From: a virus
Strand: one strand, 5' to 3'
UHGV virus genome: UHGV-0363627
DNA: 64,000 nt
Shown: positions 1-64,000 of the stretch, piece after piece
Numbering within the stretch: the stretch's first letter is position 1
Layout of the letters: every line of letters starts with the position of its first letter
Notes under the pieces: generated by a model
What the model saw: only the letters and a program-made list of their open reading frames with translations
The model's database searches: none
Told to the model about the DNA's origin: nothing
Position numbers and translations under genes: made by a program

Positions 1-1
1 A

Positions 2-2386
2 GTGTTTCAATTTACTACTAATAATCAAACTATAGAACAAACTCTTCCTCTTATAGCAAACAATCAAATTATAATGATTGAAACTATTCTTTCTAGTGGT
101 ATAACAAATCCTACATTAAAATTGTTACCAACTGGAAATGATAAAATTAATGGAGCTAGTACACCTATAACTATATCTGAAAATGGTTATAATGGTTATA
201 TGTTGCCTATTATTAATGAGAACTCTTATGATTTTATTTCACATCATCAAACTCAAGATTATAGTTTAACTGTTGGTGATGATAAAGGAAATATAGTAAT
301 TGGAGCAGAAAATTTAAAATTTAAAGGTCTTACTGTAGAACACGATGATGATATAAAACAAACAACTATTTCTATAGATAAATCTAGTCAAACTATTGCA
401 GCTAAAGATAATATATTAAATCAAGAATTTAATGGTAGAAGAATTCAATCATTAGATAAATCTATTAAAGTTTCTGCTTTAGGAGTTGGAAGAGATAAAG
501 ATAATAATGAAATATATGATATAGATTTATCTATTATGAGTAAAGCGGAAGATGAAGGAGTTGCATTAGTAACAGAATATACTCATAATATTAATTTAGG
601 TATTGTAACTAATCAACCTAGTATAACTAATATGTTATATAGCGGAGGAATGAGTGTAGAATTTAATAAACAAACAGGAGGTATTGTTACTCAAGAAATT
701 GATAATAAAGACCCGAATGTTACAGGAGGTACTACATTTGTAGCTATGCTTGATTATGTTCCTAATCTAGAAGAAGATAATACTTTATCACAAGATGGTA
801 GTATAAAATTAGAACTAGTAGATAAAGACGGTAATTATATCGATGATATAAATGGCAGACCTGCGATTATTCAAAGAGATTATAAAGCAGGAGATGTTAC
901 TGAAGAAATGCATTTGGTTGTTGTATTTAAAGCTAAAGGATATAAAGAAGTATTCTATAAAATCTCTGGAGATTTTGAACAAGAAGAAGATATATCTGTT
1001 GGTTTAGGTACAGGAATATGTGTTCAAGCTGTTACAGAAAATAGTGGTTTAGGTTCAGCATTAACAAAATATCTACAATATACAGATAATCATATTGAAT
1101 TAGGTAAAGTCATATACGGAGAAAATAATATTAATTTTGCTCGTGTTAATGCAAGAGATACAATAATTACTATTAGTAGTAATGAAACTACAAATTTAGG
1201 TAACAATCTTAAATTTGATTTCAGAACAGCTTTATCGTATCAAGTAATTAATAACGGTTTTAATATTAAATCTACAACTAGTTCTTGTATATTCTCTTTA
1301 TATAAGAAATATACTTCTGTAGATTTAATGAGATTAAAAGGATGTGATATTGATATTTCTGTTGAAATACAAAATAAACAAAACGCTTTTGATGTTGTAA
1401 TGTTAGGTTATAAAGGAATTTTACCTGCTCCTGAACCTATACTAAATGGTTTTAGTAATCAGCAACCTGTATATGAAAATGGATGGACAGAACTAGATAA
1501 AATGTTTATTAGTGAAGATGTTATATCTGATAAAAGAAGAATAGCTAAAACATTTACATTCCCTCTTGTTGAAGATTATAACGAATGTGTGTTTATGCTA
1601 AGACCTAATGATAATAGTACTCCAGTAGATGTAACAATATATGATTTTGAAGGAGATATTAAACCATCATTAACTTATGTTCTTGTTAAAGAAAAATTCT
1701 ATAGAGGACAACAAAATTTAGTAAAAAGAGATATGTTTACTAAATCTGCCATATTGTGTCCTAATGGAGAAATATCATTAAGATTTACAATTAATGCGGC
1801 TGAAACTAAATTGCCTATTGGTATATTTAAAAAGAACTCTTTTATTAAAAATAATAATGCTTGGTATGATATTGGTAGTGCTAATAAAGAACTTCAAGGT
1901 GATGCTTTAATTACTAAGTCTTTTGTTGGTACAATGTCTTGTTCATTCCATGTATTTAATGAGCAAGGTACAGATAATACAGTTGAGTTTTATGTTGCAA
2001 AAGTTGAAGCTGATGGCAATTTAACTCCTATAGATGATAGTAAAGTTACTAAAACTATTAAAGCTAATACATTGCCTCCAAATGGAGTTGTTGTAACTAT
2101 TCCTGCATTTAAATATAATTTTAAAAAAGGAGAAAGTTATAGATTGATAGCAAAAGCTAATAAGGATGATGGCTCATTTGTTCAAGTTAATAGCGGCGAC
2201 CATATTGCTATGGTAGAAACTATTATACAAATTGAATATTTTACAGAAATCCCTGAAGATATATTAAAAGAAAATGGTATATTTAATATTCAATTAACTA
2301 AAGGAGGTAAACCTGTAGATGATATTAGTAAATATAGTATATCTATTGATGTTGATACAAATAAAATTACAGTAATAACTAAATAA
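2..2386 (+). CDS. virion structural protein, probably tail fibre/tail-associated (5' partial; ORF runs off the window start)
   Basis: 794-aa ORF open to the window edge. Composition is N/T/G/S-rich and beta-rich, typical of phage fibre or receptor-binding proteins, and it sits in the plus-strand virion block. Confidence 0.55.
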   Translation: MFQFTTNNQTIEQTLPLIANNQIIMIETILSSGITNPTLKLLPTGNDKINGASTPITISENGYNGYMLPIINENSYDFISHHQTQDYSLTVGDDKGNIVIGAENLKFKGLTVEHDDDIKQTTISIDKSSQTIAAKDNILNQEFNGRRIQSLDKSIKVSALGVGRDKDNNEIYDIDLSIMSKAEDEGVALVTEYTHNINLGIVTNQPSITNMLYSGGMSVEFNKQTGGIVTQEIDNKDPNVTGGTTFVAMLDYVPNLEEDNTLSQDGSIKLELVDKDGNYIDDINGRPAIIQRDYKAGDVTEEMHLVVVFKAKGYKEVFYKISGDFEQEEDISVGLGTGICVQAVTENSGLGSALTKYLQYTDNHIELGKVIYGENNINFARVNARDTIITISSNETTNLGNNLKFDFRTALSYQVINNGFNIKSTTSSCIFSLYKKYTSVDLMRLKGCDIDISVEIQNKQNAFDVVMLGYKGILPAPEPILNGFSNQQPVYENGWTELDKMFISEDVISDKRRIAKTFTFPLVEDYNECVFMLRPNDNSTPVDVTIYDFEGDIKPSLTYVLVKEKFYRGQQNLVKRDMFTKSAILCPNGEISLRFTINAAETKLPIGIFKKNSFIKNNNAWYDIGSANKELQGDALITKSFVGTMSCSFHVFNEQGTDNTVEFYVAKVEADGNLTPIDDSKVTKTIKANTLPPNGVVVTIPAFKYNFKKGESYRLIAKANKDDGSFVQVNSGDHIAMVETIIQIEYFTEIPEDILKENGIFNIQLTKGGKPVDDISKYSISIDVDTNKITVITK

Positions 2387-2408
2387 TTAATCATTAAAAC
2401 TTACAATT

Positions 2409-2870
2409 ATGGAAAGAAGTCAATTTATTCAATTTATTGGAACATTACCTTATGGCACTAAAATTCGTGCTGGTCTTATTAGTATTTATGATAAAATCGC
2501 CAAAGCTGCTGGTATTGATAAAGCTACACAAGCTGAAGACGGTTTAATGAGTAAAGAAGATAAAAAGAAACTTGATGAACTTGAAGCATTAACTCAAGCT
2601 ACTAGTACAACTCTCGGTGGAGTTAAAATTGGATATACAACAGCTAGTAAAAATTATGCTGTACAATTAGATAGTAATGGTAAAATGTTTGTTAATGTCC
2701 CTTGGACAGATACTAATACTACTTATACTGCTGCTACTGAAAGTAAATTAGGACTTGTTAAACAAGCTGCAAAAGTTTCTAAACCTGCTGATGATACTGC
2801 TGCTAATCTTAAAACTGCCATTGATAGTATAATTGATGCGATGACTGCTGCTGGACAGATGAAGGTATAA
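2409..2870 (+). CDS. hypothetical virion protein (153 aa)
   Basis: ORF starts 23 nt after the previous stop and continues the plus-strand virion block. Confidence 0.55.
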   Translation: MERSQFIQFIGTLPYGTKIRAGLISIYDKIAKAAGIDKATQAEDGLMSKEDKKKLDELEALTQATSTTLGGVKIGYTTASKNYAVQLDSNGKMFVNVPWTDTNTTYTAATESKLGLVKQAAKVSKPADDTAANLKTAIDSIIDAMTAAGQMKV

Positions 2871-2872
2871 GC

Positions 2873-2892
2873 ATTTCCCTACGGGCAAGCTA
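2873..2892 (+). repeat. 21-bp repeat family copy 1 (CATTTCCCTACGGGCAAGCTA), intergenic
   Basis: Immediately after the stop of 2409..2870. Confidence 0.7.
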
Positions 2893-3074
2893 CAACTATT
2901 AGTAGTGATAATAATATAATTGCTATTGTTGCTGATGATGATTTTCTCGATTGGCTGACTATGGTTTTATTCCGATTGACATACAAAATTATATCGAACA
3001 TCAACGTAGAGGGCATTTTTTGGCTCTCTGTTCGATTTTGTATATCGTTATGATGTAAATATCACGATTTGGAT

Positions 3075-3099
3075 AAAGTCCGTCAGACAGTCTGAAAAT
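3075..3099 (+). promoter_or_regulatory. conserved intergenic motif AAAGTCCGTCAGACAGTCTGAAAAT (copy A), ~45 nt upstream of the 3141 ORF
   Basis: Same core as 20324-20348 and, on the other strand, 59079-59091 and 49552-49564. It contains the palindrome TCAGAC-a-GTCTGA. Confidence 0.45.
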
Positions 3100-3140
3100 G
3101 CGTCAGCGATAGTAGCAATTATTTTTATTTTATAATAATA

Positions 3141-3923
3141 TTGATAATGATGTTATTAATGTTGTTAATGATGGTTAATGACATGATGTTATTCGTTATC
3201 AATAATAGTTTTGTGATAAACTTAATACATGATGATATGGCAACTTTAAATCAATTAATTAGTGAAATAGCTCATGCTGTTGGTCAGCCTAATAATGTAC
3301 CTTTAAGGCGTAATATTCGTCAAGCTATTATTCATACTCGTAATGAATTAATACGAAAAAGTTATGGTAATAATAGAGTAATAGATAAAGGTCTAGAACA
3401 AAGATTTAGAATAGAAATTATAGATGTTCCAGATGGAGATATTTATGAAAGTGGTGAATTATTAATTCCTGCTATTAAACGTAGTAAGAATAAAGTACCT
3501 ACTCCTGTTAGATTAACAAATGGCATGCCTTTTTTATCTGTTAGAACTGTTGGATATGGTAATAGAAGTATATCGTTTGCAAAAGAAGCTACTGCTAAAT
3601 TTTATCATCTTTTAGCTGGTTTTTGTAAAACTCCTGTTTATGATTATGTTAATGGTTATATTTATATATACGGAGATAATGATAGTATAAGAAATGCTGA
3701 AAATATTATTATTGAAAGTGTATTTGAATATCCACATTTGATACAAACAGAAACAATAGATGTTGAAGGAAATTATATAAAAGATAATGATGAATTAGAT
3801 GATAATGAATTTCTTCTTCCTGAAGATATGATTGGTAGTATTAAAGATGTTATATTTAAACGCAATATGCTTCAAGTTCCTAGAGAAACAAATGAAACAC
3901 CTGTAGATAATTTAATTAAATAA
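3141..3923 (+). CDS. hypothetical protein; true start probably the internal ATG near 3238 (MATLNQLI...)
   Basis: Long ORF. The first ~30 codons (MIMMLLMLLMM...) lie in low-complexity ATG/TTA-rich DNA and are probably 5' leader rather than protein. Confidence 0.5.
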   Translation: MIMMLLMLLMMVNDMMLFVINNSFVINLIHDDMATLNQLISEIAHAVGQPNNVPLRRNIRQAIIHTRNELIRKSYGNNRVIDKGLEQRFRIEIIDVPDGDIYESGELLIPAIKRSKNKVPTPVRLTNGMPFLSVRTVGYGNRSISFAKEATAKFYHLLAGFCKTPVYDYVNGYIYIYGDNDSIRNAENIIIESVFEYPHLIQTETIDVEGNYIKDNDELDDNEFLLPEDMIGSIKDVIFKRNMLQVPRETNETPVDNLIK

Positions 3924-3928
3924 TAATT

Positions 3929-4891
3929 ATGAAAGTAGAAATAGATTTGCAACATTTTTATACTAAGTTTCAAAGTGAAACTAATGATGTTAAAACAAAA
4001 GTCGAACAAGAATTAAAACTAGCTTTAGAAGTAAAAAATAGACATGAAGAAATTGTCTTTTCTAAAAAAGATTATATAAAGAAAACTTTTGATATTAATC
4101 TTGATGATTATCCAGAAATAAAAGATGGAATATTAAATAAAGAATTACGATTAGAAGTTATACAATTAATGCGTCATGGAGAAGCATATAATTCTAATAG
4201 TAGTGTTTTATATAATTTGAATGTATATCTTAATGATGTAAAAAGAGTTCATATATTATTAAAGAAAAAAGCATTGCTTGATAAAAGAGCAAATTTAAGT
4301 TTTGCTGAATATAAAAGAATTGTTTATAATTATTATAGATATGGAGTTCATAAATGTTTATTAGAAGGATATATGTATTCTTTTGCTGATGAAAAGATTG
4401 AATTTCTTATTAATAGATATAAAACTGACGGTTGTAAGAAAGATAAAAGAATGGCAGACCTTAAAGCTACTAAAACTAAATTAGATGAAATTCGTGCTAA
4501 AGGTTTGATTCCTTATAATAAAGAAGATGCTGAAATAGCAAAATTACATGGCGTTAAATATAATGGTGTTAAATATATTACTTATAGAAGAGATAATTAT
4601 TATTATAAATTAGAAATGACACTTCGATATGCTGGTCGAAAAGTTAGTACAGAATTTGAACGTATTAAAACTATAAACGCTAATTTACGTGGAATGACAC
4701 AAGAAGAGATTGCTGATAAATGTAAAAACAAAGAAGAAATATATGCACTTAATTGTGATATAACGCATAAATTAGGAATATTGCTTAAACATGATAAGAT
4801 GTCTTATTTAAACTTTATACGAAATGCCGAACAAGACAAATTTACCAATGGAGTCTATAATCGCAAAAATAGACAACGATTTCAATCCTGA
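3929..4891 (+). CDS. hypothetical K/E/Y-rich protein (320 aa)
   Basis: Intact ORF starting 6 nt after the previous stop in the virion block. Confidence 0.5.
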   Translation: MKVEIDLQHFYTKFQSETNDVKTKVEQELKLALEVKNRHEEIVFSKKDYIKKTFDINLDDYPEIKDGILNKELRLEVIQLMRHGEAYNSNSSVLYNLNVYLNDVKRVHILLKKKALLDKRANLSFAEYKRIVYNYYRYGVHKCLLEGYMYSFADEKIEFLINRYKTDGCKKDKRMADLKATKTKLDEIRAKGLIPYNKEDAEIAKLHGVKYNGVKYITYRRDNYYYKLEMTLRYAGRKVSTEFERIKTINANLRGMTQEEIADKCKNKEEIYALNCDITHKLGILLKHDKMSYLNFIRNAEQDKFTNGVYNRKNRQRFQS

Positions 4892-5645
4892 TAATAGTGA
4901 TTGGGTTAATAGAGTTCCTGCATGGTGTGTTGATGCTATGCAACAATTAAAAATATTATCTGTTGTTAAGAAGAAACGAAAACTTAATGTTAATAATAGA
5001 ATAGCATATAGTTCTTGTAATATAATTAATAATGAATTAAAAGTTTATGATAAAAGAGGATGTGCTATTACCAATATAGATGATAAAGTTGATTGTGGAT
5101 GTCAATCCTCTACGGGCAAGCTACAATTAGATAATGAAGATTTATCAGATACTATGTCTATAGTTGCTGGAATGTCAGATGTTAATTATGGAGAAAGTAT
5201 TTCTATTCATAATAATGAAGATGATATTAATAAAAGAAATATAACATTTGACCGCTATATCTTGCCCGTAGAGGAAAGAAACTATATATTAGTAGACGCT
5301 AATCATATTGAATTAAATTTTGATACTGATTATATTTATATAGAAAATCTTGAAGTTGAAACTCAATATAGTGAATATTTTCAAGAAGAAATTCCTGTTA
5401 TTCCAAACGATGGAAATCTTATAGAAGCACTTGCTTATTATTGTATGTATAAGATGCTATGTCGTGGTATGAAACATCCTGTATTTAATCTTAATGCTAG
5501 TCAATATGGTACTAATCCTTATTATATGTGGATGCAGTTAAAGAGTAAAGCCAGAGCTAGTGTTATTAATACAATACAAGGAAATATTGATACTAAAGAA
5601 TGGCAGAATTATTTTTATAATTATACATTTAAACCTAGAGGATAA
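4824..5645 (+). CDS. hypothetical virion protein (273 aa); carries an inverted pair of the 21-bp repeat in frame
   Basis: ORF overlaps the upstream gene by 68 nt. It contains SSTGKL (5107-5122) and LPVEE (5260-5276) encoded by repeat copies. Confidence 0.5.
   Translation: MPNKTNLPMESIIAKIDNDFNPDNSDWVNRVPAWCVDAMQQLKILSVVKKKRKLNVNNRIAYSSCNIINNELKVYDKRGCAITNIDDKVDCGCQSSTGKLQLDNEDLSDTMSIVAGMSDVNYGESISIHNNEDDINKRNITFDRYILPVEERNYILVDANHIELNFDTDYIYIENLEVETQYSEYFQEEIPVIPNDGNLIEALAYYCMYKMLCRGMKHPVFNLNASQYGTNPYYMWMQLKSKARASVINTIQGNIDTKEWQNYFYNYTFKPRG
5107..5122 (+). repeat. 21-bp repeat copy 2, in CDS (encodes SSTGKL)
   Basis: caatCCTCTACGGGCAAGCTaca. Confidence 0.7.
5260..5276 (-). repeat. 21-bp repeat copy 3, inverted partner 137 bp from copy 2, in CDS (encodes LPVEE)
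   Basis: tCTTGCCCGTAGAGGaa. Confidence 0.7.
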
Positions 5646-8600
5646 TGAAAGTAATACCGCAATTAGACTTAGATACTCCGTATGACCAAATGTCAGATGG
5701 TAAACTTTGTCATGCTAGTAATATTATTTTAACAGCAGATGGTATTAATATTCAAAATGAAAATTCATTAATAGATTTTTCTAATATTCCTGCTGGTTAT
5801 AATATTGTTGGTGTGATTTCTTGTAATGAAGAATTTGTTTTATTTTTTGATAATAATAAAATTGCAAGAATTAAAACAGATGGTAGTTATAAAGAATTAA
5901 CAACCAATTGGAAATGGTGTGGTGGAGAAGTATTTGGAACATATACTTATAATGTAAATAACGAATTAATAATATCATTTAGTGAAAGAAATGCAACTAA
6001 AGATGTTGCTTTAAAAACAATCAATCTTGATAGATTTGTTTATATTGCTAATTATAATGATGATGATATTTATACAAATAGACCGATTGTTCCAATAGCA
6101 AACTTTAGTAATTATTATTTGAATAAAGGTTCTAAAATTAGAACAGGTACTTATGTGTTCTTTATTCGTTATTATATTAATGAATATGAGAAAACATTAT
6201 GGTTTCCAATAGGCATGCCTATTATTGTTTATGATAAATATAATTATCAAATTGCTAAACAAACATTAGATTTAGCTTTAGTTGGAGAAACTGAAAGTAA
6301 TAAGACACCTACCGTTGTTAAGATTGATGATTGTTATAATGATGACTTAGAATATTGCAATATTAGTTTAAATGTTGTTGTAAATATTAATGATATATTA
6401 GAAACAAGTAAGTTATATACTCAATTTGAATTAGGATATATTATTAATTATAACGGTGGAACTGAAGCTAGACGTACAGTAAAATATGATTATAATGTTG
6501 TTAAAACAGTTAATGTATCATTATTAGATGAAATTATAAGTCTTGATGAATTAACAGTAAATGAGCAATCTTTCTATAATGTTGGAACTTTATGTAATTA
6601 TAGAAATAGAGTTTATCTTGGTAATTATAAAGTTGATAATCCTAATACTAAATTAAAAGATATTGATACTTCTAATATAAAAATTTATTGTGTTGGAAGC
6701 GATAATGAATTATCAACATTAAGTAAAAATGAAGAACAAACTTATATAACAAATTATTGTTATTATTCTTTCTTTATACATTATGTTTATAAAGATGGAA
6801 CTTATAGCGATGGCATTCAAATTCGAACATTAAATAGTTATACAACTAACGGCATAAATTATAAAATGGAAAGTTATGTAAATAATAATGGAGATTATAT
6901 TTATAGAGCTGACCAAAATATGAAAGTTGGTATTAGATTTGTATTTGAAAATATGCCAATAATAGACGATGCTGTTGGATATTTTATTAGTTATGAAGAA
7001 CCTGAATATGTTGAAATAGGTGAAGGATTAGCTACAGCAATAAATAGTTATTTATATAATGCAACTTATAAAACAGGTCTTAGTGCTGCTACTTTTTATT
7101 TTAATTATCCTGAATTTGATACAATAGGTGGATATACTGATGTTGGTATAATAAAACAAATTGCTACATTAAGCGGTAAAACAGCAAGAAGTTCTAGTGA
7201 AAATGAAACAAAATTTTATGATGTTTATGAAAATAGTAATTTGATTGATGGAGAAAAATATGATGTATCAGGTACAAATATTATTACTCCAAATATAGAT
7301 ACTAATATTGGTAGAGAAGGACATTTAAAAATTACAGCAAATAAAGGAATTACTTTTAATACAAATCAATTATATGTTGGTATAAGAGGAACAGTAGATT
7401 CGAATGGACATTATGAAATAGCTAAAACATTCTATGGTAAGAAAGATAAAAAATTAATACCATTAGGATTTATTAAATTAAAAACAGGAGCAACTGGAAA
7501 TTATGGAGATGATGCAAATTATAAATATAATAATAATTATTATTTGCAAATGAATAGTGTTTATCAATTTCATCATGATGGTGTTTTAATATCAGATACA
7601 GTTGCTAATCCTACTAATTATACAACAAAGAAATTATTTTATCAAGATAATGTTATAGCTGATGGCACTCGTGAACCACATGTATTTGCTATTAGATATT
7701 TACATTTTAGTCATTATCCTTTGTTTGCTAAAAAAGCTAATTATCTTCCTAGAACAATAGCTTATAATTATAGTGATGGTTCAACAAATATACAAAAAAT
7801 TAATACCGTAATAGAACCTAGTAGAGTTAATGAATTATTTAAACTTGAGGCTTGTTATTATGATTATCTAACAAAGTTGATATATAATTATAGAAGCGAT
7901 TTAATATCAAATACTATTGAGAATTATTATCAAACTGTTTATCGTAGTGATGTTATATCTGATGAATCTATTGAAAATAGATGGAAGAATTTTCAAGTTG
8001 AAGCATATAAAAGAATAACAGAAAATAAAGGTGCGATAACAAACATTGTGGCTGCTGGCACATTATTGATTGTACATACTGAAAAATCAATGTTTGTATT
8101 CAATGTTGATAATACATTGAAAACGCAAGATAAAGATGTACAGATGCTAATGCCAGATGTATTTGAAGTTAATTATCAAGAAGTATTTACTACAGAAAGA
8201 GGTTTTGCTGGTTTTCAAGATTTTATATCTTATAGTGTTGGTAGTTATGGTTATATATTTTATGATTCTAATGCTAAAATAATTTATCGTTATGATAATA
8301 ATTCTATTGCAGAAATAACTACTGGTATTATAAATTATATTAGAAGTAAAAACATTAAACATATTTATATAGGAGAAGATAATGTAAGAAGTAGATTATT
8401 ATTTAATTTTATAGATGAAGATAATAATAGTAATATATTAAGTTATAATCTTGTTAATAATGATTGGTTATCTGCTCATAGTTATACAAGCAATTATCCT
8501 TTTATATCAATGAAAGATAATATTTATATAATAGATAAGGATACTGCTTTTAAATTAAAAGAGTTTTCTAAAACAACTTATAATGAATATGTAGATAATG

Positions 8601-9076
8601 TTTTAAATAAAGATTTCTATAATGAAGTAATAGATGGTACTATTTGTTCTTATATAGATGTATATTTTAATAATGGTAATTATAATCAAATAAAAGTTCT
8701 TGATTTTATAACATATATAACTAATAAGTATAATACTCCATTTGAAATATTAAAAGTAAAGTTATATAGTAATTGTTGTTATAGTGGAGAACTTAATATA
8801 AGAGAAGAAAGAAAATCTATTAAAGATTATAAGAAACCATTTTATGATTTTGGTAGATGGAATTTTAATTATTTCAAAAACAAAGTTGCTGATTATAAAT
8901 ATGAAAATATTACAAATAGAATTAGCGGAGAAATAAATCCAGATTTAATTCTTAATGATAATAGATACAATGATAATAAATTAATGACAGGAAAATATAT
9001 AGTTGTTAGAATTATATTTAGAGATAATGCACGAGAGATAGTAATAAAAGATGTTCAATCTTATTTTAATAAATAA
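5645..9076 (+). CDS. large virion structural protein (1143 aa), N/Y-rich
   Basis: Uninterrupted 3.4-kb ORF whose ATG overlaps the previous stop (ATGA). Confidence 0.6.
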   Translation: MKVIPQLDLDTPYDQMSDGKLCHASNIILTADGINIQNENSLIDFSNIPAGYNIVGVISCNEEFVLFFDNNKIARIKTDGSYKELTTNWKWCGGEVFGTYTYNVNNELIISFSERNATKDVALKTINLDRFVYIANYNDDDIYTNRPIVPIANFSNYYLNKGSKIRTGTYVFFIRYYINEYEKTLWFPIGMPIIVYDKYNYQIAKQTLDLALVGETESNKTPTVVKIDDCYNDDLEYCNISLNVVVNINDILETSKLYTQFELGYIINYNGGTEARRTVKYDYNVVKTVNVSLLDEIISLDELTVNEQSFYNVGTLCNYRNRVYLGNYKVDNPNTKLKDIDTSNIKIYCVGSDNELSTLSKNEEQTYITNYCYYSFFIHYVYKDGTYSDGIQIRTLNSYTTNGINYKMESYVNNNGDYIYRADQNMKVGIRFVFENMPIIDDAVGYFISYEEPEYVEIGEGLATAINSYLYNATYKTGLSAATFYFNYPEFDTIGGYTDVGIIKQIATLSGKTARSSSENETKFYDVYENSNLIDGEKYDVSGTNIITPNIDTNIGREGHLKITANKGITFNTNQLYVGIRGTVDSNGHYEIAKTFYGKKDKKLIPLGFIKLKTGATGNYGDDANYKYNNNYYLQMNSVYQFHHDGVLISDTVANPTNYTTKKLFYQDNVIADGTREPHVFAIRYLHFSHYPLFAKKANYLPRTIAYNYSDGSTNIQKINTVIEPSRVNELFKLEACYYDYLTKLIYNYRSDLISNTIENYYQTVYRSDVISDESIENRWKNFQVEAYKRITENKGAITNIVAAGTLLIVHTEKSMFVFNVDNTLKTQDKDVQMLMPDVFEVNYQEVFTTERGFAGFQDFISYSVGSYGYIFYDSNAKIIYRYDNNSIAEITTGIINYIRSKNIKHIYIGEDNVRSRLLFNFIDEDNNSNILSYNLVNNDWLSAHSYTSNYPFISMKDNIYIIDKDTAFKLKEFSKTTYNEYVDNVLNKDFYNEVIDGTICSYIDVYFNNGNYNQIKVLDFITYITNKYNTPFEILKVKLYSNCCYSGELNIREERKSIKDYKKPFYDFGRWNFNYFKNKVADYKYENITNRISGEINPDLILNDNRYNDNKLMTGKYIVVRIIFRDNAREIVIKDVQSYFNK

Positions 9077-9078
9077 TT

Positions 9079-9777
9079 ATGAAAAATAGATGTAAAAGAC
9101 AAAAAGCGTTATTTGGTATTATTAGTGGTATTATAGGTGCTAGAAAACAAAAAAAACAAGCACAAGCACAAGCACAAGCTGCAAAAATACAAGCTGCAAA
9201 TCAACAAGCTGCTATTAATCAACAAATGGCAAATGCTCAAGCCCAAATTGATGCTAATTACCAACAACAACTTGCAGAAGTTGAAGCACAAGAAAAACTT
9301 AATCAAGAACAAAATGAACTTTCTGCTCAAAAAGTTGGAATGCAAAGCGCACAAAGTTTAACACAAGCATTTGGAAATACTGCTGATATTGATAAAGAAT
9401 TTAAGAATAGATTTATGCGATATGGTGGTAGAAAAAAATGTAAATGTGGTGGAAGAAAAAAAGCATGGCTTGGTATAGCTTCGGCTATTGATAGTGGAAT
9501 TGGAAATGTTATATCTGCGGCAACTGCTCAAACTGGAGTTCCAGCTTATAAATTAGATTATAGTGGTAGACTTAAATATCATGACCCTGTAGTTGCTAAT
9601 CTTGAAGTAGATAAATCTATTGCAAATAGTTATACAGGTAAACAGGTTGGACAAAATAATGCACAATATGCTGGAGTTAGTAGTATTGGTAATAATAATA
9701 TTAATAATATGCCGACTATGAGATTCCGTGCAGGCGGCAAATCAGTATTCCGAAATAGGTCAAAACGCAAATGCTAA
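9079..9777 (+). CDS. low-complexity Q/A-rich protein with basic Cys-containing C-terminus (232 aa)
   Basis: ORF contains a (QA)n tract and a QQ-rich coiled-coil-like region, then GGRKKCKCGGRKK and an R/K-rich tail. This looks like an internal virion or DNA-associated protein. Confidence 0.5.
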   Translation: MKNRCKRQKALFGIISGIIGARKQKKQAQAQAQAAKIQAANQQAAINQQMANAQAQIDANYQQQLAEVEAQEKLNQEQNELSAQKVGMQSAQSLTQAFGNTADIDKEFKNRFMRYGGRKKCKCGGRKKAWLGIASAIDSGIGNVISAATAQTGVPAYKLDYSGRLKYHDPVVANLEVDKSIANSYTGKQVGQNNAQYAGVSSIGNNNINNMPTMRFRAGGKSVFRNRSKRKC

Positions 9778-9790
9778 CCACATTCTTTTT

Positions 9791-9862
9791 GCGTCTAAGC
9801 GATTATCTTTTTTCGATTGATTAATTGCAAAGGTCGATGTCAGAAAATCGCTTAGAACGCAC
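9791..9862 (+). other. structured intergenic element: 14-bp long-range stem GCGTCTAAGCGATT / AATCGCTTAGAACGC enclosing a U-rich loop
   Basis: Lies between virion genes 9079..9777 and 9886..11721, and may be a terminator/attenuator or RNA-processing site. Confidence 0.4.
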
Positions 9863-9885
9863 GAGAATGATTAATTTTTATAACA

Positions 9886-11721
9886 ATGAGAAAGAATAAA
9901 ATTGTAAGACCGATTAATAGTAATAGCACTCTTACACCTAATATTGTTCGTGGCGGTAAAGCTATTGATTTAGGTAATAATATGTATTATATTACTGGAC
10001 GTAAACATACTAATGGTGGAGTTGATGTTGGAAAAGATTTAGAAGTTGAAGGTGGAGAAGTAATGCAGATGAAGCCTGATGAAGTAAGAGTGTTTAGTTC
10101 TGTTCCTTTCCTACGGGCAAGCTCTCCAGCACAATTAGTTCTTGGTGGTGCTAATCCTGATATTGTGTTTAATGCACAAGAAAATTTTAAAGATAAAAAT
10201 CGTATTAAAGATGATGGTACGAAATATAAAAATGGCGGCAATATGATAGCAACAATTAATGGTAATGTAAAAAATGGGCTTATCCACACTATGAGATGTG
10301 GCGATAGAAAGAAAGCTAAAGTTGGTACAGGTTTTAGAATAAATAATGATAAATATAAAATCGGAGATACTTTTGATTATAAAGAGCAAAAATATTATGT
10401 AAACGCAAGAAATGAAGCTGTACCTGTTTCAGCTGATTTATCTAAAGCTAATCCTTATGGTATTACAAATGCTATCAAAGCTGTTGATTGGTTAAAAACT
10501 CAAGAAAAATATATTCCTGACACAATTACTATATCAAATAAAGCTACAAGCAAACCTGCAAATAATACATCTGATACAAATACAATTAGTATTCCACAAT
10601 TAAATGTTGGTAATATTGGAACATATTTTTATAATCCTAAAACTACATCAACTGCTGCCAAAAGAACTGTTGGTTCAAATGCAAAATCGACTAATAATTT
10701 AGTCAAATCAATAGCTGATAATACTTCTTTAGCTGTTCCTTATACTCAACCTGATAAAATTTCTATTCCTAGATATACAAAAGATGTTTATAAAAGACCT
10801 TCTTTAGCTAGCATGGCAAAAGAAATAGAAGATGTTGATACAATTAATTTAGCAAGACAATATACAAAACCAAGTAGATTTAATAGATTTACTGATTGGT
10901 TTAATAACAATCTTGATAAAATTAATTTATATACTAATTTAGGAGGAAGTGCTATTGATTTTATTAGTAGTGCTATTATAAATAGTAAAATGCCGACTGT
11001 TGATTTACCAACAATGACTGCTCCTACTTTAGCTAATCTTCCTGAAATTCAACTTGCTGAAATAAAAGATTTGGAAGCTCCTGCTACTGTTGCCGCTGCT
11101 AAACTTAAAACTCGATATAATGTTAATCCTCAATTATCTAAAATTGAAGATGAAACTAGAAGAACTATGAATGAAATTGATAGAAATACTTCTAGTAGTA
11201 GAGTTGCATTAGCTAGAAAACAACGTGCCGCTATTCAATCGCAAGAAGCTAAAAATCAAGTTTATGGTCAGAAAGAAAATATTGAAACAGAATTGATGAA
11301 TAAAGATAGATTAAATACTCAGCAAGTTGCACAAGCTAATGCTGCTACTTATAATCAATTCTTAACAGCAAGAGCACAACAAGCAATGCAGAAAGCACAG
11401 TTGAAGATGATGGTTGATAGAGCTAATATTGGTAATAAACTTGCAGTAGACCAATTTAATGCAAATGCTAAGATGGCTACTGATAGATTTAATGCTGATA
11501 ACTTGATTAAAGAAATATTATTTAATACAAATGTTAGAACTAATCAATTAGGAAATTATGCAGCTGGTATTGGAAATCTGTTTAGTAATATTGGCGGAAG
11601 TCTTAATAATTATATGATAAATAGAAATGCTAGATTGCGTGATGAAGAAATGTTGCGTTCCCTACGGGCAAGATACAAAGAGATACCACAAGAAATAATA
11701 GATTATATATTAAATAAATAA
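9886..11721 (+). CDS. virion/cargo protein (611 aa)
   Basis: Long ORF with Q/A-rich coiled-coil C-terminal half. It contains two repeat copies in the LRAS frame (10108, 11658). Confidence 0.55.
   Translation: MRKNKIVRPINSNSTLTPNIVRGGKAIDLGNNMYYITGRKHTNGGVDVGKDLEVEGGEVMQMKPDEVRVFSSVPFLRASSPAQLVLGGANPDIVFNAQENFKDKNRIKDDGTKYKNGGNMIATINGNVKNGLIHTMRCGDRKKAKVGTGFRINNDKYKIGDTFDYKEQKYYVNARNEAVPVSADLSKANPYGITNAIKAVDWLKTQEKYIPDTITISNKATSKPANNTSDTNTISIPQLNVGNIGTYFYNPKTTSTAAKRTVGSNAKSTNNLVKSIADNTSLAVPYTQPDKISIPRYTKDVYKRPSLASMAKEIEDVDTINLARQYTKPSRFNRFTDWFNNNLDKINLYTNLGGSAIDFISSAIINSKMPTVDLPTMTAPTLANLPEIQLAEIKDLEAPATVAAAKLKTRYNVNPQLSKIEDETRRTMNEIDRNTSSSRVALARKQRAAIQSQEAKNQVYGQKENIETELMNKDRLNTQQVAQANAATYNQFLTARAQQAMQKAQLKMMVDRANIGNKLAVDQFNANAKMATDRFNADNLIKEILFNTNVRTNQLGNYAAGIGNLFSNIGGSLNNYMINRNARLRDEEMLRSLRARYKEIPQEIIDYILNK
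10108..10123 (+). repeat. 21-bp repeat copy 4 (TTCCTACGGGCAAGCT), in CDS frame LRAS
   Basis: PFLRASS. Confidence 0.65.
11658..11672 (+). repeat. 21-bp repeat copy 5, variant (..GGGCAAGAT), in CDS frame SLRAR
   Basis: gttCCCTACGGGCAAGat. Confidence 0.55.
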
Positions 11722-11723
11722 CT

Positions 11724-14372
11724 ATGGCTTTAAATACATTTAGATATAAAGATTATGCTTATAGTCCTAAACATAATCTAGAAGAAGTTGCTAATACTTA
11801 TAATTATTTGCAGCAAAGACATGATTTAGCTGTTGAAAAAGAAAATCTTATACAACAACAATTTGCTGCTTTAGACTTAAATAGTGCAGAAGATGAATGG
11901 CGTGCTAATAAAATGAATGAACTTCAGACAATGATAAATGATGCGTCAATAAATGGTTTTAAAGGATATGCATTAAATGATATTATAACAAAAGGAACAA
12001 AGATGCTTACTGGAGCTGATGTTCGTGGTAGATTAAAAGCACAACAACAATACAAACAATATATTGAAGATTTAGACAAAAGAACAGATTTGTCAAAAGA
12101 TTATAAAAACGTCTTTAAAGAAATAAATACTTATCGTTATCAAGATAAACTTGATGCTAATGGTAATGTTATTGGTGGTACAGATTGGAAACCAACAAAA
12201 GAAGCTGTATCAGAAATACCATTAATTAATATATTAAAAGGTGGTATAGAATTAGCGGCTAAAGATGCGGGTAGAAGTAATATTACAAGATTTTTAGATA
12301 AAAATGGAAAAGTAATAACAGACCCAACATCAGATAATATTTTTGATGGTCAAGTGTATAATACTACAACTAATCAATGGGAAAGTCTTGGTAGAGATAA
12401 AATAATGAAAGGCATACAAGCATATATTGAAACAACACCTGGAATTAAAGCTAGCCTTGAACAAGATTATGATGTAGCTATTTATAAACAAAAGAAATAT
12501 GGAGTTAATTCAGATGTTGAAGATAAGAATGGTGTTACTTTATCTCCTGAACAATATCTACAAAAAAGACTAGAACCAGGTATTCAAGCTGCTATATATA
12601 ATAGAAGTTATACAACTACTACTTATGGTAATGGTCTTGCAACTTATAAAGCTGCTTTAAAAGCTCAACAAGCATCCGCACAAAAACAATTACAAGACCC
12701 TTATAGATTACCTGGATATAGTACAGAAGGTACTCCTATTACTATTAATTATGATTATGCTGCAAATCTTCAAACAGATAAACAAAATTCTACAGCTAAA
12801 TTGAATGAAATAGTAAAAACAATAACAGGTGAAGGTGTTAAACAAGATATGTCTAATGCTACTTCTGCTGATTGGAAGAATTTAATAGAAACAACTGTTG
12901 CTAATAGTAATTTAACTCCTGCTGAAAAATCTAAATTAATATTAGAAAGTAGAAAAGCTATTCGTAAACTAGAAGAAGCTAATATTAATTATAGAGAATT
13001 AACAAAAGGTTTAGGAGAAGAAGATGAATCATCAATAAGATTTATTTCTAAAGTAAATGGAGGCGCTGATATTGATGCAACAACTTCTGAAGGTAAACAA
13101 ATTACAAACAAAATTAATTCTATATATGGTGATAATGGTAGATATTTAAGAATTACAACCGATAGTGATAATTTTTATACTAATTTGAAAAATACATTAT
13201 CAGGTAATACAACAAATGGATTAAAAGAATTAGGGTATAGAACAGGTATAGATAGTGCTGGTAATAAATATATTGAACTAGATAAAAATAATTATAATCA
13301 AATTGTTGCGTTTGCTTCTGCTATAAAGGAAAGCAAAGATAGAATGAGTTTTGGCGAAATGTTGTTTGACGATGTTCATTATAATGTATTAGATGAAAAT
13401 GGTAATGCAATAACAAGAAATGGTGGTACAAATTATAATGATAAATATGCAGTTCCATTATTAATGAATGATATATCTAATATATATGAAACAGCTAATA
13501 ATAATGTAAAACGTAGGTTTGCTGATATTGCTCCTCAACAAATTACTATATCTAATGAAAATCTTCCTTATCAAACTTTTACTGAACAGAAGTTATTACA
13601 TGATTATACTTTAGGCAAGATTGATGAACAACAATATAATCTTTATGATAAACAATTAAAAGCTGATTTGGAAAATAAACTTATTAGTGCTAATTATCCT
13701 CAAGTAAATATATTTACAACCGAAGATACTGATGGTGCTGGAACATTAAGTAGAGAAATAGAAAGCGAAGAAAGATTAGAAGTAGGAAAATTAATTAAAG
13801 CAGCTGTAGGCGCTGGTAGATATAAAGCAAGTGCTGGACATAATGCTGTTCATGGTAATGGTACAAATATTACAATATATGCAGCAACTGACCAAGATGG
13901 AACACCTAAAGGAGATGCTCAAACATTCTTTATTCCTGGTCTTATATTAGAACAAGCCGCTACTGAATTTGATAATAGTCCTAAAACAATTGCATCAGAT
14001 AAGATTGCTTTAGGTAATGAAACTAATAGAAAAATATATTTAACAAGTTCTATTGAAACTCCAACATTAGGTGGACAAACTATAGATTGTTTAGGTAATA
14101 ATCAATTTGTTTATAAAACAGATACAGGAACTTATCCTATTTCTAGAAAAGCTGCTGTTGATATTGTCGAAAGTATTGAAAATTATCATCAAATAAAAGA
14201 TAATTTAATATCTGGAGATATATATCAAGATACAAATTATTCAGTTGATGAAATTAATGATGCAATAAAACAACAAATAAAGAATATTGCTTCTAAAATA
14301 GCAACATCTTATGGTAGACCTAATGATTATGAATATATTAAAACGTCTTTATTAAATGATTTAAAAGAATAA
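11724..14372 (+). CDS. large virion/cargo protein (882 aa)
   Basis: Intact ORF directly upstream of the two giant ORFs. crAss-like phages place cargo or ejection proteins at this position. Confidence 0.55.
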   Translation: MALNTFRYKDYAYSPKHNLEEVANTYNYLQQRHDLAVEKENLIQQQFAALDLNSAEDEWRANKMNELQTMINDASINGFKGYALNDIITKGTKMLTGADVRGRLKAQQQYKQYIEDLDKRTDLSKDYKNVFKEINTYRYQDKLDANGNVIGGTDWKPTKEAVSEIPLINILKGGIELAAKDAGRSNITRFLDKNGKVITDPTSDNIFDGQVYNTTTNQWESLGRDKIMKGIQAYIETTPGIKASLEQDYDVAIYKQKKYGVNSDVEDKNGVTLSPEQYLQKRLEPGIQAAIYNRSYTTTTYGNGLATYKAALKAQQASAQKQLQDPYRLPGYSTEGTPITINYDYAANLQTDKQNSTAKLNEIVKTITGEGVKQDMSNATSADWKNLIETTVANSNLTPAEKSKLILESRKAIRKLEEANINYRELTKGLGEEDESSIRFISKVNGGADIDATTSEGKQITNKINSIYGDNGRYLRITTDSDNFYTNLKNTLSGNTTNGLKELGYRTGIDSAGNKYIELDKNNYNQIVAFASAIKESKDRMSFGEMLFDDVHYNVLDENGNAITRNGGTNYNDKYAVPLLMNDISNIYETANNNVKRRFADIAPQQITISNENLPYQTFTEQKLLHDYTLGKIDEQQYNLYDKQLKADLENKLISANYPQVNIFTTEDTDGAGTLSREIESEERLEVGKLIKAAVGAGRYKASAGHNAVHGNGTNITIYAATDQDGTPKGDAQTFFIPGLILEQAATEFDNSPKTIASDKIALGNETNRKIYLTSSIETPTLGGQTIDCLGNNQFVYKTDTGTYPISRKAAVDIVESIENYHQIKDNLISGDIYQDTNYSVDEINDAIKQQIKNIASKIATSYGRPNDYEYIKTSLLNDLKE

Positions 14373-14376
14373 GATT

Positions 14377-17300
14377 ATGAACATAATAGATATTATCAAA
14401 GGTAAAGATAAAAGACCTAATCCAGAATATAATCCTAAAACTAAAAAGGGGGCTTTAGAGCCTCCTTCTATTGTTAATACAGATTATAATAAACGCGATG
14501 ACTTTGCATCCAATATATTAGAAAATGTTATACCTAATCAATATGGACTTAGTTATTTAGGTGACCCAACTAAATATGCTGAATACGATGTAACTGTTAA
14601 TCCTGTTAATACAAAAGAAGAATTAGATAAAGAACGTGCTAATAATCAATCTGTATTTGAACAAGGAATGTATTCTATTGGTCAAACATTGAATGAAATA
14701 ACAACAGGAACTATATTAGGTGCTGCTGATTTAGCTTCTATATTAATAGATGTAATGGATGGAGATTTATCTTATGAAAGACCTGATATTATTCAATCAT
14801 TAGCTGATTTTAAAGAATCTATTAATGAGCAAATGCCGATATATAGAGAAGACCCAACTAAAGCATTTGATGTTACTGATTTTGCATGGTGGGCTAGTAA
14901 TGCTCCAAGTATAGCTAGTAGTTTAACTTTAATGCTTCCTGGTGTTGGTGTTAGTAAAGGATTATCTAAAGTTGGTAGTTTGCTTAATATAAATAAAGCT
15001 AGTAATAAATTAGCAAATGTATTGAAATTATCAGAGAAAACTAGAGAACTTGCAGCTAAAGGTATAGATGCTACTAAAACTGGTATTACAATGCGTATGT
15101 TGGAAAACTATCAAGAATCTAATCAAACTAGTAAAAATGCTTATGACTATGCTATTAAAGAACTTAATAGTATGGATGCTAAGCAACGTGCTGAATTTGA
15201 TAAAAATAATCCAGAATATGCAAATAAAACAAATGAAGAAATAGCAAAAGATATAGCAAATAATGCAGGAGATGAAGCATTTGATTTTAATCTATGGAAT
15301 ACTATGTTTGATATAGCACAAGTATATGGATTAAAGAATATGTGGTCGAAAGCATTACAAGGTAGTAATACTAGAAGATTACAAAAACTTAACAAAGCTG
15401 CTGCTGCAAAATTTGGTGATGAAGCTGCTGTTATACAAGAAGCAATAGCTAAAACTACTTTTAAAGATAAAGCAATAGATAAAATAAAAGACATTGGTTA
15501 TGGTATCGCAACAGGTACTCGTAACGAATGGACAGAAGGTATAGAAGAAGTTATAAACTATATCGGTAGTGAAAAAGGTATGGAATTAGCTAAACTTGCT
15601 TTTGATAAAGACACTGATGTTAAGACTGTTAAAGATTATCTTAAAGACCCGATGATGTGGGAGTCAGCTTTTTGGGGCGTTATTGGTGGTGTAGTATTTA
15701 GTGGTGCTGCTGATGCTGCTGGTGAATTTATTCAAAGAAAACTAAATAAAGAATGGACAAATGCTGAAGATAAAAAGAAACAAGAAATACTAAATAGACA
15801 ATTACATTTCCAAAGATACAATGAAGCTATTAATAGCATTAATCAAAATAAAAATCCTTATATAACAATTAAAGATGCGGAAGGAAATCAAGTCGCTGCT
15901 GATATTACCAATGATACAGAACGTCAAGAACTAGAAAAACTTGCTCGTGATTCTTATTTTGATGGAATGATAATAGATGCTATTGATAATGGCAATCTTG
16001 AATTATTGGAAGAATTTGCTAGAGATGAAAATATAACAAAAGGATTTAAAGAAAAACTTAATCTTAAAGATAATGAAGCACTAGAATTACAAAAGCAGTT
16101 TATTGAAAGACTTGATAATACAAAAGAATTATATTTGAATGTATTTGATAAAGTAAATAAAGTTGGTGGCAATTTTGATATTAGTCGTATTATAGCAAGA
16201 CAATTAGTAGAAGAAAATAATAAAAAACAATTATATGATACATTGAAATTATATAATGATAATTTATATAACAAAGTAATGGCTGATGATAATATAAATA
16301 TTAGTCAAGAAGATATTTCTGCTATTGAAAAACTTGTTTATAGAAATAGAATACGTGCTATTGAAAATAAACTATTTAATATAAGAACTGATGCTAATTT
16401 ATCAAAAAGAGAAAAGAAACAATTACTAGATGAATTAGAAAATCAAAAGAAACAATTAGAAGAAATACAACCAGCTGGTTTATATGATGAAAATGGTGTT
16501 GTAAACGACAAACAAATAATTGATACTGCAAAGAAAGTTCGTGATAATTATTCTGATGAATTTAATACTATATATGGAAAGTTTGATAATGACTTGAATT
16601 ATAGATTGAATGAAAAGAGTGTTGATTTGACAGAGCCAGCTTTAAAGAAAAGAGTAATAGAACTTAGAAATGTTCTTGATGAAAGTAGAAGAAAAATTAT
16701 AAATAATGCTATTAAAACTCAAAATGATTTATATAGAAAATATAGAGATAATTTTGATGTTGCTAATATGGAAGAAAAAGATGTAGATGCTTATAATACA
16801 TCTTTGAAAGTTTTACAAGAAGCTGAATATGATTTAAATAATCTTGAATTACAAAGAGAGTTTATTGATGAAGAGTTAGATAGACAAGCTGCTTATGAAG
16901 AAACTGTAGATAAAAATGATGATGTACCAGAGTTAGAGGGCAAGCCTGTTGATGATGATGGCATCTCCTCTACGGGCAAGCTAGAAGGAGATATAACAAC
17001 TGATACATCAAAAACTCCTGAAGTTGCTACGACACCTGAAGTTGCTCCAGTTGCTACAGATACTAAAGATGATAATGCTAGCGGTAGCTTGCCCGTAGAG
17101 GATAATGCTACTACAGCTACAGCCGAGCCAACTCTTAATCTTGCTGAATTAAGTGAAAATGAATTATATGATGCTGCTGCTGAAGAATTATATAATCAAC
17201 TAGATAGTATTGCTGCTACAACTAATGTTAATATTGATGAATTGAATGATGATGAATTTGCTCAATTTGCTAATAACAATAAAGAAGCAATATTGACTAA

Positions 17301-20300
17301 GTTGTCAGAATTAGGATTTAGTAAAGAAGTAGTAGATAATACATGGACAAATACTATTAGTGCTTTTACTGATGATTTAGCTATATTTGGTGATGATAAT
17401 CAGTTACAAAGTGCTATATCAGAAAGTGATAGAGTTCTATTGAAAAATGCTACATTGTCTATTATTAAGAAAAAACCGAATAAGAAACAACGACATATAA
17501 TTGCTATATTAGAAGAATTTGCTAAAAAACAAGCTGATAATGGTAAAACTTATGGTCGTACTATAAAAGGTAAAACTTATATTAATGCTGATACTTTAAC
17601 ACAATATATTTATAATTTATCAAATAATAGATTGGTAGCAGAGTTTCTATATGATGAAATTAAATCATTTATATATAGTAAATATAATACAGAATATGTA
17701 TTAACTGATAATGATACAATATTAAATCTTAGTAAAGAGCAATATAAAAATAGATTATTAACATTAACAAGTAGAGAAAAGGCTAAACTTGAAGAATATA
17801 TTCCAAATAATGCTAATATTGATGATACTGATTTTGAAACTATAACAAAATTAAATTTTGGCGATGAATTAGAATATGAATATGATACTTATCTTGGTAG
17901 AATTATATTAAGAAAAGATGGAAATTTTGTTGGTTATCTTGGTGTACCACAAGTAGATAACGAAGGAGTTTATAGAACTACTAATGAAGGTTGGTTATAT
18001 GATATTACTTTAAATGAAAGTTTTGCTAAGAGTAAATTAAAAGACTTTATATTAAAAGTATTTACTGAACCAACTGAAGATTTAGAATCTGCTTTAAGAG
18101 AATTTGCTTTTTCTAGAAATAAAAAAGATGATGTTAAGATTTATCGTGACCAGATATTTACAGAATTATCTAGTTATCCAGAATTTATTAATTTTAGACA
18201 AACATTAAGTGAAAATGAAGAAGAATCAGAAAAGCAAATAGAAACTATTGTAATGCATATTGGTAAACTTTATGCTAGAGTTGCAGCAGATAATTTTAAT
18301 ATAGAAGAAAGTATAAATAATTGGTTTAATAAATTAGCTAATAGTTATGCTCAAGCACACGTTGTTGCAACGAAAAAAGCTAAAGGTAAATTTGTTATTG
18401 ATAAATTATATAAAGGGACTATTAATTTATCTGACCCAAAAGATAAATCTAAATTGAATAATATAACAAAAGTAATAGATGATTATGATGAAGATAAATA
18501 TCCATTAGTTACAATTACTAAACCTAATAATCTACAATCTGCTAATTCTCTTGTTCCAAATATTGTTAATGGTTATCCTATTGTTGGTATGACAATGATA
18601 GCTATACCTAGAGAGAATGGACAAACTAGTTATGCTTATTGTTATCAAAAAGAATTATCAAGTAATGATATTAGTCCATTCGGTAAACAATTAATAGATG
18701 CTGCACAAGAAGAGTTAAAGAACATTATTGCTAGATTTATATCAGATAATACTTATAGTTTTAAACAATTCTCTAATGATGTATTTGCTTTAACAGGCAA
18801 TAGCGGTTTAATTAATATAAATGTAAAGCCTGGTAAAAGAGGTAATAGTATTGGTTTTCAAACTAAAGATAATAAATGGTTGTTTAGCATTTATGATGAT
18901 GCTAGTGGTAGAAAATTACAAATAAATAGTATTGAAGATGTAAAATATAATATTACTGATAAAGCTCGTGGTGCAACAATAAGAACTATCAATGATGAAT
19001 ATATTCAAAATGAATTAAAGAAGAATATTGATAATTTATTTGCAAATGCTACAATTGGTATTCCATTTAGTTTTATAAACGATAAAGTTAAAATACCTGT
19101 TGCTACAAAATATTATAAAAGAGAAAATGGTAAAACAATAATATCTGTCGGCAAAGTTAGTAAAGAATTTAATAGTTATCAAGATTTTCTTGTTAGTAAT
19201 AATTTTCTTTCAACTAATCTACAGAATTTACCAAAAAATAAAGATAATACTATAAGTGGTATATTTCATAAAACTAATTTGACAACAGTTCAAGTTGTAT
19301 TTAAAGCAGATGAAACAAGTTGGGTTAATACAGCTAATTTATTAGATGACAAAGTTAATGCAGAATTTGTTATTAAACAATTAGCTATTAATAAAACTAA
19401 TAATGCTTTACGTGAAATGTTTCGTAATAACAATGAAGTGTTGGAATATATTGAAGCATTAGAACGTATTGGTATATTACCAGAAGTTATTAATATTGAT
19501 AATATAATTGATACAGAAGCAAAACCTATATATGCTTTGTATGATATTAATACAAAAGAAATTACTTTAAATAGTAATCGTATTGGTAATATGAATTATG
19601 GTAGATTGATTAGAACTATTATTCATGAAAGTCTGCATAAACAACTTGATACAGTTTATAATAAAGAAAAAGCATTAAATACTATTGAAGATATATATAA
19701 TAGATATAAACAATATGTTGAAGAATTAGAAAAGAAAGAACCTAATAATGAAGATTTACCATATCTAAAACAATTTATTGATATAAGTCAAGATAGAGAT
19801 ATTAATCTTGAAGAATTTCTTGTTGAGTCTTTAACTAATAGAGATTTGATGTCAGCTTTAAATAAGATACCAGCAAGTAGTAGATTTAAAGATAAAGTAA
19901 AGAATTTATTTCAAGAATTATTACTTGTAATAGCAGATATGCTTGGCATTGAAATTGATAGAAATTCTTTGTTATATAGAGAAATGATGTTGCTTAATAA
20001 AATAACTAAAGGTAGAAGTAAAAGAACACAACCTAAAAAAGTTATTCAAACAACATTAGATTTTAAAGATGAACAAGATGTAAATAAAGTTGAAGAAGAA
20101 AAACAAGAAGTAATAAATACTAATAATGTGCAAGAAGATAATAATATTGAAGATAATTTTGCTGATGATAGATTTGCATTTAGTTCTATTGATGAACGAC
20201 AAATAACAAATTTCAATTCTGTTGTCAATAACATTTCACCAGCATTGCAAGTCACTGCACGCCAAATGCTGACCACTGGCGAACTTTCTATATATTGTAT

Positions 20301-20304
20301 GTAG
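14377..20304 (+). CDS. giant virion cargo protein (1975 aa) with HExxH zincin-like motif
   Basis: 5.9-kb ORF with HESLH near 19621-19640 (TIIHESLHKQLD). It contains an inverted repeat pair (16967 and 17086) in frame. Confidence 0.6.
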   Translation: MNIIDIIKGKDKRPNPEYNPKTKKGALEPPSIVNTDYNKRDDFASNILENVIPNQYGLSYLGDPTKYAEYDVTVNPVNTKEELDKERANNQSVFEQGMYSIGQTLNEITTGTILGAADLASILIDVMDGDLSYERPDIIQSLADFKESINEQMPIYREDPTKAFDVTDFAWWASNAPSIASSLTLMLPGVGVSKGLSKVGSLLNINKASNKLANVLKLSEKTRELAAKGIDATKTGITMRMLENYQESNQTSKNAYDYAIKELNSMDAKQRAEFDKNNPEYANKTNEEIAKDIANNAGDEAFDFNLWNTMFDIAQVYGLKNMWSKALQGSNTRRLQKLNKAAAAKFGDEAAVIQEAIAKTTFKDKAIDKIKDIGYGIATGTRNEWTEGIEEVINYIGSEKGMELAKLAFDKDTDVKTVKDYLKDPMMWESAFWGVIGGVVFSGAADAAGEFIQRKLNKEWTNAEDKKKQEILNRQLHFQRYNEAINSINQNKNPYITIKDAEGNQVAADITNDTERQELEKLARDSYFDGMIIDAIDNGNLELLEEFARDENITKGFKEKLNLKDNEALELQKQFIERLDNTKELYLNVFDKVNKVGGNFDISRIIARQLVEENNKKQLYDTLKLYNDNLYNKVMADDNINISQEDISAIEKLVYRNRIRAIENKLFNIRTDANLSKREKKQLLDELENQKKQLEEIQPAGLYDENGVVNDKQIIDTAKKVRDNYSDEFNTIYGKFDNDLNYRLNEKSVDLTEPALKKRVIELRNVLDESRRKIINNAIKTQNDLYRKYRDNFDVANMEEKDVDAYNTSLKVLQEAEYDLNNLELQREFIDEELDRQAAYEETVDKNDDVPELEGKPVDDDGISSTGKLEGDITTDTSKTPEVATTPEVAPVATDTKDDNASGSLPVEDNATTATAEPTLNLAELSENELYDAAAEELYNQLDSIAATTNVNIDELNDDEFAQFANNNKEAILTKLSELGFSKEVVDNTWTNTISAFTDDLAIFGDDNQLQSAISESDRVLLKNATLSIIKKKPNKKQRHIIAILEEFAKKQADNGKTYGRTIKGKTYINADTLTQYIYNLSNNRLVAEFLYDEIKSFIYSKYNTEYVLTDNDTILNLSKEQYKNRLLTLTSREKAKLEEYIPNNANIDDTDFETITKLNFGDELEYEYDTYLGRIILRKDGNFVGYLGVPQVDNEGVYRTTNEGWLYDITLNESFAKSKLKDFILKVFTEPTEDLESALREFAFSRNKKDDVKIYRDQIFTELSSYPEFINFRQTLSENEEESEKQIETIVMHIGKLYARVAADNFNIEESINNWFNKLANSYAQAHVVATKKAKGKFVIDKLYKGTINLSDPKDKSKLNNITKVIDDYDEDKYPLVTITKPNNLQSANSLVPNIVNGYPIVGMTMIAIPRENGQTSYAYCYQKELSSNDISPFGKQLIDAAQEELKNIIARFISDNTYSFKQFSNDVFALTGNSGLININVKPGKRGNSIGFQTKDNKWLFSIYDDASGRKLQINSIEDVKYNITDKARGATIRTINDEYIQNELKKNIDNLFANATIGIPFSFINDKVKIPVATKYYKRENGKTIISVGKVSKEFNSYQDFLVSNNFLSTNLQNLPKNKDNTISGIFHKTNLTTVQVVFKADETSWVNTANLLDDKVNAEFVIKQLAINKTNNALREMFRNNNEVLEYIEALERIGILPEVINIDNIIDTEAKPIYALYDINTKEITLNSNRIGNMNYGRLIRTIIHESLHKQLDTVYNKEKALNTIEDIYNRYKQYVEELEKKEPNNEDLPYLKQFIDISQDRDINLEEFLVESLTNRDLMSALNKIPASSRFKDKVKNLFQELLLVIADMLGIEIDRNSLLYREMMLLNKITKGRSKRTQPKKVIQTTLDFKDEQDVNKVEEEKQEVINTNNVQEDNNIEDNFADDRFAFSSIDERQITNFNSVVNNISPALQVTARQMLTTGELSIYCM
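16967..16982 (+). repeat. 21-bp repeat copy 6, in 1975-aa CDS (SSTGKL)
   Basis: catctCCTCTACGGGCAAGCTa. Confidence 0.7.
17086..17101 (-). repeat. 21-bp repeat copy 7, inverted partner ~100 bp from copy 6 (SLPVED)
   Basis: tAGCTTGCCCGTAGAGGataatg. Confidence 0.7.
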
Positions 20305-20323
20305 TATGTATCGGATTTCGATA

Positions 20324-20348
20324 AAAGTCCGTCAGACAGCCTAAAAAT
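20324..20348 (+). promoter_or_regulatory. conserved intergenic motif AAAGTCCGTCAGACAGCCTAAAAAT (copy B), ~90 nt upstream of the giant RNAP gene
   Basis: See copy A. Confidence 0.45.
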
Positions 20349-20399
20349 CATGTTCTGACAAGGCATCAATTTTTCAATTTGTCATAGTCAGAACATGAT
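20347..20399 (+). promoter_or_regulatory. perfect 13-bp-stem hairpin (ATCATGTTCTGAC ... GTCAGAACATGAT, 27-nt loop) in the RNAP gene leader
   Basis: Read directly: arms at 20347-20359 and 20387-20399. Confidence 0.5.
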
Positions 20400-20435
20400 A
20401 TTGTTATTAATATTATTAATTAAATACTTACTAAT

Positions 20436-23400
20436 ATGAGTTGTTCTAATCTCACACTTAACAATTATCCTAAACTTCGTTCTTATATTGAGAACAATGT
20501 TGCTGTTGGTACACAACTTTATAATGATTATCTAGCTACAGTTGGTACTGCTGAATTTCAAAATGCTTTAGATAAAAGAGGTATTAATGCTAAAACTTCT
20601 CCTAAACAAGCATTTGAAGTATTGAAAGAAGTTTATAATACTAAAACAAAAAATTTGCAATCTTTGCAAGAAGGTATTGCTAAACATCAAACAGGAAGAT
20701 TTACTAGTAAACTTGCTAAAATAGAAGCATTAGATTTTATTGCTAGTAATATTAGTAAAGTTTATTCAAATGATAAATTTAATGCTACTAATAAATATAA
20801 ATTATTAGGTGATATTATAAATGATTTTAAATCAACATTGATAAGATTTATCGAATTTAATGTTAGAAAAGAAATAAATAATAATGATGAGTTAAAAGAA
20901 GAATATAATAAACTTCTTACTGAAACATCAAGAACTATTGCATTAAAGAATATTATTGAAAAACTAGATAATAATATTCTTCGTAATCAACTTGCTGCAT
21001 TTGAAAGTCTTTCTGATAAAACATTTATCGAAGAATTAAAAATGAAGCGAGATGTTGCTGCATTATATGGTCAAATTGATTTAGAATTTGAAGCTGTTGA
21101 AGATGAAAATAAAGGCAATCAAGAAGAGGAAGGAAGTAATACAGAAGATGTAGATACTGTTGATGATATGTCTAAATCATGGGAATTAAATATTGGTGAG
21201 AAGAGTGATTTTAAAGAACATATAGAAGAAGTTGTTAAATATAAACTTAATAGTATCCCAAAACTTTCTTCTATTGATTATACATTAGATAAAAAAGGTA
21301 ATCCTGTTTATCAATATGATAGAGGTGCTGAAGCTGGATTCATTCAATTTATGGATGGACAATATCTTGCAGGAGTGTTATTTACAGAAACCGATAAAAG
21401 TAGTGTAGATAATTTTGTAAACTCTATTGCAGATATTGCTAGACGTAAATCAAATTTAAAAGGCCTTATAACATTATATAATGATTTAAAAGCAGATAAA
21501 AATCTTGCTTATAAATTTATGATGGTGTTTGATAAACCTGTTATACCTAAAGTAGAAACTTATTATGATTATCAAGGTGGTTATCAAGTAAGAATTAGTA
21601 ATACTTCTTCTAATCCTACAGAAATAGTTGTAAATGATATTAAATTAGGTATTAAAAATGCTGATGAAACTACATTACAAAAGTTTAATATTGATATAAA
21701 AAATGCGACTGTTGAAAATGTACATGAAGCATTAAAACTAATAATACCAAATATTGATTATCAATCATTACAAAATATGGCTGATAATTATAAAGATGAA
21801 TATAAATCTTTATTGTATAATATTGCAACTATTGGTAAAATTATTTCTGATACTATTGATAATAAGAATGATTATATTGAAAAACTATCAAAAGGTGAAG
21901 ATGTATCAGATTTAAATAATTTTATTCCTGATAGTTATTTGCCGTTTATATATGAATTTAGTAATAAGATTACTCCTTATGCTAATGTTAAAGTCAATCT
22001 TAATAGCAGAAATGGTGCTAATAATTTAAGTTCTGATGTTATTAATAGAAGTTATCTTACTAATTTTCCTTTGATATTTAGTAGTGAAGAAGCTGTTGAA
22101 GCATATGCTAGACAAAAGTTTGCTGGAAGTGGATATAATTATAGTAATATATTAATAGAGTGTGTATCCTCTACGGGCAAGCTACAGCCAGGTCTTTTTA
22201 GAAAAGTTGGTGATGTTTATAAACTTACTGAATATGCAAATGAATTAGTTAAAATATCTCTTGTTAATGGTTCTGCCGATAGACGTACAAATACAGCTGT
22301 ATTATATAAAGATATGTCTAAAGGAGATTATCTATTAACAGGACTGATGAACTATATAAAGAATGAAGAAAAAGCTGTAGTTATAAATGGTCAAGAACAT
22401 AAATTTGCTACTGCTAATTTCTTTATGAGTATTCCTTCTGATGCTCCTAAAACTTTTGTTGCTACTATGCCTATATTGTCATTAGATGGTCTTTATAAAT
22501 ATAATGAAGAACAATATAATAGATTTAGACAAGAAGCGACAAATAAAGTAAATGCTTTAAATGTAATAGATTTAAAAGATGAAAAATATACAGATTGGCT
22601 GACTAATAAATTAAATATAATTAGTTCAAAAAGTCTTGTTGATTTGATTAATGAAGAAAAAATTAATGTTCCTGTTGATGTAAATAAATATTATAAAGTT
22701 GGAAATAATCCTCCTAGTTTTGCTTTTGTTGATAAACATGGAGCAAAATATGCTATTACAGGACAATTAAAAGAAATTAATGGACAATTCTATTTGACAA
22801 ATGCTATTATTAAAGGTTTAATTAGTGACGGTCGAGTTACTAAAACTCAAGTAAATAATAGTAAACTTGCTTATATTAATAATCAAATATATTTATTGCA
22901 ACGTCAAAACATTGGTATTGAATTTGATATTAATCATCCAGTAGTTGATGCTTTAAGAAATATTATTTATCAAGAAATTCTTGATGCTTATACTTCTGCT
23001 AGAAGAATATTTAAAGAAGATGCTAATGGTAATCTTATAATGTCAGAAGGACAACTTGTTCTTAAAGATAATTATAATGCAAATGAATTATATTTGAATT
23101 ATGAAAAAGATAGAGGCGGAAAAGTTTATGATATAGTTGATGGAAAATATGTTCTAACAGGAGCTGTATTTAATCTATCGGATTTGAATAGTAAATTTGC
23201 TAATGTTTCTCTTTATCATAATCTTATGGGTAATGGCAAAGTTATTGATATATTGTATGGTGATAGAGAAAAACGAGTAAGAGTAGAAAATGGTAAAGTT
23301 GTATTTGATGCAAATTATCAATCTATTGTAGATAATGCAATCAATGAAGCTATTAAAACTTATCTTGATACTTATCTTAAAAATGCTACAAATTATCTTC

Positions 23401-26400
23401 GTGGAGAATTTAACACATTCTTAGAAAAGTTTTCTGATGAGAATATAAGAGAATATCTTATTAATACTATTATAAATCAAGTTAATTATGACCATTTGTT
23501 TAATGGAAAGAGTAAGTTTTATAAAGGCAATCAAGATGTTCTTAAACGATTAAAAGAAATTCAAGCTGGTGGTTCTCCATTTGGTGTTGTAGATTTTACT
23601 AGAACTAGTACAGACCCTGCTAAAATTGTACAAGAAACAATAGATATACCAACTGCTGATGGTAAAAAAGCTGTAATAGATTATACAACAAAAGAACCAA
23701 TTAAACTTTATGATAAGTTTAAAGCTGTTACAGTTTATAATACAAATAAAACATCAAGACAAGAAGTAATAGATAGACTTGAAAAGCAATTAAATAAAGC
23801 TAAGTTATCAGAAGAAACAAAAGCTAGTTTGTTGAAACCATTTAAAGATGAAAAGACAAAGACTAATGATGCTCAGTCTTATATTACTCAAGAAGAATGG
23901 ATAAGACGAATTACTGCTGCTGGAGAATTAAATAAATATGCTAGTCTTATTGAAGCATTAACAAATGATGTTCCTATTGAAGAAATAGATTGGACAGCTT
24001 TTGAAAATAAAGTTGCTATTCAAAAGAACTTCTATTATGATTTATATTATGATACTAAAACAGGTATTGAAGTTCCTCGACAAATTAAAAATGCTGAATT
24101 TGTTTTATTACCAAAACTTATTAAAGGAACAGAGCTTGAACAAGTTTATAATGCAATGAAAGAAGTTGGTATTGACCAATTAAATACTATTGAAACTTCA
24201 AAAGCTGCTAATCATAATATTATAACTTTATGGGATAATGATGGAAATATACATTTTGATGAATTTAAAGAACAAGCTAGAAATGTTATTGAACCATATA
24301 GTTATAATTATCTATATCGTCAGCAAGAAGTTCCTGAACATATGGTTGATGAAGAAAACAAAGCTGGTATTCAGATATTAAAGAAGATGTTGGATAATCT
24401 TCCAAATGATGAACATCATAACAATCTTGTTAATAAATTCTTTAATAACTATACAGCTAATATTAAGCAAAGTTTTGTTGAAGTTGCTACAGAATTAGGA
24501 ATAGAATTAGATAATAATGGTAATATTAAACTTAAAAATGGTGCTATAGTTGGTTTGAATAGAAAAGTATTCTTGCAGCTTGTTAAAGAGAATATGGCTA
24601 AGAATGGAGCAGATAGAGTTCTTATGGAATTTCTTGATACTGCTCTTGAAGGTAGTGACCAACTTCCATTATTTATGAATAATGTTAGTACAAAACTTGA
24701 AAATGTTACTAATGCTTTATTTAATAAACGTATTACTCGTCAAACTATTGAAGGATGGCATGCTGCTCAGTTGTCAGATTTTGGATTTACTGTAGATAAA
24801 GATACAGTAAAAGATAGTGAATATCTTACAAATCATGAAGCTGAACATAATAATAAACTTGAATATAGAAAAGAAGGAGAAATAAATGGTGTTCCTGTTT
24901 ATTATGCTGAAATTAGATTAAGAAGATGGAGTGATGCTTTATATAAAACAGTAAAACAAGAAGATGGAACAACAAAGAAAATACCAATAGATATTAATGA
25001 AGTTTCTGAAGATTTGCGAACAATGATTGGTTATCGTATTCCAACAGAAGGTAAACAATCTATTGTTATAATGAAAGTTGTAGAATTTCTTCCTGATGCT
25101 TATGGTAGTACAGTTGTAGTTCCAGATGAATGGGTAACACAAACAGGTTCTGACTTTGACGTTGATAGTGTTTATGCTATGACTAAACATATAATGTTGA
25201 ACAAAGATGGAAAAGTTATTGAACCAACAGAAAATGATTATCCATTAAATGAAAAAGGCTATATTCGATATATTAAAGATAATGTTGGTATGGCTGCTAG
25301 AAAAGCATTAGGTAAATATAATGGTCAAATAGAAAGTTCTATTAAATTTATTAAAGATAAAGAAAAAGAAGATAGAAAAAAATTAAATGAAGATTATCAA
25401 GCTAAAATTCTTAAATCATTAGATAATAGATTTAAAGATAAAAACAATATATATCAAATAGCAAAAGAAACTAAAGATAAAGAACTTCATAAAATAATTC
25501 AAGCTATTGGTAAAAAAGAAGATAATATTTCTTCTAGAGAATATATAAATTCTGCCATAGAAAGATTGTATAATCTAAAAGAAAGCGGAGAAATACAAAA
25601 TCAAACAAAAATACTTGATGATATTTATGACACTTATGTGGCAACACAAGAATTATTTAATAGTCAAGAAGATGATAATATTGTTTTAAGCGAAACTAAT
25701 AGAAATAAAATAAAAGATGTTATTGAAGAAAATGCTAAAGAACAATTAAATGAAGCTGAAAAGTTTGCTAATGATAATAATCTTCCTAATTATGTATCTT
25801 GGTTAAGCTTGCCCGTAGAGGAAAGAGTGAGTAGAGATGTTCGCAATAATAATATTGTTCAAACTTTTATTGACATTCTTAATAGTCCTGCTGCTTTTGA
25901 AGAAAATATGGGTATATCTCAATTTAGTAATCTTGCTGATGCTAATAATTGGATGAAGAAGATTGCTAATATTAGCAATAAACACGTTATTGATGATAAA
26001 TCTTATGGTAATCATGACGCTGTTACTCAATTAGATTGGAAAGAATCTGCTAGTTCTGGTATTAAACTTAAAGCTATATCTGTTAATCTTGATACATTTG
26101 CTAGTATTGGTAATAAAACAAAAATAAGATTGCCGTTTACTATACCTGTTAGATATGATAAAGAAACAATAGATAAACAAAAGATAGGAGAAAAAGATAG
26201 ATTTGGTAAAGTTGAAAATAATGTTATTAATTTTACAAATCAAGGTTGGTCAGAAGATAATAAAAATGTTGAAGGTTATCTTTTAACTCTTTATAGTTCT
26301 CAGACTACAGCACATATTCTTGATGTTATGAAAGAAGGTGCTATACATAATGAGAATACTTATACATTTAATGCTTTCAAAGTTATGATTAATGCTGGTA

Positions 26401-29400
26401 TTGATTATAAGACTGCTATTAGTTTTATGTATCAACCTGCTATGGATAATCTTGTTAAGTATTGGAATGAAAGTCAATCATTTGCTAATAGTGAATATAT
26501 TAATCCTTTGACAAAAGCATTAGATGATGCTGCAACAGCTTTAGGTATTACTACTGAAGGTAAAAATATAAATGATTTAGCAAATGCCATTTATCGTAAA
26601 TATAATGAAAAAGGATATATAACAAGAGTTTATAACGATGTAGGATTTCCTATTATTGATAGAGAACTAAATGTAAAACGATTTAGTGATGAAATGACAG
26701 AAGAAGAAAAGAAGATACATGACTTTATGGTTCTTCTACAATTTAATAAACTAAATCAATTAGGTAATATTGTTAATAATACTCTTAGTGTATTGACAGC
26801 AGATAAATTTGGTGCTAAACCTAGTTATTATGCTACAGATAGAATATTTAGACAAATAGATGATATATTAGCAAGTGATGATAAATTATATACTGAAAAT
26901 AAAAAAGGTGAAATAATTCCAGTGGTTGAAGCTATTTATCCTGGTATTAGTAAAGGTGTAGATAATTTTGCTAAAGCTGATATTAAAAATAGTAGTTATT
27001 CTTCTCTTGCTGCTATGTTGAAATATTCTTCTGTCACTGCATTAAAAGTCGGACAACAAGTATTTGAAACAGCAGAACCTAATTTTGTAGAACTTATATA
27101 TAATATAGCTAAATATACAAAAAATGGAAAATTATCAGAGAAACTTTATAATGATTATAAGAAATATCTTGTTAAGAGATTATATGTAAATGATAATAAT
27201 CCAGCTATTATATATCCTATTAGTCTAGATGATGATGGTAGTGTATTAATCAAGCAATCCTCTACGGGCAAGCTACATATAGATATTGAAAATGAAATGT
27301 CTAGAATTGCTGGTATTGGAAGTGAATATACTGAAAATACTAATTTTAAAATAGCTGATATTAATAATCCAACTAAAGAAGAAGTATTAGCTTTTGCTAA
27401 ATTAAGTCCTGCTCAAAAAGTTCTTTATATTAAAGAGAATTTTGATAATATAGGTATATTTGATTTTATAACAGTAAATAAGTTTAATGAATTTACTATT
27501 AAACAAAAAGGTTATATATCAAATGAACTTAAACTTAATCAAGGTAATTATACTAATGATTATTTATATGATTTATTTGATTTAGCTTATTTAAGTAGCA
27601 ATCCAATTATTAGATTGGCTGCAATAGACTTGGTAAAATATACTTATGTTGTAGAAGGAAATAATTTTAAAGCTGGTAATATTGCTCGTGCTATTTCTAC
27701 TTTACCATTAAAACCTACTAATGTTGGTGGTATGAATATTGGATTTAGTACTAAACTTGCTTTTGATAATTATAGATTTATTGCTCCAACTACAAATGTT
27801 TCAGAAAAATTAATTATTGGTTTTATTCGTCAAAATTATGATGATTTTCCTGCTAGATTTGTAGATGTAGATAAAATTATAAAGAAAAATGTAAATCATG
27901 CTCAAGATATTGAATTTAATAATGATGGTTCGATAACTGTTTATACACATGGTATAGCTAATACAAAAGATTTTAATAAATTAGGATTATTGAATAAAGA
28001 TGAGGCTTATGAAATAATAAAAATTAGACATGGTAATACAGCAAAATTATATTATGGAATTAATCATATAGAAAATGTTACATATTATCCATTAAATAAA
28101 CTTGATGAAATTGATACTAATAAAACAATAGAAGATAGTTCAGTTGCTCGCAACAACGTATATAAATCTTTATTCGATGTTGTATATGGATATAGAAGCG
28201 AAAAACTTGCTGAACAATATGCTTTATATAAAGATAAATTTGTTAATGCTACAGAAATAACTATAGATGAAACAAATAATATAAGTGAAGTATTAGCTAT
28301 AGCAAATCATAATTTCTTTAATAAGTCACAATTAATTCTTCGTAATACTGGATTTACAGGAGATAAATTAATAATAAATAATGCTATAAATGGTAAGAAA
28401 TATGCTGCTACAAAAATTACAGAAGAAGTAGCTAATAGACTTAGAGGAAATACTAGTAATCTTTATCAAGATTATATTGATTTTCTTGATAAATATCCTA
28501 ATTATAAACCAGAAAGTGATTACGGTATCTTGCCCGTAGTGGAATATGGCAAAAGATATAGTAGCATTGGAGAACGTGATGCAGCTAGTTTTGCTATTAA
28601 ACAAACTGTTGCTATTGCTAGACAAGAAAGTTTTGGCGGTAATAAATTAGCTGAAAGTATGATGAAAATACTTAATAATGCTAATATCAATTATAAAGAT
28701 ACAAAAGAAATTGCCAACAATCTTCCTGTTGCTTCTTCGACTGTTGCTAAATTTGTAAAAGCTACTGCTGATAGATTGATATATGATGCTTATCATTTTA
28801 CTATTGATGAGAATGGTAATGAATTGAAATTAAATGATGCTAGAGTTATAGAAAGAGTGTTGAAAGATGATAATCTTGAACGTAAGTTTATTACTCTTAT
28901 TAATACAATCACATCATTTAAAGATAGATATTCATTTAGTAATATTAATGTTGAAGGTTATGATGAAGATACAAAAGAAGCGTTAGAAACAATAAAAGAA
29001 GCTATTAATAAATTAAATAATGATACTATTGTGCTTCAAGCTAAAAGAAGTTATTGGAGAGAATTTATTAATAGTAGTACTACTAATCCTAATATTAAAT
29101 CTGGATTGCAAGATGCTCTTACATTTTATGGAGATACAGGATTTTTTGATTTGAATATACAAGATATTGCATTTAATCATAATCAATTAGTTCAAGCTGT
29201 TGTTGGTGAAAGTCAAGCTATTATTAAAGAAGGAGAGTTTAGAGGTAAAATTGAAGCTCAACAATTTACTAAAATGCTTTCTGATTTAAAAGCTGAAGCT
29301 GCTAAAAATGGTAAATCTATTGATTGGAATAAAATTGTTGATGAAAATGGTCGTCTTGTTCAGCCAAATAATAAAGAATGGTTTGAAATGAAAGACAAAC

Positions 29401-32400
29401 TTAATAAAGAATATGTAAATGCTGTAGATGAAACAAAAGATAAATTTAGTGTTAAAGCATTAAGAGCTAAATTAGAATATGATGCATTTATAGCTGCAAC
29501 TACAGAGTCACAATTTATTCCTATTAAAGATTATGATTATAACGGAGAAGAAGTTACTGTTGATTATACAAGAGAAACTATTACTAATCAATATGCTGTA
29601 TTATATAATAAAAACCCAAAAGTTGCTGAATTGTATGCTGAATATAAAAGATTGATGAAAGAACAATCTGATATATTAAGTAATATAATTGGTAATACTC
29701 CAACAGAAGAACAAGATGAAAAGATACATCAAATATATCTTAAACTTCGTTTAATGACTTCTGACTTTGATGAAAATTATGAAATTAAAGATGATGAAGA
29801 TTTGACTGCTGCTAGAACATTACAAGCATTTATTGATAGAAATAGATATTTAAAAGAATTGTTTTTTAATAGAAATATTAAAGTTGGTTTTGAAGAACAG
29901 CTTAATAATGCTTTAAAAACAATATCTGATATTGAAGGTGCTCGTGACCATGAAGGACGACTTCTTATTCCAATGAATATTCTTATGCAGAATAAAGAAT
30001 ATAGAAAAGCTAAAGCGTGGTTGAGAGCTAATGCAATGTATAAACCAGATGCTGATTTTATTAATGAAATTAATGCTTGTTTGACTGCATTAAATGACCC
30101 AACTATTGGTAAAACTTCTGCTTTAAATATTGCTATTGAACAAGCAAACGCTCGTGATGAATTTGGTATTATTGATGGTAGAAAGTTTACTGCTGAACAA
30201 ATAGAAAGAATTAAAAAAGAAACAGTTCGCAATTTCCATTTTAGTAAAAGAAGTGGTTTGCCTTATGCTGGTATATTAAGAAGTCAAGATGATGATGTTG
30301 TTATTTATAAATATGATTTCTATGATAGTTTGCGAAATGATAAAGTTAAGTCAGAAGATGAAATAGAAGATATAGAAGCAATTAATAAAATTCTTGATAA
30401 AGTTTGGGATAGTACAGCTAGAGTGCTTAATACAGGTAGCGATAAACTTACTATAGATGATTTGAATAAATTGTCTAAGTTGTTGGAATTATACGGCCTT
30501 GATAAAACTAAAAATAAAAAGGCTGCTGAATTTATTGCTGAAGAATGTGTTGTTGATTATAATAATGCAGCTTATGAAGCGGATAAAGCAAGAGCATATA
30601 AAAACGGTGATGAATGGTATCAAGCATGGAAGAAAGTATTTGAAACTGTAGATGATGATGGTAATGTTGTTCCTAATACAATATTCTATGGTGTTCTTAA
30701 ACCTAAAGATGAAAGTAAATGGATTGACAAAAATAAAACTGATTATATAAGATTGATTAATAAACACGTTCAAAATACTAAAACTCAATATTACTATGAA
30801 GTTATGAGAACTAATAGAGATAATATGAGTAAAGAAGAATTTAAAAAATGGTATTTTGATAATCATTATTATAATCCTTATAGTCGTCAATATGAACCAT
30901 TGAAAATATGGACACATACTGAATATATAGATGAAAGTGGTAATAAAGCTAAAGGTAAATGGGAAGCTAGAATTAATCAGACAGATTTAGAGCCTAATAA
31001 AGATTATGTTAATGAGAAGTATGATAAGAATTATCCAACTTATAAAGAAGGTAGTACATATAAGGCTAAGCAAGAAGATGGAACTCGTAAAGAAGTAAGT
31101 TATGATAATTCTAATTATAAATCATTAAATGAATATGAACTGAAACTGTTGAACAATTTAAAGAAGATAATGATGCAATATGCTTTTACTGATAGTAATA
31201 AATATTATGTAAAACAAGGTTATCTTCCTTCTATTAGTAAAGAAAAAGAATTTGATTATAAAGATATATTTAAAGAAGCTATGGCATTTATTGGTGTTAG
31301 TTCTAATATTCCTACTGATACTAAATGGCAAGATTTGGAGAATATAACTTATAATACTGATGAAGAAAAAGATAATCCAATGTTGCAAATGTTATTAGAT
31401 AGAAATAGTTCTAAGTATGTTGAAGTTCCTCATTTTCCTAAACCTGGTGAAAGTGAAGCTGAATTTATTAAACGTAAACAAGAAGCTAAAGATGTTAATG
31501 CTAAGATAAGAGAAGAAAATGAAAAGATACATAATCAATTGATTAATAAAGATTGGGAAAATGTATTTAAATCGTTTATAATAAATAGTGCTAGATATGA
31601 TGCTATTAGATTAATTAAAGGTAAATTATATGCAGCCGATGATGCTTTATTAAGTTATGATGCTTATAAACTTAATTATAAGAATGAATTAATACAAGAT
31701 TATAGATTAAGTGCAGAAAGTGAAGTTGAATATAAAACTGAAAGTAATCGTAATACATCTGCTCAATTAAGAAATTATATTCGTAGAGTTGTAAGAGATA
31801 CTTATAAGAATAATACAAATCCTCAGTTATTGAAGTTTGCTAGTATTGCTCAAAATATGGCTGGTAGTAAATATATGATGTTAAATATTACTGGTGGTAT
31901 TGCAAATATTCTTACAGGTCAGACTAACCTTGCAGCAGAAAGATTTGCTAGAGAATACTTTAATGAGAAAGATTGGATAATTGGTCAAAATCTTTATGTT
32001 GGTGGTGCTATTAGTTATATGTCTAATATGTATAATGATAAATCTACTACATTACAAGATGGTATTATAAAACTAGCAAATGTTGTTGATTATGATAGAA
32101 TAGCAGAATTGACAGCTAATGATATAAAAGGTAATATAAAGAAATTAAGAGGTTTATTATTTACTCCACAAACTGCTGGTGAACATTATATGCAAAATAC
32201 TGTTCTTCTAACAATGATGAAAAATCATCATATAATTAAAGATGCTAATGGTAATGCTAAAATAGTATCGTTTGAAATGTTTAAACGAGAAAAAGAACTA
32301 GAAGCATTAATGATTGTATTGAATGAAGAAGAACGTGCTGCTTATGATAAATTCTTTAATGATATTCTTGCTGATGAAAATAGACGTGCTAATTATAATA

Positions 32401-33458
32401 TGTTTAATGATAATGTCATAACAGATTTTATTAGAACACATCTTACAAAAGAAAGAATGGTTGAATTTGTAAGAAAACGTAAAGAGTTAATGAAAGAAGC
32501 AAAGAAGAAGTTTGAAGAATTACCAGATGTTTATAGTCAGTTTGAACTTGTTGATGATTATGCAAATCTAAAAGCTGATGCAGATATTGAACTTAAAGAC
32601 TTTGCAAAACTTGTAGAAAAAGTTATCAGAGTTAATAAGAAAATACACGGCGTATATGATAAAATTGGTGCTGCTAAAATTGAAAATGAATGGTGGGGTG
32701 GTATTGTAATGCAATTCCATAAACATCTATATCCTGGATTTAAGAAAAGATATAGACGACATGGTTATTACGATGAAGTATTAGAAACTATTGAAAAAGG
32801 TAGTTATAATAGTCTTATGCAATTTATTAATACTCCTTATCATTTGACTAAATATAAACGCAGTCAAGAAGAACTTGATACACTACAAGCTATTCAAGAA
32901 TATTGTAAAAATGCTATTAGTTTTATTACTCATATCAGACTTAATTATAATCTATTATCAGAAAGTGAACGTGCTAATATTAGACGTGCTTATGCTGATT
33001 TTGTTTATACAGGTGCAGCTGTAATTGGAGCAATAGCATTGACTGCAATAGCTGGAGGTGATGATGATAATGAAGAAAGTATTTGGTATAACTTATTAAT
33101 GTATCATGCTGATAGACTTGCTTCAGAAGCATTTGCATTTACTCCTATTGGTCTTGCTAGTGAAGGTGAAAAACTTTGGTCTAGTCCTGTTGCTATATGG
33201 CAAAGTGGTGATGATTTATTAAAAGGATTAGCATTTGGAGTTCAAACATTAATTGATAATGGATTTGAAGGAGAATATAAAACAGGTCGTTATGCTGGAG
33301 AAAATAAACTTAAAGTTATAATTGGTAGAAATATACCTGTATATCGTAATATACAACGTATTATTGAATTGCCTGATAATAATAGTTATTATAAACTTGG
33401 AGATAATGCTTTGTCTGTTATACCTGTTAAAAAAATAGGTGAATGGATAAGAGAATAA
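20436..33458 (+). CDS. giant virion-packaged multisubunit-like RNA polymerase / cargo protein (4340 aa), crAss-like
   Basis: 13-kb uninterrupted ORF. It contains TGSDFDVDSVYAM (nt ~25151-25165), which matches the DxDxD metal-binding motif of two-barrel RNAPs that crAss-like phages (e.g. phi14:2 gp66) package in the virion. Giant ORFs preceded by cargo proteins are typical of crAss-like phages. Confidence 0.6.
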   Translation: MSCSNLTLNNYPKLRSYIENNVAVGTQLYNDYLATVGTAEFQNALDKRGINAKTSPKQAFEVLKEVYNTKTKNLQSLQEGIAKHQTGRFTSKLAKIEALDFIASNISKVYSNDKFNATNKYKLLGDIINDFKSTLIRFIEFNVRKEINNNDELKEEYNKLLTETSRTIALKNIIEKLDNNILRNQLAAFESLSDKTFIEELKMKRDVAALYGQIDLEFEAVEDENKGNQEEEGSNTEDVDTVDDMSKSWELNIGEKSDFKEHIEEVVKYKLNSIPKLSSIDYTLDKKGNPVYQYDRGAEAGFIQFMDGQYLAGVLFTETDKSSVDNFVNSIADIARRKSNLKGLITLYNDLKADKNLAYKFMMVFDKPVIPKVETYYDYQGGYQVRISNTSSNPTEIVVNDIKLGIKNADETTLQKFNIDIKNATVENVHEALKLIIPNIDYQSLQNMADNYKDEYKSLLYNIATIGKIISDTIDNKNDYIEKLSKGEDVSDLNNFIPDSYLPFIYEFSNKITPYANVKVNLNSRNGANNLSSDVINRSYLTNFPLIFSSEEAVEAYARQKFAGSGYNYSNILIECVSSTGKLQPGLFRKVGDVYKLTEYANELVKISLVNGSADRRTNTAVLYKDMSKGDYLLTGLMNYIKNEEKAVVINGQEHKFATANFFMSIPSDAPKTFVATMPILSLDGLYKYNEEQYNRFRQEATNKVNALNVIDLKDEKYTDWLTNKLNIISSKSLVDLINEEKINVPVDVNKYYKVGNNPPSFAFVDKHGAKYAITGQLKEINGQFYLTNAIIKGLISDGRVTKTQVNNSKLAYINNQIYLLQRQNIGIEFDINHPVVDALRNIIYQEILDAYTSARRIFKEDANGNLIMSEGQLVLKDNYNANELYLNYEKDRGGKVYDIVDGKYVLTGAVFNLSDLNSKFANVSLYHNLMGNGKVIDILYGDREKRVRVENGKVVFDANYQSIVDNAINEAIKTYLDTYLKNATNYLRGEFNTFLEKFSDENIREYLINTIINQVNYDHLFNGKSKFYKGNQDVLKRLKEIQAGGSPFGVVDFTRTSTDPAKIVQETIDIPTADGKKAVIDYTTKEPIKLYDKFKAVTVYNTNKTSRQEVIDRLEKQLNKAKLSEETKASLLKPFKDEKTKTNDAQSYITQEEWIRRITAAGELNKYASLIEALTNDVPIEEIDWTAFENKVAIQKNFYYDLYYDTKTGIEVPRQIKNAEFVLLPKLIKGTELEQVYNAMKEVGIDQLNTIETSKAANHNIITLWDNDGNIHFDEFKEQARNVIEPYSYNYLYRQQEVPEHMVDEENKAGIQILKKMLDNLPNDEHHNNLVNKFFNNYTANIKQSFVEVATELGIELDNNGNIKLKNGAIVGLNRKVFLQLVKENMAKNGADRVLMEFLDTALEGSDQLPLFMNNVSTKLENVTNALFNKRITRQTIEGWHAAQLSDFGFTVDKDTVKDSEYLTNHEAEHNNKLEYRKEGEINGVPVYYAEIRLRRWSDALYKTVKQEDGTTKKIPIDINEVSEDLRTMIGYRIPTEGKQSIVIMKVVEFLPDAYGSTVVVPDEWVTQTGSDFDVDSVYAMTKHIMLNKDGKVIEPTENDYPLNEKGYIRYIKDNVGMAARKALGKYNGQIESSIKFIKDKEKEDRKKLNEDYQAKILKSLDNRFKDKNNIYQIAKETKDKELHKIIQAIGKKEDNISSREYINSAIERLYNLKESGEIQNQTKILDDIYDTYVATQELFNSQEDDNIVLSETNRNKIKDVIEENAKEQLNEAEKFANDNNLPNYVSWLSLPVEERVSRDVRNNNIVQTFIDILNSPAAFEENMGISQFSNLADANNWMKKIANISNKHVIDDKSYGNHDAVTQLDWKESASSGIKLKAISVNLDTFASIGNKTKIRLPFTIPVRYDKETIDKQKIGEKDRFGKVENNVINFTNQGWSEDNKNVEGYLLTLYSSQTTAHILDVMKEGAIHNENTYTFNAFKVMINAGIDYKTAISFMYQPAMDNLVKYWNESQSFANSEYINPLTKALDDAATALGITTEGKNINDLANAIYRKYNEKGYITRVYNDVGFPIIDRELNVKRFSDEMTEEEKKIHDFMVLLQFNKLNQLGNIVNNTLSVLTADKFGAKPSYYATDRIFRQIDDILASDDKLYTENKKGEIIPVVEAIYPGISKGVDNFAKADIKNSSYSSLAAMLKYSSVTALKVGQQVFETAEPNFVELIYNIAKYTKNGKLSEKLYNDYKKYLVKRLYVNDNNPAIIYPISLDDDGSVLIKQSSTGKLHIDIENEMSRIAGIGSEYTENTNFKIADINNPTKEEVLAFAKLSPAQKVLYIKENFDNIGIFDFITVNKFNEFTIKQKGYISNELKLNQGNYTNDYLYDLFDLAYLSSNPIIRLAAIDLVKYTYVVEGNNFKAGNIARAISTLPLKPTNVGGMNIGFSTKLAFDNYRFIAPTTNVSEKLIIGFIRQNYDDFPARFVDVDKIIKKNVNHAQDIEFNNDGSITVYTHGIANTKDFNKLGLLNKDEAYEIIKIRHGNTAKLYYGINHIENVTYYPLNKLDEIDTNKTIEDSSVARNNVYKSLFDVVYGYRSEKLAEQYALYKDKFVNATEITIDETNNISEVLAIANHNFFNKSQLILRNTGFTGDKLIINNAINGKKYAATKITEEVANRLRGNTSNLYQDYIDFLDKYPNYKPESDYGILPVVEYGKRYSSIGERDAASFAIKQTVAIARQESFGGNKLAESMMKILNNANINYKDTKEIANNLPVASSTVAKFVKATADRLIYDAYHFTIDENGNELKLNDARVIERVLKDDNLERKFITLINTITSFKDRYSFSNINVEGYDEDTKEALETIKEAINKLNNDTIVLQAKRSYWREFINSSTTNPNIKSGLQDALTFYGDTGFFDLNIQDIAFNHNQLVQAVVGESQAIIKEGEFRGKIEAQQFTKMLSDLKAEAAKNGKSIDWNKIVDENGRLVQPNNKEWFEMKDKLNKEYVNAVDETKDKFSVKALRAKLEYDAFIAATTESQFIPIKDYDYNGEEVTVDYTRETITNQYAVLYNKNPKVAELYAEYKRLMKEQSDILSNIIGNTPTEEQDEKIHQIYLKLRLMTSDFDENYEIKDDEDLTAARTLQAFIDRNRYLKELFFNRNIKVGFEEQLNNALKTISDIEGARDHEGRLLIPMNILMQNKEYRKAKAWLRANAMYKPDADFINEINACLTALNDPTIGKTSALNIAIEQANARDEFGIIDGRKFTAEQIERIKKETVRNFHFSKRSGLPYAGILRSQDDDVVIYKYDFYDSLRNDKVKSEDEIEDIEAINKILDKVWDSTARVLNTGSDKLTIDDLNKLSKLLELYGLDKTKNKKAAEFIAEECVVDYNNAAYEADKARAYKNGDEWYQAWKKVFETVDDDGNVVPNTIFYGVLKPKDESKWIDKNKTDYIRLINKHVQNTKTQYYYEVMRTNRDNMSKEEFKKWYFDNHYYNPYSRQYEPLKIWTHTEYIDESGNKAKGKWEARINQTDLEPNKDYVNEKYDKNYPTYKEGSTYKAKQEDGTRKEVSYDNSNYKSLNEYELKLLNNLKKIMMQYAFTDSNKYYVKQGYLPSISKEKEFDYKDIFKEAMAFIGVSSNIPTDTKWQDLENITYNTDEEKDNPMLQMLLDRNSSKYVEVPHFPKPGESEAEFIKRKQEAKDVNAKIREENEKIHNQLINKDWENVFKSFIINSARYDAIRLIKGKLYAADDALLSYDAYKLNYKNELIQDYRLSAESEVEYKTESNRNTSAQLRNYIRRVVRDTYKNNTNPQLLKFASIAQNMAGSKYMMLNITGGIANILTGQTNLAAERFAREYFNEKDWIIGQNLYVGGAISYMSNMYNDKSTTLQDGIIKLANVVDYDRIAELTANDIKGNIKKLRGLLFTPQTAGEHYMQNTVLLTMMKNHHIIKDANGNAKIVSFEMFKREKELEALMIVLNEEERAAYDKFFNDILADENRRANYNMFNDNVITDFIRTHLTKERMVEFVRKRKELMKEAKKKFEELPDVYSQFELVDDYANLKADADIELKDFAKLVEKVIRVNKKIHGVYDKIGAAKIENEWWGGIVMQFHKHLYPGFKKRYRRHGYYDEVLETIEKGSYNSLMQFINTPYHLTKYKRSQEELDTLQAIQEYCKNAISFITHIRLNYNLLSESERANIRRAYADFVYTGAAVIGAIALTAIAGGDDDNEESIWYNLLMYHADRLASEAFAFTPIGLASEGEKLWSSPVAIWQSGDDLLKGLAFGVQTLIDNGFEGEYKTGRYAGENKLKVIIGRNIPVYRNIQRIIELPDNNSYYKLGDNALSVIPVKKIGEWIRE
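22168..22183 (+). repeat. 21-bp repeat copy 8, in RNAP CDS (SSTGKL)
   Basis: Direct read. Confidence 0.7.
25806..25821 (-). repeat. 21-bp repeat copy 9, in RNAP CDS (SLPVEE)
   Basis: Direct read. Confidence 0.7.
27259..27274 (+). repeat. 21-bp repeat copy 10, in RNAP CDS (SSTGKL); flank caatcctctacgggcaagctaca identical to copy 2
   Basis: Direct read. Confidence 0.7.
28528..28548 (-). repeat. 21-bp repeat copy 11, variant (TCTTGCCCGTAGTGGAATATG), in RNAP CDS (ILPVVEY)
   Basis: Direct read. Confidence 0.6.
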
Positions 33459-33472
33459 TATCTCGCTGAAAC

Positions 33473-33489
33473 TTGCCCGTAGGGAATGA
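33473..33489 (-). repeat. 21-bp repeat copy 12, intergenic, just after the RNAP gene stop
   Basis: aCTTGCCCGTAGGGAATGac. Confidence 0.65.
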
Positions 33490-33530
33490 CATGGTAATAA
33501 TCATGCTGCTCCTTATGGGCATTTTCGTAT
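33475..33530 (+). terminator. intrinsic-terminator-like hairpin for the plus-strand giant gene, built from a repeat copy and a degenerate partner
   Basis: gcccgtaggga (33475-33485) pairs with tccttatgggc (33510-33520) in an 11-bp stem with 2 G.U pairs, followed by attttcgtatt. Confidence 0.4.
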
Positions 33531-33578
33531 TAATACACTTGATAGAATTATTGTTAATATTGAAGATGGAGCAATTGC

Positions 33579-33621
33579 AAAAAATAAAGGCGGACAACCA
33601 GTTAATAACCAGTCATCCGCC
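33579..33621 (-). terminator. rho-independent terminator for the leftward (minus-strand) transcription unit
   Basis: GGCGGA (33589-33594) and TCCGCC (33616-33621) form a stem, with a T-run on the minus strand (top aaaaaataaa 33579-33588). It lies at the convergence point of the two gene blocks. Confidence 0.4.
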
Positions 33622-33744
33622 TACTACTCACATTCATAACAATTCATTACTATGCCTTCTCGCTTACAGATTTGCCGTCTGTTGCATTTTATTAGTCAGC
33701 ATGATAGTTTGTATTGATTTTTGACAATCATTCGTCAGAGAGCC

Positions 33745-33852
33745 TTAAAATAAGTCGTTGTATTGACAACTATATTCGTTATCATCAATAACTCCAGCTA
33801 TAATAGCAACAATCACAACACCGACAAATATAATATCTATTATTCTTTTCAT
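33745..33852 (-). CDS. small single-TM membrane protein (~35 aa, MKRIIDIIFVGVVIVAIIAGVIDDNEYSCQYNDLF); not in the supplied ORF track
   Basis: My manual minus-strand translation gives an ATG-initiated ORF with a hydrophobic helix. It lies at the 3' end of the leftward operon, so it could be holin or lysis related. Confidence 0.35.
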   Translation of the reverse strand: MKRIIDIIFVGVVIVAIIAGVIDDNEYSCQYNDLF

Positions 33853-33853
33853 T

Positions 33854-34024
33854 TCAATTAGTTTCTCCTATTCTCCAAACAATAAACAAAACAAATAATA
33901 TTATTCCAATCAAAATACCAAAACCAAATTTATTAGATTGTTCTTGTTCAGTATCATCTTCGTTAATAAATACTTTTGCTACTACATATCCAATAATAGC
34001 AATAACAACAATAGGCAATGTCAT
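33854..34024 (-). CDS. small two-TM membrane protein (~56 aa, MTLPIVVIAIIGYVVAKVF...GILIGIILFVLFIVWRIGETN); not in the supplied ORF track
   Basis: My manual translation gives two hydrophobic segments. The antisense +ORF 33938..34123 is probably spurious. Confidence 0.35.
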   Translation of the reverse strand: MTLPIVVIAIIGYVVAKVFINEDDTEQEQSNKFGFGILIGIILFVLFIVWRIGETN

Positions 34025-34224
34025 AACAATTTCTTTAATAAATTACACATTCTTTTAGCATCATTTTCTTTATCATATACAACAGGTACACTTTTTCCCT
34101 TTATCATTATAATAGCTGTATAATAATAACCATTTCTTGCTTTTTGTTGAACAGCAAATTCTTCTTTGTCATTATAAGTAAATTTCTTTACAATAACAAG
34201 TTCTTCTTTTTCTTTCATAATCAT
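34021..34224 (-). CDS. hypothetical small protein (67 aa)
   Basis: ORF whose end overlaps the start of 33854..34024 by 4 nt (ATGA). Confidence 0.45.
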   Translation of the reverse strand: MIMKEKEELVIVKKFTYNDKEEFAVQQKARNGYYYTAIIMIKGKSVPVVYDKENDAKRMCNLLKKLL

Positions 34225-34937
34225 TCAATTTTAATTTCTTCAAAAGGTTCAAATTTTCTAGATTTAATTCTTCCTAATATTTTCTTTTTATAATCTTCAT
34301 TTAAACTAACAACAGGGGTAGTTTTTCCCTCTAAATATATAAATTCTAATTTTCTTTCTTTTGTATTATCATTTACCCATTTACATAATCTAATTTTACT
34401 CCCATTAAATAAAAAATTATGATTTAATATGTAATATGATTTTAAATTATTAATAGGGACTAATACTTCCATCTTTATTAATGAAGATAAAGATGCAGCA
34501 AAAGTTTTATTATTCATCCCAGTATGTCTATTAACATCATCTCTAGTAAAATAAACATAATTACAATCTCGTTTTATTATACTAGCGACATATAATAATA
34601 ATTTAATAGATGAATCATTAGTAAAACTAATTTTATTCCAATGCAACAATCTATAATTTAATACAGGATGCATTTGTATAAATGGTTCTTTACTTATATC
34701 TTTATTAATATTTATATCAGTACCATCAGACAAATTAGTACTTACTGTATTATTATAAGTATTAGTATCAAAAGGTGTTGGCAAATAATCACCTTTATCA
34801 ATTTTATCTTGTAATTTAGTTGTTTCTTTACAATCATTTATAATTTTATTACAACTAACATTACTTAATTTACCTTCTCTTGCTTTCTTTGCTAATTCTT
34901 CAAGCATATCGGCAGCTTCATTTTGTACTATATCCAT
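34221..34937 (-). CDS. hypothetical protein, paralogue family member 1 (related to 61533..62105 and 62406..62996 C-terminal halves)
   Basis: ORF preceded by a 527-bp non-coding leader. Its C-terminal half (DCNYVYFTRDDV...INNLKSYYILNHNFLFNG) resembles NSNVIVISDDDI...IINPKYILYG of the other two paralogues. Confidence 0.5.
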   Translation of the reverse strand: MDIVQNEAADMLEELAKKAREGKLSNVSCNKIINDCKETTKLQDKIDKGDYLPTPFDTNTYNNTVSTNLSDGTDININKDISKEPFIQMHPVLNYRLLHWNKISFTNDSSIKLLLYVASIIKRDCNYVYFTRDDVNRHTGMNNKTFAASLSSLIKMEVLVPINNLKSYYILNHNFLFNGSKIRLCKWVNDNTKERKLEFIYLEGKTTPVVSLNEDYKKKILGRIKSRKFEPFEEIKIE

Positions 34938-35140
34938 AACAATATTATTTAGTGATTAATAAAATTTGCATGGTCTTGATGACTACTCAAATATAACATT
35001 ATAAATCAGACTACGCAAGTACGTACCAACCAAAACTATGCAAAATTGATATAATTGCCTGATAATCAGCTATTTACAGCTCCTTAATAATATTATTATA
35101 TATAATAAAATATTGATGTTCCAGCATATCATAAATAAAA

Positions 35141-35168
35141 CCGCTACTACTTTCACAAGCAATAGCGG
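35141..35168 (-). terminator. hairpin with conserved 16-nt loop (family member 1); terminator-like on the minus strand
   Basis: Stem ccgcta/tagcgg with loop ctactttcacaagcaa. On the minus strand the hairpin is followed by ttttatttat. Confidence 0.4.
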
Positions 35169-35242
35169 CAACAAATTTAATACTTAAATCAACAACAGTA
35201 TCTTTAATATCTTTCATTTTTTCAATATCAATTAGATTATTT

Positions 35243-35309
35243 TAGCTCGCCCGTAGAGGAATGCTAGGCATGATAGCTAGCTTAATCATCACTTTCCTAC
35301 GGGCAAGCT
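35243..35309. repeat. inverted pair of the 21-bp repeat (copies 13/14) forming a ~17-bp-stem hairpin with 29-nt loop
   Basis: tAGCTCGCCCGTAGAGGAATG (35243-35263) ... tTTCCTACGGGCAAGCT (35293-35309). Confidence 0.7.
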
Positions 35310-35373
35310 GTAATATCAACAATAACTAAATCGTCAATATAAATAATAACTAAATTATAACATTTACTAGCAG

Positions 35374-35427
35374 TAGCTCCCCCGTAGGGAATGCTAGCAT
35401 TACATCATATCCTCTACGGGCAAGCTA
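35374..35427. repeat. inverted pair of the 21-bp repeat (copies 15/16) forming a second hairpin with 17-nt loop
   Basis: tAGCTCCCCCGTAGGGAATG (35374-35393) ... CCTCTACGGGCAAGCTa (35411-35427). Confidence 0.7.
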
Positions 35428-35464
35428 TATTATCTATTACATCTTTTTCATTTTTACCTCCTTT

Positions 35465-35656
35465 CTATGCTAATTGACCATCAAAATAACTTTCACATTC
35501 ATCGCAATAAATTTCAACTACTTCATTATCAGTAATCATATCTATTGTTTCATCATCAGCATAATCTTCTATATAAACAGTATTACCGCAATATGGACAT
35601 GAACAAATATAACCACGTCCATCTTCATCATAAATTCCAACAATTTCTTCTTCCAT
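35465..35656 (-). CDS. small zinc-ribbon protein (63 aa)
   Basis: Contains CSCPYC...CDEC (two CxxC pairs). Confidence 0.5.
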   Translation of the reverse strand: MEEEIVGIYDEDGRGYICSCPYCGNTVYIEDYADDETIDMITDNEVVEIYCDECESYFDGQLA

Positions 35657-35658
35657 AA

Positions 35659-35919
35659 TTACAACATTTCAAATTTATCAATAACACATTTATAAAAATC
35701 AGCAGGCATAGAGCCAAATATTCTTGCTATTTCTCTAATATTTTCTCTAAATATAACAGTAGGAAAAACATTAGTTTTATATTTATTATTTGCAATATCT
35801 CGATTACAAGTTACTATATTACATTTTATATCTTTATCTTTACATGTATCTTGTAATATACTACTAACAAATTCACAAGCAAGACAATCTTTAATTGTTA
35901 TAACTTCTATTATTTTCAT
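35659..35919 (-). CDS. glutaredoxin/thioredoxin-fold protein (NrdH-like)
   Basis: 86 aa with N-terminal CLAC dithiol motif and a later FPTVIF motif. It sits next to nucleotide-metabolism genes. Confidence 0.5.
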   Translation of the reverse strand: MKIIEVITIKDCLACEFVSSILQDTCKDKDIKCNIVTCNRDIANNKYKTNVFPTVIFRENIREIARIFGSMPADFYKCVIDKFEML

Positions 35920-36212
35920 ACTTGTACAACTTCTTCATCTGTAAAACCATGAGCAAGACTAAAATGATTACGAAAATCATCAAGAGTTCTAACATACATT
36001 TGACTTTCAATATCAGCTCTAGTATATATAACTCCAGGACTCCATTTACCATTTAATTTAATAAGATTATCTCTTGCTTCTATAACTTTATATAAATTCT
36101 CAGTTTTAATATGAATAAAATAATCTCCAGCATTTACTGGAGAATTATTATATAAAGGTTTTAATTTATTTGCCTGTGCTTCCATAACCACCTTGTCCTC
36201 TATCTGTTTCAC
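35916..36212 (-). CDS. hypothetical protein (98 aa)
   Basis: ORF, overlapping stop/start arrangement. Confidence 0.45.
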   Translation of the reverse strand: MKQIEDKVVMEAQANKLKPLYNNSPVNAGDYFIHIKTENLYKVIEARDNLIKLNGKWSPGVIYTRADIESQMYVRTLDDFRNHFSLAHGFTDEEVVQV

Positions 36213-36840
36213 CTAAATCTTCTAATTTATCAACTTCTTGCCATTCAATCTTAGTTCTTTTACGAACAAGAATTTGAGCAATTCTATCTCCTACTTTATA
36301 AGGGAATTTATTCATATCATTAAGTTCATATCTATCTCTATCTATAGCATTAAGAACATGAATATAAGAATCATTAGATTTATTATTATTAATTTTGTCT
36401 AAGTTAATTCTAATACTATCAATTATATTTAAAAAATTAATATTATCTCTACATTTAAATACCACCGTTATTTCTCCTCTATAAGGTTCATCTATACAAC
36501 CAGGCATATTAGCTATATAATATTCAGTTTTAGTAAGAGAACTTCTAGGTTTTACTTCGCATTCATAATCTTTATCTAAAGCCATATGTAATCCTGTATG
36601 AACAATATATCTATCTTTTTTAGCATCATATTCAATAGATTGAGCATATAAGTCACAACAAGCATCGCCATCGTGAGCATAAGTAGGAAGAGGTATATCT
36701 TTATTTTCTCTCCAACATTTAACAGGTATTATTTTATTAAGTTCATCTTGTTTAATTAAATAATTAAGCACATCTCCATTTTTACTACCAGAAAGTAACA
36801 TTTTAAGTGCATGTTCTACATAATTTTCATTTCTTTTCAT
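36166..36840 (-). CDS. dut: dUTP diphosphatase (dUTPase)
   Basis: GCIDEPYRGEI matches dUTPase motif 3 (G-x-ID-x-x-YRGE), and KPRSSLTK matches the motif 2 RSS region. Confidence 0.65.
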   Translation of the reverse strand: MKRNENYVEHALKMLLSGSKNGDVLNYLIKQDELNKIIPVKCWRENKDIPLPTYAHDGDACCDLYAQSIEYDAKKDRYIVHTGLHMALDKDYECEVKPRSSLTKTEYYIANMPGCIDEPYRGEITVVFKCRDNINFLNIIDSIRINLDKINNNKSNDSYIHVLNAIDRDRYELNDMNKFPYKVGDRIAQILVRKRTKIEWQEVDKLEDLGETDRGQGGYGSTGK

Positions 36841-36857
36841 AATCTTTATTTATTTAA

Positions 36858-37364
36858 TTACCAATCAGTACATAAAGAAAGTTTAATAGTTTCTTCTCCT
36901 AAAATATCAATAGCTTGTTGAGCAAGTTCTTTAGATTTAAAATATATACCATCAGAACAACAACTTGCTACATATGCTATTTCTATTTTATTACCAGGAT
37001 AATCTATATAAAGATAATATTTATATTCAATTTTATTCTTATTATCCCAATCAGGTTGCCAACCACCATTAAGATATTTAGCAACATTCATTAGTTGATT
37101 AATGGCAAGAAGCTTTTTGGCTTGCTTTTCAGAAGTACAATTATTTGTATCATTATAATCATTATTTAGAGCTTTTATAAATTTTATATTACAAAAAGCA
37201 TCAGTATAATAAGTTTTTTTATCTTTAAATAATTCTTTAGCTATATCATCATAAGTAAGTTCTTTTTTAATAGGTCTAAATTTAATAATATTATTTTCTA
37301 AATATGCTTCTGTTCCTTCAGGAATATCAATTTTAATTTCATTAATTGTCTTTTCCATAATCAC
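36858..37364 (-). CDS. hypothetical protein (168 aa)
   Basis: ORF. Confidence 0.5.
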   Translation of the reverse strand: MIMEKTINEIKIDIPEGTEAYLENNIIKFRPIKKELTYDDIAKELFKDKKTYYTDAFCNIKFIKALNNDYNDTNNCTSEKQAKKLLAINQLMNVAKYLNGGWQPDWDNKNKIEYKYYLYIDYPGNKIEIAYVASCCSDGIYFKSKELAQQAIDILGEETIKLSLCTDW

Positions 37365-37370
37365 ATAATT

Positions 37371-38438
37371 TTAAATAACAAATTCATATTCTAATGCTTC
37401 TTTTAATTTTCTACTTTTATCTCCAAACATTATACTATCCATTCGTTTCGCACCTGTAGCTGTATCAACATTACTATAATAGCCAGTAATAGAATTATAA
37501 GCACCCCATGCAGTACCAACTATTTCTTTTTGTCCGATACCAACATTATAATAGTCCCAAGTATCACTAATAATATTCAACTTACGTGTACTAATATCTG
37601 CATCATTACAAGCCTGACCATTTCTATATATAACTTGTTTATAACTATGACCTGTATTAAGAAGTTTCGCTTTTTCTTCATCTGTCAAATAAAATTCACA
37701 GATATATTTCATAACTTGTTCATCAGTCATTTTTATACTTTCTAATAAATTATATGCATCATTTGTAGCTTGTATAATTTGTTTTGTAATTCCTAATACA
37801 CGATGGGCTTCTTCTATATTTTTATGAACAGAACTAGTATGTTTATATGATAAAGCATTTCCACTCTTCAAAGCAGCAGCTAATGTATTTTGACAAATAA
37901 CCCTAATAGGAGTAAATAATATTTTAACTCCACCATTACCATCATGATTATTAACAAATAAAAGATAATTTTCTACAATATCACCTTTTACTCTAATATT
38001 ATCAGGTAATTTAGCAGAAACAAATATTCTTTCTCCATTACCAAAGAAACCAGCAGTTTGCCATTTAGCTTCATTTGTTCCTATTGCATCATCAAAGAAT
38101 TTAAAAGCTTCTTTATTTTGAACAATAGTATATTGTTTCTTAACAGTACCTAGAGGAATTTTATAATCATCACGATAAGTACAATAAGCATTAGGACAAG
38201 TAGTATATAAATTACTACCTAAAATATGTGCATCAGAATCTTTCTTTTTAAGATTATTAAAATCATCTAATGCTTTATCCATATTTATTACATCAATAGG
38301 CATTTTAGCAACAAGTTCATGTTTCTTAACTTCATAGTCAAGACCAGCTTTAATCATTACTTCTTCTGTAGTTTTACAATCTTCTACATTGACAACCCCA
38401 GCATATCGCCAGGGTTGTCCAATAACTCTATAACTCAT
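37371..38438 (-). CDS. hypothetical protein (355 aa)
   Basis: ORF with relatively conserved-looking (less AT-biased) composition. Confidence 0.55.
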   Translation of the reverse strand: MSYRVIGQPWRYAGVVNVEDCKTTEEVMIKAGLDYEVKKHELVAKMPIDVINMDKALDDFNNLKKKDSDAHILGSNLYTTCPNAYCTYRDDYKIPLGTVKKQYTIVQNKEAFKFFDDAIGTNEAKWQTAGFFGNGERIFVSAKLPDNIRVKGDIVENYLLFVNNHDGNGGVKILFTPIRVICQNTLAAALKSGNALSYKHTSSVHKNIEEAHRVLGITKQIIQATNDAYNLLESIKMTDEQVMKYICEFYLTDEEKAKLLNTGHSYKQVIYRNGQACNDADISTRKLNIISDTWDYYNVGIGQKEIVGTAWGAYNSITGYYSNVDTATGAKRMDSIMFGDKSRKLKEALEYEFVI

Positions 38439-38722
38439 AATTTTATATCTTTAAGTTTAACAACAGCGGTAACTCTAGTAAAAATAACTCCTTCTTCACA
38501 ATCATCAAGTCCTTTCTTATTTCTATATTCACCAAGACAATATCCAAGACTATCAATATTTGCTAATTCTCCAGACATACATCCTCCATGTTTTCCATAC
38601 ATACAGCATTGTGAACAAGAAAATATATTAGATTTTATATTAGATTTAATACATCTAACAATACCAAAACCTTCAATTAATGCTTCTTCTCCAATATTTA
38701 AAGCAAGAGTATTCTTTTTCAT
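38435..38722 (-). CDS. small Cys-rich protein (95 aa)
   Basis: Contains CSQCCMYGKHGGC cluster. Confidence 0.45.
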   Translation of the reverse strand: MKKNTLALNIGEEALIEGFGIVRCIKSNIKSNIFSCSQCCMYGKHGGCMSGELANIDSLGYCLGEYRNKKGLDDCEEGVIFTRVTAVVKLKDIKL

Positions 38723-38723
38723 A

Positions 38724-39509
38724 TCATTTAATAGTTAAAGTTTGATTTTCACAAAGTCGAGCAACATTTAATTTAGCTTCTCTAGTAAGAATATAATTTT
38801 TATATCTTGTTTTATCTATATCGACAGACAAACTTCCATCAGTATCTTCATGATTAAAATAAGTATTAACAATATCATAATTTAATTTATCAAGAAGTTT
38901 AATCAAAGGTATGTTAAATTTAATTTCAACACTAGTAGATTCTAAATCATCTTTAGTAAAATTAATTTGATTTTCTTCAGAACATTCAGCATTAAAATTA
39001 GCATTTAATGTACTAAGAAAACTATCAACATCAATGCTTTGTAATTCATTAGAATCTAATAGCATATCATTATTCCATAATTCTCTTAATCTATCAAAAG
39101 CAGCATCTTTTAATTCTAAAACAAGATTAGTATCAACTTCACAAACTTTACTTGCTCTAGTCATTAATTTACTATCATCTAATTCTATTACTTTATTGCC
39201 AGACTTATTAGTATCACCATATTTAAGAACTGCATCTAGCATACTGGCTTTTAATCTATCAACAATTCTTTGTCTTGATTTAGATAAAGCATCTATTCTA
39301 GTTTTTTCATTTTTACAATAATCAATACGAGAAGAAATTTCTGCAATAACTTTTCTATAATTATCAAGTTTTTCTTTAAGATTATCTTGAGTAATTTCAA
39401 GTTCTTTTGCTAATTCTTCTGTTATTTCTCCACCATTTTCAATTATTTCATCTATAATAGATGATAATCTCATATCAATACTATATAAACTTTGATTAAT
39501 TGTTCCCAT
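38724..39509 (-). CDS. hypothetical coiled-coil protein (261 aa)
   Basis: ORF. Confidence 0.5.
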   Translation of the reverse strand: MGTINQSLYSIDMRLSSIIDEIIENGGEITEELAKELEITQDNLKEKLDNYRKVIAEISSRIDYCKNEKTRIDALSKSRQRIVDRLKASMLDAVLKYGDTNKSGNKVIELDDSKLMTRASKVCEVDTNLVLELKDAAFDRLRELWNNDMLLDSNELQSIDVDSFLSTLNANFNAECSEENQINFTKDDLESTSVEIKFNIPLIKLLDKLNYDIVNTYFNHEDTDGSLSVDIDKTRYKNYILTREAKLNVARLCENQTLTIK

Positions 39510-39510
39510 A

Positions 39511-39684
39511 TCAATAATTCTTTACTGTTTCAATAATAGTTGATTTAATTTTACCGCAATTAGAACAACGATTGATAATAATTTTACCAATCACATTTCC
39601 TCGAACATCTTTGCATTCTTCTTCTTTATAAATTTCATATTTATGTAAATGAAGAAAACATTTTAAATCTTGCAACTTATTCAT
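39511..39684 (-). CDS. small zinc-ribbon-like protein (~57 aa, MNKLQDLKCFLHLHKYE...NRCSNCGK...); not in the supplied ORF track
   Basis: My manual translation of the 175-bp gap between annotated ORFs gives a C/H-x-x-C pattern. The frame and ends are approximate. Confidence 0.3.
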   Translation of the reverse strand: MNKLQDLKCFLHLHKYEIYKEEECKDVRGNVIGKIIINRCSNCGKIKSTIIETVKNY

Positions 39685-39686
39685 AT

Positions 39687-40559
39687 TTATCCTTCTCTAA
39701 ATTCATAACCTAAATCCATTAATTTATTTCTAATCATACCAGCAATTATACGGGCGTTTTCATGTGGTCGTCCAGTAGTTCCATAATATCTTAAATCTAA
39801 TATATGACACCATTCTTTATAAGAGTAAGTATATGCACAAATAGTTGCAGTATCAAGAGGAAGAACACCGCGAGCATCTTGTCTATTCATTTTATATATA
39901 TCTATAAGACGTTTATATGAACTAAAACTTAAATCACAAGAATCAAAATATTCATTAAGTTTTTTACTACCTACAGAAAATACTTTATGCTCATCATTAT
40001 TTATCATTTCTGCTTCTTCATTCGTCATCCAATGAGGTCTACAAAGAGTTCCATCTTCATATACATATCTAGTACTTCTTTCAGCAATACTATTAGGAGA
40101 AACTCTATTAAGTTCTCTACTAGTACTAATTTGAGTAGTAACTTTAAATGTATATCTTAACATAGGCATAGTTATTTGTCTATGTTCTTCAATACTAATA
40201 AATTTATGTCTATCTACTTGATATTGTTTAATTAATTTAATAAAAGGATAATCTTCATTATCCATTATAAAATTTCTATTTGTAGAAACATAAGTATAGC
40301 CATCAAACACATGAATATTAATATAAGGACAATTAGCATAATAAGCAGCTAAATCTCCTAAATTTCTATCATGATTAGGTATCATTGCATAAACACTTTC
40401 ATGACGAAACATACTCCAATGTTTATCATTAATCAATCTTCTTATAGTAGCTTCATCATTACCTGTTTCTCTACCATAACAAACTCTTGCACATCTTGCA
40501 ACATGAGCTTTAGCATCTTCTTGTAACCAAAGTTCAACTGAAGGTTCAATAATTTTCAT
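39687..40559 (-). CDS. thyX: flavin-dependent thymidylate synthase ThyX
   Basis: N-terminal AHVARCARVCYG and ERSTRYV (S-x-RY) match ThyX signature elements. Length is 290 aa. Nucleotide-metabolism genes cluster here. Confidence 0.6.
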   Translation of the reverse strand: MKIIEPSVELWLQEDAKAHVARCARVCYGRETGNDEATIRRLINDKHWSMFRHESVYAMIPNHDRNLGDLAAYYANCPYINIHVFDGYTYVSTNRNFIMDNEDYPFIKLIKQYQVDRHKFISIEEHRQITMPMLRYTFKVTTQISTSRELNRVSPNSIAERSTRYVYEDGTLCRPHWMTNEEAEMINNDEHKVFSVGSKKLNEYFDSCDLSFSSYKRLIDIYKMNRQDARGVLPLDTATICAYTYSYKEWCHILDLRYYGTTGRPHENARIIAGMIRNKLMDLGYEFREG

Positions 40560-40570
40560 ATCAATTATAA

Positions 40571-40984
40571 TTAAAAATTCGACAAATCTAAATTAATATC
40601 ATTACGAAGAAAATCAAAATCTTTTGGATGCATATAATTAATTTTATCCAATGCTTCAACATTATCAAAATAATTTTCAAGAGCATTATCATTTATAAAT
40701 ATATAACTACCAAATCTAATTGTATCTTCTTCTTCAAATGTTTTAATAAACAACGTAGCTATTTCTAGCTTTGCTTTACATTCTGGACAAACTACACCAT
40801 TAATAGTATTAATTTCTTTTGAGCAATCTCTGTTCATTGTATTAAAGAAAGGTGTATAAAACATCGGTTTCTTACATATATAACAAACAGTAGGTGCAGC
40901 ATTAACACCATAATCAGGATGATTTTTAAGTACATTGTAGCTTGCCCGTAGGGAATGCCTACCATTATAACTACAATACTTCAT
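40571..40984 (-). CDS. hypothetical protein (137 aa); N-terminus contains a repeat copy in frame (SLRAS)
   Basis: ORF. Confidence 0.45.
   Translation of the reverse strand: MKYCSYNGRHSLRASYNVLKNHPDYGVNAAPTVCYICKKPMFYTPFFNTMNRDCSKEINTINGVVCPECKAKLEIATLFIKTFEEEDTIRFGSYIFINDNALENYFDNVEALDKINYMHPKDFDFLRNDINLDLSNF
40938..40957 (-). repeat. 21-bp repeat copy 17, in CDS 40571..40984 (HSLRAS)
   Basis: tAGCTTGCCCGTAGGGAATG. Confidence 0.7.
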
Positions 40985-41873
40985 CTTTTATAACTTTAGC
41001 TATTTCATTATATAAATCTTGTAAACTACCATTATTATAAATAGTTTTATCAGCATTAATATTTATCTCTTCGCTAACATGATTACTATTATAATATTCT
41101 ATATGAGCATCATCTCGCCAAATACGAATAACTTTACCGCCTGCTTTATGAATAGCTTCTTCTTCATCTTTAAATCTAACATCTGGTATAATACATAAAG
41201 AATATCTATTAGCTATTTCATGAGCATTATTAATAGTAGGTCTAATCCAAACATTATTATCAAATCTTTTCTTCATTAATTCTGTTCCAATAAATTGAAG
41301 AAGAGTTCTAATAGTAATAGCAATTTTACCGTCAAATTGTTTTATATAATTAATTAATCCTGTAACTTCTAAACTTTTAATATCAATTAATTTATAATCA
41401 TTAGGATAATTATCTCCAACCAACTTTTGTTTATCCCAAAGATAATAACCTTTATCTTTATTTTCATTAATTTGTTTTATACTAAGTCCTGTTATAATAG
41501 AAAGAACTTGTTTTAATGGGTCGGCAAAATGAATAATTAAATCTTCTCTTAATAAAGCATTTGTAACATAATATCTTTTATTCCATTTATCATAAGTTGG
41601 ATTATTAACTAATAATTGATACGTAATAATACTGGCAACAACATCTTTACCACTATGTGCTTTGCCAGCAATTCCAATAATTTTAGCTTGTTTCATATCT
41701 TTAAATTTATAAGTTATCGTAACAAATATAATATTATTATCAATATCATCAAAACAAACAATCAAGAAATATTTGGCAGAAATAAATTTTCTATTTCGCA
41801 TTTCTAGCCATTCTGACATACTTTTGTCAAAATCCTTACAATGTATCACGACAATATAGAAAATCAAATACAT
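40971..41873 (-). CDS. deoxynucleoside monophosphate kinase-like P-loop protein; real start probably the internal ATG near 41699 (MKQAKIIGIAGKAHSGKD)
   Basis: Walker A IGIAGKAHSGKD resembles T4 gp1 dNMP kinase G-x-x-G-x-GKD. The first ~58 codons are AT-rich leader-like. Confidence 0.45.
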   Translation of the reverse strand: MYLIFYIVVIHCKDFDKSMSEWLEMRNRKFISAKYFLIVCFDDIDNNIIFVTITYKFKDMKQAKIIGIAGKAHSGKDVVASIITYQLLVNNPTYDKWNKRYYVTNALLREDLIIHFADPLKQVLSIITGLSIKQINENKDKGYYLWDKQKLVGDNYPNDYKLIDIKSLEVTGLINYIKQFDGKIAITIRTLLQFIGTELMKKRFDNNVWIRPTINNAHEIANRYSLCIIPDVRFKDEEEAIHKAGGKVIRIWRDDAHIEYYNSNHVSEEININADKTIYNNGSLQDLYNEIAKVIKDEVL

Positions 41874-41975
41874 GCAAAATCTGACCTATTCTGAGCCATG
41901 TTTTGATATGTTTTGGATATAAACAAAAAATGCTGCCGACAATGACTTATCATCATTATCAGCAGCAATAACTTC

Positions 41976-42407
41976 TCATCGTATTTTATAAATAATACAA
42001 TCAGGATTTTCTCTTTCTTGAACTAATTTTACATCTATATTAGTATCTTGTGTTATATCATAAAATATATCTTTAGTATAAATTTTATATCCACCTGTAT
42101 AATCTCTAACTAACGGAATAGCATTATTAACTTTATCTTTATAAAGACAAACATAATAACTTCGTTCATTAGTTTCAGCATCATATTTATGTAATATCTG
42201 ATATGATTTAGCTTTATAATCAGTAAATATAATTATACTTTGAAAGAATACTGAATAATAACTTTTATTTCTATCAAATACTTTATTAGATATAACTTCA
42301 AATTCAAGATTAATATCTCCTGTTATCTTCTGTGTAGGTTTAGCCGTCTTGACATTCCCTACGGGCAAGCTACGTTTTACAAAATTAAATCTTACATTTT
42401 TTACCAT
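41976..42407 (-). CDS. hypothetical protein (143 aa)
   Basis: ORF whose N-terminus contains a repeat copy (RSLPVGNV). Confidence 0.45.
   Translation of the reverse strand: MVKNVRFNFVKRSLPVGNVKTAKPTQKITGDINLEFEVISNKVFDRNKSYYSVFFQSIIIFTDYKAKSYQILHKYDAETNERSYYVCLYKDKVNNAIPLVRDYTGGYKIYTKDIFYDITQDTNIDVKLVQERENPDCIIYKIR
42353..42372 (+). repeat. 21-bp repeat copy 18, in CDS 41976..42407 (RSLPVGN)
   Basis: CATTCCCTACGGGCAAGCTA. Confidence 0.7.
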
Positions 42408-42408
42408 T

Positions 42409-43599
42409 CTAATCTATTAAATAAACTTCTCTAATATGAAATGGACAATTAGTAACTCCACTTCTTTCGCCAAAAGCAATAAACACACTTTTACCTATAT
42501 ATTTTTCTTTATTATCAAGTATTTCTTTTTGTCGTTCATGTGGATAACTAAATCTTGTTTCAAAAGTTTCATTATTAATATCATTACGACAAGTTATAAT
42601 AGGTAAATCTCTTTTTTGTTCTTTTTGAATATCAATAATAACAAATCTTCCATCAGTTTTATCTTTATATTTAGTTAGAAAACCAACTCTACGTTTACCA
42701 AATTGATATTCAACATTAGGATTACGAAGTATAAGACCTTCAAAACCAAGTTTTATAAAACAATCACGAGCATATATAGCAGTATAATCATTTGATATTT
42801 CAACACGAGGAAGATAAACTAATCTATTAGTATTATTTAGATGAGCATCTTTATTTGCAAATAAAATTCTATGATTGTTTAAATAATTATCAAGAATATC
42901 AAATCTATGCTCTTGTGTCATATCAGCGATAGCTAAATCATAACACCAAAATTGTAATAGTTTATTTCTATCATCAGTTTTATCTTTAACAAAATGATTA
43001 ATCTCATTTATACTATAACCAGGAAGATAAACTTCACCATCAAGAACAAAATGTTCAATCACCATTAAATCTAATAATTCTTTTGGCAATACTGATAATA
43101 AATAATCTTCAAGACTATCAAGAGTAGTCCAAATAAGACCTTCTCTACTTTGAAATCTTAATCGTGTAGAAGCAAATATATCATTATCTTGATAAGCAGA
43201 TATAAAACATCTTAAACCATTAATTTTCCATTGTCCTAGCATTAATGAATATTTCTTCCATAAATTGCTATTATAAGTTTTCGCTAACATAGCAAGAAGA
43301 ACATCATTGTTATTATTACTTCTATCATAAGGAAGATAATTATTCAAATAATCTAAAGAAGGAAAATCATTAACAGTATTGTCATCACGTATTTCATTAG
43401 CAAACATATATCCTTGTTTAACTTTTTCATTAATACGTGATTTAACTTCTTTCAAACCATCTTTTTGAGTAACAATATATTTTTCTTGACGAATAGTTTT
43501 ACCAACAACTCCATATTGTACAACTATTGAATTATCATTTAACTCAACACCCCAACAACATGGTTGTCCAGTATTATTTCTTCTAAATAACCATTGCAT
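42409..43599 (-). CDS. ATP-dependent DNA ligase (putative)
   Basis: WKINGLRCFI resembles ligase motif I (K-x-D/N-G-x-R), and EGLILRNP resembles motif IV (EGL-I-x-K/R). Size is 396 aa. Confidence 0.45.
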   Translation of the reverse strand: MQWLFRRNNTGQPCCWGVELNDNSIVVQYGVVGKTIRQEKYIVTQKDGLKEVKSRINEKVKQGYMFANEIRDDNTVNDFPSLDYLNNYLPYDRSNNNNDVLLAMLAKTYNSNLWKKYSLMLGQWKINGLRCFISAYQDNDIFASTRLRFQSREGLIWTTLDSLEDYLLSVLPKELLDLMVIEHFVLDGEVYLPGYSINEINHFVKDKTDDRNKLLQFWCYDLAIADMTQEHRFDILDNYLNNHRILFANKDAHLNNTNRLVYLPRVEISNDYTAIYARDCFIKLGFEGLILRNPNVEYQFGKRRVGFLTKYKDKTDGRFVIIDIQKEQKRDLPIITCRNDINNETFETRFSYPHERQKEILDNKEKYIGKSVFIAFGERSGVTNCPFHIREVYLID

Positions 43600-43600
43600 A

Positions 43601-44089
43601 TTATTTCTTATTAAAATTAAATACTAATTTACCTTCAGGTATTTTAATCTTTTTCGACCTAACAATACCACCTTTATCATTAATAGTACTTATAGTAGTT
43701 TCTCCAGTAAACATATCCGTTGTTCTAGCTTTTCTAGTACTTCTAGAATTTTTACTAACTTTTCTTTTTCCATCTTTATAAGGATTCATTGGAGGATTAA
43801 GTTTTTCATATTCGAGATTAGCGGCAATTCTTTCATTAAGTTTATCACAATACAAATTATATTGTTCATCACTTAATATATTTTTTGCAACAGCATCTTT
43901 AATAGTATAATCATATCTTGCTAAATCAGCATAATAAGTATAATAAGTAGTCGCTGTTATTCTCATACCATCAGGAAGATGTCTTGTAACATCTAAACTA
44001 TGTAACAATTCATCTAAAACTTTACAATGTCCTTTATTATTAATTTCACTATTAATAAAATTAATATCTATTTTATCCAATTCTATCAT
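43601..44089 (-). CDS. hypothetical protein (162 aa)
   Basis: ORF. Confidence 0.45.
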   Translation of the reverse strand: MIELDKIDINFINSEINNKGHCKVLDELLHSLDVTRHLPDGMRITATTYYTYYADLARYDYTIKDAVAKNILSDEQYNLYCDKLNERIAANLEYEKLNPPMNPYKDGKRKVSKNSRSTRKARTTDMFTGETTISTINDKGGIVRSKKIKIPEGKLVFNFNKK

Positions 44090-44514
44090 AAATCAACTTT
44101 TTTACATCTATATATTAATATATTCTTTGGTTTTCCAATAAGTAAATGATTATATTTAAACCATAGTATTACATTACCTGTTGAATAAGTTTTAGGAATT
44201 TTACCTTCATATTTAACAATACCTTCTTCGTAATTAAAATTACTATGTATAGTGTTAGAAAAATCATCTTGATTAATTAAATTAAATTTCTTAATATATT
44301 CAACATTTTCTTTATCTGATAAATCAATATCACCATAACAATATATATTATCGCTAGTAATTGTTTTATCATCAATAATAATTTTTCTATTTGCTTCTAA
44401 TTCTTCAACTTGTTCATCAGTTAAAGGTATCATCGCAGCAACTTCTTTTGCATAATTATTAAAACGGCAAAGTATTGCTCTCTTCCGTATTCCAATCAAT
44501 TTCAATGTTTTCAT
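44086..44514 (-). CDS. hypothetical protein (142 aa)
   Basis: ORF overlapping neighbours. Confidence 0.4.
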   Translation of the reverse strand: MKTLKLIGIRKRAILCRFNNYAKEVAAMIPLTDEQVEELEANRKIIIDDKTITSDNIYCYGDIDLSDKENVEYIKKFNLINQDDFSNTIHSNFNYEEGIVKYEGKIPKTYSTGNVILWFKYNHLLIGKPKNILIYRCKKVDL

Positions 44515-45646
44515 CTTCTTGTATATAATTTATTACATTTTTAAATAAATTGTCAATAACTTGTATAGAGTAATTTTGTCTTAATTCAGCAAAATCTTTA
44601 CATTCATATTCTTTAGGAATAAGTATAGGAGTAATATTGAATTCCTTCTTTAAATATATAGCTTCTTTTTTACCAGTCATATCATTATCCATAAGACTGA
44701 TAATATTATATCTATCTTTTATATTATTAAGAAGATATTCATATTCTCTATCTTTTAATTTATAACTTTCACATGGAATATTAATTAAGCCTATTGTAGC
44801 TTGCCCGTAGAGGAATGATGACATAGTAGTCTTGTTTAAATAGCTTTTTAAAGCAAGCCTATCTTTAGTAGATTTAGTTATAACTATATAATCATATTTA
44901 TCATTTGTATTAAAATTAAGAACGCCTTCAATATGATTACAATTAGTAATAAATCTAACATCACCTTTCTTACGATTAGGAAAATAAAGTTTAATATTAT
45001 ATATTCCATGTTTATCTTGTCCTAATATATAACCATAACATAAATCTTTTTTATTATGATAATATTTAGGTTCAGGATTAATATTACGATTAATATAAAA
45101 TTGGTCAATAGGATAAACAAAATTAGTATTAAGCAGACTAATATCTATATCAAATTGTTTCCAATAATTTATATCATAATCTTCCCAATTACGAATTACA
45201 AGTTCTATAACATTTTTTCTATTACGAATATTATTAATACCTATATTTATTTCATTATCTAAATTTTCATCCTTTTCTGTTCCATAAAAAATATCTTTAA
45301 AAGTTCTCATTATATGTTTAAGAACTTTCATAAAATCATTTTTATTATTTATATCAATATGTGTATTATACGCATTACTTATTACATAAGCGGCAACATC
45401 AAAACAATCACCCCAAAACATTTCATTACCAAAATCTCTAAACTTTAATTTGTTTTTATTATTGTAACGAAAACCAGCAGAAGGATGAATATCTACTCGT
45501 AAAGGATTGCTTATTAAAGTTCCATTATTAATACAATCTTTTATAATATCTTCTGATATATTTAAATATTTGCTGAATATCTTAATTTGACTAACTTTAG
45601 AGAGTACATAATCTTTACTTATTGTACCATTATTTATGTTTCTCAT
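44459..45646 (-). CDS. putative DNA primase (TOPRIM-like) with C-terminal ...TLPF tail
   Basis: YDYIVITKSTKDRLAL ... ISLMDNDMTGKKEA resembles the TOPRIM DxD...G motif. It sits in the replication block, and its C-terminus ends in LPF like the SSB tail. Confidence 0.35.
   Translation of the reverse strand: MRNINNGTISKDYVLSKVSQIKIFSKYLNISEDIIKDCINNGTLISNPLRVDIHPSAGFRYNNKNKLKFRDFGNEMFWGDCFDVAAYVISNAYNTHIDINNKNDFMKVLKHIMRTFKDIFYGTEKDENLDNEINIGINNIRNRKNVIELVIRNWEDYDINYWKQFDIDISLLNTNFVYPIDQFYINRNINPEPKYYHNKKDLCYGYILGQDKHGIYNIKLYFPNRKKGDVRFITNCNHIEGVLNFNTNDKYDYIVITKSTKDRLALKSYLNKTTMSSFLYGQATIGLINIPCESYKLKDREYEYLLNNIKDRYNIISLMDNDMTGKKEAIYLKKEFNITPILIPKEYECKDFAELRQNYSIQVIDNLFKNVINYIQEDENIEIDWNTEESNTLPF
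44797..44817 (-). repeat. 21-bp repeat copy 19, in primase-like CDS (FLYGQA)
   Basis: TAGCTTGCCCGTAGAGGAATG, exact consensus. Confidence 0.7.
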
Positions 45647-45647
45647 A

Positions 45648-46289
45648 TCAAATTATACCTAATCTTTTTAAATGATATTTAGCTATTATTTCTGCTTGTT
45701 CTTTTTCTTTATATCTACCAAAATAATATTTTTTATTTTTATATATAAATTCTACTCGCCAAAGTTTTTCCGTATTATTAAAATAAATACCTTTAGGATT
45801 AACAAAATTATTTCTATTATGACTATTTAAAGAATAAGTTGTTTCTCTTAAATTACATTTTCTATTATCAAATTTATTTTGATTTATATGGTCTATTATA
45901 GTATTATTACATTTTTTCGGTAGTATGAGTTGATGTAATAATATTTGTTTATTATTTTTATAAGTAACAACATATCCAGCACTAGTTATAGTCCATCTAT
46001 AATGTTCACATTTGCTTACATCTTCAATATCAATTATAGCTTTATTTATTATATTATTTTTTTTATCTGTTATTAATATTTCTGCATAATTATCATATAT
46101 ATTTATTTTACTATAATCATTAGATGTTTGAACTATGCATCCATGCCGTTTCATTTGTAAATAATGTCTATTACATAATCCTTTATATTTGACAGGATTA
46201 TTACAACCTTCTACAGAACAACATTTAATCATATCAATAATATTTATATTAATAAAAAAATGGCTAGAACTAATTAAAGTCCTAGCCAT
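45648..46289 (-). CDS. free-standing HNH homing-type endonuclease with AP2 DNA-binding domain
   Basis: CSVEGCNNPVKYKGLCNRHY and IDHINQNKFDNRKCNLRETT form an HNH zinc-finger/catalytic motif. C-terminal WRVEFIYKNKKYYFGRYKEKEQAEIIAKYHLKRLG is AP2-like. Confidence 0.65.
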   Translation of the reverse strand: MARTLISSSHFFININIIDMIKCCSVEGCNNPVKYKGLCNRHYLQMKRHGCIVQTSNDYSKINIYDNYAEILITDKKNNIINKAIIDIEDVSKCEHYRWTITSAGYVVTYKNNKQILLHQLILPKKCNNTIIDHINQNKFDNRKCNLRETTYSLNSHNRNNFVNPKGIYFNNTEKLWRVEFIYKNKKYYFGRYKEKEQAEIIAKYHLKRLGII

Positions 46290-46307
46290 TCTACTAACAA
46301 TTAAATA

Positions 46308-47303
46308 TTAAAATGGTAAATCTTCACCGCTAACAGGAGTACCATAATTTGCATTAGGGTCAAATGCTCCAGCACCACCAATAGGAGTAGCACCACCCAT
46401 ACCAATATTAGTAGGAGTTACTCCAGTAGTAGGAACTCCTGGAATAGCTGGCATGTTAGGAGTTTTAGGTTTATTTGGAACTTCTTTGTCAGTTACAGAT
46501 TCTTTAGAAACATCAACTCTCAAATTAGGAGCTTTATCTTGATGATAAATTTCAATAGCACCTTCACCAACAAAATTAGTAAAACTATAATCACCAGCTT
46601 GATTACCTGAAGCTACAGGTGTCCAATACATTTCTTTAGTTTTTCTATCACGAACTCGAACATATTTAAGCAACTTCATCCAAATAGGAAGAATTCCACC
46701 TTTATCATTCTTGTAATATGGTTTGCCATCATTTTCAAGAATAGCAATAAAGTTTTCAAATAATGCTCTCCAACCAGCTAATACTTCTTCTGGCTCAACA
46801 GGAACATATTGTCCTTCTTCATCAGTATCAACATAAGAAAGTGCAAGTTTATCTTCCATTTCTTCTGTCATTGGTTTACCACGAAGAACAAATACATCAA
46901 GAATATGTTTAAGCCATCCCATTTGCTGATTAAACTTCCATTCTTCATCACCACCTTCAATAGTCAATGCACTACTTTCAACAGGCATTACACGAAGAGT
47001 AATATAACGTCTATCAGTTTCTTTATCATGATTACTAGCAAAAGTAAATGCAAGATAAGGAACAGCAAGACCAGCAAACGATGTAGCATTATCTTCTTTC
47101 TGTGTTGCCCATTTCATTTCAACAGTATCAAGATGACCAATAAACAAACCGTTAGAACGATTATAATCATCTTTAGAAAATTTCAATCTACTAGCACCAC
47201 GAACACTTCCTAAACCTCTACGTTTCTTTTTCGGAGTTTCAACATTAGCACCATTAACATTAGCCTCTTCAACATTTGTAACTTGTGGATTAATTGTAGT
47301 CAT
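46308..47303 (-). CDS. putative single-stranded DNA-binding protein (acidic ...GEDLPF C-terminal tail)
   Basis: Gly-rich flexible C-terminus ending DLPF mirrors the SSB D-I/L-PF protein-interaction tail. It is located in the replication block, and its GC is higher than its surroundings. Confidence 0.35.
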   Translation of the reverse strand: MTTINPQVTNVEEANVNGANVETPKKKRRGLGSVRGASRLKFSKDDYNRSNGLFIGHLDTVEMKWATQKEDNATSFAGLAVPYLAFTFASNHDKETDRRYITLRVMPVESSALTIEGGDEEWKFNQQMGWLKHILDVFVLRGKPMTEEMEDKLALSYVDTDEEGQYVPVEPEEVLAGWRALFENFIAILENDGKPYYKNDKGGILPIWMKLLKYVRVRDRKTKEMYWTPVASGNQAGDYSFTNFVGEGAIEIYHQDKAPNLRVDVSKESVTDKEVPNKPKTPNMPAIPGVPTTGVTPTNIGMGGATPIGGAGAFDPNANYGTPVSGEDLPF

Positions 47304-47411
47304 AACTTAATTAAGTTTTAAAAGATTAATAACTATTTTGTACAAAATAAGGCTGTACAATCAACATTAGTATCATGTACAGCCTTTGAAAATCATTTTT
47401 ATAACAGAAGA

Positions 47412-48242
47412 TTATTCAGCAGAAGTTTCTTCATTTTCTCCTTCTTCGTTATCTTTCTTACGAGTAGATTCAACATCACGATATTCTTTCAATACAGCAG
47501 CTTTAATTGTTACATCTTTGCAACCATCATTGATAACAACATCCATAAGTTCTGTAATATCAACAGAGAAAATACGACTATGAGATTTCATTGTTTCTCC
47601 CATATTAGCTTTCAATGCAGTCCATACAGAAGCATCAGCAAATGTAACAACATTACCAATACCAACAAACTTAGAAGGATTAGCGCATTTAGCACCACGA
47701 TATTTATCAACAACTTCGGGCTGCAATGAATTAGCAATCATTTCAATCTGTGCTTCTTTAGTCATACCTTCAGCAGTCAAAGCAGCAACAAAATCAGCTT
47801 CACCATTAGCTTTTGCACTTTCAAAGATATTATCAAAGTCATTAGTCACATAAGCCATCTTAGCATCCTTAGTCCATCTTTCAGAAACTTTTATAGGATT
47901 ACCTTTAGCATCAAATTCCTGAATACCTTTAGCAACAGCCCACATATCAAATGCTTCGTGAATAGCATCAATACCAGCAGGAGAAGTAATATCAATATTA
48001 TTTTCTTGACACCATGCTACCAATTCTTCATCTTTCTGTGCAATAGCCATATCAATAGCAGCAGTGTTACCAACAAACATTACATAATCACCACTTGCAA
48101 TACCTAAAGCACGAGTAACAGGAGCAGTCAATCTAAAAGAACCAGGAGTTGTATTAGCAATAAGTTCAGGCTCAGCAACTACACCACGTTTTGCAAGATT
48201 AACTACTGACATACCGAAAGACAATTTACCAAATGTTTTCAT
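47412..48242 (-). CDS. hypothetical protein (276 aa), GC-richer than surroundings, acidic C-terminus
   Basis: ORF with distinct codon composition. Confidence 0.55.
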   Translation of the reverse strand: MKTFGKLSFGMSVVNLAKRGVVAEPELIANTTPGSFRLTAPVTRALGIASGDYVMFVGNTAAIDMAIAQKDEELVAWCQENNIDITSPAGIDAIHEAFDMWAVAKGIQEFDAKGNPIKVSERWTKDAKMAYVTNDFDNIFESAKANGEADFVAALTAEGMTKEAQIEMIANSLQPEVVDKYRGAKCANPSKFVGIGNVVTFADASVWTALKANMGETMKSHSRIFSVDITELMDVVINDGCKDVTIKAAVLKEYRDVESTRKKDNEEGENEETSAE

Positions 48243-48332
48243 AATTGTAAAATTTTAAATGTGAATAAATAAATTAATTATATTAATACAAATAGCATTA
48301 ATCAAAGTTTTAAGAGTTTGACTAATTCAACT

Positions 48333-49259
48333 CTATTCTTCTACAGTTTCAACTTCTGCATCAATAACATCATTATCATTGATAGCGATATTATCTTGAA
48401 GTTTCCACTCTAATTTTTCTTGACAACCCATCAAAATATCACTAGCAATATCTCTAGCACCAAGAGTAAATGCTCTATGACTAATCATTATTCTAGCATA
48501 TTTTTGATAAGTATCTTTTGTAAAGAAACCAGCTTGTTGAGCTTCTTGATAACTAAAATGTGATGTACATTCTTGAATATGAATTTCATTACCAATACTT
48601 CTAGCACGTTTAAATTTATATTCAGTAATATAATCAATAGGTTGTGGAGGTATTCTAAATATTGGAATTTTGTTTTGTTTAGCAATTTCAGCAGCAACTA
48701 TTCTATTAGGTGCAATAGCAAAATTACTATTCAGTTTAAATTCATCATAAACATTACCATTATAATCTTGATAATATCTAACTTGATAAACTCCAACTAT
48801 ATCTCCATTACTTTCTTTAGTTATTTCAGCAGCTTCTTTAGCTGTAGCACACTTTTTACAATACTCAGGTAGATTATTCTCATTATAAGCAATATTGCCA
48901 TCTGTATATTGATACAGACAAGTATAATCGTGAGTACATTCCCAAATTACTTGTGCCTTTGACAACAAAGCCTTGATAATATGAATATCTATTACCGTTT
49001 TACCACTGACAACATGAATATGTTCTATACAAGTGCTAAAAGGAAGAGCCAAATCTTTTGCTCTCATAAGAATAGCAAGACCATCGTTAATAGTCTTAAT
49101 ACCACCTTTCTCACTTCTTACAATTTCAGTAAGAAATCTTTTAGCAGATGCAAGTTGTTCTTCATCCAATAGATTAATAGTATCTATTGTACAATTACCA
49201 ACATCATGTTTAACAATAGCAACATCTTTCTTTTCTTTTACTTCTTTATCTTCTGTCAT
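48333..49259 (-). CDS. hypothetical protein (308 aa)
   Basis: ORF. Confidence 0.5.
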   Translation of the reverse strand: MTEDKEVKEKKDVAIVKHDVGNCTIDTINLLDEEQLASAKRFLTEIVRSEKGGIKTINDGLAILMRAKDLALPFSTCIEHIHVVSGKTVIDIHIIKALLSKAQVIWECTHDYTCLYQYTDGNIAYNENNLPEYCKKCATAKEAAEITKESNGDIVGVYQVRYYQDYNGNVYDEFKLNSNFAIAPNRIVAAEIAKQNKIPIFRIPPQPIDYITEYKFKRARSIGNEIHIQECTSHFSYQEAQQAGFFTKDTYQKYARIMISHRAFTLGARDIASDILMGCQEKLEWKLQDNIAINDNDVIDAEVETVEE

Positions 49260-49307
49260 AATGTCAAAGAGCTTTATTGTTTTTGATTACATGACAAATA
49301 TAAGCAA

Positions 49308-50678
49308 TTATTCTGAACTACCAAAACTTTGAACATAATATTTTTCATTCTCTGTAATATTTTTTATTTCATGATTTTCATTAATAGGTTTTAGTCTACT
49401 ACAATCATTTTCTTCATTTGTACCTATCATATATAATTTATAGATTTTTATTTTATCAGTATTAAAAGTAAGTTTATTATATCTATATAGAAACTCTTTT
49501 ATATTATAGCAGTTTGGCGACATGAATATAATCGCATTACACGTAATTTCTAGACTGTCTGACGAACAATTTTTAATGGATAATACTCTAATATTGTTTG
49601 AGTTGAAAGATTGCACAGAAAGGCTGGAAATGGCTTGTGCGGCGAAGTTTTTTACTTCTCCTTTTCGATTACCAGTCTTATATCTTATAAAATCTCCAAC
49701 ATTTTCATCATAAACAGGTCTAGCTTCAATATCATTATGAAATTCACCACATGATATATTATTTTTATTAAGAGTTTTATAAACTTCTGTTGCAAGAATA
49801 GTATTCTTACTAACTATTATTACTTTCTTATCTTTTAATTCTCCATTTAATAAATCTATAACTATAGGTATCTTATTTACATTATTATTTACTAAATTAT
49901 TACGTTCACGAAAAATATTATAAGCAGTAGAACATCTTTCTTCTATACTAATAGGATTAAATAAATCATCTATTTGCTTATTAAAAGGTATAGTTACATC
50001 AAGATGTTCATTCCAACCATTATATTGAGCAATAGATAATCTTACAGCTTCAGCAGATTGACCTGTAGTTTTATCTCCTACTCTAGCACGATTTATATTT
50101 TCAAGACTACCAAATATATTAATAGTTTTATTTATATAATCACTATATTTATCATATAATTCTTTTTCATCCTGTCTAGCAAATTGTACTCCAATGTGAA
50201 TTTCCTCTACGGGCAAGCTATATTTAGCTGCATATTTGGCAGCATAATCAGCTTGATTTAATATAGGAAAATATTTATAAAGATAAGCACGAGAATCAGG
50301 ATGAATTTTATCTGTTGTTATAATAAATAGTCCATATTTAATTATACTATTAATATAATTTGCTTGATACATATCAGTTAATCCAACATAAAAAGCTATA
50401 TCATAATTATAATGTACACCTATTTTTACATAAACAGAAGTAATACAAGCATAATTATTAGAACTTACATTGTTTTCTTTTAAATAATTCACAATACTAG
50501 TTCTAACATCATAATCTTTAACTACAATAAGAGCTTTTATATTTGGATTTTTCTCTATACTTCTTTTCATTATATATTCTATTAGTATAGCAGGATTATA
50601 AGGTTCAAGAAGTATACAACAACCTTTACATTTATTTTCTCTCCATTTATTTGCTATATCAATATATGTTTTATTCAT
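49308..50678 (-). CDS. hypothetical replication-block protein (456 aa); C-terminal part crosses an anomalous GC-rich segment (49520-49680)
   Basis: ORF that contains a repeat copy (SLPVEE). Confidence 0.45.
   Translation of the reverse strand: MNKTYIDIANKWRENKCKGCCILLEPYNPAILIEYIMKRSIEKNPNIKALIVVKDYDVRTSIVNYLKENNVSSNNYACITSVYVKIGVHYNYDIAFYVGLTDMYQANYINSIIKYGLFIITTDKIHPDSRAYLYKYFPILNQADYAAKYAAKYSLPVEEIHIGVQFARQDEKELYDKYSDYINKTINIFGSLENINRARVGDKTTGQSAEAVRLSIAQYNGWNEHLDVTIPFNKQIDDLFNPISIEERCSTAYNIFRERNNLVNNNVNKIPIVIDLLNGELKDKKVIIVSKNTILATEVYKTLNKNNISCGEFHNDIEARPVYDENVGDFIRYKTGNRKGEVKNFAAQAISSLSVQSFNSNNIRVLSIKNCSSDSLEITCNAIIFMSPNCYNIKEFLYRYNKLTFNTDKIKIYKLYMIGTNEENDCSRLKPINENHEIKNITENEKYYVQSFGSSE
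50204..50220 (+). repeat. 21-bp repeat copy 20, in CDS 49308..50678 (SLPVEE)
   Basis: Direct read. Confidence 0.7.
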
Positions 50679-51690
50679 CTACATCATCAAATAAAGTATT
50701 GTACATTCCACTAAATTTACGAATTTTACTCTTTCCTTTACCTTTAGGAGTAATACCTAACTTAATCGGGTCTATTAATTTCATACATTCATTATAATAA
50801 TATTTAAAATCAATATTTCTTAAACTAATATCAGTATCATCTAAAGTATTTACAACACAAACTTTAACTCCAGCTGCCATTCTTGACCTACTATTAGTAA
50901 TATTATGAACTTTTTCTATTGTATATCCATCATTACTAATATAAAATCTAACATATCGCTGACAAACTATTTTTGTAAGTATTCCATTAACAACTTTTGT
51001 TTCTTCAACATGAAATTGTCTACCAACATTTTGAGTCATACAAAAATCAAGAATATTAGTAGCTTTTTGAAGAGTTTCCATTATAGGAACTTTATTAATG
51101 AAATATTCATAAACAGCTTTAGCAACAATAGGTTTATCATATCCTTTTTGTAAGTCAATACGATACATATCTGGGTTCATTGCTCCTTTAAATTCTGTCT
51201 TTAACTTTCTAACTTCTTTCTTTTCTTCTCTAAATAAGGCTAAATAATTATTTACATTGCTAGCTATAAGACAATGAAGAATATCACTATCTGCTTCCAT
51301 TTTAGTTTTTTGTTGCCATCTAGTTGTTATATCATTAAACAATGCTTTATCTTTTTCATAAACTTTTACCATAATACCATCTGTATTAGCAGATATAATA
51401 TGTATATTATTAAGTTCAAGTTCTTCACAAAGCATAAGCATCATTAATTGACCATTTATAGTAACTCGAAGAGTAGCAAGTCTATCATAAAGTGGACTAT
51501 TTTCATCTCCAAATTTACCATATATACTATTAATGACAATTTTTAATACAAGTGCAAGCACATCTTTAGGAATACCATCAATTATAGCTTCTTCGCTATG
51601 CTTAACAGTAACACGAGTATCTTTCATCCATTGTATTAGATTACGAAATGCACTCTCAATCATATGAGCAGGAGCAACACTATATGCAGC
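50671..51690 (-). CDS. family B DNA polymerase, exon 2 (C-terminal part)
   Basis: KIVINSIYGKFG matches motif B (K-x3-NS-x-YG), and ISANTDGIMV matches motif C. The junction AAYSVAP continues motif A begun in exon 1. Confidence 0.6.
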   Translation of the reverse strand, partial: AAYSVAPAHMIESAFRNLIQWMKDTRVTVKHSEEAIIDGIPKDVLALVLKIVINSIYGKFGDENSPLYDRLATLRVTINGQLMMLMLCEELELNNIHIISANTDGIMVKVYEKDKALFNDITTRWQQKTKMEADSDILHCLIASNVNNYLALFREEKKEVRKLKTEFKGAMNPDMYRIDLQKGYDKPIVAKAVYEYFINKVPIMETLQKATNILDFCMTQNVGRQFHVEETKVVNGILTKIVCQRYVRFYISNDGYTIEKVHNITNSRSRMAAGVKVCVVNTLDDTDISLRNIDFKYYYNECMKLIDPIKLGITPKGKGKSKIRKFSGMYNTLFDDVDE

Positions 51691-52032
51691 CATAATACTA
51701 GGATAATACGACGCGCATTAACATCATAGCTTTCACTATGAACCTGACTATATCTTAATCTTATAACAAGATTTCTCGCACTTCCACATTTATTAATAAT
51801 GTGTACTCCTTTCGGATAGTCGATGAACTTTACTATTATTATATTTCACAATATAATGAGTAGTCTTAGCTGCTGATTGTCCATTATTACGATACTTAGG
51901 AATATTATTCCATATATCATCTGTTATTTCTTTTCTACTTTCGTAACTATTGCCATTTAGATTTTCATCTTCTGTTTTAGTAATAACAGCTTTAGGAGTT
52001 TCCAGCAATTCACGAGATTACGACACTGCGTC
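51691..52032 (-). mobile_element. group I self-splicing intron (ORF-less, ~342 nt) interrupting DNA polymerase motif A
   Basis: On the minus strand: P AATTGCTGGAAAC (top 51998-52010), Q AATCAGCAGC (51869-51879), R GTTCATCGACTATCC (51814-51828), S AAGATATAGTC (51747-51757). Exon 1 ends in U (..agt) and the intron ends in G of ..attatg. Splice coordinates are approximate. Confidence 0.6.
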
Positions 52033-53301
52033 ACTTATGTCAAAATGATAAATTGTAAAAGCATTATCTCTTTGTAGCTTGCCCGTAGAGGAATTGCTAG
52101 ATATATCCCATTCAGTAGTACTCCATATTTCCATTGGTCTATCTTTACTATGAAGTCCACCTGTAGCTAGAGTATAATTAACATCACCAATAATAACTTC
52201 TTTCTCAAAAGCATCTTTGCTAACTCTATATAATGTAGTCTTTTTTATTTCTTTAAGTAGTTCTTGTAACTGTGGAGTTTTAAATTCAACACAATCAAAT
52301 ATAATCTTACCTAAATTCATAGCAGTTCTTTTAGTTCTTCCATCTTTCCATTTCTCATATGGAATACCACTATATTTAGTATAAAACTTTTGAAATAAAA
52401 CATTAGCCATATTACTACGACTACTATTAAGAACATCTACTTTATAAGAAGCAGAAACAGCATATCGAGATTTAATTTCATTAGGATTAAGACGAACAAT
52501 TTCACAAACAATAAATACATCATTTTTATTATAATGCATCATATCTGGAATATATTCATCTATTATATATCTATCCCATTTATCAATTACATTGGTGAGC
52601 TTTTTATAATCATAACCTTTATATCTTGTATCTTTTGCATAATAGTGATAATCTTTATCACATATATCAGGTAATTCGTATTCAAGAAGTTCATACCATT
52701 GTAGATTTATACTAGTTTGTTTTAAGCCTTTTGGAATATATTTCTTTTCTCCAGTTTTACTATCAACAATAGTTCCAGCTTTATTCAAAGCAAACACTTT
52801 CATTACATCTACACCTTTAAACGGCAATGGATATTTTCTTAAACTTCTTAATAGAAAATCATTTTTAGCACCATCTTTATTATCTTGTAATTCAATTATC
52901 TTTTTTGATGTTTCATAAAGCCTTGTAATAAGTTCTTTTGTAGTATCTGTTTGACCAAAATACATTAATAAAGCAGCAATCATAAGATTATCATAGCTTT
53001 GACTATTATAACCATATAAATCACTACGAGGATAAAGTTCATTAGCTTTAAATCCATTAATATATTCAACCATTGAGAATAATTGACTATCATCTGTATC
53101 TGTAATATAAAATTGTTTACATTTTACAACATCAAGTCTTTGTAATAATTCTTTAACAGATATTTTTTGAACAATAGGAATTGCTTTTCCTTTACTATCT
53201 ACAACATCTTTAAAAGTATCAAGATAACTAGCTAAATCAATAAATGTTATCGAAAAAAAGTTAGGAAGTACTTCCACATCATAACATTCTATTCTTATCA
53301 T
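52033..53301 (-). CDS. family B DNA polymerase, exon 1 (exonuclease domain to start of motif A)
   Basis: YDVEV matches Exo I, YNSQSYDNLMI Exo II and YNKNDVF Exo III. It ends ..YHFDIS at motif A (D-x-x-S-x-Y..), completed by exon 2. Confidence 0.6.
52075..52095 (-). repeat. 21-bp repeat copy 21, in polB exon 1 (SSTGKL), 43 nt from the intron junction
   Basis: TAGCTTGCCCGTAGAGGAATtg. Confidence 0.7.
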
Positions 53302-53828
53302 ACATATCTTCTCATATTATAATATTTTATAGCATTAACAAAATCTGTTTTTATAGCTTTCTTTACCTCAGCTTCATTATATTTATCAAATGAAAACTTT
53401 ATATTGTAAAAACAATATTTTCCATAATTGATAATCTTATTAGAACAACCATTAGGAAAAATAGTACGAGTACTATTAATCACAATCATATATCTATAAG
53501 GAACTCTCATAAGTTCTTCATTCAATATATTGCGACAATTACTCATACTATTCTCATAAAGTTTGTATGAACAATTATAAGTAGAACATTTAATATTATA
53601 CGTAATGTAACATTGTTCAAGCATATTTCGTCCTGTATATTCAAGCCAAATAGCTTTTAAATCTTCTAATAATTTATTACGAAAATTCTTATTACCATAC
53701 ATAGGTAAAAGAATAACAATATCAGAAGTTATACATCCTATGCCAATATCAATAGTACGACCAATATTAAACATTCTATTTATACAATACTGACAATGAA
53801 TACAAGTATCAACAGTCATATAAAACAT
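53298..53828 (-). CDS. Cys-rich protein (176 aa) upstream of the polymerase, possibly UDG-family-4-like
   Basis: CIHCQYC cysteine cluster. Its position, fused or adjacent to polB, is common in crAss-like phages. This call is weak. Confidence 0.25.
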   Translation of the reverse strand: MFYMTVDTCIHCQYCINRMFNIGRTIDIGIGCITSDIVILLPMYGNKNFRNKLLEDLKAIWLEYTGRNMLEQCYITYNIKCSTYNCSYKLYENSMSNCRNILNEELMRVPYRYMIVINSTRTIFPNGCSNKIINYGKYCFYNIKFSFDKYNEAEVKKAIKTDFVNAIKYYNMRRYV

Positions 53829-54067
53829 TATAATGATAATAATTTATCTACAATATAAAGTTCACCGCACCATAAATAATTATAACTTTCAATCATAGGA
53901 GAATTAATTCTAATATCATCATAACTATTAACAATATCCCAACCTGTATTGTTATATCTGCCTATTATTATATCATTTTCTGATATACCAACAATCATAA
54001 CTTCTTCATCCGATTCATTTTTATAAGTTTTACCGAGATGTTTCTTTATAAATTCTTCAGCCGTCAT
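53828..54067 (-). CDS. small protein, tandem paralogue A (79 aa)
   Basis: EEFIKKHLGKTY..MIVGIS..IIIGRYN aligns with the neighbour's IEFVKNNLGKECH..MIVGYRN..VIIGFYN. Confidence 0.45.
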   Translation of the reverse strand: MTAEEFIKKHLGKTYKNESDEEVMIVGISENDIIIGRYNNTGWDIVNSYDDIRINSPMIESYNYLWCGELYIVDKLLSL

Positions 54068-54312
54068 AATATTTTAATATTTGATGGTCTCACATAATAA
54101 TAAGTTTTAAACATAGCAGATTGAATAATAAATTTATCACCTTCATAATTATCATTATAAGGGTCAGTCATCCATCTGTCTGTGACATAATTATAAAATC
54201 CTATAATAACATATTCAGTATTGCGATAACCAACAATCATTCCTTTATCTGCAAATTCATTTATATGACATTCTTTACCAAGATTATTTTTTACAAATTC
54301 TATATTATCCAT
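54064..54312 (-). CDS. small protein, tandem paralogue B (82 aa)
   Basis: See paralogue A. Confidence 0.45.
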   Translation of the reverse strand: MDNIEFVKNNLGKECHINEFADKGMIVGYRNTEYVIIGFYNYVTDRWMTDPYNDNYEGDKFIIQSAMFKTYYYVRPSNIKIL

Positions 54313-55261
54313 AACATATATACAATTTATTCTTACATCTACTACAAGCTACATACAATCGTCTTAACAAATCATCTACATTACTATAAGCATTACCATT
54401 TTTATCATAACACATATCATTTATATCAACAAATACATTATCATAAGTACTACCTTGGCTTCGATGACTTGTTAAAGCAAATCCATAATCTATATCTCTT
54501 GAAATAATAATCTTACCTGTATAATCAACTACATTTTCAAGCAAAAGATACTTTCTCTTAAACTCATAATATTTCTTCCAACAACTAGAACGAGTTTTAA
54601 TATCAGCATTTTTTGCTTTATTAATAAGATAATTTACCTCATCACAATATGTTTTCAATGTATAAGCATCAAAATGATTTATAACAAATAAAGGCTTAGT
54701 AACAGCTCCACCATGTATAGCTTGAAACCTTATCATAAAACCTTTAAAATTATAAGTTTCATCTTCATAATTAACTATGTCTTTAATAATATATTCTTCA
54801 CTATTATTAATAATAATATCATTAAAATCATCAACAATAGTTGTATAAGACATTATCAAATCATTTCTATTAATTATAGTCTTATCAGCATTTCGAACAA
54901 TAGTTTGACGAATAACTTTATTCCAATAAGATACAGCATTATTAGTATATGCTACCATACGATACAAATCAACATTTGTTGCAAAATTTTCATCAGAAAA
55001 TCTATTCATAACAACATTTGTAAATTCTTGTCGATTATATACTTTATATCCAACATCACCATTTATATTTTCTCTGTTTTTATAAATATAACTAAGAAAA
55101 TTAAATGTTCTATGTTTTATATCATCACGTAGCATTGCCAACAATTCAGTAACAGGATTATCTTTTTCTTGTCGTACAATTTCTTTAAGTTCGCTAGTCT
55201 TATAAGCATTTTTAAAAGCAGTACTAACTTTCTCATTTACAGGACTAAGCTGATTTGCATC
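54305..55261 (-). CDS. Dda/RecD-like SF1 helicase, exon 2 (begins DANQLSPV, motif III)
   Basis: Exon 1 ..KVLYIG joins exon 2 DANQLSPV to make LYIGDANQLSPV (motif III GD-x-x-QL-x-PV). Downstream, YGFALTSHRSQGSTYDNVFV and LYVACSR match motifs V/VI. Confidence 0.6.
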   Translation of the reverse strand, partial: DANQLSPVNEKVSTAFKNAYKTSELKEIVRQEKDNPVTELLAMLRDDIKHRTFNFLSYIYKNRENINGDVGYKVYNRQEFTNVVMNRFSDENFATNVDLYRMVAYTNNAVSYWNKVIRQTIVRNADKTIINRNDLIMSYTTIVDDFNDIIINNSEEYIIKDIVNYEDETYNFKGFMIRFQAIHGGAVTKPLFVINHFDAYTLKTYCDEVNYLINKAKNADIKTRSSCWKKYYEFKRKYLLLENVVDYTGKIIISRDIDYGFALTSHRSQGSTYDNVFVDINDMCYDKNGNAYSNVDDLLRRLYVACSRCKNKLYICYG

Positions 55262-56485
55262 CAATAATCTTATAACTTTCATTATAAGCCTGACTATATC
55301 TTAGTTGCATTATCAATATCTATATAAGGTAAAAATTGTTCTTTATATTTTTTATCAAGTTTAAAAAAATCAACAAAAACATATCCTTTATGACTCTTTT
55401 TTGTACCGTTTATAACTTGACTGACATTTTTAGGTGTAAAGCCATTATCTCTAAGGTCTTGTGAACCATAAAATATTCTAAATTCATGTTCATCATTATT
55501 TGTTATAGCTAAAGAAATACCAATATAAATTCTATTATTAGTTTTACCTGGCATATATTCATAATTTTTATCAGTATCATAATTATTTTTATAAATCCAT
55601 TGATAGCCTTTATGAATATTTCTTTTTCCTGAACAACAATCAGCTATACATCCAGCGTAAAAATGCCCAATTTCTTCCGCTTCTGTAGCTGATGCCCATT
55701 CTTTAACAATATTACCTAAAATATCTATTTGTAAAACAGGTTTTGAATTAGGATTAAGTTCATATTTATTTCCATAATTACCATTTTCTTTACCAATAAA
55801 ATGTTTGTTATAAAAATAATTTTCATTTCCTTTTTTCCCAATACAAGTATCACCTTCATTTCCATTAACTAAACAACCACCATTTTCAATACATTTGTAT
55901 TTAGCTATTAATTCTTTTTCTATAGTTATACTATCTTCAATAGATATATCTATTTTATTTATAACTACTTTAACTTTAGAAACATCTTTAACTTTATTTT
56001 TCCAAAGATTATTTCTATTATTAAAATTAAATGCTCTACTAATAGTACCTTGACCTACATAAAATGGTAGTTCTTCATCATTATAATAATGAAGATAAAC
56101 ACAAATTCTTTCTAAATCTTTAAAAGAATAATCATACTTACTAGGAATATCTTTAACGCTATTAATATTCCTTTTCTTTTTGTTAATTGTAAAATTAAAT
56201 GTAACCATATATTTATAATTTAAAAGTTCATTACAAATATATGGCGAAAATTGATAATTTGCAACTTTCTCCGTTTCGATTTTTAAAAAATCTACTCCCT
56301 TTCGGGATAGTCGATGAACTTTGTTCATTTCATAATTCACATTATTACTTAGAACCTTAGCTGCTGATTGTCATATATTATTAGTTTTTCAAGCATTCAC
56401 ACTTAGATTTTCATCTTATGTTGTAGCACTAATAACTTCACGAGTTTCCAGCAATTAGAAGAATTTTATATCGGCAATGCTATTC
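55262..56485 (-). mobile_element. group I self-splicing intron (~1.2 kb) with embedded GIY-YIG homing endonuclease, interrupting helicase motif III
   Basis: Minus-strand P AATTGCTGGAAAC (top 56444-56456), Q AATCAGCAGC (56360-56370), R GTTCATCGACTATCC (56304-56319), S AAGATATAGTC (55292-55302). The 5' splice site follows U (..atcggt) and the intron ends ..attattG. Its blocks are near-identical to the polB intron. Confidence 0.65.
55294..56340 (-). CDS. GIY-YIG homing endonuclease (I-TevI-like) with two NUMOD/IENR-type DNA-binding repeats
   Basis: ICVYLHYYNDEELPFYVGQG is a GIY...YIG motif. SKPVLQIDILGNIVKEWASATEAEEIG...GKRNIHKGYQWIYKN is one NUMOD-like module and PKNVSQVINGTKKSHKGYVFVDF a second. 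The ORF fills the intron between R and S (P8 loop). Confidence 0.65.
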   Translation of the reverse strand: MNYEMNKVHRLSRKGVDFLKIETEKVANYQFSPYICNELLNYKYMVTFNFTINKKKRNINSVKDIPSKYDYSFKDLERICVYLHYYNDEELPFYVGQGTISRAFNFNNRNNLWKNKVKDVSKVKVVINKIDISIEDSITIEKELIAKYKCIENGGCLVNGNEGDTCIGKKGNENYFYNKHFIGKENGNYGNKYELNPNSKPVLQIDILGNIVKEWASATEAEEIGHFYAGCIADCCSGKRNIHKGYQWIYKNNYDTDKNYEYMPGKTNNRIYIGISLAITNNDEHEFRIFYGSQDLRDNGFTPKNVSQVINGTKKSHKGYVFVDFFKLDKKYKEQFLPYIDIDNATKI

Positions 56486-56968
56486 ACCGATGTAAAGAAC
56501 TTTAATTTTTCTATCAGCGCAATATTTATTAATATAAGTAACTAATGCTTTATTAAGCATACTAGCTTCATCAACAATAAGAACTTTTACATTAGCAACT
56601 TTAGGCGGACCAATAGGTTTAAAAGCAGGCAAATTAGGGTCAAAATCTTCAATATTAGTATCAATTCTAAACCCAAAAGCAGCTTGTATAGTAGTTACTT
56701 TTCTACCTCCTGTAGCATTAGACAATATACGACAAGCTTTATGTGTTGGAGCAGCAAGATAAAACATACTTGAACCATATTTACTATGCTCAATTATATA
56801 ATTTGTAACAAAAGTTTTACCACACCCTGCTGCGCCAGATAATGCTTGAACATTTTTAAGTTTATTAAAATCTTCAGCTATAAAACTTATTATATTATCG
56901 ACAGCTTTTTCTTGACTAGGAGTAAAATTAGGTTTAATAGCTTTTTGGTCTAAACTAATCATATTCAA
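56486..56968 (-). CDS. Dda/RecD-like SF1 helicase, exon 1 (Walker A to motif II)
   Basis: GAAGCGKTF matches Walker A and LIVDEASML matches motif II. The ORF ends at a stop 2 codons into the intron. Confidence 0.6.
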
Positions 56969-57377
56969 AAAATACTTCTTTTATTGTATCTATATCTATA
57001 TCATTTAATAATGTATCATGATAAACTTTAGTTATAGCACATATTCTTTTATTATTAATAAAACAAATATTAGCTTTAACTTTTAACCCAATAGCAATAC
57101 TAGTATAATGTTTTGTTCCAACATCAACCGTATCTTCACCATTACGAATTATCTTTATTCTATGACCATTTTCATCTAATCTTCGAGTATAAATAATTCG
57201 TTTTCCTTTAGTAGAAATACTATTTTCATCAATATCATATAAAACATCATTTGCTTTTAACTTATATTCGTTATTAACAATAGCGATGACACCTTCAATA
57301 GTTTCTACTACATTTGTCTTAGGTTTACTTTTCTCTTTTTTCTTAATAGCAGATAAAGAGAAATTAAAAGTTACCAT
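56955..57377 (-). CDS. hypothetical protein (140 aa)
   Basis: ORF. Confidence 0.45.
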   Translation of the reverse strand: MVTFNFSLSAIKKKEKSKPKTNVVETIEGVIAIVNNEYKLKANDVLYDIDENSISTKGKRIIYTRRLDENGHRIKIIRNGEDTVDVGTKHYTSIAIGLKVKANICFINNKRICAITKVYHDTLLNDIDIDTIKEVFFEYD

Positions 57378-57381
57378 AACA

Positions 57382-57672
57382 TTATCTCTTATATTGTTTC
57401 TTACTATTAGTCATTATAGCTTGTTTCATAGTACGTTTGTTTTCCGTTCTATCCTCTACGGGCAAGCTATCCTGAACTTCAACCACTTCATCATTTGTCA
57501 TAATTCTTGTATATCCTTTATAATTACATAAGTAATCAATTTTTCCAGATATAGAATTACTCATTCTCACACCTTTACTAATTCTAACAGTTTTGTCATT
57601 AGTTACAATTTTAATTCCATTAATTGCTTTCAGTGCTTTGATAACACTTACTTCATCATAATTTTTTGCCAT
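57382..57672 (-). CDS. hypothetical protein (96 aa); contains a repeat copy in frame (SLPVED)
   Basis: ORF. Confidence 0.45.
   Translation of the reverse strand: MAKNYDEVSVIKALKAINGIKIVTNDKTVRISKGVRMSNSISGKIDYLCNYKGYTRIMTNDEVVEVQDSLPVEDRTENKRTMKQAIMTNSKKQYKR
57453..57468 (+). repeat. 21-bp repeat copy 22, in CDS 57382..57672 (SLPVED)
   Basis: Direct read. Confidence 0.7.
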
Positions 57673-57746
57673 ACTTTACATAAGTTTTAAATTAAACAAT
57701 AATATTAATAAAAGCAGAAGCAACACTAGTTACTTCTGCTACAAAA

Positions 57747-57765
57747 TCTCCCCCGTAGAGGAATG
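57747..57765 (-). repeat. 21-bp repeat copy 23, variant (TCTCCCCCGTAGAGGAATG), intergenic
   Basis: Direct read. Confidence 0.55.
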
Positions 57766-57770
57766 TTAGA

Positions 57771-58067
57771 CTAATCAACCAACTCTAGTCCTAACATCTC
57801 TGCAACAACATTATACTGTTCTTTTTCAAAATCTTCATCTTCTTCATAATGTTCAGCATCTTTAATAAATTCTTCATAACATTCTTTACAAAATGCCATA
57901 TTAAGAACAGCTATAAAATATATAATCTCATTATCATCTTCAATAAGTTTATTACATTGGTCACAAATAAGTTTATTACCATAACCAAACTTACATTTAT
58001 TTCTTGCTTCATCTAAAGTCAATTCTATAATAAGAAATCCTTTTTCATTTTCTATCTTTTTTACCAT
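57771..58067 (-). CDS. small Cys-containing protein (98 aa; CDQC...CKEC zinc-binding-like)
   Basis: ORF. Confidence 0.45.
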   Translation of the reverse strand: MVKKIENEKGFLIIELTLDEARNKCKFGYGNKLICDQCNKLIEDDNEIIYFIAVLNMAFCKECYEEFIKDAEHYEEDEDFEKEQYNVVAEMLGLELVD

Positions 58068-58584
58068 AAACTAAATTATTAAATTCTTCAACACTAACAG
58101 TTTTATCCCAATCAATTCCACCATGCTTATCAATTATTTGTTGAGCAACATCAATAGGTAATAAACCAACAGTAGTAGTAACATCTTCAGGACATTCTGC
58201 ATATACTTTAAGAAGTTCTTCATCTTGATTAGGAAAACCAAATTCAACAGTTTCCATAGTATGACCTAAAGTTCTATAACCATTTTCAGAAGAACAATAA
58301 TTACCATTATGTATTTGTAGACTTATACTAAACCCATCATTGCAAACAACACGAGGACAAAAGAACCAAGTATTATTATAAGTCATATTATCACCATAAT
58401 ACTTATTATACATCATAATAGTAACACCTTTTTGAAATATAGACATTTGTATTAGTCTAAAGAAATGTATTAATTTCATATTATTTATCTTTAAATTGTT
58501 CACCAAACATTTGTTCAAAATCTTCTTTAGGACAAAGCATGATTCCGTTATTAGGAATAGCAACAGCTTCTTTTTTAATAGCAA
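58045..58584 (-). CDS. hypothetical protein; true start probably internal (MMYNKYYG.. near 58416)
   Basis: The N-terminal 55 codons overlap 58481..58828 in another frame and look non-protein-like. Confidence 0.4.
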   Translation of the reverse strand: MLLKKKLLLFLITESCFVLKKILNKCLVNNLKINNMKLIHFFRLIQMSIFQKGVTIMMYNKYYGDNMTYNNTWFFCPRVVCNDGFSISLQIHNGNYCSSENGYRTLGHTMETVEFGFPNQDEELLKVYAECPEDVTTTVGLLPIDVAQQIIDKHGGIDWDKTVSVEEFNNLVYGKKDRK

Positions 58585-58828
58585 CTAATCTTCCTGTTCT
58601 ATATGGATTTGCTTCTTGTTTTTCAACTTCAATGATAAATACGCCACCATCATCAATAACTTTTTGACAATCAGGACATATACTACCATCTACTATTTCT
58701 CTAGGTGCTTGAGTATCTCCTTTAAGTCTACCAAACAAAGCAATACTATGATGTTTACCACAAATAAAACATTTAATCATACTTGGATTAAGACCATGAT
58801 TTTTACTAAGTGTTATATTTTTACTCAT
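58481..58828 (-). CDS. zinc-finger protein (115 aa; CFICGKHH...CPDC)
   Basis: ORF with 2 CxxC pairs. Confidence 0.45.
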   Translation of the reverse strand: MSKNITLSKNHGLNPSMIKCFICGKHHSIALFGRLKGDTQAPREIVDGSICPDCQKVIDDGGVFIIEVEKQEANPYRTGRLVAIKKEAVAIPNNGIMLCPKEDFEQMFGEQFKDK

Positions 58829-59022
58829 ACTTCAAATATTATAGTAGCTCTATCAGCATTATAATTCAACTCTTTTATTCTCTCAATAATCATATCGCGA
58901 TAATCATTTTTCAAAACATGACAATCATCAGCAAGTTCTATCACACGTTCTAATTCTTCTATATCATTAGCTGCAACAAGAAGAACATTATTAGATTTAT
59001 TAGTACATTTAAAACATTTCAT
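58825..59022 (-). CDS. small protein (65 aa)
   Basis: ORF preceded by the conserved AAAGTCCGTCAGA motif about 60 nt upstream. Confidence 0.4.
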   Translation of the reverse strand: MKCFKCTNKSNNVLLVAANDIEELERVIELADDCHVLKNDYRDMIIERIKELNYNADRATIIFEV

Positions 59023-59078
59023 ATCAATTATTTATTTCTATATTATATAAAAATTCAGAATGAGCCATTTATTTGACA

Positions 59079-59091
59079 TCTGACGGACTTT
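59079..59091 (-). promoter_or_regulatory. conserved motif AAAGTCCGTCAGA (copy C, minus orientation) upstream of 58825..59022
   Basis: Top strand tctgacggacttt. Confidence 0.4.
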
Positions 59092-59160
59092 CTCACAAAA
59101 GTAATACAAATTATCACGATTGATATAAAAGTCTATCAGAAGTCAAAAGAAGTGGCAAAT

Positions 59161-59388
59161 TTAGGCTGTAGCGGTCAATAAGTATTCAGGAATCGCATGA
59201 TACTGGGAATGACCACATCGAATATCATAGTATATTGCATCAGTGTTATTATCATAAATAACATTAGCAATAACAACTTCACGTTGATTAGCCTTACAAT
59301 GAACAGTTTCTCCTTTATGAAATTTAGCATATTTGCTAATAAGACTATCAACCATAACATCAGTTAAAAGGCTTGCAATAGTATCCAT
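59161..59388 (-). CDS. small protein (75 aa)
   Basis: ORF. Confidence 0.4.
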   Translation of the reverse strand: MDTIASLLTDVMVDSLISKYAKFHKGETVHCKANQREVVIANVIYDNNTDAIYYDIRCGHSQYHAIPEYLLTATA

Positions 59389-59565
59389 AGTTATTTCTTT
59401 TTTACTAAATAATCATTATCTTTTTTATTTTTAGAATGAATACAACGAATCTTACAATATTCACAAGGTAAAATTTTTCCATTATGTTCTTCTAATATAA
59501 CAAAATTATATTTACAGTAATCTCCTTCTTTTACCATAATCAATATATTTAAATTAAACAATAAT

Positions 59566-59597
59566 CAAATAAAAAACCAGTACTATCTTCACAGACA
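59566..59597 (-). terminator. hairpin with conserved loop (family member 2) + T-run: rho-independent terminator for minus-strand transcription
   Basis: Stem aaccagta/tactggtt with loop ctatcttcacagacaa. On the minus strand it is followed by ttttttat. Confidence 0.45.
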
Positions 59598-59702
59598 ATA
59601 CTGGTTACTAAAATAATTAACACAATGTATTTATGCAGTTGTAATAACTCCAAGACTATTATAAATAGTTTAGACTTCATTTATCTCATCAGTTGGAGTG
59701 CA

Positions 59703-59732
59703 ACTACTCCTACTTTCACAAGCAAGAGTAGT
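59703..59732 (-). ncRNA. hairpin with conserved 16-nt loop (family member 3)
   Basis: Stem actactc/gagtagt with loop ctactttcacaagcaa, identical to the loop at 35147-35162. No in-frame ATG covers it. Confidence 0.35.
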
Positions 59733-59765
59733 CTGTTTACTATGAAATTGCAGTTAAACATATAA

Positions 59766-60215
59766 TTATTTTTCAGATTTTCTTTTTTTTACAACAGCTT
59801 CAAGAATATCAGTCGGAATATCTTTAAATTTATCCATTAATTCATTAATATTATTATCAGCAATTTTATTAAATTCGCTTATGCTAACATTAATATTATG
59901 ACATAAAGACTTATTAATTTTTACAATAGTATTAATAGCATCATTGACAACGCAATTAACATATTCAATTTCATCTTTTGTCATATCTTTAGCTATTGTA
60001 GCTTGCCCGTAGAGGATTGACAGCAAATAAGCATAACTTAATGGACATTCTTGAGCTTTAACAACAGCTTCAAGAAAACCAGTTCTATCTTCATCATACT
60101 TTTTACAAAAATCTTCAATCCAAGCAATAGCATCTAAAAACTTTTCTTTATTAGTTTTAGCTATAACATCTTGCCCGTAGGGAATGTCAATCATAACAAC
60201 TTTCTTCATATTCAT
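59766..60215 (-). CDS. hypothetical protein (149 aa) carrying two direct copies of the 21-bp repeat in frame (LYGQA, PYGQD)
   Basis: ORF. Confidence 0.45.
   Translation of the reverse strand: MNMKKVVMIDIPYGQDVIAKTNKEKFLDAIAWIEDFCKKYDEDRTGFLEAVVKAQECPLSYAYLLSILYGQATIAKDMTKDEIEYVNCVVNDAINTIVKINKSLCHNINVSISEFNKIADNNINELMDKFKDIPTDILEAVVKKRKSEK
59999..60019 (-). repeat. 21-bp repeat copy 24, in CDS 59766..60215 (LYGQA)
   Basis: TAGCTTGCCCGTAGAGGAtTG. Confidence 0.7.
60169..60186 (-). repeat. 21-bp repeat copy 25, same CDS (PYGQD)
   Basis: TCTTGCCCGTAGGGAATG. Confidence 0.65.
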
Positions 60216-60363
60216 TTTATTTAATTATTAAAACCAAATGCATTATCTTCACTAACATAATCTTCATAAAGACTACCAACTTCTATTTCTGATATATCTT
60301 TATTAACAACATCAGAATCAATACTAATAGTATTTTCTTCTTTATCAACAGTTTCTACATATT

Positions 60364-60591
60364 CTATAGCCATAAATCAATATATTTAATAATACCACTT
60401 ATAGTAGCAAAAATTACAACAACGCTAATAACAAATGTTATAATATCAAATAGCTTAACACCTCGACCATATCGAATATCAGATACAATACAACATATAA
60501 CAAATACACTTATAATAAGCATAACTAGAATAGCAACAATAAGTGCACTTAATACAAAGAGATTTATTATATAAGTCATATTATTTGGCAT
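60364..60591 (-). CDS. small two-TM membrane protein (75 aa)
   Basis: Two hydrophobic segments (LFVLSALIVAILVMLIISVFVICCIV; ITFVISVVVIFATISGII). Confidence 0.45.
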   Translation of the reverse strand: MPNNMTYIINLFVLSALIVAILVMLIISVFVICCIVSDIRYGRGVKLFDIITFVISVVVIFATISGIIKYIDLWL

Positions 60592-60908
60592 TAATCCTCT
60601 ACGGGCAAGCTACGATTGACTTCTTTAGCAACAAATTCATCTAATAAAGCAGCAGTTCTATTACTAAATTCATCAAAAGCAGCAGTAAAACATTCAAGAA
60701 ATTGTTTATTACTATAACGATATTCTCGTTTAAGTCCATCTTTAATAATAATAAATCTATCTGCCAATAGAGATACATTTGCATCTTCACCAAAACATCT
60801 TTTCAGATATTCAATAGTAACACCTCTAACATTAGCATTATTTCTAACAACATTAGACAAAGCTAATACATGAGCTGGAGTTTCAGGTTTTTCTTTTTTC
60901 TGTTTCAT
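60591..60908 (-). CDS. hypothetical protein (105 aa); C-terminal SLPVED-stop encoded by a repeat copy
   Basis: ORF. Confidence 0.45.
   Translation of the reverse strand: MKQKKEKPETPAHVLALSNVVRNNANVRGVTIEYLKRCFGEDANVSLLADRFIIIKDGLKREYRYSNKQFLECFTAAFDEFSNRTAALLDEFVAKEVNRSLPVED
60596..60611 (+). repeat. 21-bp repeat copy 26, spanning the stop of 60591..60908 and start of 60364..60591 (SLPVED-stop)
   Basis: Direct read. Confidence 0.7.
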
Positions 60909-61208
60909 AACTAATTAATTTAAAAGATTTACAACTACAAATATAATAATATTCTCACATATAACAATTATTATTACAATTATTATTTACAGCAATATAG
61001 TATATTATTATAACAGATGATGTTATAACTATTGCTACAAATAAAGAAACCGCATAAGCTGTAACAAATGAAACAACTGTATGCGGTTATAAAAATAAAT
61101 ATAATTGATATGGAAAATGTAATGTCAAGAGAGTTATTATTGAAAGTCTTATAGATAAATCAACAAAGGTAATAAACGAATAATAAATGGTATCATAATA
61201 AAGATAAT

Positions 61209-61268
61209 AAAGGACTAATAAAAGGTATAACAAAAGGTATAGCAAAAGATATAGCAAAAGATATAGCA
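61209..61268. repeat. tandem 12-bp repeat array (AAAGRTATARCA x5), iteron-like
   Basis: The five units are aaaggactaata, aaaggtataaca, aaaggtatagca, aaagatatagca and aaagatatagca, in a 620-bp non-coding region. Confidence 0.55.
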
Positions 61269-61532
61269 AATGAAGATATTGAAGATGAGATTATAACTAA
61301 AAGTTATAGGCATATAACGAAAAGTTATAATGATGATGCAAGAGTAATTCGAGCAGAAGATATAATAACAATTAGAATAATGAGAGTTAGAGTTGTAAGA
61401 GAAGCAATTAGAGTAAGAATAATAGTAGTAAGAATTATAGCAGCAAGATATAGAAGTTTATTAGGAAGAGGATTAGGAAGTGGAGCAGTAGGAATAGCTC
61501 CAGGTACTCATGCTCATTCTCCTCTTCTATTA

Positions 61533-62105
61533 TTAATCAGCTTTAATTTTACCACTAGCTGTTATTAATTTATCTAAATCTTTTTCTTTATACATATCAT
61601 TATAATCTTGTATAAATTCTTCTCTTTTACCATAAAATAGTTCATTATGATTAATAACAACTTTATGAATATCGGTTGTAAGACGAATTATATTATCTCT
61701 TTGCAATTTATAAAGTGCATCTCTAACAAATCTCGTATTTTTACAAATATGTTCATAATCATTTTTATTAATGACAATAACATTACTGTTCCATTTAAGA
61801 TTTCTAATAAGAACTTTAATAGTTTTATGAACATATTTATCAGCTGCATCATCTATATCATTCAATCTATCACTAATTTGTTTATATGATACACCTATAG
61901 GTTTAGATTCTATACCTCTTAATAGTCTATGACCAAATTGTATATCTTGTTCGACATCTTTATAATTATATTGAACATTAAAAGGAGTAGGGAGTATAGT
62001 ATTTGAACTATTAACAATAGAATTAATATATCTACTTTCTGTATTAGCAAGAGCAATTTTATTAGCTTTAGTAAGTTTTTTAGTATCGAATTTGAATGTT
62101 GGCAT
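61533..62105 (-). CDS. hypothetical protein, paralogue family member 2 (190 aa)
   Basis: LIRNLKWNSNVIVINKND...ELFYGKREEFIQDYNDMYKEKD aligns with IARNIKYNSNVIVISDDD...YILYGRYDEFMRHYKKLYENKD of 62406..62996. Confidence 0.55.
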   Translation of the reverse strand: MPTFKFDTKKLTKANKIALANTESRYINSIVNSSNTILPTPFNVQYNYKDVEQDIQFGHRLLRGIESKPIGVSYKQISDRLNDIDDAADKYVHKTIKVLIRNLKWNSNVIVINKNDYEHICKNTRFVRDALYKLQRDNIIRLTTDIHKVVINHNELFYGKREEFIQDYNDMYKEKDLDKLITASGKIKAD

Positions 62106-62344
62106 AGTTGTATAGTTATTAGTTATTAATTATAGTTATCAGTGCAAATATAGGAATAAAATGTATAATAGCTATACAAATTATAGAGAAAATTATAAAG
62201 TGTATAGTAAATATACATTTTGCTGCATGAGCCAGATACAAAAATGTATAGTAACTATACAAAACATAATATCGTAAATCGCTGATACAGAGGCTTGTAG
62301 CTGCTTTACACCAAAATCTATATAGATATATAGAATATTTTATT

Positions 62345-62408
62345 ATCAGCTATATCATCAACAACATGACAACTCTTATCACCAACTCCAGCAACGACAA
62401 CATCATCA
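62345..62408. repeat. 62-bp direct repeat copy 1 (leader element of paralogue gene 61533..62105)
   Basis: atcagctatatcatcaacaacatgacaactcttatcaccaactccagcaacgacaacat is near-identical to 63226-63289. Confidence 0.6.
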
Positions 62409-62996
62409 TTTTATAACTATTCTACCATATTTATTTGTCTCAATATCTTTATTTTCATATAACTTCTTATAATGTCTCATAAATTCATCATATCTACCAT
62501 AAAGAATATATTTAGGATTAATAATAAATGTATCTTTTTTAGTAGTTCTAGCTAAAACTTCATAAGAACATAATTGTCGAATATTACGGTCAAAAACTTG
62601 TTTATTTTTAGTAATAGCATCTATATCATCATCACTAATAACAATAACATTACTGTTATATTTAATATTACGAGCAATAAATGCAACAATATTAGTAGCT
62701 ATTTCTGATTTAATATCAGATAATACTCCAAATATATTAGGTGAAACAATACAATATTTACCTCTTTCATAAGTAATACAATCAATATTAAATGTACTAC
62801 CATCTGCTAGAATAAATGCTTTAGTTTTAACATATTCTTCAAGATTAATATCAAAAGGCATAGGTTTAATAAGTTTTACCCATTTAGTAGCATCATCAAG
62901 TTCAGAAGAAACATAATTAGCAACAGCTTGTTTTTCTGTTTTAGTAAGTCCTTTAATAGCTGGATTACTAGAAAAATTAAATATTGGTTTTTTCAT
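62406..62996 (-). CDS. hypothetical protein, paralogue family member 3 (196 aa)
   Basis: See member 2. Confidence 0.55.
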   Translation of the reverse strand: MKKPIFNFSSNPAIKGLTKTEKQAVANYVSSELDDATKWVKLIKPMPFDINLEEYVKTKAFILADGSTFNIDCITYERGKYCIVSPNIFGVLSDIKSEIATNIVAFIARNIKYNSNVIVISDDDIDAITKNKQVFDRNIRQLCSYEVLARTTKKDTFIINPKYILYGRYDEFMRHYKKLYENKDIETNKYGRIVIK

Positions 62997-63225
62997 AATT
63001 GAATACTTTAGAGTGATTAAATAAATGATTTTGCGAATATATCATCTGTATTCGATATTTACAAGTAATAATAGGTATAAAATTCTATATGTACTCAAAA
63101 GTATATAGTTTGTATGAGCCAGTTATAAAGTTGATACTTTGGAGTATCAATTTTTTATAGCTAAAATGCTGATAATCAGACAGATAAATGAAAAAATTGC
63201 ATCTTATAGATATATAGTAATATCA

Positions 63226-63289
63226 TCAGTTATATCATCAACAACATGACAACTCTTATCACCAACTCCAGCAACGACAACATTATCTT
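63226..63289. repeat. 62-bp direct repeat copy 2 (leader element of paralogue gene 62406..62996)
   Basis: See copy 1. Confidence 0.6.
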
Positions 63290-63497
63290 TTATGTCATTA
63301 ACTCGACAACCGCCAACGCCACCAACCACGTCACCGCAACGCTTAGCACCAACTCCAACAACGCTGCAAGCAATTTTATGTTATTATTTCGAGTTGCACT
63401 ACTATCATCAGCATTGTTTATGTTATTATTATGAGAAGCCACAGTAAAACTATCTAAAAGAAAAGGCAGAGTAACCGTAGTCACTCCGCCAACTTCT

Positions 63498-63986
63498 TTA
63501 GAATGGAACTTCTTCTGTTGTAGATTCTGCACTTGCTAACAATGCTGCACGATTTGCTTTAGCTGCACGAGCTGATTTCATAGCCTCACGCATCATCTCT
63601 CTTGTATCAGCAATAGCATCACGATATGCTTGAACAAGAAGTTCATCAGTCGGTTGCTCAACACCTACAACATGATAAATATATCTGTCATACTCTTTCA
63701 CGCCGTACTTATTCTCCTTACGAGTAAAAGGATTCTGAGCATCAACACCAGCTGGAACAAATTCAGCAAGAATATTCATAGTCAAACCAGCAATATATTG
63801 GTCACCAAAGCCAACTTCGATAGCATCAGCAATATACTTGATAAATCTACCAAAGAACTGATTACCTCTCATTGCCAATTCAAGCTGCCAATACGGCATC
63901 TGAATAGTACGAATATAAGCTGGTTGATAAACACCATTAGCATCTTTAGCAACGCCAATAATAGGTTTGTCCAAAGTCATGAACAA
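63498..63986 (-). CDS. hypothetical protein (162 aa), GC-rich relative to genome
   Basis: ORF whose composition is clearly less AT-biased than its neighbours. Confidence 0.5.
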   Translation of the reverse strand: MFMTLDKPIIGVAKDANGVYQPAYIRTIQMPYWQLELAMRGNQFFGRFIKYIADAIEVGFGDQYIAGLTMNILAEFVPAGVDAQNPFTRKENKYGVKEYDRYIYHVVGVEQPTDELLVQAYRDAIADTREMMREAMKSARAAKANRAALLASAESTTEEVPF

Positions 63987-64000
63987 ATTCCAATATTCCT

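Follow-up and report, generated by a model that had tools for sequence, protein, structure and literature searches.

The window analyzed here is a 64,000-nucleotide stretch of crAss-like phage DNA in which a short word stands out as a GC-rich island in a genome of 27% GC. When both strands were searched for the 13-mer core CTCTACGGGCAAG with up to 2 mismatches, we found 25 matches in the window, compared to 0.22 expected and a maximum of 3 in shuffled sequence, and the full 21-mer with up to 3 mismatches matched 17 times, compared to 0 in 100 shuffles; the copies are enriched about 100-fold over shuffles. This bears out the sequence-only reading, which had described a dispersed 21-bp repeat in both orientations with at least 26 copies and had proposed the comparison with shuffled sequence. 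The strands are equally represented (13 + and 12 −), two extra degenerate copies, 35374-35392(−) and 33509-33521(+), pair with listed ones, and between the window copies there is no conservation outside approximately 22 bp. In relatives with 93 to 99% identity, divergence is 2.0% in the core versus 4.5% in the flanks, with a conserved footprint of about −2 to +16 relative to the 13-mer. An assembly artifact is rejected, since the same copies hold up in four independent contigs with 93 to 99% identity and the core also occurs in GenBank crAssphage genomes. The host genes named earlier are confirmed, with four copies in the virion RNAP gene, two in the gene for a 1975-aa protein, and others in the PolB and primase genes and in small ORFs; the SNF2 gene is a further host. 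The copies, in window coordinates, are as follows.

2872..2892, +: intergenic, begins 2 nt past the stop of ORF 2409..2870
5103..5123, +: tail-tubular (P22 gp4-like) gene, QSSTGKL; orthologous site in 70/80 relatives
5258..5278, −: tail-tubular gene, antisense, ILPVEE; inverted partner of 5103; orthologous site in 46/80 relatives, in two frames
10104..10124, +: weaker copy TCCTACGGGCAAGCT, FLRAS; lineage specific, without indel versus orthologues
11655..11675, +: near the 3' end of ORF 9886..11721, SLRAR
16963..16983, +: 1975-aa protein, ISSTGKL; pair position also in cr11_1 gp65
17085..17105, −: 1975-aa protein, antisense, SLPVED; inverted partner of 16963
22164..22184, +: virion RNAP gene, VSSTGKL; specific to the window lineage, without indel
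25805..25825, −: RNAP, antisense, SLPVEE; orthologous in cr11_1 and prototype crAssphage
27255..27275, +: RNAP, QSSTGKL; lineage specific
28526..28546, −: RNAP, antisense, ILPVVE; lineage specific
33469..33489, −: right after the RNAP stop (33458); 5' arm of the terminator-like hairpin
33509..33521, +: degenerate partner CTCCTTATGGGCA, then TTTT; 3' arm of the terminator-like hairpin
35243..35263, −: intergenic; hairpin 1 left arm; compensatory change in contig 110116
35290..35310, +: intergenic; hairpin 1 right arm
35374..35392, −: intergenic, degenerate ATTCCCTACGGGGGAGCTA; hairpin 2 left arm; canonical CAAG form in contig 098176
35407..35427, +: intergenic; hairpin 2 right arm
40938..40958, −: codons 9-16 of ORF 40571..40984, SLRAS
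42352..42372, +: antisense, codons 12-19 of ORF 41976..42407, SLPVG
44797..44817, −: exact 21-mer, DnaG-type primase gene, FLYGQAT; copy at or adjoining the orthologous position in cr11_1, crAssphage, and crAss002
50200..50220, +: SNF2 ATPase gene, antisense, SLPVEE; orthologous in cr11_1, crAssphage, and crAss002
52075..52095, −: near the 3' end of the PolB gene piece, NSSTGKL; orthologous in cr11_1 and crAssphage
57449..57469, +: antisense in ORF 57382..57672, SLPVED
57745..57765, −: weaker intergenic copy CTCTACGGGGGAG, right after the stop of ORF 57771..58067
59999..60019, −: ORF 59766..60215, ILYGQAT
60167..60187, −: codons 10-17 of ORF 59766..60215, IPYGQD
60592..60612, +: antisense over the stop of ORF 60591..60908, SLPVED*

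A search of related genomes, which the sequence-only reading had suggested, recovered the same core, CTCTACGGG, in prototype crAssphage, cr11_1, crAss002, and about 75 of 80 related metagenomic loci. The bases 3' of the core form a genome-specific "dialect" (CAAG in the window and GGGT, GGAG, or GGAA elsewhere), with at least 13 different 3' dialects on the one core among the 80 loci. Copy numbers are 32 in prototype crAssphage, 30 in cr11_1, about 29 in crAss002, and 25 in the window. The DNA signal of which the 21-bp word is the local dialect occurs in approximately 25 to 32 copies per genome across the crAssphage family (Intestiviridae). This signal is asymmetric and about 19 to 24 bp long, with an invariant box, (T)CCTCYACGGG, and 4 to 8 bases that are uniform per genome and differ between lineages, so that the dialect changes in concert within a genome. 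In the window and crAssphage, a CTAC(A) box follows the dialect, and on inspection of the sequence the site could be read there as two TCTAC/GCTAC half-sites 11 bp apart. A subset of the crAssphage and crAss002 copies has an extra GC-rich tail of 25 to 40 nt with GCGNAGC mini-hairpins, and the tail in the tail-tubular gene is a lineage-specific in-frame insertion; such tails are absent from the window, where GCGNAGC occurs just once. The word differs between crAss001 and crAss002, phages of the same host genus, and when 185,579 bacterial species genomes were scanned with a 17-mer for host enrichment, 10 singleton chance matches came back. No description of the word or signal was found in the literature searched. 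Its presence throughout the family, including prototype crAssphage, had been missed in the sequence-only reading.

Nineteen copies lie within ORFs (the earlier count was about 20), where they use three sense frames, read as SSTGKL (five copies), LRAS (three), and (L/P)YGQ (three), and one antisense frame, read as (S/I)LPV(E/G/V) (eight); the remaining two antisense frames of the word contain TAG. A hand count with the degenerate copy at 35374 included gives 15 sense copies and 11 antisense ones relative to the surrounding genes. Codon choice in the copies runs to the rarest triplets: ACG accounts for 2.0% of Thr codons, TCC for 1.4% of Ser codons, and CCC for 1.8% of Pro codons. In the tail-tubular gene, site 1 has a constant frame in the relatives that share it, with the genome's own dialect making the next residue K, G, E, D, or N, while site 2 is maintained in two different reading frames, and relatives without the word do not conserve the corresponding residues. 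A protein motif is therefore rejected, and the nucleotide word, not the peptide, is under selection even inside essential genes, as had been argued earlier from the SSTGKL, LYGQA, LRAS, and antisense SLPVEE/D readings.

We also found that the spacing of sites is more regular than chance, with a coefficient of variation (CV) of gap length of 0.50 in the window (P = 0.015), 0.47 in crAssphage (P = 0.0008), and 0.52 in cr11_1 (P = 0.011), and the largest gap in the window is 5.6 kb (P = 0.002). By hand calculation from the copy coordinates, this gap limit is valid only when orientation is ignored, which points to an orientation-independent reader acting on duplex DNA. Intergenic copies make up 24% of the total versus 6.2% expected (p = 0.004), about a fourfold excess in noncoding DNA, and 13 of the 25 copies are intergenic or at most 75 nt from a gene boundary, compared to 21% expected (p = 0.0005); the intergenic copies start no more than about 25 nt past the preceding stop codon. 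Neighbors separated by less than 500 bp are nearly always in opposite orientations, and no orientation polarity toward the genome ends was seen. The + − + − alternation that had been reported along the virion RNAP gene is present as claimed. As a wider pattern, alternation holds in the window alone for 16 of 24 steps (permutation p = 0.11). When four genomes are pooled, 76 of 112 steps alternate (binomial p = 1e-4), although these genomes share orthologous sites and are not independent.

In folding analysis, the two intergenic pairs, 35243/35290 and 35374/35407, form hairpins as the sequence-only reading had described, with right arms that it had placed at 35293 and 35411, and so does the terminator-like pair that follows the RNAP gene. 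The partner at 33509-33521 has two differences from the consensus, both transitions that retain G-U pairing. In contig 110116, hairpin 1 carries a compensatory double change, one per arm (GCCCG to GCCTG and ACGGG to ACAGG), which points to hairpin use and, on both sides of the stem, disrupts a GGG core that is invariant elsewhere. Pairing is under selection at this one intergenic pair, and at this locus in contig 110116 it outweighs the word. The in-gene inverted pairs reported earlier were confirmed at 5103/5258 and 16963/17085, and a role for the bracketed in-frame segments as functional cassettes is not supported, since 4 of 5 such segments acquire stop codons when inverted.

These features could reflect an RNA-level (or single-strand-level) pairing element, in which sense and antisense copies in one long transcript form stems of about 20 bp that serve as terminators or stabilizers or are processed in the manner of RNase III substrates, with the common word reflecting no more than a substrate preference. 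The inversion of close pairs, the alternation over four genomes, the C-G to T-A change in hairpin 1, the G-U-compatible partner followed by TTTT after the RNAP gene, and the start of intergenic copies just past stop codons all argue for it, as does the stem length, since 20 bp is two turns of an A-form helix, as in RNase III substrates. However, pairing alone would let each pair drift, yet one core is invariant over all sites and genera, most copies are single and kilobases from any partner, and cleaved stems within essential ORFs would do harm. The 5103/5258 pair also tolerates a noncompensated T-to-C change in relatives, and a local mini-hairpin present in other dialects (−4.6 to −7.1 kcal/mol) has disappeared from that of the window (−0.6 to −1.7 kcal/mol). 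We consider this explanation unlikely. Decidedly unlikely, too, is a "molecular drive" like that of uptake sequences or Chi, in which word-bearing fragments are preferentially preserved, recombined, or packaged in mixed infections and individual sites do not serve the phage. As in the uptake sequences USS and DUS, there is about one site per few kilobases, on both strands and in all tolerated frames, with enrichment in less constrained protein parts and intergenic DNA, intergenic inverted pairs that double as terminators, and lineage dialects that arise by point mutation at homologous positions; RecT and an exonuclease are annotated in these phages. Nonetheless, we know of no uptake-like or Chi-like machinery with 12- to 20-nt specificity in phages, these phages carry a Gam-like nuclease inhibitor, polarity toward the genome ends is lacking, mosaic breakpoints versus close relatives (34242/35053, 36844/37349, 45650/46251, and 55243/56484) do not coincide with copies, and spacing this regular, with the largest gap sharply bounded, suggests that coverage is selected for.

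The sequence-only reading had considered that the copies are small mobile elements or scars, 21 bp (7 codons) in length and tolerated in proteins, like Rickettsia palindromic elements; mitochondrial GC clusters are a further parallel. The GC-rich islands in many unrelated genes and the crAssphage/crAss002 tails speak for this. In contrast, the orthologue alignments it had proposed show no length change at lineage-specific copies (VSSTGKL versus TAANGDI or TLSNGKV), the window copies have no target-site duplications or conserved internal sequence, there is no presence/absence polymorphism among relatives with 93 to 99% identity where the region could be compared, and the window lacks the tails. 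Several sites are orthologous across genera: in the genes for the tail-tubular protein, RNAP, primase, SNF2, and PolB, they lie at or adjoining the same positions in the same orientation, and each bears its own genome's dialect. The sites originate by point substitution; the gap-free alignments largely refute a 21-bp insertion, which is very improbable. Hardly any probability attaches to the earlier suggestion that the copies are recognition or nicking sites of the free-standing AP2-HNH endonuclease at 45648..46289. The ORF does match an HNH endonuclease (phrog_99, E = 3e-21; Pfam HNH_3 was below the cutoff), but the gene (45650-46251) is an indel precisely missing from contig 3300045988_098176 (93 to 95% identical), where the copies are retained: positions 1-5001 of that contig align to window 40646-45650, and those from 5003 onward align to window 46251 onward. 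Moreover, crAssphage, cr11_1, and crAss002 have the word family yet carry different HNH genes or none at that place, and a requirement for AP2-HNH is refuted by its dispensability in contig 098176. The copies might instead be programmed single-strand nicks or other site-specific DNA processing sites of the T5, phiKMV, or tf/Rembedalsseter type, where a phage nickase cuts one strand within an asymmetric word. The word is asymmetric, conserved in related phages, and mostly in coding sequence regardless of frame, properties shared with the nick-associated 9-mer WACTRTGAC, which is 88% in coding sequences and conserved in 61 phages (PMC11780129), and a DNA ligase is annotated in these phages. We assign this a low probability, since known nick motifs are one-stranded and unevenly placed whereas here both strands are used with regular spacing, the conserved inverted pairs 26 to 210 bp apart would yield staggered double-strand breaks, and the sole free-standing HNH gene near the region is dispensable.

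The class that fits the data best is the third one raised in the sequence-only reading, a binding site or uptake-sequence-like overrepresentation. We tentatively favor, at somewhat short of an even chance, the view that the copies are recognized by a conserved sequence-specific DNA-binding factor, encoded by the phage, that has to cover the whole genome. Each copy would be a duplex-DNA binding site for one conserved phage protein that combines a constant recognition module with a fast-evolving one; a precedent is a monomeric phage repressor with two DNA-binding domains and more than 20 asymmetric sites across the genome (PMC9283540). Candidate activities of this putative reader are genome silencing, organization, loading, or marking. 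If its reach were a few kilobases only, the genome would have to carry a site at least every 5 to 6 kb. Coding sequence takes up about 94% of the genome, so sites come to lie inside genes. They arise by point substitution where the protein tolerates it (intergenic DNA, gene ends, and variable loops) and are then maintained by purifying selection, and close inverted pairs may additionally serve as hairpins, as terminator-like or RNA 3'-end structures. Counting against a binding factor, no reader protein was identified, and in the approximately half of the distant-lineage genomes that was covered, none of the window's proteins follows the distribution of the CAAG dialect. CAAG is found in three lineages whose nearest relatives use other dialects, so vertical protein-site coevolution would need ancestral retention or convergence. 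The excess alternation and inverted close pairs are not predicted by an orientation-blind site and need a secondary explanation, for example, direct-repeat avoidance or hairpin use, and the broken GGG core of contig 110116 also counts against a binding factor.

The pattern resembles both uptake sequences and stoperators while having the defining features of neither. The uptake sequences USS (Pasteurellaceae) and DUS (Neisseriaceae) are short asymmetric words, about one per few kilobases on both strands, that lie within genes in tolerated frames and prefer less constrained protein parts; their intergenic inverted pairs are terminators, and their dialects arise at homologous positions by point mutation, not insertion. 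The phage word is like them in its frames, placement, inverted intergenic pairs, and substitution-born dialects. Unlike them, it belongs to a phage genome and not to a competent bacterium, has no uptake machinery, is longer (an 11- to 12-nt invariant box plus a 4- to 8-nt dialect), is not enriched in any of the bacterial genomes scanned, and is regularly spaced with a sharp maximum gap. Chi is also an overrepresented asymmetric word, occurring about every 5 kb in genes, and both orientations would be needed to protect a linear genome. The phage word shares the overrepresentation, asymmetry, and location inside genes; in contrast to Chi, which is 5 to 8 nt, host specific, and strongly orientation skewed, it is 19 to 24 nt and differs between crAss001 and crAss002, and a Gam-like inhibitor is among the genes of these phages. 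REP/REPIN elements and mitochondrial GC clusters are short GC-rich dispersed words with GTAG/CTAC and, often, inverted hairpin doublets in AT-rich surroundings, and they are extragenic insertions mobilized by RAYT transposases or unknown means. The phage word resembles them in its GC islands in an AT-rich genome, inverted doublets, and CTAC, but its copies are mostly intragenic and substitution born without length change, and no Y1/HUH transposase is among the annotations of these phages.

With the nick motifs of T5, phiKMV, and tf/Rembedalsseter-type phages, the word shares a conserved asymmetric form, a mostly coding and frame-independent location, and a distribution among distantly related phages of one group (PMC11780129). 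Those motifs are 9 to 19 nt, on one strand only, present in 4 to 13 copies per genome, and clustered in one genome region (PMC11780129), in contrast to the equal use of both strands, 25 to 32 copies per genome, even spacing, and conserved close inverted pairs found here. Stoperators lie in short intergenic spaces, oriented with transcription, and their reversal abolishes repression (PMC9283540), whereas about 75% of the phage-word copies are in genes, in both orientations relative to them, and no repressor homologue was identified. In cluster A mycobacteriophages, with an L5 gp71-type immunity repressor, more than 20 dispersed asymmetric stoperators are read by a two-domain monomer that lets lineage specificities diverge (PMC9283540), a copy number per genome comparable to that of the phage word. 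Prototype crAssphage, with a persistent phage-plasmid lifestyle and weakly expressed phage genes (PMC10983915), is like the stoperator phages in this respect.

In the window, which has a GC content of 27%, genes are on the plus strand from 1 to 33458 (including that for the 4,340-aa virion RNAP) and on the minus strand from 34221 to 64000, in synteny with Intestiviridae crAss-like phages such as cr11_1 and Carjivirus communis. We found 17 matches to the dispersed 21-mer (the word) with up to 3 mismatches and none in 100 shuffles, and 25 matches to its 13-mer core, CTCTACGGGCAAG, with up to 2 mismatches compared to 0.22 expected, which bears out the over-representation reported by the sequence-only reading. 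There are also two degenerate copies (35374-35392 and 33509-33521), each the partner of a listed copy, so that the 64-kb window holds 25 to 27 copies compared to 29 to 32 in complete relatives. When the copies were aligned with 50-nt flanks, about 22 bp were common to them, with the consensus WTCC(T/C)CTACGGGCAAGCTAca, and no conservation indicating a longer element was seen in the flanks. Neither the window nor crAssphage gave any Rfam or tRNA match, and the hairpin region gave none at a permissive threshold. The host genes, the hairpins, the in-gene inverted pairs, and the + - + - order along the RNAP gene were all as that reading had described. The possibility of an assembly artefact that it had raised was checked in four IMG/VR contigs of 93 to 99% identity, in which the copies recur at identical positions in every region that could be compared; the copies are neither artefactual nor recent.

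The word is a family-wide signal with genome-specific dialects, that is, bases 3' of a shared core (CAAG in the window), and this is the key new finding. Its reach is much broader than could be seen from one sequence, as copies of related words are found throughout three other Intestiviridae genomes.

Versions of the word in reference genomes (genome, copies, word)
cr11_1: 30 copies, WTCCTCTACGGGG(GGTCTC)
prototype crAssphage: 32 copies, tCCATCCTC(T/C)ACGGGG(G/A)GT(CTACAC)
crAss002: about 29 copies, CTCCT(T/C)TA(C/T)GGGGGAA

When 50,697 phage genomes were searched with a 30-mer of the crAssphage word, the only records matched were crAss-like, at 13 to 17 places per complete genome. We also retrieved 80 loci surrounding tail-tubular orthologues, and nearly all had the core CTCTACGGG followed by 4 to 8 genome-specific nucleotides, with the dialects GGGT (33 loci), GGAA (8), CAAG (7), and GGAG (7) and smaller groups that included GAGT, GGGC, CGGA, GGAT, and GAAG. 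The main difference between the window and crAssphage words is in four bases, CAAG versus GRGT, between a common TCCTCYACGGG and CTACA, and the site may be read as TCTAC-N6-(G/T)CTAC, which would be two direct half-sites 11 bp apart. Orthologous or adjacent sites in the same orientation are found in the window, cr11_1, and crAssphage at both tail-tubular copies and in the genes for RNAP (25805), primase (44797), SNF2 (50200), and PolB (52075), and part of these are common to crAss002 too. Since site positions are orthologous across genera while each genome has its own dialect, the word is ancient, positionally persistent, and changing in concert within genomes. A remaining puzzle is that CAAG is found in three lineages (the window group, contig 029825, and contigs 8348/22590), of which the latter two have RNAPs only 25 to 34% identical to that of the window, whereas the closer relatives cr11_1 and crAssphage (41 to 52% identical) have the GRGT dialect. 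No protein of the window was nearer to these distant phages of the CAAG dialect than to cr11_1 in the approximately half of those genomes that was compared. Our search of open-access full text, in which motifs given only in figures are undetectable, found no description of the word or of a crAss motif, repeat, or promoter.

Several copies in the reference phages carry an extra GC-rich tail of 25 to 40 nt, at 6022, 28078, 28173, 44954, 58728, 93668, and 95865 in crAssphage (loci L086 and L087) and at 4210, 47840, 86213, and 89648 in crAss002 (L088 and L089). These tails are built of GCGNAGC-type mini-hairpins, and three of them end in ...GGGTC(C/T)AAGCTA or ...CAAGCTA, similar to the 3' dialect of the window, which itself is without such tails. 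In the crAssphage tail-tubular gene, the tail is a translated, lineage-specific insertion, and no presence/absence polymorphism was seen at this site among crAssphage strains, in which it is fixed. The word CTCTACGGG is absent from crAss001 (MH675552.1; L090 and L091), a member of the Steigviridae. In its genome, CTTCTGGAG is dispersed over both strands in 27 copies, or roughly one every 3.9 kb, with the commonest 10-mers (GC of at least 0.4) containing CTTCTGGAG occurring 12 times compared to 4 to 5 times for the commonest shuffled 10-mer. The spacing of these copies is not significantly regular (CV 0.71, P = 0.23), and CTTCTGGAG may be an analogous signal of another crAss family.

Within the window, 19 of the 25 copies lie inside ORFs, where those in sense are read as SSTGKL (5), LRAS (3), or (L/P)YGQ (3) and the 8 in antisense all use one frame, mostly as SLPVE(E/D), the other two antisense frames hitting TAG. 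The codons used by the copies are the rarest of the genome (ACG is 2.0% of Thr, TCC 1.4% of Ser, and CCC 1.8% of Pro codons), and GGC, likewise used, makes up 8% of Gly codons. Among close relatives, the core diverges by 2.0% compared to 4.5% for the flanks (58 comparisons per position), and the low-divergence footprint extends from about -2 to +16 around the 13-mer. At the first tail-tubular site (5103, +), the word was found in 70 of 80 relatives, with a constant frame in all but one, and each relative bears the 3' bases of its own genome, which makes the following residue K, G, E, D, or N. The second site (5258, -) is retained in two frames, with 20 relatives having the LPVEE type and 26 the PRRG type, and homologues without the word have unrelated residues at the corresponding tail-tubular position. 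We therefore reject a protein-level motif, given the four frames, the rare codons, the two frames of the second site, and the lack of residue conservation where the word is absent; the proposal that selection acts on the DNA or RNA word was correct.

The copies are also placed nonrandomly. Their noncoding share is 24% compared to 6.2% expected (p = 0.004), an approximately fourfold enrichment that is similar in three reference genomes, and 13 of 25 are at gene boundaries compared to 21% expected (p = 0.0005). When close copies were merged and compared with a hard-core random model, spacing was regular in the window (CV 0.50, P = 0.015; largest gap 5.6 kb, P = 0.002), crAssphage (CV 0.47, P = 0.0008), and cr11_1 (CV 0.52, P = 0.011), with a CV of 0.63 (P = 0.08) in crAss002. 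Seven gaps in the window are 4.85 to 5.53 kb long and none exceeds about 5.6 kb; because same-orientation gaps reach 11.8 kb by hand calculation, this limit is independent of orientation. The pair of tail-tubular copies brackets a hypervariable, indel-rich loop (about codons 94 to 152 of the P22 gp4-like gene at 4824-5645, plus strand), which is absent in crAss001 gp43 and short in crAss002 gp28. Thus, with regular spacing, enrichment in noncoding DNA and at gene boundaries, and placement on either side of a variable loop, the distribution looks like selection for coverage, paid at least cost to proteins.

Both strands are used about equally (13 + and 12 - in the window, and similarly in three other genomes), and orientation alternates in 76 of 112 neighbor steps over four genomes (binomial p = 1e-4, with sites shared among the genomes); copies less than 500 bp apart are inverted in nearly all cases. 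Counted by hand with the degenerate copy at 35374 included, 15 copies run with their gene block (sense) and 11 against it (antisense), and the antisense sites at 25805, 50200, and 5258 are conserved. The equal use of strands and the presence of copies inside late genes disfavor a promoter role. The crAss-like virion RNAP transcribes single-stranded DNA, and the early transcripts of crAss-like RNAP are without a common upstream motif (bioRxiv 10.1101/2020.03.07.982082), which points the same way.

The intergenic inverted pairs (35243/35290 and 35374/35407) fold as stems of 14 to 18 bp. In the close relative 3300045988_110116, the first of these has changed from GCCCG to GCCTG in the left arm and from ACGGG to ACAGG in the right arm, a compensatory C-G to T-A change by which the core, invariant elsewhere, is disrupted on both sides of the stem. 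After the RNAP stop codon, the partner of the listed copy has transitions relative to the consensus that still allow G-U pairing, and TTTT comes next. From these two cases, selection on the pairs is for their ability to pair, as terminator-like structures or as structures at RNA 3' ends. Such selection does not explain the single copies or the one universal core. A conserved local hairpin (CCUC-UAC-GGGG) is rejected, as it is seen in other dialects but is lost in that of the window. The 16S rRNA helix 14 hairpin (ACUCCUACGGGAGGC, in the EUB338 region) is similar to the motif-strand RNA of G-rich dialects (CCUC-UACG-GGGG or CUCC-like); this is probably a coincidence and does not reach the window dialect. 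Inside genes, the stretch between paired copies is ordinary, lineage-variable coding sequence, and invertible in-frame cassettes are rejected, as 4 of the 5 segments acquire stop codons when inverted. The surroundings of the intergenic hairpins contain the following features.

Features near the intergenic motif hairpins
33588-33622 (minus strand): strong non-motif terminator-like hairpin of 16 pairs with a T-run, in the convergent zone downstream of the RNAP gene
34221-34937 (minus strand): 238-aa ORF, downstream of the double hairpin in the direction of transcription
35140-35169 (minus strand): strong non-motif terminator-like hairpin of 13 pairs with a T-run
35465-35656 (minus strand): 63-aa CxxC...CxxC zinc-ribbon ORF, immediately upstream of the motif hairpins in the direction of transcription, with weak matches to the DUF2089 zinc ribbon and phrog_6504

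The 238-aa ORF had no Pfam or PHROGs match and no homologue in cr11_1, crAssphage, crAss002, or crAss001, and is a lineage-specific gene. Its identity as RepL is rejected, as RepL-like ORFs, resembling crAssphage gp43 and gp88, lie elsewhere, adjacent to each other at 61533-62105 and 62406-62996 (both minus strand); the copies nearest to them are at 59999-60612. In crAssphage, an intergenic inverted motif pair precedes both RepL genes, but the association is loose elsewhere, and we do not retain a link between the word and RepL or an origin.

Two of the three hypotheses of the sequence-only reading fall, and the third, a binding site, survives. It had named the AP2-HNH endonuclease as a possible recognition or nicking enzyme; however, contig 3300045988_098176 (93 to 95% identical) retains the copies without the HNH gene. 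This ORF (45648-46289, minus strand; phrog_99, E = 3e-21) is a clean presence/absence indel relative to that contig, in which locus L013 joins window position 45650 to 46251, and its behavior is that of a mobile, free-standing HNH gene located between those for primase and SSB. The proposed 21-bp in-frame insertion or scar is contradicted by orthologue alignments, which are gapless at lineage-specific copies; in distant relatives, VPFLRASS is replaced by IPLLNGNS, VSSTGKL by TAANGDI or TLSNGKV, and LSLPVEER by ALPFVERL. No differences in copy presence were found among close relatives where the region is comparable, and MITE, RPE, or GC-cluster identity is rejected given the lack of empty orthologous sites, of any conservation beyond about 22 bp, and of terminal inverted repeats around a conserved interior. 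Recombination breakpoints at copies are also rejected, as mosaic boundaries relative to close relatives do not coincide with them. The small mosaic or accessory modules at 34242-35053, 36844-37349, and 55243-56484 are replaced or unaligned in the otherwise 98 to 99% identical 3300045988_110116, and no boundary falls on a copy.

A 17-mer scan of 185,579 bacterial and archaeal species genomes, one each, identified no enriched genome and only 10 singleton chance matches in unrelated GC-rich taxa, so the word is not a host-genome signal. Because crAss001 and crAss002 both infect Bacteroides and their words differ, a phage-encoded reader is favored. Comparison of ten window ORFs with Pfam and PHROGs as candidates for this factor gave only HNH, DUF932, and weak matches, with no match to a repressor such as that of the stoperator phages (HTH plus stoperator domain), and no protein tracks the CAAG dialect in the compared parts (about half) of the distant genomes. 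The best-supported mechanism, which we hold tentatively and at somewhat less than even confidence, is that the copies would together be an array of sites in duplex DNA recognized by a conserved putative phage factor of limited range, with close inverted pairs secondarily co-opted as hairpins. The rival explanations, each of which we consider quite improbable, are nicking, pairing at the RNA level, and molecular drive.

The presence of CAAG in three lineages, each closest to phages of another dialect, together with homogeneity within genomes, leaves room for a reader with a specificity module swapped between phages. It also leaves room for a more radical alternative, a nucleic-acid-templated process that both recognizes and homogenizes sites, with, for example, the intergenic double hairpin at 35243-35427 as guide or master copy. 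Both belong to an unlikely reading, a "self code" of about 30 evenly spaced bipartite words per Intestiviridae genome, whose variable half would be rewritten in concert when the reader changes; if true, discrimination of self from nonself DNA, or immunity or incompatibility groups, would be possible.

The crAss-like phages are the most abundant human gut viruses, and little is understood of how they are regulated, how they persist, and how their genomes are handled. An important DNA-protein (or DNA-RNA) interaction is indicated by a nucleotide-level signal that takes precedence over protein coding in the genes for virion RNAP, PolB, primase, and tail proteins and keeps its positions from one genus to another. 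The 21-mer could be used as bait for the reader and gives a handle on silencing, on phage-plasmid maintenance models, and on dialect-based immunity or incompatibility groups of cocirculating crAssphages, and the dialect is a possible compact genotyping marker for these phages. Analyses of protein evolution should mask word segments, as the SSTG and LPVEE residues are by-products of the DNA word.

Among known systems, the closest match in pattern is the uptake sequences (USS/DUS), words highly over-represented in a naturally competent organism that takes DNA up and recognized during uptake by a ComP-type competence receptor. The likeness is in pattern only: both strands and all tolerated frames are used, homologous positions acquire their dialects through point mutation, and terminators are formed by inverted pairs. 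In contrast to USS/DUS, none of the species genomes scanned is enriched in the phage word, and no ComP-type receptor is annotated in the syntenic reference genomes. The best precedent in mechanism is the stoperator array of Cluster A mycobacteriophages, in which a monomeric protein uses two DNA-binding domains to recognize over 20 asymmetric sites; stoperators are intergenic and have an orientation tied to the direction of transcription (PMC9283540). The word shares with them more than 20 asymmetric sites dispersed over a phage genome, but its orientation is uncorrelated with transcription (15 sense and 11 antisense), and 19 of 25 copies are inside ORFs rather than in promoters or short intergenic spaces. 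Nick-associated motifs of phages T5, phiKMV, and tf/Rembedalsseter lie on one strand and are unevenly distributed (PMC11780129); coding-blind placement is common to both, whereas the word is on both strands (13 + and 12 -). Chi, REP/REPIN, and GC clusters each have a defining feature that the word lacks. Since this holds for every system compared, the word is a member of no named family and is of the kind "genome-wide dispersed recognition word."

Follow-up and report, generated by a model that had tools for sequence, protein, structure and literature searches.

The analyzed window is a 64,000-nt stretch of the virus genome UHGV-0363627, a crAss-like phage, and carries three hairpins that share a 16-nt motif. 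All three are intergenic and co-oriented, lying on the minus strand, the sense strand of the leftward genes. The site 1 hairpin (minus strand, 35140..35169; GCCGCUA-UUGCUU-GUGA-AAGUAG-UAGCGGU) comprises 13 bp and a GUGA tetraloop (-19.4 kcal/mol, z = -6.7), is located in the 527-nt gap from ORF 35465-35656 to ORF 34221-34937, and is followed directly 3′ by a U-rich tract (UUUAUUUAUG; minus strand, 35130..35139). The site 2 hairpin (minus strand, 59575..59606; AACCAGUA-UUGUCU-GUGA-AGAUAG-UACUGGUU), of 14 bp and GUGA (-18.9 kcal/mol, z = -6.4), also has a U-tract directly 3′ (UUUUAUUUGA; minus strand, 59565..59574), both tracts being taken from a terminator scan and the sequence. The site 3 hairpin (minus strand, 59702..59733; GACUACUC-UUGCUU-GUGA-AAGUAG-GAGUAGUU) has 14 bp and GUGA (-18.7 kcal/mol) and begins 33 nt past the stop of ORF 59766-60215. 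A previous sequence-only reading of this DNA had reported all three sequences and placed sites 1 and 3 correctly, whereas site 2 had been positioned about 9 nt away, at 59566-59597. Sites 1, 2, and 3 scored 47.3, 47.4, and 39.0 bits with model R1, respectively. Site 1 has a counterpart by position in cr110_1 (61278-61247), site 2 has orthologues in L040 and L106, and site 3 differs from its L106 orthologue by a compensatory C-G to U-A change. The degenerate 16-mer CTAYYTTCACARRCAA matched exactly three times in the window; with up to two mismatches there were five matches against 0.98 expected, a count reached in 0 of 100 shuffles.

The conserved 16 nt had been interpreted as a loop. On the minus strand, they instead form a 6-bp upper stem (U.G, U-A, G.U, C-G, U-A, U-A) capped by the GUGA tetraloop, with the upper stem running unbroken into the variable lower stem to give helices of 13 to 14 bp in all cases. 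Predicted folding energies of the three sites were -18.7 to -19.4 kcal/mol (z = -4.0 to -6.7) on this strand, and weaker on the antisense plus strand (-8.4 to -10.2 kcal/mol), where the 16 nt are largely unpaired and the G.U pairs become A.C mismatches. In these fold predictions there is no 16-nt loop on the functional strand, and the description as a stem with a 16-nt loop is valid for the plus strand only. The neighboring genes are coded on this minus strand as well, and the earlier assignment of the hairpins to leftward transcripts is supported. Sites 1 and 3 (CTT/AAG) and site 2 (TCT/AGA) differ by a compensatory swap in the upper stem. All three share with intrinsic terminators a stable sense-strand hairpin downstream of a co-oriented gene. 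The 8 nt that follow contain six to seven T at sites 1 and 2 and one T at site 3, and a terminator scan of the window selected sites 1 and 2, in agreement with the earlier view that two of the three are terminator-like.

We scrutinized IMG/VR for exact copies of the 16-mer, 110 of 128 being found within hairpins, defined by at least four further complementary flanking pairs (about 3% by chance), on 62 different lower stems. Counting viral, window, and bacterial-genome copies jointly, there were 89 distinct lower stems. The apical module has the consensus Y-U-G-N-N-Y / GUGA / R-N'-N'-U-R-G, most commonly UUGCUU-GUGA-AAGUAG, while the lower stem spans 4 to 11 bp and varies freely. Compensatory changes occurred in both the upper and lower stem. 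The sequence-only reading had proposed, as a check, to look in relatives for further copies whose stems compensate, and the outcome was strongly positive; its view that the element is truly structured, with stems that covary beneath a conserved apex, is supported. Of 108 hairpin copies, 105 were intergenic and pointed the same way as the local coding strand, at a median of 47 nt past the co-oriented stop, compared with an orientation of 10:8 for 16-mer copies outside hairpins. U-tails, defined as at least five T in the next 8 nt, followed 70 of the 110 hairpin copies (64%), and a further class of 15 of 110, without U-tails, was located 4 to 5 nt upstream of co-oriented tRNA genes. Tandem arrays of two to four copies per intergenic region were also found. 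The same hairpins occupy syntenic positions in cr110_1 and p-crAssphage, phages with an identical apex span 24% to 47% GC, and host copies lie downstream of ordinary Bacteroidota genes encoding an ABC ATPase, a SusD-like protein, and a BspA-type LRR protein. The hairpins of the window are real members of a widespread RNA stem-loop family whose copies follow genes both in crAss-like phages of the gut and in the Bacteroidota that these phages infect; structure, strand, covariation, genomic placement, and family-wide conservation of the apex are all shown by the sequence analysis.

This family is apparently undescribed. CrAss-like phages are the most abundant human gut viruses, and to our knowledge almost nothing is known of how their transcripts start, end, or are processed. 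A 2023 review of Crassvirales makes no mention of terminators, promoters, hairpins, or non-coding RNA, and our literature search found no paper describing a GUGA hairpin element, nor transcriptome data on it. Rfam 15 gave no match at the gathering threshold anywhere in the window, and permissive scans of both loci gave weak matches only. BTnc201 was the only Rfam model touching a site (22.3 bits, E = 0.057, gathering threshold 105). This validated Bacteroides thetaiotaomicron sRNA has an intrinsic terminator (PMC7366714) whose upper stem, UUGUC...GAUAG, is common with site 2; however, its loop is UGGUGU rather than GUGA and similarity does not extend beyond the terminator. The match hints that host terminators may use similar stems and is no evidence of membership.

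Sites 1 and 2 lie in ATG-initiated ORFs of approximately 46 and 43 aa (AIACESSSGFIYD and SIVCEDSTGFLFD), the former starting near 35216 and the latter being ORF 59549-59680, and the two local peptides are alike, which would suit a repeat that encodes part of small peptides. We find this hardly credible, as no start codon is in frame at site 3, the peptide likeness past the hairpin derives from the U-rich tails and aligns only with indels, and the substitutions keep base pairing intact rather than the encoded residues. Across the family, an ATG ORF reaches 30 aa or more in that frame in just 6 of 70 distinct members, and the median stop-to-stop length is 25 codons. A coding origin is thus effectively refuted, and a real ORF, the outcome that the sequence-only reading had set against a structured element, does not explain the repeat.

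The orientation data also bear on a DNA-level element, be it an N4-type hairpin promoter, a primase or single-stranded DNA origin signal, or a nick site in the plus-strand 16-nt loop. In its favor, the 16 nt stay mostly unpaired on the plus strand, rolling-circle origins typically combine a conserved loop with a variable stem, and tRNA genes 4 to 5 nt after some copies would suit a hairpin promoter. However, orientation tracks transcription in both gene blocks (105:3), sense-strand U-tracts follow 64% of copies, and pairing, including the wobbles, is always kept on the sense strand only. Copies after ordinary chromosomal Bacteroidota genes, and one capping a hammerhead stem in p-crAssphage, an RNA context, further contradict the primase and origin functions suggested earlier. 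We therefore reject this very improbable reading.

Between sites 3 and 2, beginning 3 nt downstream of the site 3 hairpin, is a type I hammerhead-like element (minus strand, 59648..59698; CUCCAA-CUGAUGA-stem II-UAAAC-stem III-GUC-UUGGAG) with a predicted cut after GUC, between 59654 and 59653. Its three-way junction is formed by stems I (CUCCAA/UUGGAG, open), II (GAU/GUC), and III (ACUAU/AUAGU), with GUC as the triplet. The catalytic core retains its CUGAUGA box, whereas UAAA stands in place of GAAA (G12 to U, window position 59672), and because of this replacement the window copy is probably inactive. It scored 24.6 bits with Rfam Hammerhead_1 (E = 4.6e-4 over 211 nt), short of the 34 bits set as gathering score, and intact relatives were likewise missed at the gathering threshold. 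Orthologues with an intact core are found in L106, cr110_1, and p-crAssphage, while the CUGAUGA box is mutated in L040. In a pattern scan, a complete hammerhead with covarying stems followed 26 of 28 GUGA hairpins, and the order of hairpin then type I hammerhead is kept in at least five lineages. In p-crAssphage, one GUGA copy caps hammerhead stem III.

From placement and sequence, we infer that these sense-strand stem-loops probably mark transcript 3′ ends, acting as terminators where a U-tract follows and protecting upstream RNA where it does not. Sites 1 and 2 would most likely direct intrinsic, Rho-independent termination of the leftward genes. Copies without a U-tract instead stand just upstream of an RNA-cutting site, the hammerhead at site 3 and tRNA genes in relatives; after cutting, the upstream RNA would carry the hairpin close to its 3′ end, where it most likely shields that RNA from 3′-to-5′ decay. 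Several findings count against this explanation: the hammerhead cut falls about 50 nt beyond hairpin 3, so that this hairpin would stop short of the exact 3′ terminus; approximately one third of the family, including site 3, lacks a U-tract, so "terminator" cannot fit all members; the hammerhead adjoining site 3 looks inactive; and the module is optional among the terminator-like hairpins of the window.

Predicted stability leaves conservation of GUGA, the U-A closing pair, and the G.U wobble unexplained. In a set of 18 GUGA hairpins that differ from one another, 15 retained G(-4) and none lacked U(+8), and divergent copies retained the G.U, A(+9), and G(+10) even with a -5/+9 mismatch. An A-U pair at -4 has a predicted energy equal to that of G.U, yet the complete IMG/VR scan recovered 16 hairpins of the A-U form against at least 110 of the G.U form. 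Variants with C-G at -6, or with a C-G closing pair, would be 2.3 kcal/mol more stable by prediction, yet are rare. GUGA was also the top 4-nt loop in the sampled loci (66 distinct hairpins against 13 for the runner-up), although these loci were chosen by exact motif, which inflates the apparent conservation. As the apex is conserved beyond predicted stability, something beyond plain termination constrains it. This suggests recognition by some putative factor, and the earlier proposal that the loop is recognized by something is plausible on these sequence patterns. Our best guess is that an RNA-binding factor of the host or the phage docks at the apex, or that the apex has some folding property missed by nearest-neighbor energies.

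A more specific version, which we advance tentatively, is that the apical module is a site for a putative trans-acting factor governing read-through, processing, or decay, candidates being RNA-binding proteins of the host or phage, antiterminators, nucleases, or the exit channel of RNA polymerase/NusA. The hairpin would then be a regulated punctuation signal rather than a passive terminator, which can coexist with a role in marking 3′ ends. Besides the apex conservation, tandem arrays look like multi-site binding platforms. In contrast, upper-stem covariants and other GNRA loops (GCGA, GAGA, GUAA) occur, so the apex sequence is not strictly required, and copies downstream of unrelated host genes also speak against such a site. 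Furthermore, most terminators of the same genomes lack the module, and it is present in only two of the seven strongest terminator-like minus-strand hairpins of the window, and is hence optional. More speculative still is a GUGA/G.U "punctuation mark" common to crAss-like phages and Bacteroidota, read by a putative protein to control termination versus read-through, processing next to ribozymes and tRNAs, or transcript stability; the tandem arrays downstream of the conserved hammerhead would then yield a small RNA of the phage that serves to carry, or to titrate, this protein.

The shared apex might alternatively reflect only copying and common descent, with terminator cassettes spread by recombination among phages, among hosts, and from one to the other, and no selection on the apex. 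Several copies per genome and tandem arrays are consistent with this, as is one Bacteroides MAG in which five contigs end about 75 nt from a copy, placing it at the edge of a repeated and possibly mobile element. Neutral divergence would strike apex and stem base alike, however, and an identical 16-nt apex on 62 lower-stem types, in phages of 24% to 47% GC, argues against copying only. Likewise, the G.U to A-U change at -4, costless in predicted energy, would be expected often, yet the A-U form is rarer by a factor of at least 7. We regard copying only as improbable.

The 3′-end hairpin is conserved and easily spotted, and so offers a practical way to annotate the transcription units of uncultured Crassvirales and of phages of Bacteroidota. 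That it occurs beside hammerheads and tRNA genes points to an RNA-processing layer in crAss-like phages. Should a protein read the apex, the two would constitute a new pair of RNA and cognate protein in the Bacteroidota, whose RNA biology is poorly charted, and the hairpin would also be a compact terminator part for Bacteroides engineering.

Sites 1 and 2, like 64% of all family members, resemble intrinsic terminators in having a stable sense-strand hairpin with an immediate U-tract, tens of nucleotides past a co-oriented stop. Ordinary intrinsic terminators conserve neither loop nor stem sequence, whereas the GUGA family keeps its 16-nt apex (GUGA, U-A closing pair, and positioned G.U wobbles) across phages and hosts, and one third of it lacks the U-tract. 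The lambdoid boxB/nut element is likewise a short hairpin whose GNRA-type loop is conserved in sequence, there because the N antiterminator reads it, a parallel that underlies the antiterminator suggested in the sequence-only reading. Unlike the GUGA hairpins, which are found at gene 3′ ends with U-tracts, boxB has a 5-bp stem and no U-tract and lies near promoters, at the 5′ operon end beside boxA; we know of no N-like partner in crAss-like phages. REP/BIME elements of enterobacteria are extragenic palindromes at gene 3′ ends that stabilize upstream mRNA and can end transcripts, and, like the GUGA hairpins, are repeated and sometimes tandem. REP keeps the whole palindrome, whereas the GUGA family keeps the apex only and leaves the stem base free (89 lower stems). 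Intercistronic C(UUCG)G hairpins of phage T4, reportedly tied to termination and mRNA stability by Tuerk et al. in 1988, also reuse one tetraloop cap many times in phage intergenic regions. In contrast, the GUGA family has a GNRA loop on a weak U-A closing pair, and its conservation reaches 6 bp into the stem with fixed wobbles and is not the thermodynamic optimum. UUCG-capped terminators are also present in p-crAssphage.

The window (GC content, 26%) comprises a plus-strand gene block from 1 to 33.5 kb, with ORFs of 1975 and 4340 aa at its end, and a minus-strand replication gene block from 33.8 to 64 kb. Megablast returned partial matches to the crAss-like phages cr110_1 and Carjivirus communis, and gene order agreed with that of cr110_1 (Intestiviridae, Crudevirinae). 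All three hairpins of the sequence-only reading were present, each within an intergenic gap of the minus-strand block, at 35140..35169 (site 1), 59575..59606 (site 2), and 59702..59733 (site 3), site 2 lying about 9 nt from where that reading had placed it. The degenerate 16-mer common to them had 3 exact matches in the window; allowing up to two mismatches there were 5, against 0.98 expected, and no shuffle gave 5. The 16 nt had been described as a loop; however, on the minus (sense) strand they self-pair, UUGCUU with AAGUAG around a GUGA tetraloop. This upper stem (U.G, U-A, G.U, C-G, U-A, U-A) runs on into a variable lower stem, and we refer to the conserved apex as the module. Predicted sense-strand helices were 13 to 14 bp with energies of -18.7 to -19.4 kcal/mol, whereas plus-strand folds, in which G.U pairs become A.C mismatches, reached only -8.4 to -10.2 kcal/mol. 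Relative to sites 1 and 3, site 2 had two stacked pairs exchanged in a compensatory manner (CU/AG to UC/GA). The U-runs reported for two of the three hairpins were confirmed at sites 1 and 2, both of which were called by a consensus terminator scan; site 3 had none. In cr110_1, an exact-module hairpin near the end of the corresponding block (61278-61247) was the positional counterpart of site 1.

Scanning IMG/VR with the exact 16-mer TTGCTTGTGAAAGTAG recovered at least 120 loci, and the counts are lower bounds. The idea of a recurring element with covarying stems held up in relatives: among the matches listed, 110 of 128 exact 16-mers had at least four further complementary flanking pairs, compared with about 3% of shuffled flanks, and these 110 hairpins carried 62 distinct lower stems. 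Five or more T residues occurred in the next 8 nt of 70 of the 110 listed hairpins. Viral contigs carrying the exact 16-mer ranged from 24% to 47% GC, many being about 90 kb. When one genome per bacterial species was searched, 34 of the 118 matches listed were in hairpins, with 30 distinct stems; most of those with an organism name were, going by record titles, from Bacteroidota (Bacteroides, Prevotella/Segatella, Parabacteroides, Dysgonomonas), and a few were on contigs binned into other phyla that were crAss-like in size and GC. Bacterial 16-mers outside hairpins behave like chance matches. A covariance model (R1) built from 92 distinct GUGA hairpins found exactly sites 1 to 3 in the window (47.3, 47.4, and 39.0 bits, respectively); in cr110_1 it detected five copies, and in p-crAssphage another five, tandem arrays included. 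Module density was about 5 copies per 90 to 97 kb phage genome, much denser than in bacterial chromosomes. Double-sided changes were abundant at every lower-stem pair of the R1 alignment; since its members were preselected as hairpins, independent evidence for the structure comes from the complementary flanks of the exact-motif matches. Loci sampled for the family analysis were likewise chosen by exact motif, and queries for related loci with the upstream 149-aa protein and a three-protein alignment recovered only a near-identical contig. Common descent alone does not fit the shared apex, as identical apices sit on unrelated lower stems.

Among the matches listed, 105 of 108 viral hairpins were intergenic and co-oriented with the local coding strand, at a median of 47 nt downstream of a co-oriented stop, while non-hairpin copies of the 16-mer were split 10:8 in orientation. 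Chromosomal copies in Bacteroidota followed ordinary genes, namely those for an ABC ATPase, SusD-like, BspA-type LRR, DUF4099, and DUF2141 proteins, so any machinery involved would not be phage-specific. Fifteen listed copies were exactly 4 to 5 nt upstream of co-oriented tRNA genes, typed by ARAGORN as Thr, Met, Ile, or undetermined; these had short lower stems of only 4 to 5 extra bp and no U-tail, with a cctc stem at 11 loci (L007, L036, L037, L049, L056, L059, L068, L069, L075, L080, and L100) and a gtgtg stem at four (L011, L035, L051, and L087). ARAGORN found no tRNA genes in the window itself. That the module might simply be a repeated coding fragment, part of the outcome the sequence-only reading had named as fatal to its proposal, was rejected: no conserved ORF spans it, and in the frame that covers sites 1 and 2 by chance, only 6 of 70 distinct members had an ATG-initiated ORF of at least 30 aa. 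Sites 1 and 2 are crossed by small ATG ORFs (about 46 and 43 aa, at 35075-35216 and 59549-59680, both minus strand) that encode similar local peptides; by the family-wide analysis they are coincidental.

A type I hammerhead-like fold began 3 nt after the site 3 hairpin, at 59698-59648 on the minus strand, and matched Rfam Hammerhead_1 at 24.6 bits (E = 4.6e-4, 211 nt searched). All features were present except that GAAA was UAAA. The orthologue at sampled locus L106 (~9834-9888) had a canonical core, the corresponding hairpin of cr110_1 was followed by a textbook hammerhead, and the near-identical phage L040 kept GAAA with a mutated CUGAUGA box. Judged by sequence, the ribozyme of the window appears to be decaying, and inactivation is predicted to have come about by separate mutations in the window (G12 to U) and L040 (CUGAUGA box). 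Besides L106, the coordinates for relatives were L240 (~34053-34111, minus strand) and L241 (~4322-4455, plus strand), and the p-crAssphage hammerhead had a stem III extended by some 95 nt, with another module-like hairpin as its cap. At the Rfam gathering score all of these hammerheads went undetected; the intact copies in cr110_1, p-crAssphage, and L106 were checked by hand and by covariation. In a pattern scan, a complete hammerhead followed 26 of 28 GUGA hairpins, and stems I, II, and III covaried across at least five lineages. The hammerhead directly after a module hairpin was thus kept in the early block of Crudevirinae crAss-like phages, in the order gene, module hairpin without U-tail, hammerhead, 80 to 150 nt that sometimes hold further module hairpins, and module hairpin with U-tail.

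A U-tract, an RNase P site, and a ribozyme would all place the hairpin right at, or close to, the 3' terminus of the RNA upstream, which points to a 3'-end-forming and 3'-end-protecting stem-loop. Anatomy and placement suggest intrinsic terminators at sites 1 and 2 and a processing-boundary hairpin at site 3. A DNA-level element, such as an origin or promoter, was rejected, and with it the earlier suggestion of a single-stranded DNA origin: orientation was co-directional with transcription (105 of 108 among the matches listed), U-tails followed on the sense strand, pairing was maintained on that strand only, copies followed host genes, and one copy was inside a ribozyme stem.

The reading as a terminator or 3'-end element leaves apex conservation partly unexplained. 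Eighteen other distinct GUGA hairpins of the same genomes, exact-motif copies excluded, gave the consensus Y-U-G-N-N-Y GUGA R-N'-N'-U-R-G, in which 15 of the 18 retained G(-4) and all 18 retained U(+8), its pairing partner (numbering within the apex, around the GUGA loop). Divergent copies retained the G.U pair, A(+9), and G(+10) even where the -5/+9 pair was broken, and true compensatory variants of the upper stem existed too. A complete IMG/VR scan for the A-U variant at the -4 pair found 33 loci, 16 of them in hairpins, compared with at least 110 hairpins for the G.U form; the 17 non-hairpin loci look like chance matches and serve as a background estimate. Nearest-neighbor energies gave the two forms the same value (-18.9 kcal/mol), did not distinguish among GNRA loops, and predicted a gain of 2.3 kcal/mol from C-G at position -6 or as the closing pair. 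These energies do not explain the preferences at the apex, which argues for a sequence-specific constraint; the most economical addition would be recognition of GUGA and the G.U wobble, either by a factor or by the exit channel of the polymerase. Docking of GUGA into a receptor in its own CU:AG helix was dropped, as the NN pairs vary (UC:GA, UU:AA, AU:AU), as were in-frame UGA...UAG stops as a conserved feature, UGG variants being common and ORF stops lying a median of 47 nt upstream.

The module hairpin fits no Rfam family, and we found no published description. The window had no match at the Rfam gathering score, and permissive scans of both hairpin loci gave only weak hammerhead and BTnc201 matches. 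Searches of the literature on sequence strings and on crAss terminators, hairpins, tetraloops, and ribozymes found no paper describing the hairpin, and the Theta-Base and terminator papers held no relevant motif information. By anatomy and placement it would work like an intrinsic terminator; T4 CUUCGG hairpins likewise reuse one tetraloop cap, and REP elements resemble it loosely, but it is not a boxB/nut site. The weak BTnc201 match (59565-59636, minus strand; 22.3 bits vs. a gathering score of 105) was to the terminator of this Bacteroides thetaiotaomicron sRNA, which has the upper stem UUGUC...GAUAG in common with site 2 but a different loop.

Tandem arrays placed three to four module or module-like hairpins within 300 to 400 nt of a single intergenic region (L241, 4287-4604, plus strand; L240, 33944-34228, minus strand; L082, 3456-3830; L187), with a U-tail on the last hairpin only. 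Such an array may represent a small structured RNA of the phage, set free by the hammerhead. An unrelated 26%-GC viral contig carried a RAGATH-1-type hammerhead (L004, 2317-2372, plus strand; 52.4 bits vs. a gathering score of 56.3), with another exact-module hairpin about 50 nt downstream. p-crAssphage also has UUCG-capped terminator-like hairpins (L241, 1211-1240, plus strand; L242, ~14218-14249, p-crAssphage 64149-64118, minus strand), so at least two types of special tetraloop cap are in use in crAss-like phages. In Bacteroides sp. RGIG8771, five contig ends (L124, L142, L167, L182, and L190) lay about 75 nt from an exact-module hairpin flanked by two other hairpins, which places the module at the end of a repeated and possibly mobile element.

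Other repeats were also present in the window. Short tandem repeats with periods of 12 and 15 nt were found in the 61.0 to 61.5 kb gap (61170-61270 and 61412-61448), and direct repeats of 86 to 92 nt, spaced ~870 to 880 nt (61736-61827/62603-62694 and 62326-62411/63206-63291), arise from three tandem paralogous genes (61533-62105, 62406-62996, and 63498-63986). About 24 copies of a GC-rich, roughly 20-nt motif, T(C/T)CCTCTACGGGCAAGCTAC, occurred in 64 kb, its 11-mer core being expected 0 times; the motif may be more unusual than the module hairpins, and we found no literature on it. Copies were in both orientations and mostly within ORFs, and convergent inverted pairs were frequent (5106+/5275-, 16966+/17102-, 22167+/25822-, 27258+/28543-, 35260-/35391-/35410+, 57452+/57762-, 60016-/60595+, and others). 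The core, TCCTCYACGGGG, also ranked first among repeated GC-rich words in both cr110_1 (28 copies) and p-crAssphage (34 copies), and the 3' half of the motif was lineage-specific. Motif pairs occupied equal positions in orthologous genes, namely the 1975-aa gene and the tail tubular gene; in the latter, the motif encodes SSTG in the window phage, cr110_1, and p-crAssphage. In the window and in cr110_1, a close motif pair formed a hairpin just upstream of a module terminator.

Follow-up and report, generated by a model that had tools for sequence, protein, structure and literature searches.

A group I intron without an endonuclease gene interrupts motif A of the family B DNA polymerase gene of a crAss-like phage and is probably a deletion derivative of a mobile intron

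The window (the whole stretch of DNA analysed, 64,000 nt of UHGV virus genome UHGV-0363627, to which all positions refer) has a G+C content of 27% and belongs to a crAss-like, Crudevirinae-like phage that is closest to the alpha-group Crudevirinae. Among GenBank entries it is best matched by the relatives cr110_1 (Delmidovirus, Crudevirinae), cr11_1 and Carjivirus communis. The replication module, which matches that of Crassvirales and lies entirely on the minus strand, contains in this order genes for a Dda-like helicase, a uracil-DNA glycosylase, a family B polymerase (polB), a SWI2/SNF2 ATPase and RecT. Two ORFs were called for polB, both on the minus strand: 52018..53301, which ends with YHFDISDAVS and a stop codon, and 50671..51693, which begins with MAAYSVAPAHM. 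A preliminary description of this DNA had polB ending at YHFDIS and restarting at AAYSVAPAHM, and both ORF ends were confirmed. The two halves do not correspond to separate genes in relatives: both cr110_1 and Carjivirus communis have polB as one unbroken gene, and so do 13 of the 22 close polB relatives obtained in a peptide-seeded IMG/VR scan, while eight of these 22 contain an insert at motif A and one contains an insert near aa 493. In the polB of L044, motif A is uninterrupted and the insert lies near aa 493. The exons were delimited by tblastn and MAFFT comparison with the intronless polB genes of cr110_1 and Carjivirus, and the insert by its RF00028 match, its P1/P10 pairings and the restoration of motif A:

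52037..53301, minus strand: polB exon 1, codons 1-421 and the first 2 nt of Ile422
51716..52036, minus strand: group I intron of 321 nt, without an endonuclease gene
50671..51715, minus strand: polB exon 2, stop codon included

Exon 1 ends with CAT TTT GAC AT, and exon 2 starts with C GCG TCG TAT TAT CCT AGT ATT ATG, which translates as (I)ASYYPSIM. The predicted splice sites, after U52037 (5′) and after G51716 (3′), were placed by analogy with the intron of the helicase gene, in which P1 is AUCGGU with GCCGAU, with a 10-nt loop, and P10 is GAUGC with GCAUU. Joining the exons at 52037/51715 maintains the frame and yields HFDIASYYPSIMAAY; the predicted junction in the ligated mRNA is TTTGACAT/CGCGTCG (in a longer form, CATTTTGACAT/CGCGTCGTATTATCC; slashes within sequences mark the insertion point). 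The intron is inserted in motif A, in the codon immediately after the catalytic Asp, between its nucleotides 2 and 3. Across the junction motif A reads D-I/A-S-Y-Y-P-S (DIASYYPS), the canonical DxxS(L/Y)YPS form. The spliced product is one polymerase of 769 aa that matches Pfam PF00136 (DNA_pol_B) with 24.6 bits (cutoff 23) and shows 73% identity over 761 aa to the PolB of cr110_1 and 62% to that of Carjivirus. Over the motif A segment HFDIASYYPSIMA it is identical to the intronless cr110_1 protein; the spliced protein reads IYHFDIASYYPSIMAAYSVAPAHM and the cr110_1 PolB reads ILHFDIASYYPSIMAYYGVAPKHM. The frame of exon 1 is closed within the intron by a stop codon, 19 nt in, and neither called ORF contains the seven residues IASYYPS (Ile422-Ser428) of motif A, which only the spliced reading encodes.

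The preliminary description had taken the ORF ends as junctions, giving an insert of about 340 nt (51691..52032) and a motif A read as D-I-S-A-A-Y. This leaves a gap of seven residues in the alignment with cr110_1, and the boundaries so defined are 4 nt off at the 5′ end and 25 nt off at the 3′ end. The megablast match of intronless crAss polB extends to about position 51709 of the window, past the 51693 of that description.

A local scan of 51400..52300 (901 nt) with the Rfam covariance models detected RF00028 on the minus strand, with 50.9 bits, an E value of 7.7e-12 and coverage of the full model (positions 1-253), the score being only 0.9 bits above the gathering score of 50. No other Rfam family matched either strand of this region. 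Scans of the whole window, both at the gathering threshold and at E≤0.001, missed the two introns; this is a filter effect and not an absence, since local scans with the covariance models, a type of scan proposed in the preliminary description, find RF00028 in both the polB and the helicase inserts. An nhmmer profile of the intron family matched the polB intron of the window with an E value of 7.8e-68. The RF00028 match, the exact restoration of the motif on splicing and the covariation among relatives (see below) bear out the earlier proposal that the polB insert is a group I intron with no ORF. The predicted helices, and the one ORF that overlaps them, are:

52022..52041, minus strand: P1 with a loop of 10 nt, formed by exon GACAU (52041..52037) and internal guide GUGUC (52026..52022), the splice-site pair being U·G
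52028..52032, minus strand: P10 guide GACGC, pairing with exon 2 GCGUC (51714..51710)
52011..52017, minus strand: P3 5′ strand UCUCGUG, partner UGCGAGA at 51780..51774
51871..52007, minus strand: P4-P5 domain, P5/P5a and a distal extension between the P4 strands
52007..52002 with 51876..51871, minus strand: P4, UGCUGG with UCAGCA, corresponding to blocks P and Q (see below)
51890..51934, minus strand: 45-nt insertion in the distal P5 arm, private to the clade of the window, L005 and L016
51827..51870, minus strand: P6, P6a and P6b; the P6 closing pair and P6a covary
51816..51821, minus strand: P7 5′ strand GACUAU (block R), perfectly complementary partner AUAGUC at 51751..51746 (block S), predicted to form a pseudoknot with P3
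51785..51816, minus strand: P7.1 (UCC-GAAA-GGA) and P7.2 (CACAUU with AAUGUG), peripheral helices typical of subgroup IA
51757..51773, minus strand: P8 minimal hairpin AAUCUU-GUUAU-AAGAUU, 6 bp and a 5-nt loop, the apparent scar of a 757-nt deletion
51724..51741, minus strand: P9 hairpin UCAUAGU-GAAA-GCUAUGA, with changes on both sides in seven of seven pairs
51716, minus strand: terminal guanosine (omega G), last intron nucleotide, conserved in nine of nine introns at the polB motif A site
51793..52008, minus strand: ORF of 71 codons that starts with TTG and lies in the ribozyme core, considered spurious

P7 is expected to be the guanosine-binding helix. P2 is absent, only 4 nt separating P1 from P3, and P7.1 and P7.2 are both present; this helix content, taken alone, would place the intron among the phage IA-type (IA2-like) introns. 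The distance from P4 to P7 is 182 nt in the window, versus 137 nt in all other members having both anchors except the divergent L009 (128 nt). The 45-nt insertion forms its own hairpin in the minimum free energy (MFE) fold, and the distal P5 arm can be drawn in two ways, as UUAUUAC with GUAAUAA or, as in the MFE fold, as CUGUUAUU with AAAUAACAG. P10 comprises 5 bp in the window and 6 bp in L005 and L002: the first nucleotide of exon 2 is C in the window, generating a C·A mismatch, while in L005 and L016 it is U and forms a U-A pair.

The 71-aa ORF, the only one of at least 60 aa in the window polB intron, had no family match, and no homing-endonuclease ORF was detected among those of this size. 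It was considered as a degenerate endonuclease or maturase and rejected: it starts with TTG, overlaps P3-P7, matches nothing in Pfam or PHROG and is not conserved, being absent from the 96.5%-identical intron of L016 and from the L002-type introns.

Structure conservation was analysed in 14 distinct members from four insertion sites, the structure being drawn on the window sequence and the endonuclease-bearing P8 loops being trimmed to a tetraloop. Standard pairs were formed in 93.8% of the cells, versus 35-51% when the partners were slid by one to three columns, and 22 of the 51 pairs showed changes on both sides. The covariation score was 0.364, versus a mean of 0.141 for shuffled alignments, and none of 500 shuffles reached the observed value. 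Both sides had changed in six of the seven P3 pairs and in all four P6a pairs, while the P6 closing pair occurred as four pair types (CG, UA, AU and GC). The pairs of P4 and P7 are invariant in the 14 sequences and thus uninformative for covariation. P7.1 was paired in 88%. P7.2 and P8 were too variable for MAFFT; anchored extraction revealed a different, yet fully paired, stem in each lineage. At the level of single helices, P1 at the same site is GACAU with GUGUC in the window and GACGU with GCGUC in L002-type introns (A-U to G-C), with a C-G to U-A change in L018; P10 changes in a compensatory manner at two positions (UGCGUC with GACGCA in L005, GUCGUC with GACGAU in L002); and a U·G pair of P9 in the window is C-G in L005. 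When the 321 nt were folded without constraints, the MFE structure contained P4, P5, P6, P7.1, P7.2 and P9 (z = -2.6).

An exact-pattern scan of IMG/VR with the Q and R blocks identified 22 loci, mostly on contigs of 50-140 kb that also encode a crAss-type helicase and polymerase. Together with the matches from GenBank, these loci supplied family members at several insertion sites. Nine extracted introns lie at exactly the same polB nucleotide as that of the window, and their splicing restores D[IV][AS]S[YF]YPSI[MI]; the count of motif A introns rises to ten with L047, which, like L046, was mapped by tblastn only to aa 423. A joint Rfam scan of L002 and L003 at E≤0.01 gave no match, and a local rescan of L002 found its split intron. 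The split polB of cr3_1 (L003) does not match the nhmmer profile and was not assigned to the family.

Among the same-site lineages, the guides differ in step with their exons. Intronless alleles read GAT AT/T GCT TCA (cr110_1-type target, TTTGATAT/TGCTTCATATTATCC), and intron-bearing alleles read GAC AT/(C or T) GCG TCG or GAC GT/G TCG TCT. The synonymous differences at the exon flanks fall precisely on the bases engaged in P1 and P10, as would be expected from co-conversion during homing together with selection for splicing.

The history of the intron can be read from a sibling strain. L005 (IMGVR_UViG_3300045988_110116, 88.7 kb) is 99.2-99.3% identical at the nucleotide level to window positions 49656..55243. 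Its polB intron, of 1078 nt, is 100% identical to that of the window over the first 273 nt and contains 757 extra nt in the P8 loop, with a GIY-YIG ORF of 232-243 codons (Pfam PF01541, E 2.5e-9, plus PHROG homing-endonuclease matches). The P8 loop of the window is reduced to GUUAU. L016, a more distant relative (92-96% aa identity in PolB), has a 353-nt intron from which the endonuclease ORF is gone and only its flanks are left, about 26 nt on the 5′ side and about 20 nt on the 3′ side. A form of the L002-type intron with no ORF, 279 nt long, occurs in L010. That L005 has this intron of the window complete with a GIY-YIG gene in P8, and that L016 keeps flank remnants only, indicates that the polB intron of the window lost its endonuclease by deletion, which answers the earlier question of whether it had lost one or never had one. 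The GIY-YIG proteins from three lineages at the motif A site are 54-56% mutually identical, and homologous genes in three diverged lineages imply that the gene is older than their divergence; loss by deletion, on more than one occasion, is the parsimonious reading.

The opposite polarity, with an ORF-less ancestor and the gain of GIY-YIG by L005 through insertion into P8 (the 'collaborative homing' route), appears improbable. Collaborative homing is an accepted origin of mobile introns (PMC3984707, PMC2988022), no trace of an ORF is recognisable in the clean P8 hairpin of the window, and the deletion junction requires one extra substitution (TAAGATT versus CAAGATT). However, L016, with both non-coding ORF flanks but no ORF, has the appearance of a deletion intermediate, and the occupation of the same P8 position by homologous GIY-YIG genes in three diverged lineages at the site points to a gene that predates their split. 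Further, the identity of the ribozyme to that of L005 over 273 nt, in genomes that share 99.2-99.3% of their nucleotides in this region, speaks for a recent change, for which a 757-nt deletion is the simpler event.

We therefore consider it very probable that the insert in polB motif A is a group I intron that lacks an ORF and derives by deletion from a mobile intron, the ancestor of which would have carried a GIY-YIG homing endonuclease of 232-243 aa in its P8 loop. From what is established for guanosine-initiated self-splicing and GIY-YIG homing in group I introns (PMC3984707, PMC2988022), the transcript would fold into P1-P10, and free guanosine bound at P7 would attack after U52037, held in P1 by the U·G pair with the internal guide. 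P10 would align exon 2, the 3′-OH of exon 1 would attack after the terminal G51716, and the joined exons would encode the 769-aa polymerase with an intact DIASYYPS. Splicing is presumably needed, since only the joined exons encode motif A. Having no enzyme of its own, the intron would be unable to home by itself, but might spread in trans on co-infection with an enzyme-encoding sibling strain. Its persistence may be due to the fact that only a precise loss restores polB, and to its splitting the target of the enzyme, which would confer immunity to cleavage.

Another reading takes the insert as a decayed, non-splicing relic, with PolB made as two reassembling polypeptides (427 aa and 340 aa), as for the split gp43 of T4-related Aeromonas phages. 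Both halves are indeed long ORFs, the second of which begins with ATG, and split PolB genes are known in T4-related phages (PMC2988022). Two separate ORFs, however, would miss the seven motif A residues I-A-S-Y-Y-P-S, and a relic would hardly be expected to have all its core helices intact, a neatly resealed P8, 273 nt at the 5′ side identical to the endonuclease-bearing copy and exon flanks that hold the synonymous bases required by P1 and P10; we regard this reading as very improbable. That the insert is some other intervening element (an intein, a group II intron or a translational bypass) is close to negligible in probability: conserved PolB motifs are classic intein sites (PMC549080), but an in-frame stop lies 19 nt into the insert, no protein-domain match was found in it, nor any Hint-domain or group II domain V signature, and RF00028 is the sole Rfam match on either strand.

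The deletion derivative in polB has a sister in the helicase gene of the same module:

55262..56485, minus strand: sister intron in motif III of the Dda-like helicase (YIG/DANQLSPV), RF00028 47.6 bits (5′ part) and 21.4 bits (3′ part)
55294..56340, minus strand: 348-codon endonuclease ORF in P8 of the helicase intron, splitting the RF00028 match in two

Four sequence blocks are common to both introns: P (AATTGCTGGAAAC, starting at 52010 in polB and 56456 in the helicase gene), Q (CAATCAGCAGC, 51879 and 56370), R (GTTCATCGACTATCC, 51828 and 56319) and S (AAGATATAGTC, 51756 and 55302). As the preliminary description had noted, the blocks are found in both inserts; the matches are exact, restricted to the minus strand and in identical order. 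Two 15-mers, with up to two mismatches allowed, each gave two matches, versus 0.03-0.08 expected by chance. The words 'nearly identical' are accurate for the P, Q, R and S blocks but do not extend to the introns as a whole, whose identity is 74.7% over 154 positions in the P3-P7 core and 63% when the whole trimmed alignment is counted. The two introns are thus copies of one family in two replication genes, as had been proposed, with a common core, but they are not close copies; that of the helicase gene is 87-88% identical to the L002-type polB introns, to which it is nearer than to the polB intron of the window.

The preliminary description also named the enzyme of the helicase intron as GIY-YIG. 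Pfam detects only an I-HmuI NUMOD-like domain in this ORF and makes no GIY-YIG call, and a PDB profile search with it was uninformative. The profile of seven helicase-type ORFs, however, matched the canonical GIY-YIG profile with 97.7% probability, including a VY..(10)..Y[IV]G segment, so that a divergent GIY-YIG relative is plausible. In BLASTP, only its C-terminal DNA-binding stretch resembles the polB-site enzyme (31% over 55 aa). It was rejected as the cognate enzyme of the polB site, since it represents a separate, divergent lineage with similarity limited to these 55 C-terminal aa. Cleavage of polB by the helicase-intron enzyme therefore seems unlikely from the sequence comparison, its lineage being different from that of the cognate polB-intron enzyme.

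L005 lacks the helicase intron. The exon at its empty site reads TATATTGGT/GATTCATCACAACTTGCC, sharply different from the TACATCGGT/GATGCAAATCAGCTTAGT of the window, and upstream of the helicase intron the identity between the window and L005 falls from 99.2% to 95.4%. Along the approximately 5.6 kb from polB to the helicase gene (49656..55243), the two genomes differ only by the one endonuclease deletion, with an intron gain or loss at the upstream edge. The pair would thus offer a compact snapshot of the homing cycle, comprising invasion, endonuclease decay and persistence.

In crAss-like replication genes, at least five sites of the ribozyme family were mapped, and the number is probably six or more. 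Those mapped are polB motif A, polB near aa 493, helicase motif III, helicase aa 430 and a helicase gene of Rudgehvirus jaberico (OQ198719) that lies downstream of polB, where the window has its SNF2-like ATPase. The family was also seen in further genes of L009 and L013. We propose, tentatively and with the balance slightly against it, that one ribozyme lineage colonised these sites by rewriting only its P1/P10 guide and swapping P8 endonuclease cassettes, that, in strains of a single phage species, its copies are gained and lost rapidly enough to differ between genomes about 99% identical, where they mark recombination boundaries, and that the ORF-less polB copy acts as an immunity allele against the sibling nuclease. 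If this were true, intron retargeting and the homing cycle could be studied in a natural system, the alpha-group crAss phages, which have been reported to contain no mobile elements. Since the family is present in the cultured Rudgehvirus jaberico (host Bacteroides cellulosilyticus WH2), splicing and homing are directly testable.

Group I introns with no ORF are a well-known type of element. What is new is their occurrence in alpha-group crAss-like phages, which would not surprise a specialist and introduces no new principle; literature searches found no description of introns in this group. There are consequences for annotation, as gene callers split the polB of the window phage into two ORFs, with the motif A residues in neither. 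Genes are likewise split in the GenBank records of relatives (cr3_1 and Rudgehvirus jaberico), where no intron is annotated and a nuclease separates the halves, given as 'DNA polymerase (x2)' or 'DNA helicase (x2)'. There are also consequences for detection. In crAss-like phages, Yutin et al. 2021 (PMC7886860) reported introns in the Delta and Zeta groups, listing PolB as one of the core genes that contain them, and described the alpha-gamma group as having no insertions of mobile elements; the introns of that catalogue were found via endonuclease domains, a method to which ORF-less introns are invisible. The window phage, unlike those, is nearest to the alpha-group Crudevirinae, and its intron escapes such an approach because it has no ORF. 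Since the whole-window Rfam scans missed both introns here and endonuclease-domain searches do not see ORF-less ones, the frequency of ORF-less introns in gut phages is probably underestimated.

The nearest DNA matches outside the crAss-like phages are in Clostridium phages c-st and D-1873 (77% over 155 nt, P3-P6), where the records carry the annotation 'Group I catalytic intron'; c-st matches the nhmmer family profile with an E value of 1.6e-22. Many Staphylococcus phages (Twort-like/Kayvirus) follow with 70-76% identity. These introns differ from that of the window in lying in other genes of phages of Firmicutes, and only the 5′ core aligns. The T4 introns of td, nrdB and nrdD (sunY), with I-TevI (IA2), resemble it in their location in DNA-metabolism genes, in an IA-type core with P7.1 and P7.2 and in a GIY-YIG cognate enzyme. 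The nrdB intron of T4, too, has no P2, and the S block AAGAUAUAGUC is presumably common to td. The endonucleases of the T4 introns are located in P6 or P9.1. Here, unlike in T4, the intron sits in a family B polymerase gene and the phage is of the Bacteroides type; the endonuclease of the family lies in the P8 loop, and the window copy has no enzyme. Insertion in the codons of functionally critical residues and exon co-conversion are likewise shared with the T4 introns (PMC2988022).

The pattern of ORF-less derivatives has a parallel in the lysin group I intron of S. thermophilus phages, which, according to a 2000 study as cited in PMC11878797, circulates together with shortened derivatives lacking the ORF; as far as that citation goes, it differs in gene, host phylum and endonuclease type. 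Phage polymerase genes with group I introns have been on record since SPO1, and such introns interrupt the replicative polymerase in SPO1, Bastille/Bastillevirinae, T7-like phages and cyanophage Pf-WMP3 (PMC11878797, PMC3428280). Like that of the window, these introns are IA-type; they often have a nuclease in a loop and are polymorphic among related phages. The polymerases concerned (SPO1, Bastille, T7-like and Pf-WMP3) are of family A, and the enzymes are HNH-type nicking enzymes. The intron described here, in contrast, lies in motif A of a family B polymerase and belongs with a GIY-YIG lineage. Of the three PolB intein sites, one lies in motif A. Such inteins, found at three conserved sites in archaea and giant viruses (PMC549080), are, like the intron in the window, selfish elements lodged in the most conserved active-site segments of family B polymerases, but they splice at the protein level.

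The two group I introns of the window were recovered from Rfam only by local scans of ~1 kb:
51716..52036, minus strand: ORF-less intron (321 nt) at motif A of polB.
55262..56485, minus strand: sister intron in a Dda-like helicase gene, with an ORF (55294..56340) in P8.
Whole-window Rfam scans, run at the gathering threshold and at E ≤ 0.001, detected neither. Since scans of the whole length miss them, introns may be under-called when AT-rich phage genomes are routinely annotated for RNA families.

The sibling strain IMGVR_UViG_3300045988_110116 (L005) lacks the helicase intron; the empty site compared was L005 6325..6385. Nucleotide identity between the window and the L005 strain was 99.2–99.3% downstream of the intron, and upstream of it (window 56484..61657 versus L005 6362..11500) the value fell to 95.4%. 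The intron therefore lies on an exchange boundary between these strains. The exon bases around the site differed sharply: the window reads TACATCGGT|GATGCAAATCAGCTTAGT, encoding GDANQLSPV, and L005 reads TATATTGGT|GATTCATCACAACTTGCC, encoding GDSSQLAPV. Judged from these sequences, the divergent flanks look like a co-conversion tract that arrived with the intron.

The only Pfam domain found in the helicase-intron ORF (55294..56340, minus strand) was I-HmuI NUMOD-like, and Pfam made no GIY-YIG call even at E ≤ 1. Homologues of this ORF at helicase aa 161 and polB aa 493 have in common the motif CVYxHYYNxExxPFY[IV]GQG, and a profile of the homologues matched canonical GIY-YIG enzymes with an hhalign probability of 97.7%. 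By sequence comparison, the ORF and its homologues are assigned to a diverged branch of GIY-YIG enzymes overlooked by current Pfam.

Beyond the two sites of the window, the ribozyme family common to both introns occupies at least four more sites in crAss-like phages (L numbers denote loci of the phages compared).

Further occurrences of the ribozyme family
Helicase aa 430: L006, L022, L036
polB aa ~493: L008, L017, L023, L026, L044
Helicase gene downstream of polB, cultured phage Rudgehvirus jaberico: L029 (OQ198719 2470..3348)
Two copies in each: L009, L013

The Rudgehvirus jaberico record reads 'DNA helicase | GIY endonuclease | DNA helicase', the intron feature being absent from the annotation. 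At locus L003 of phage cr3_1 (NC_055874.1 3334..4340), a gene annotated 'homing endonuclease' splits polB near aa 577–594. No intron was found there with Rfam (E ≤ 0.01) or with the nhmmer profile of the ribozyme family; either the insertion of a free-standing nuclease gene or an intron of another family may account for the split.

The distal P5 arm of the polB intron carries a 45-nt insertion (51890..51934, minus strand) private to the polB introns of the window, L005 and L016. It has a hairpin of its own (GGAAU-AAU-AUUCC) and includes AAAUAACAG, which is able to pair with CUGUUAUU, a possible alternative to the P5a pairing conserved in the ribozyme family. The first base of polB exon 2 (51715, minus strand) is C in the window (ATC, Ile) and T in L005 and L016 (ATT); with C at this position, P10 has a C·A mismatch where those two introns have a U-A pair.

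The 5′ core of the polB intron (P3–P6; 51865..52019, minus strand) was 77% identical over 155 nt to a Clostridium botulinum phage intron, with matches in c-st (AP008983.1 103095..103249) and D-1873 (ACSJ01000013.1), and 70–76% identical to introns in many Staphylococcus phages. The ribozyme lineage is therefore common to phages of Firmicutes and Bacteroidota.
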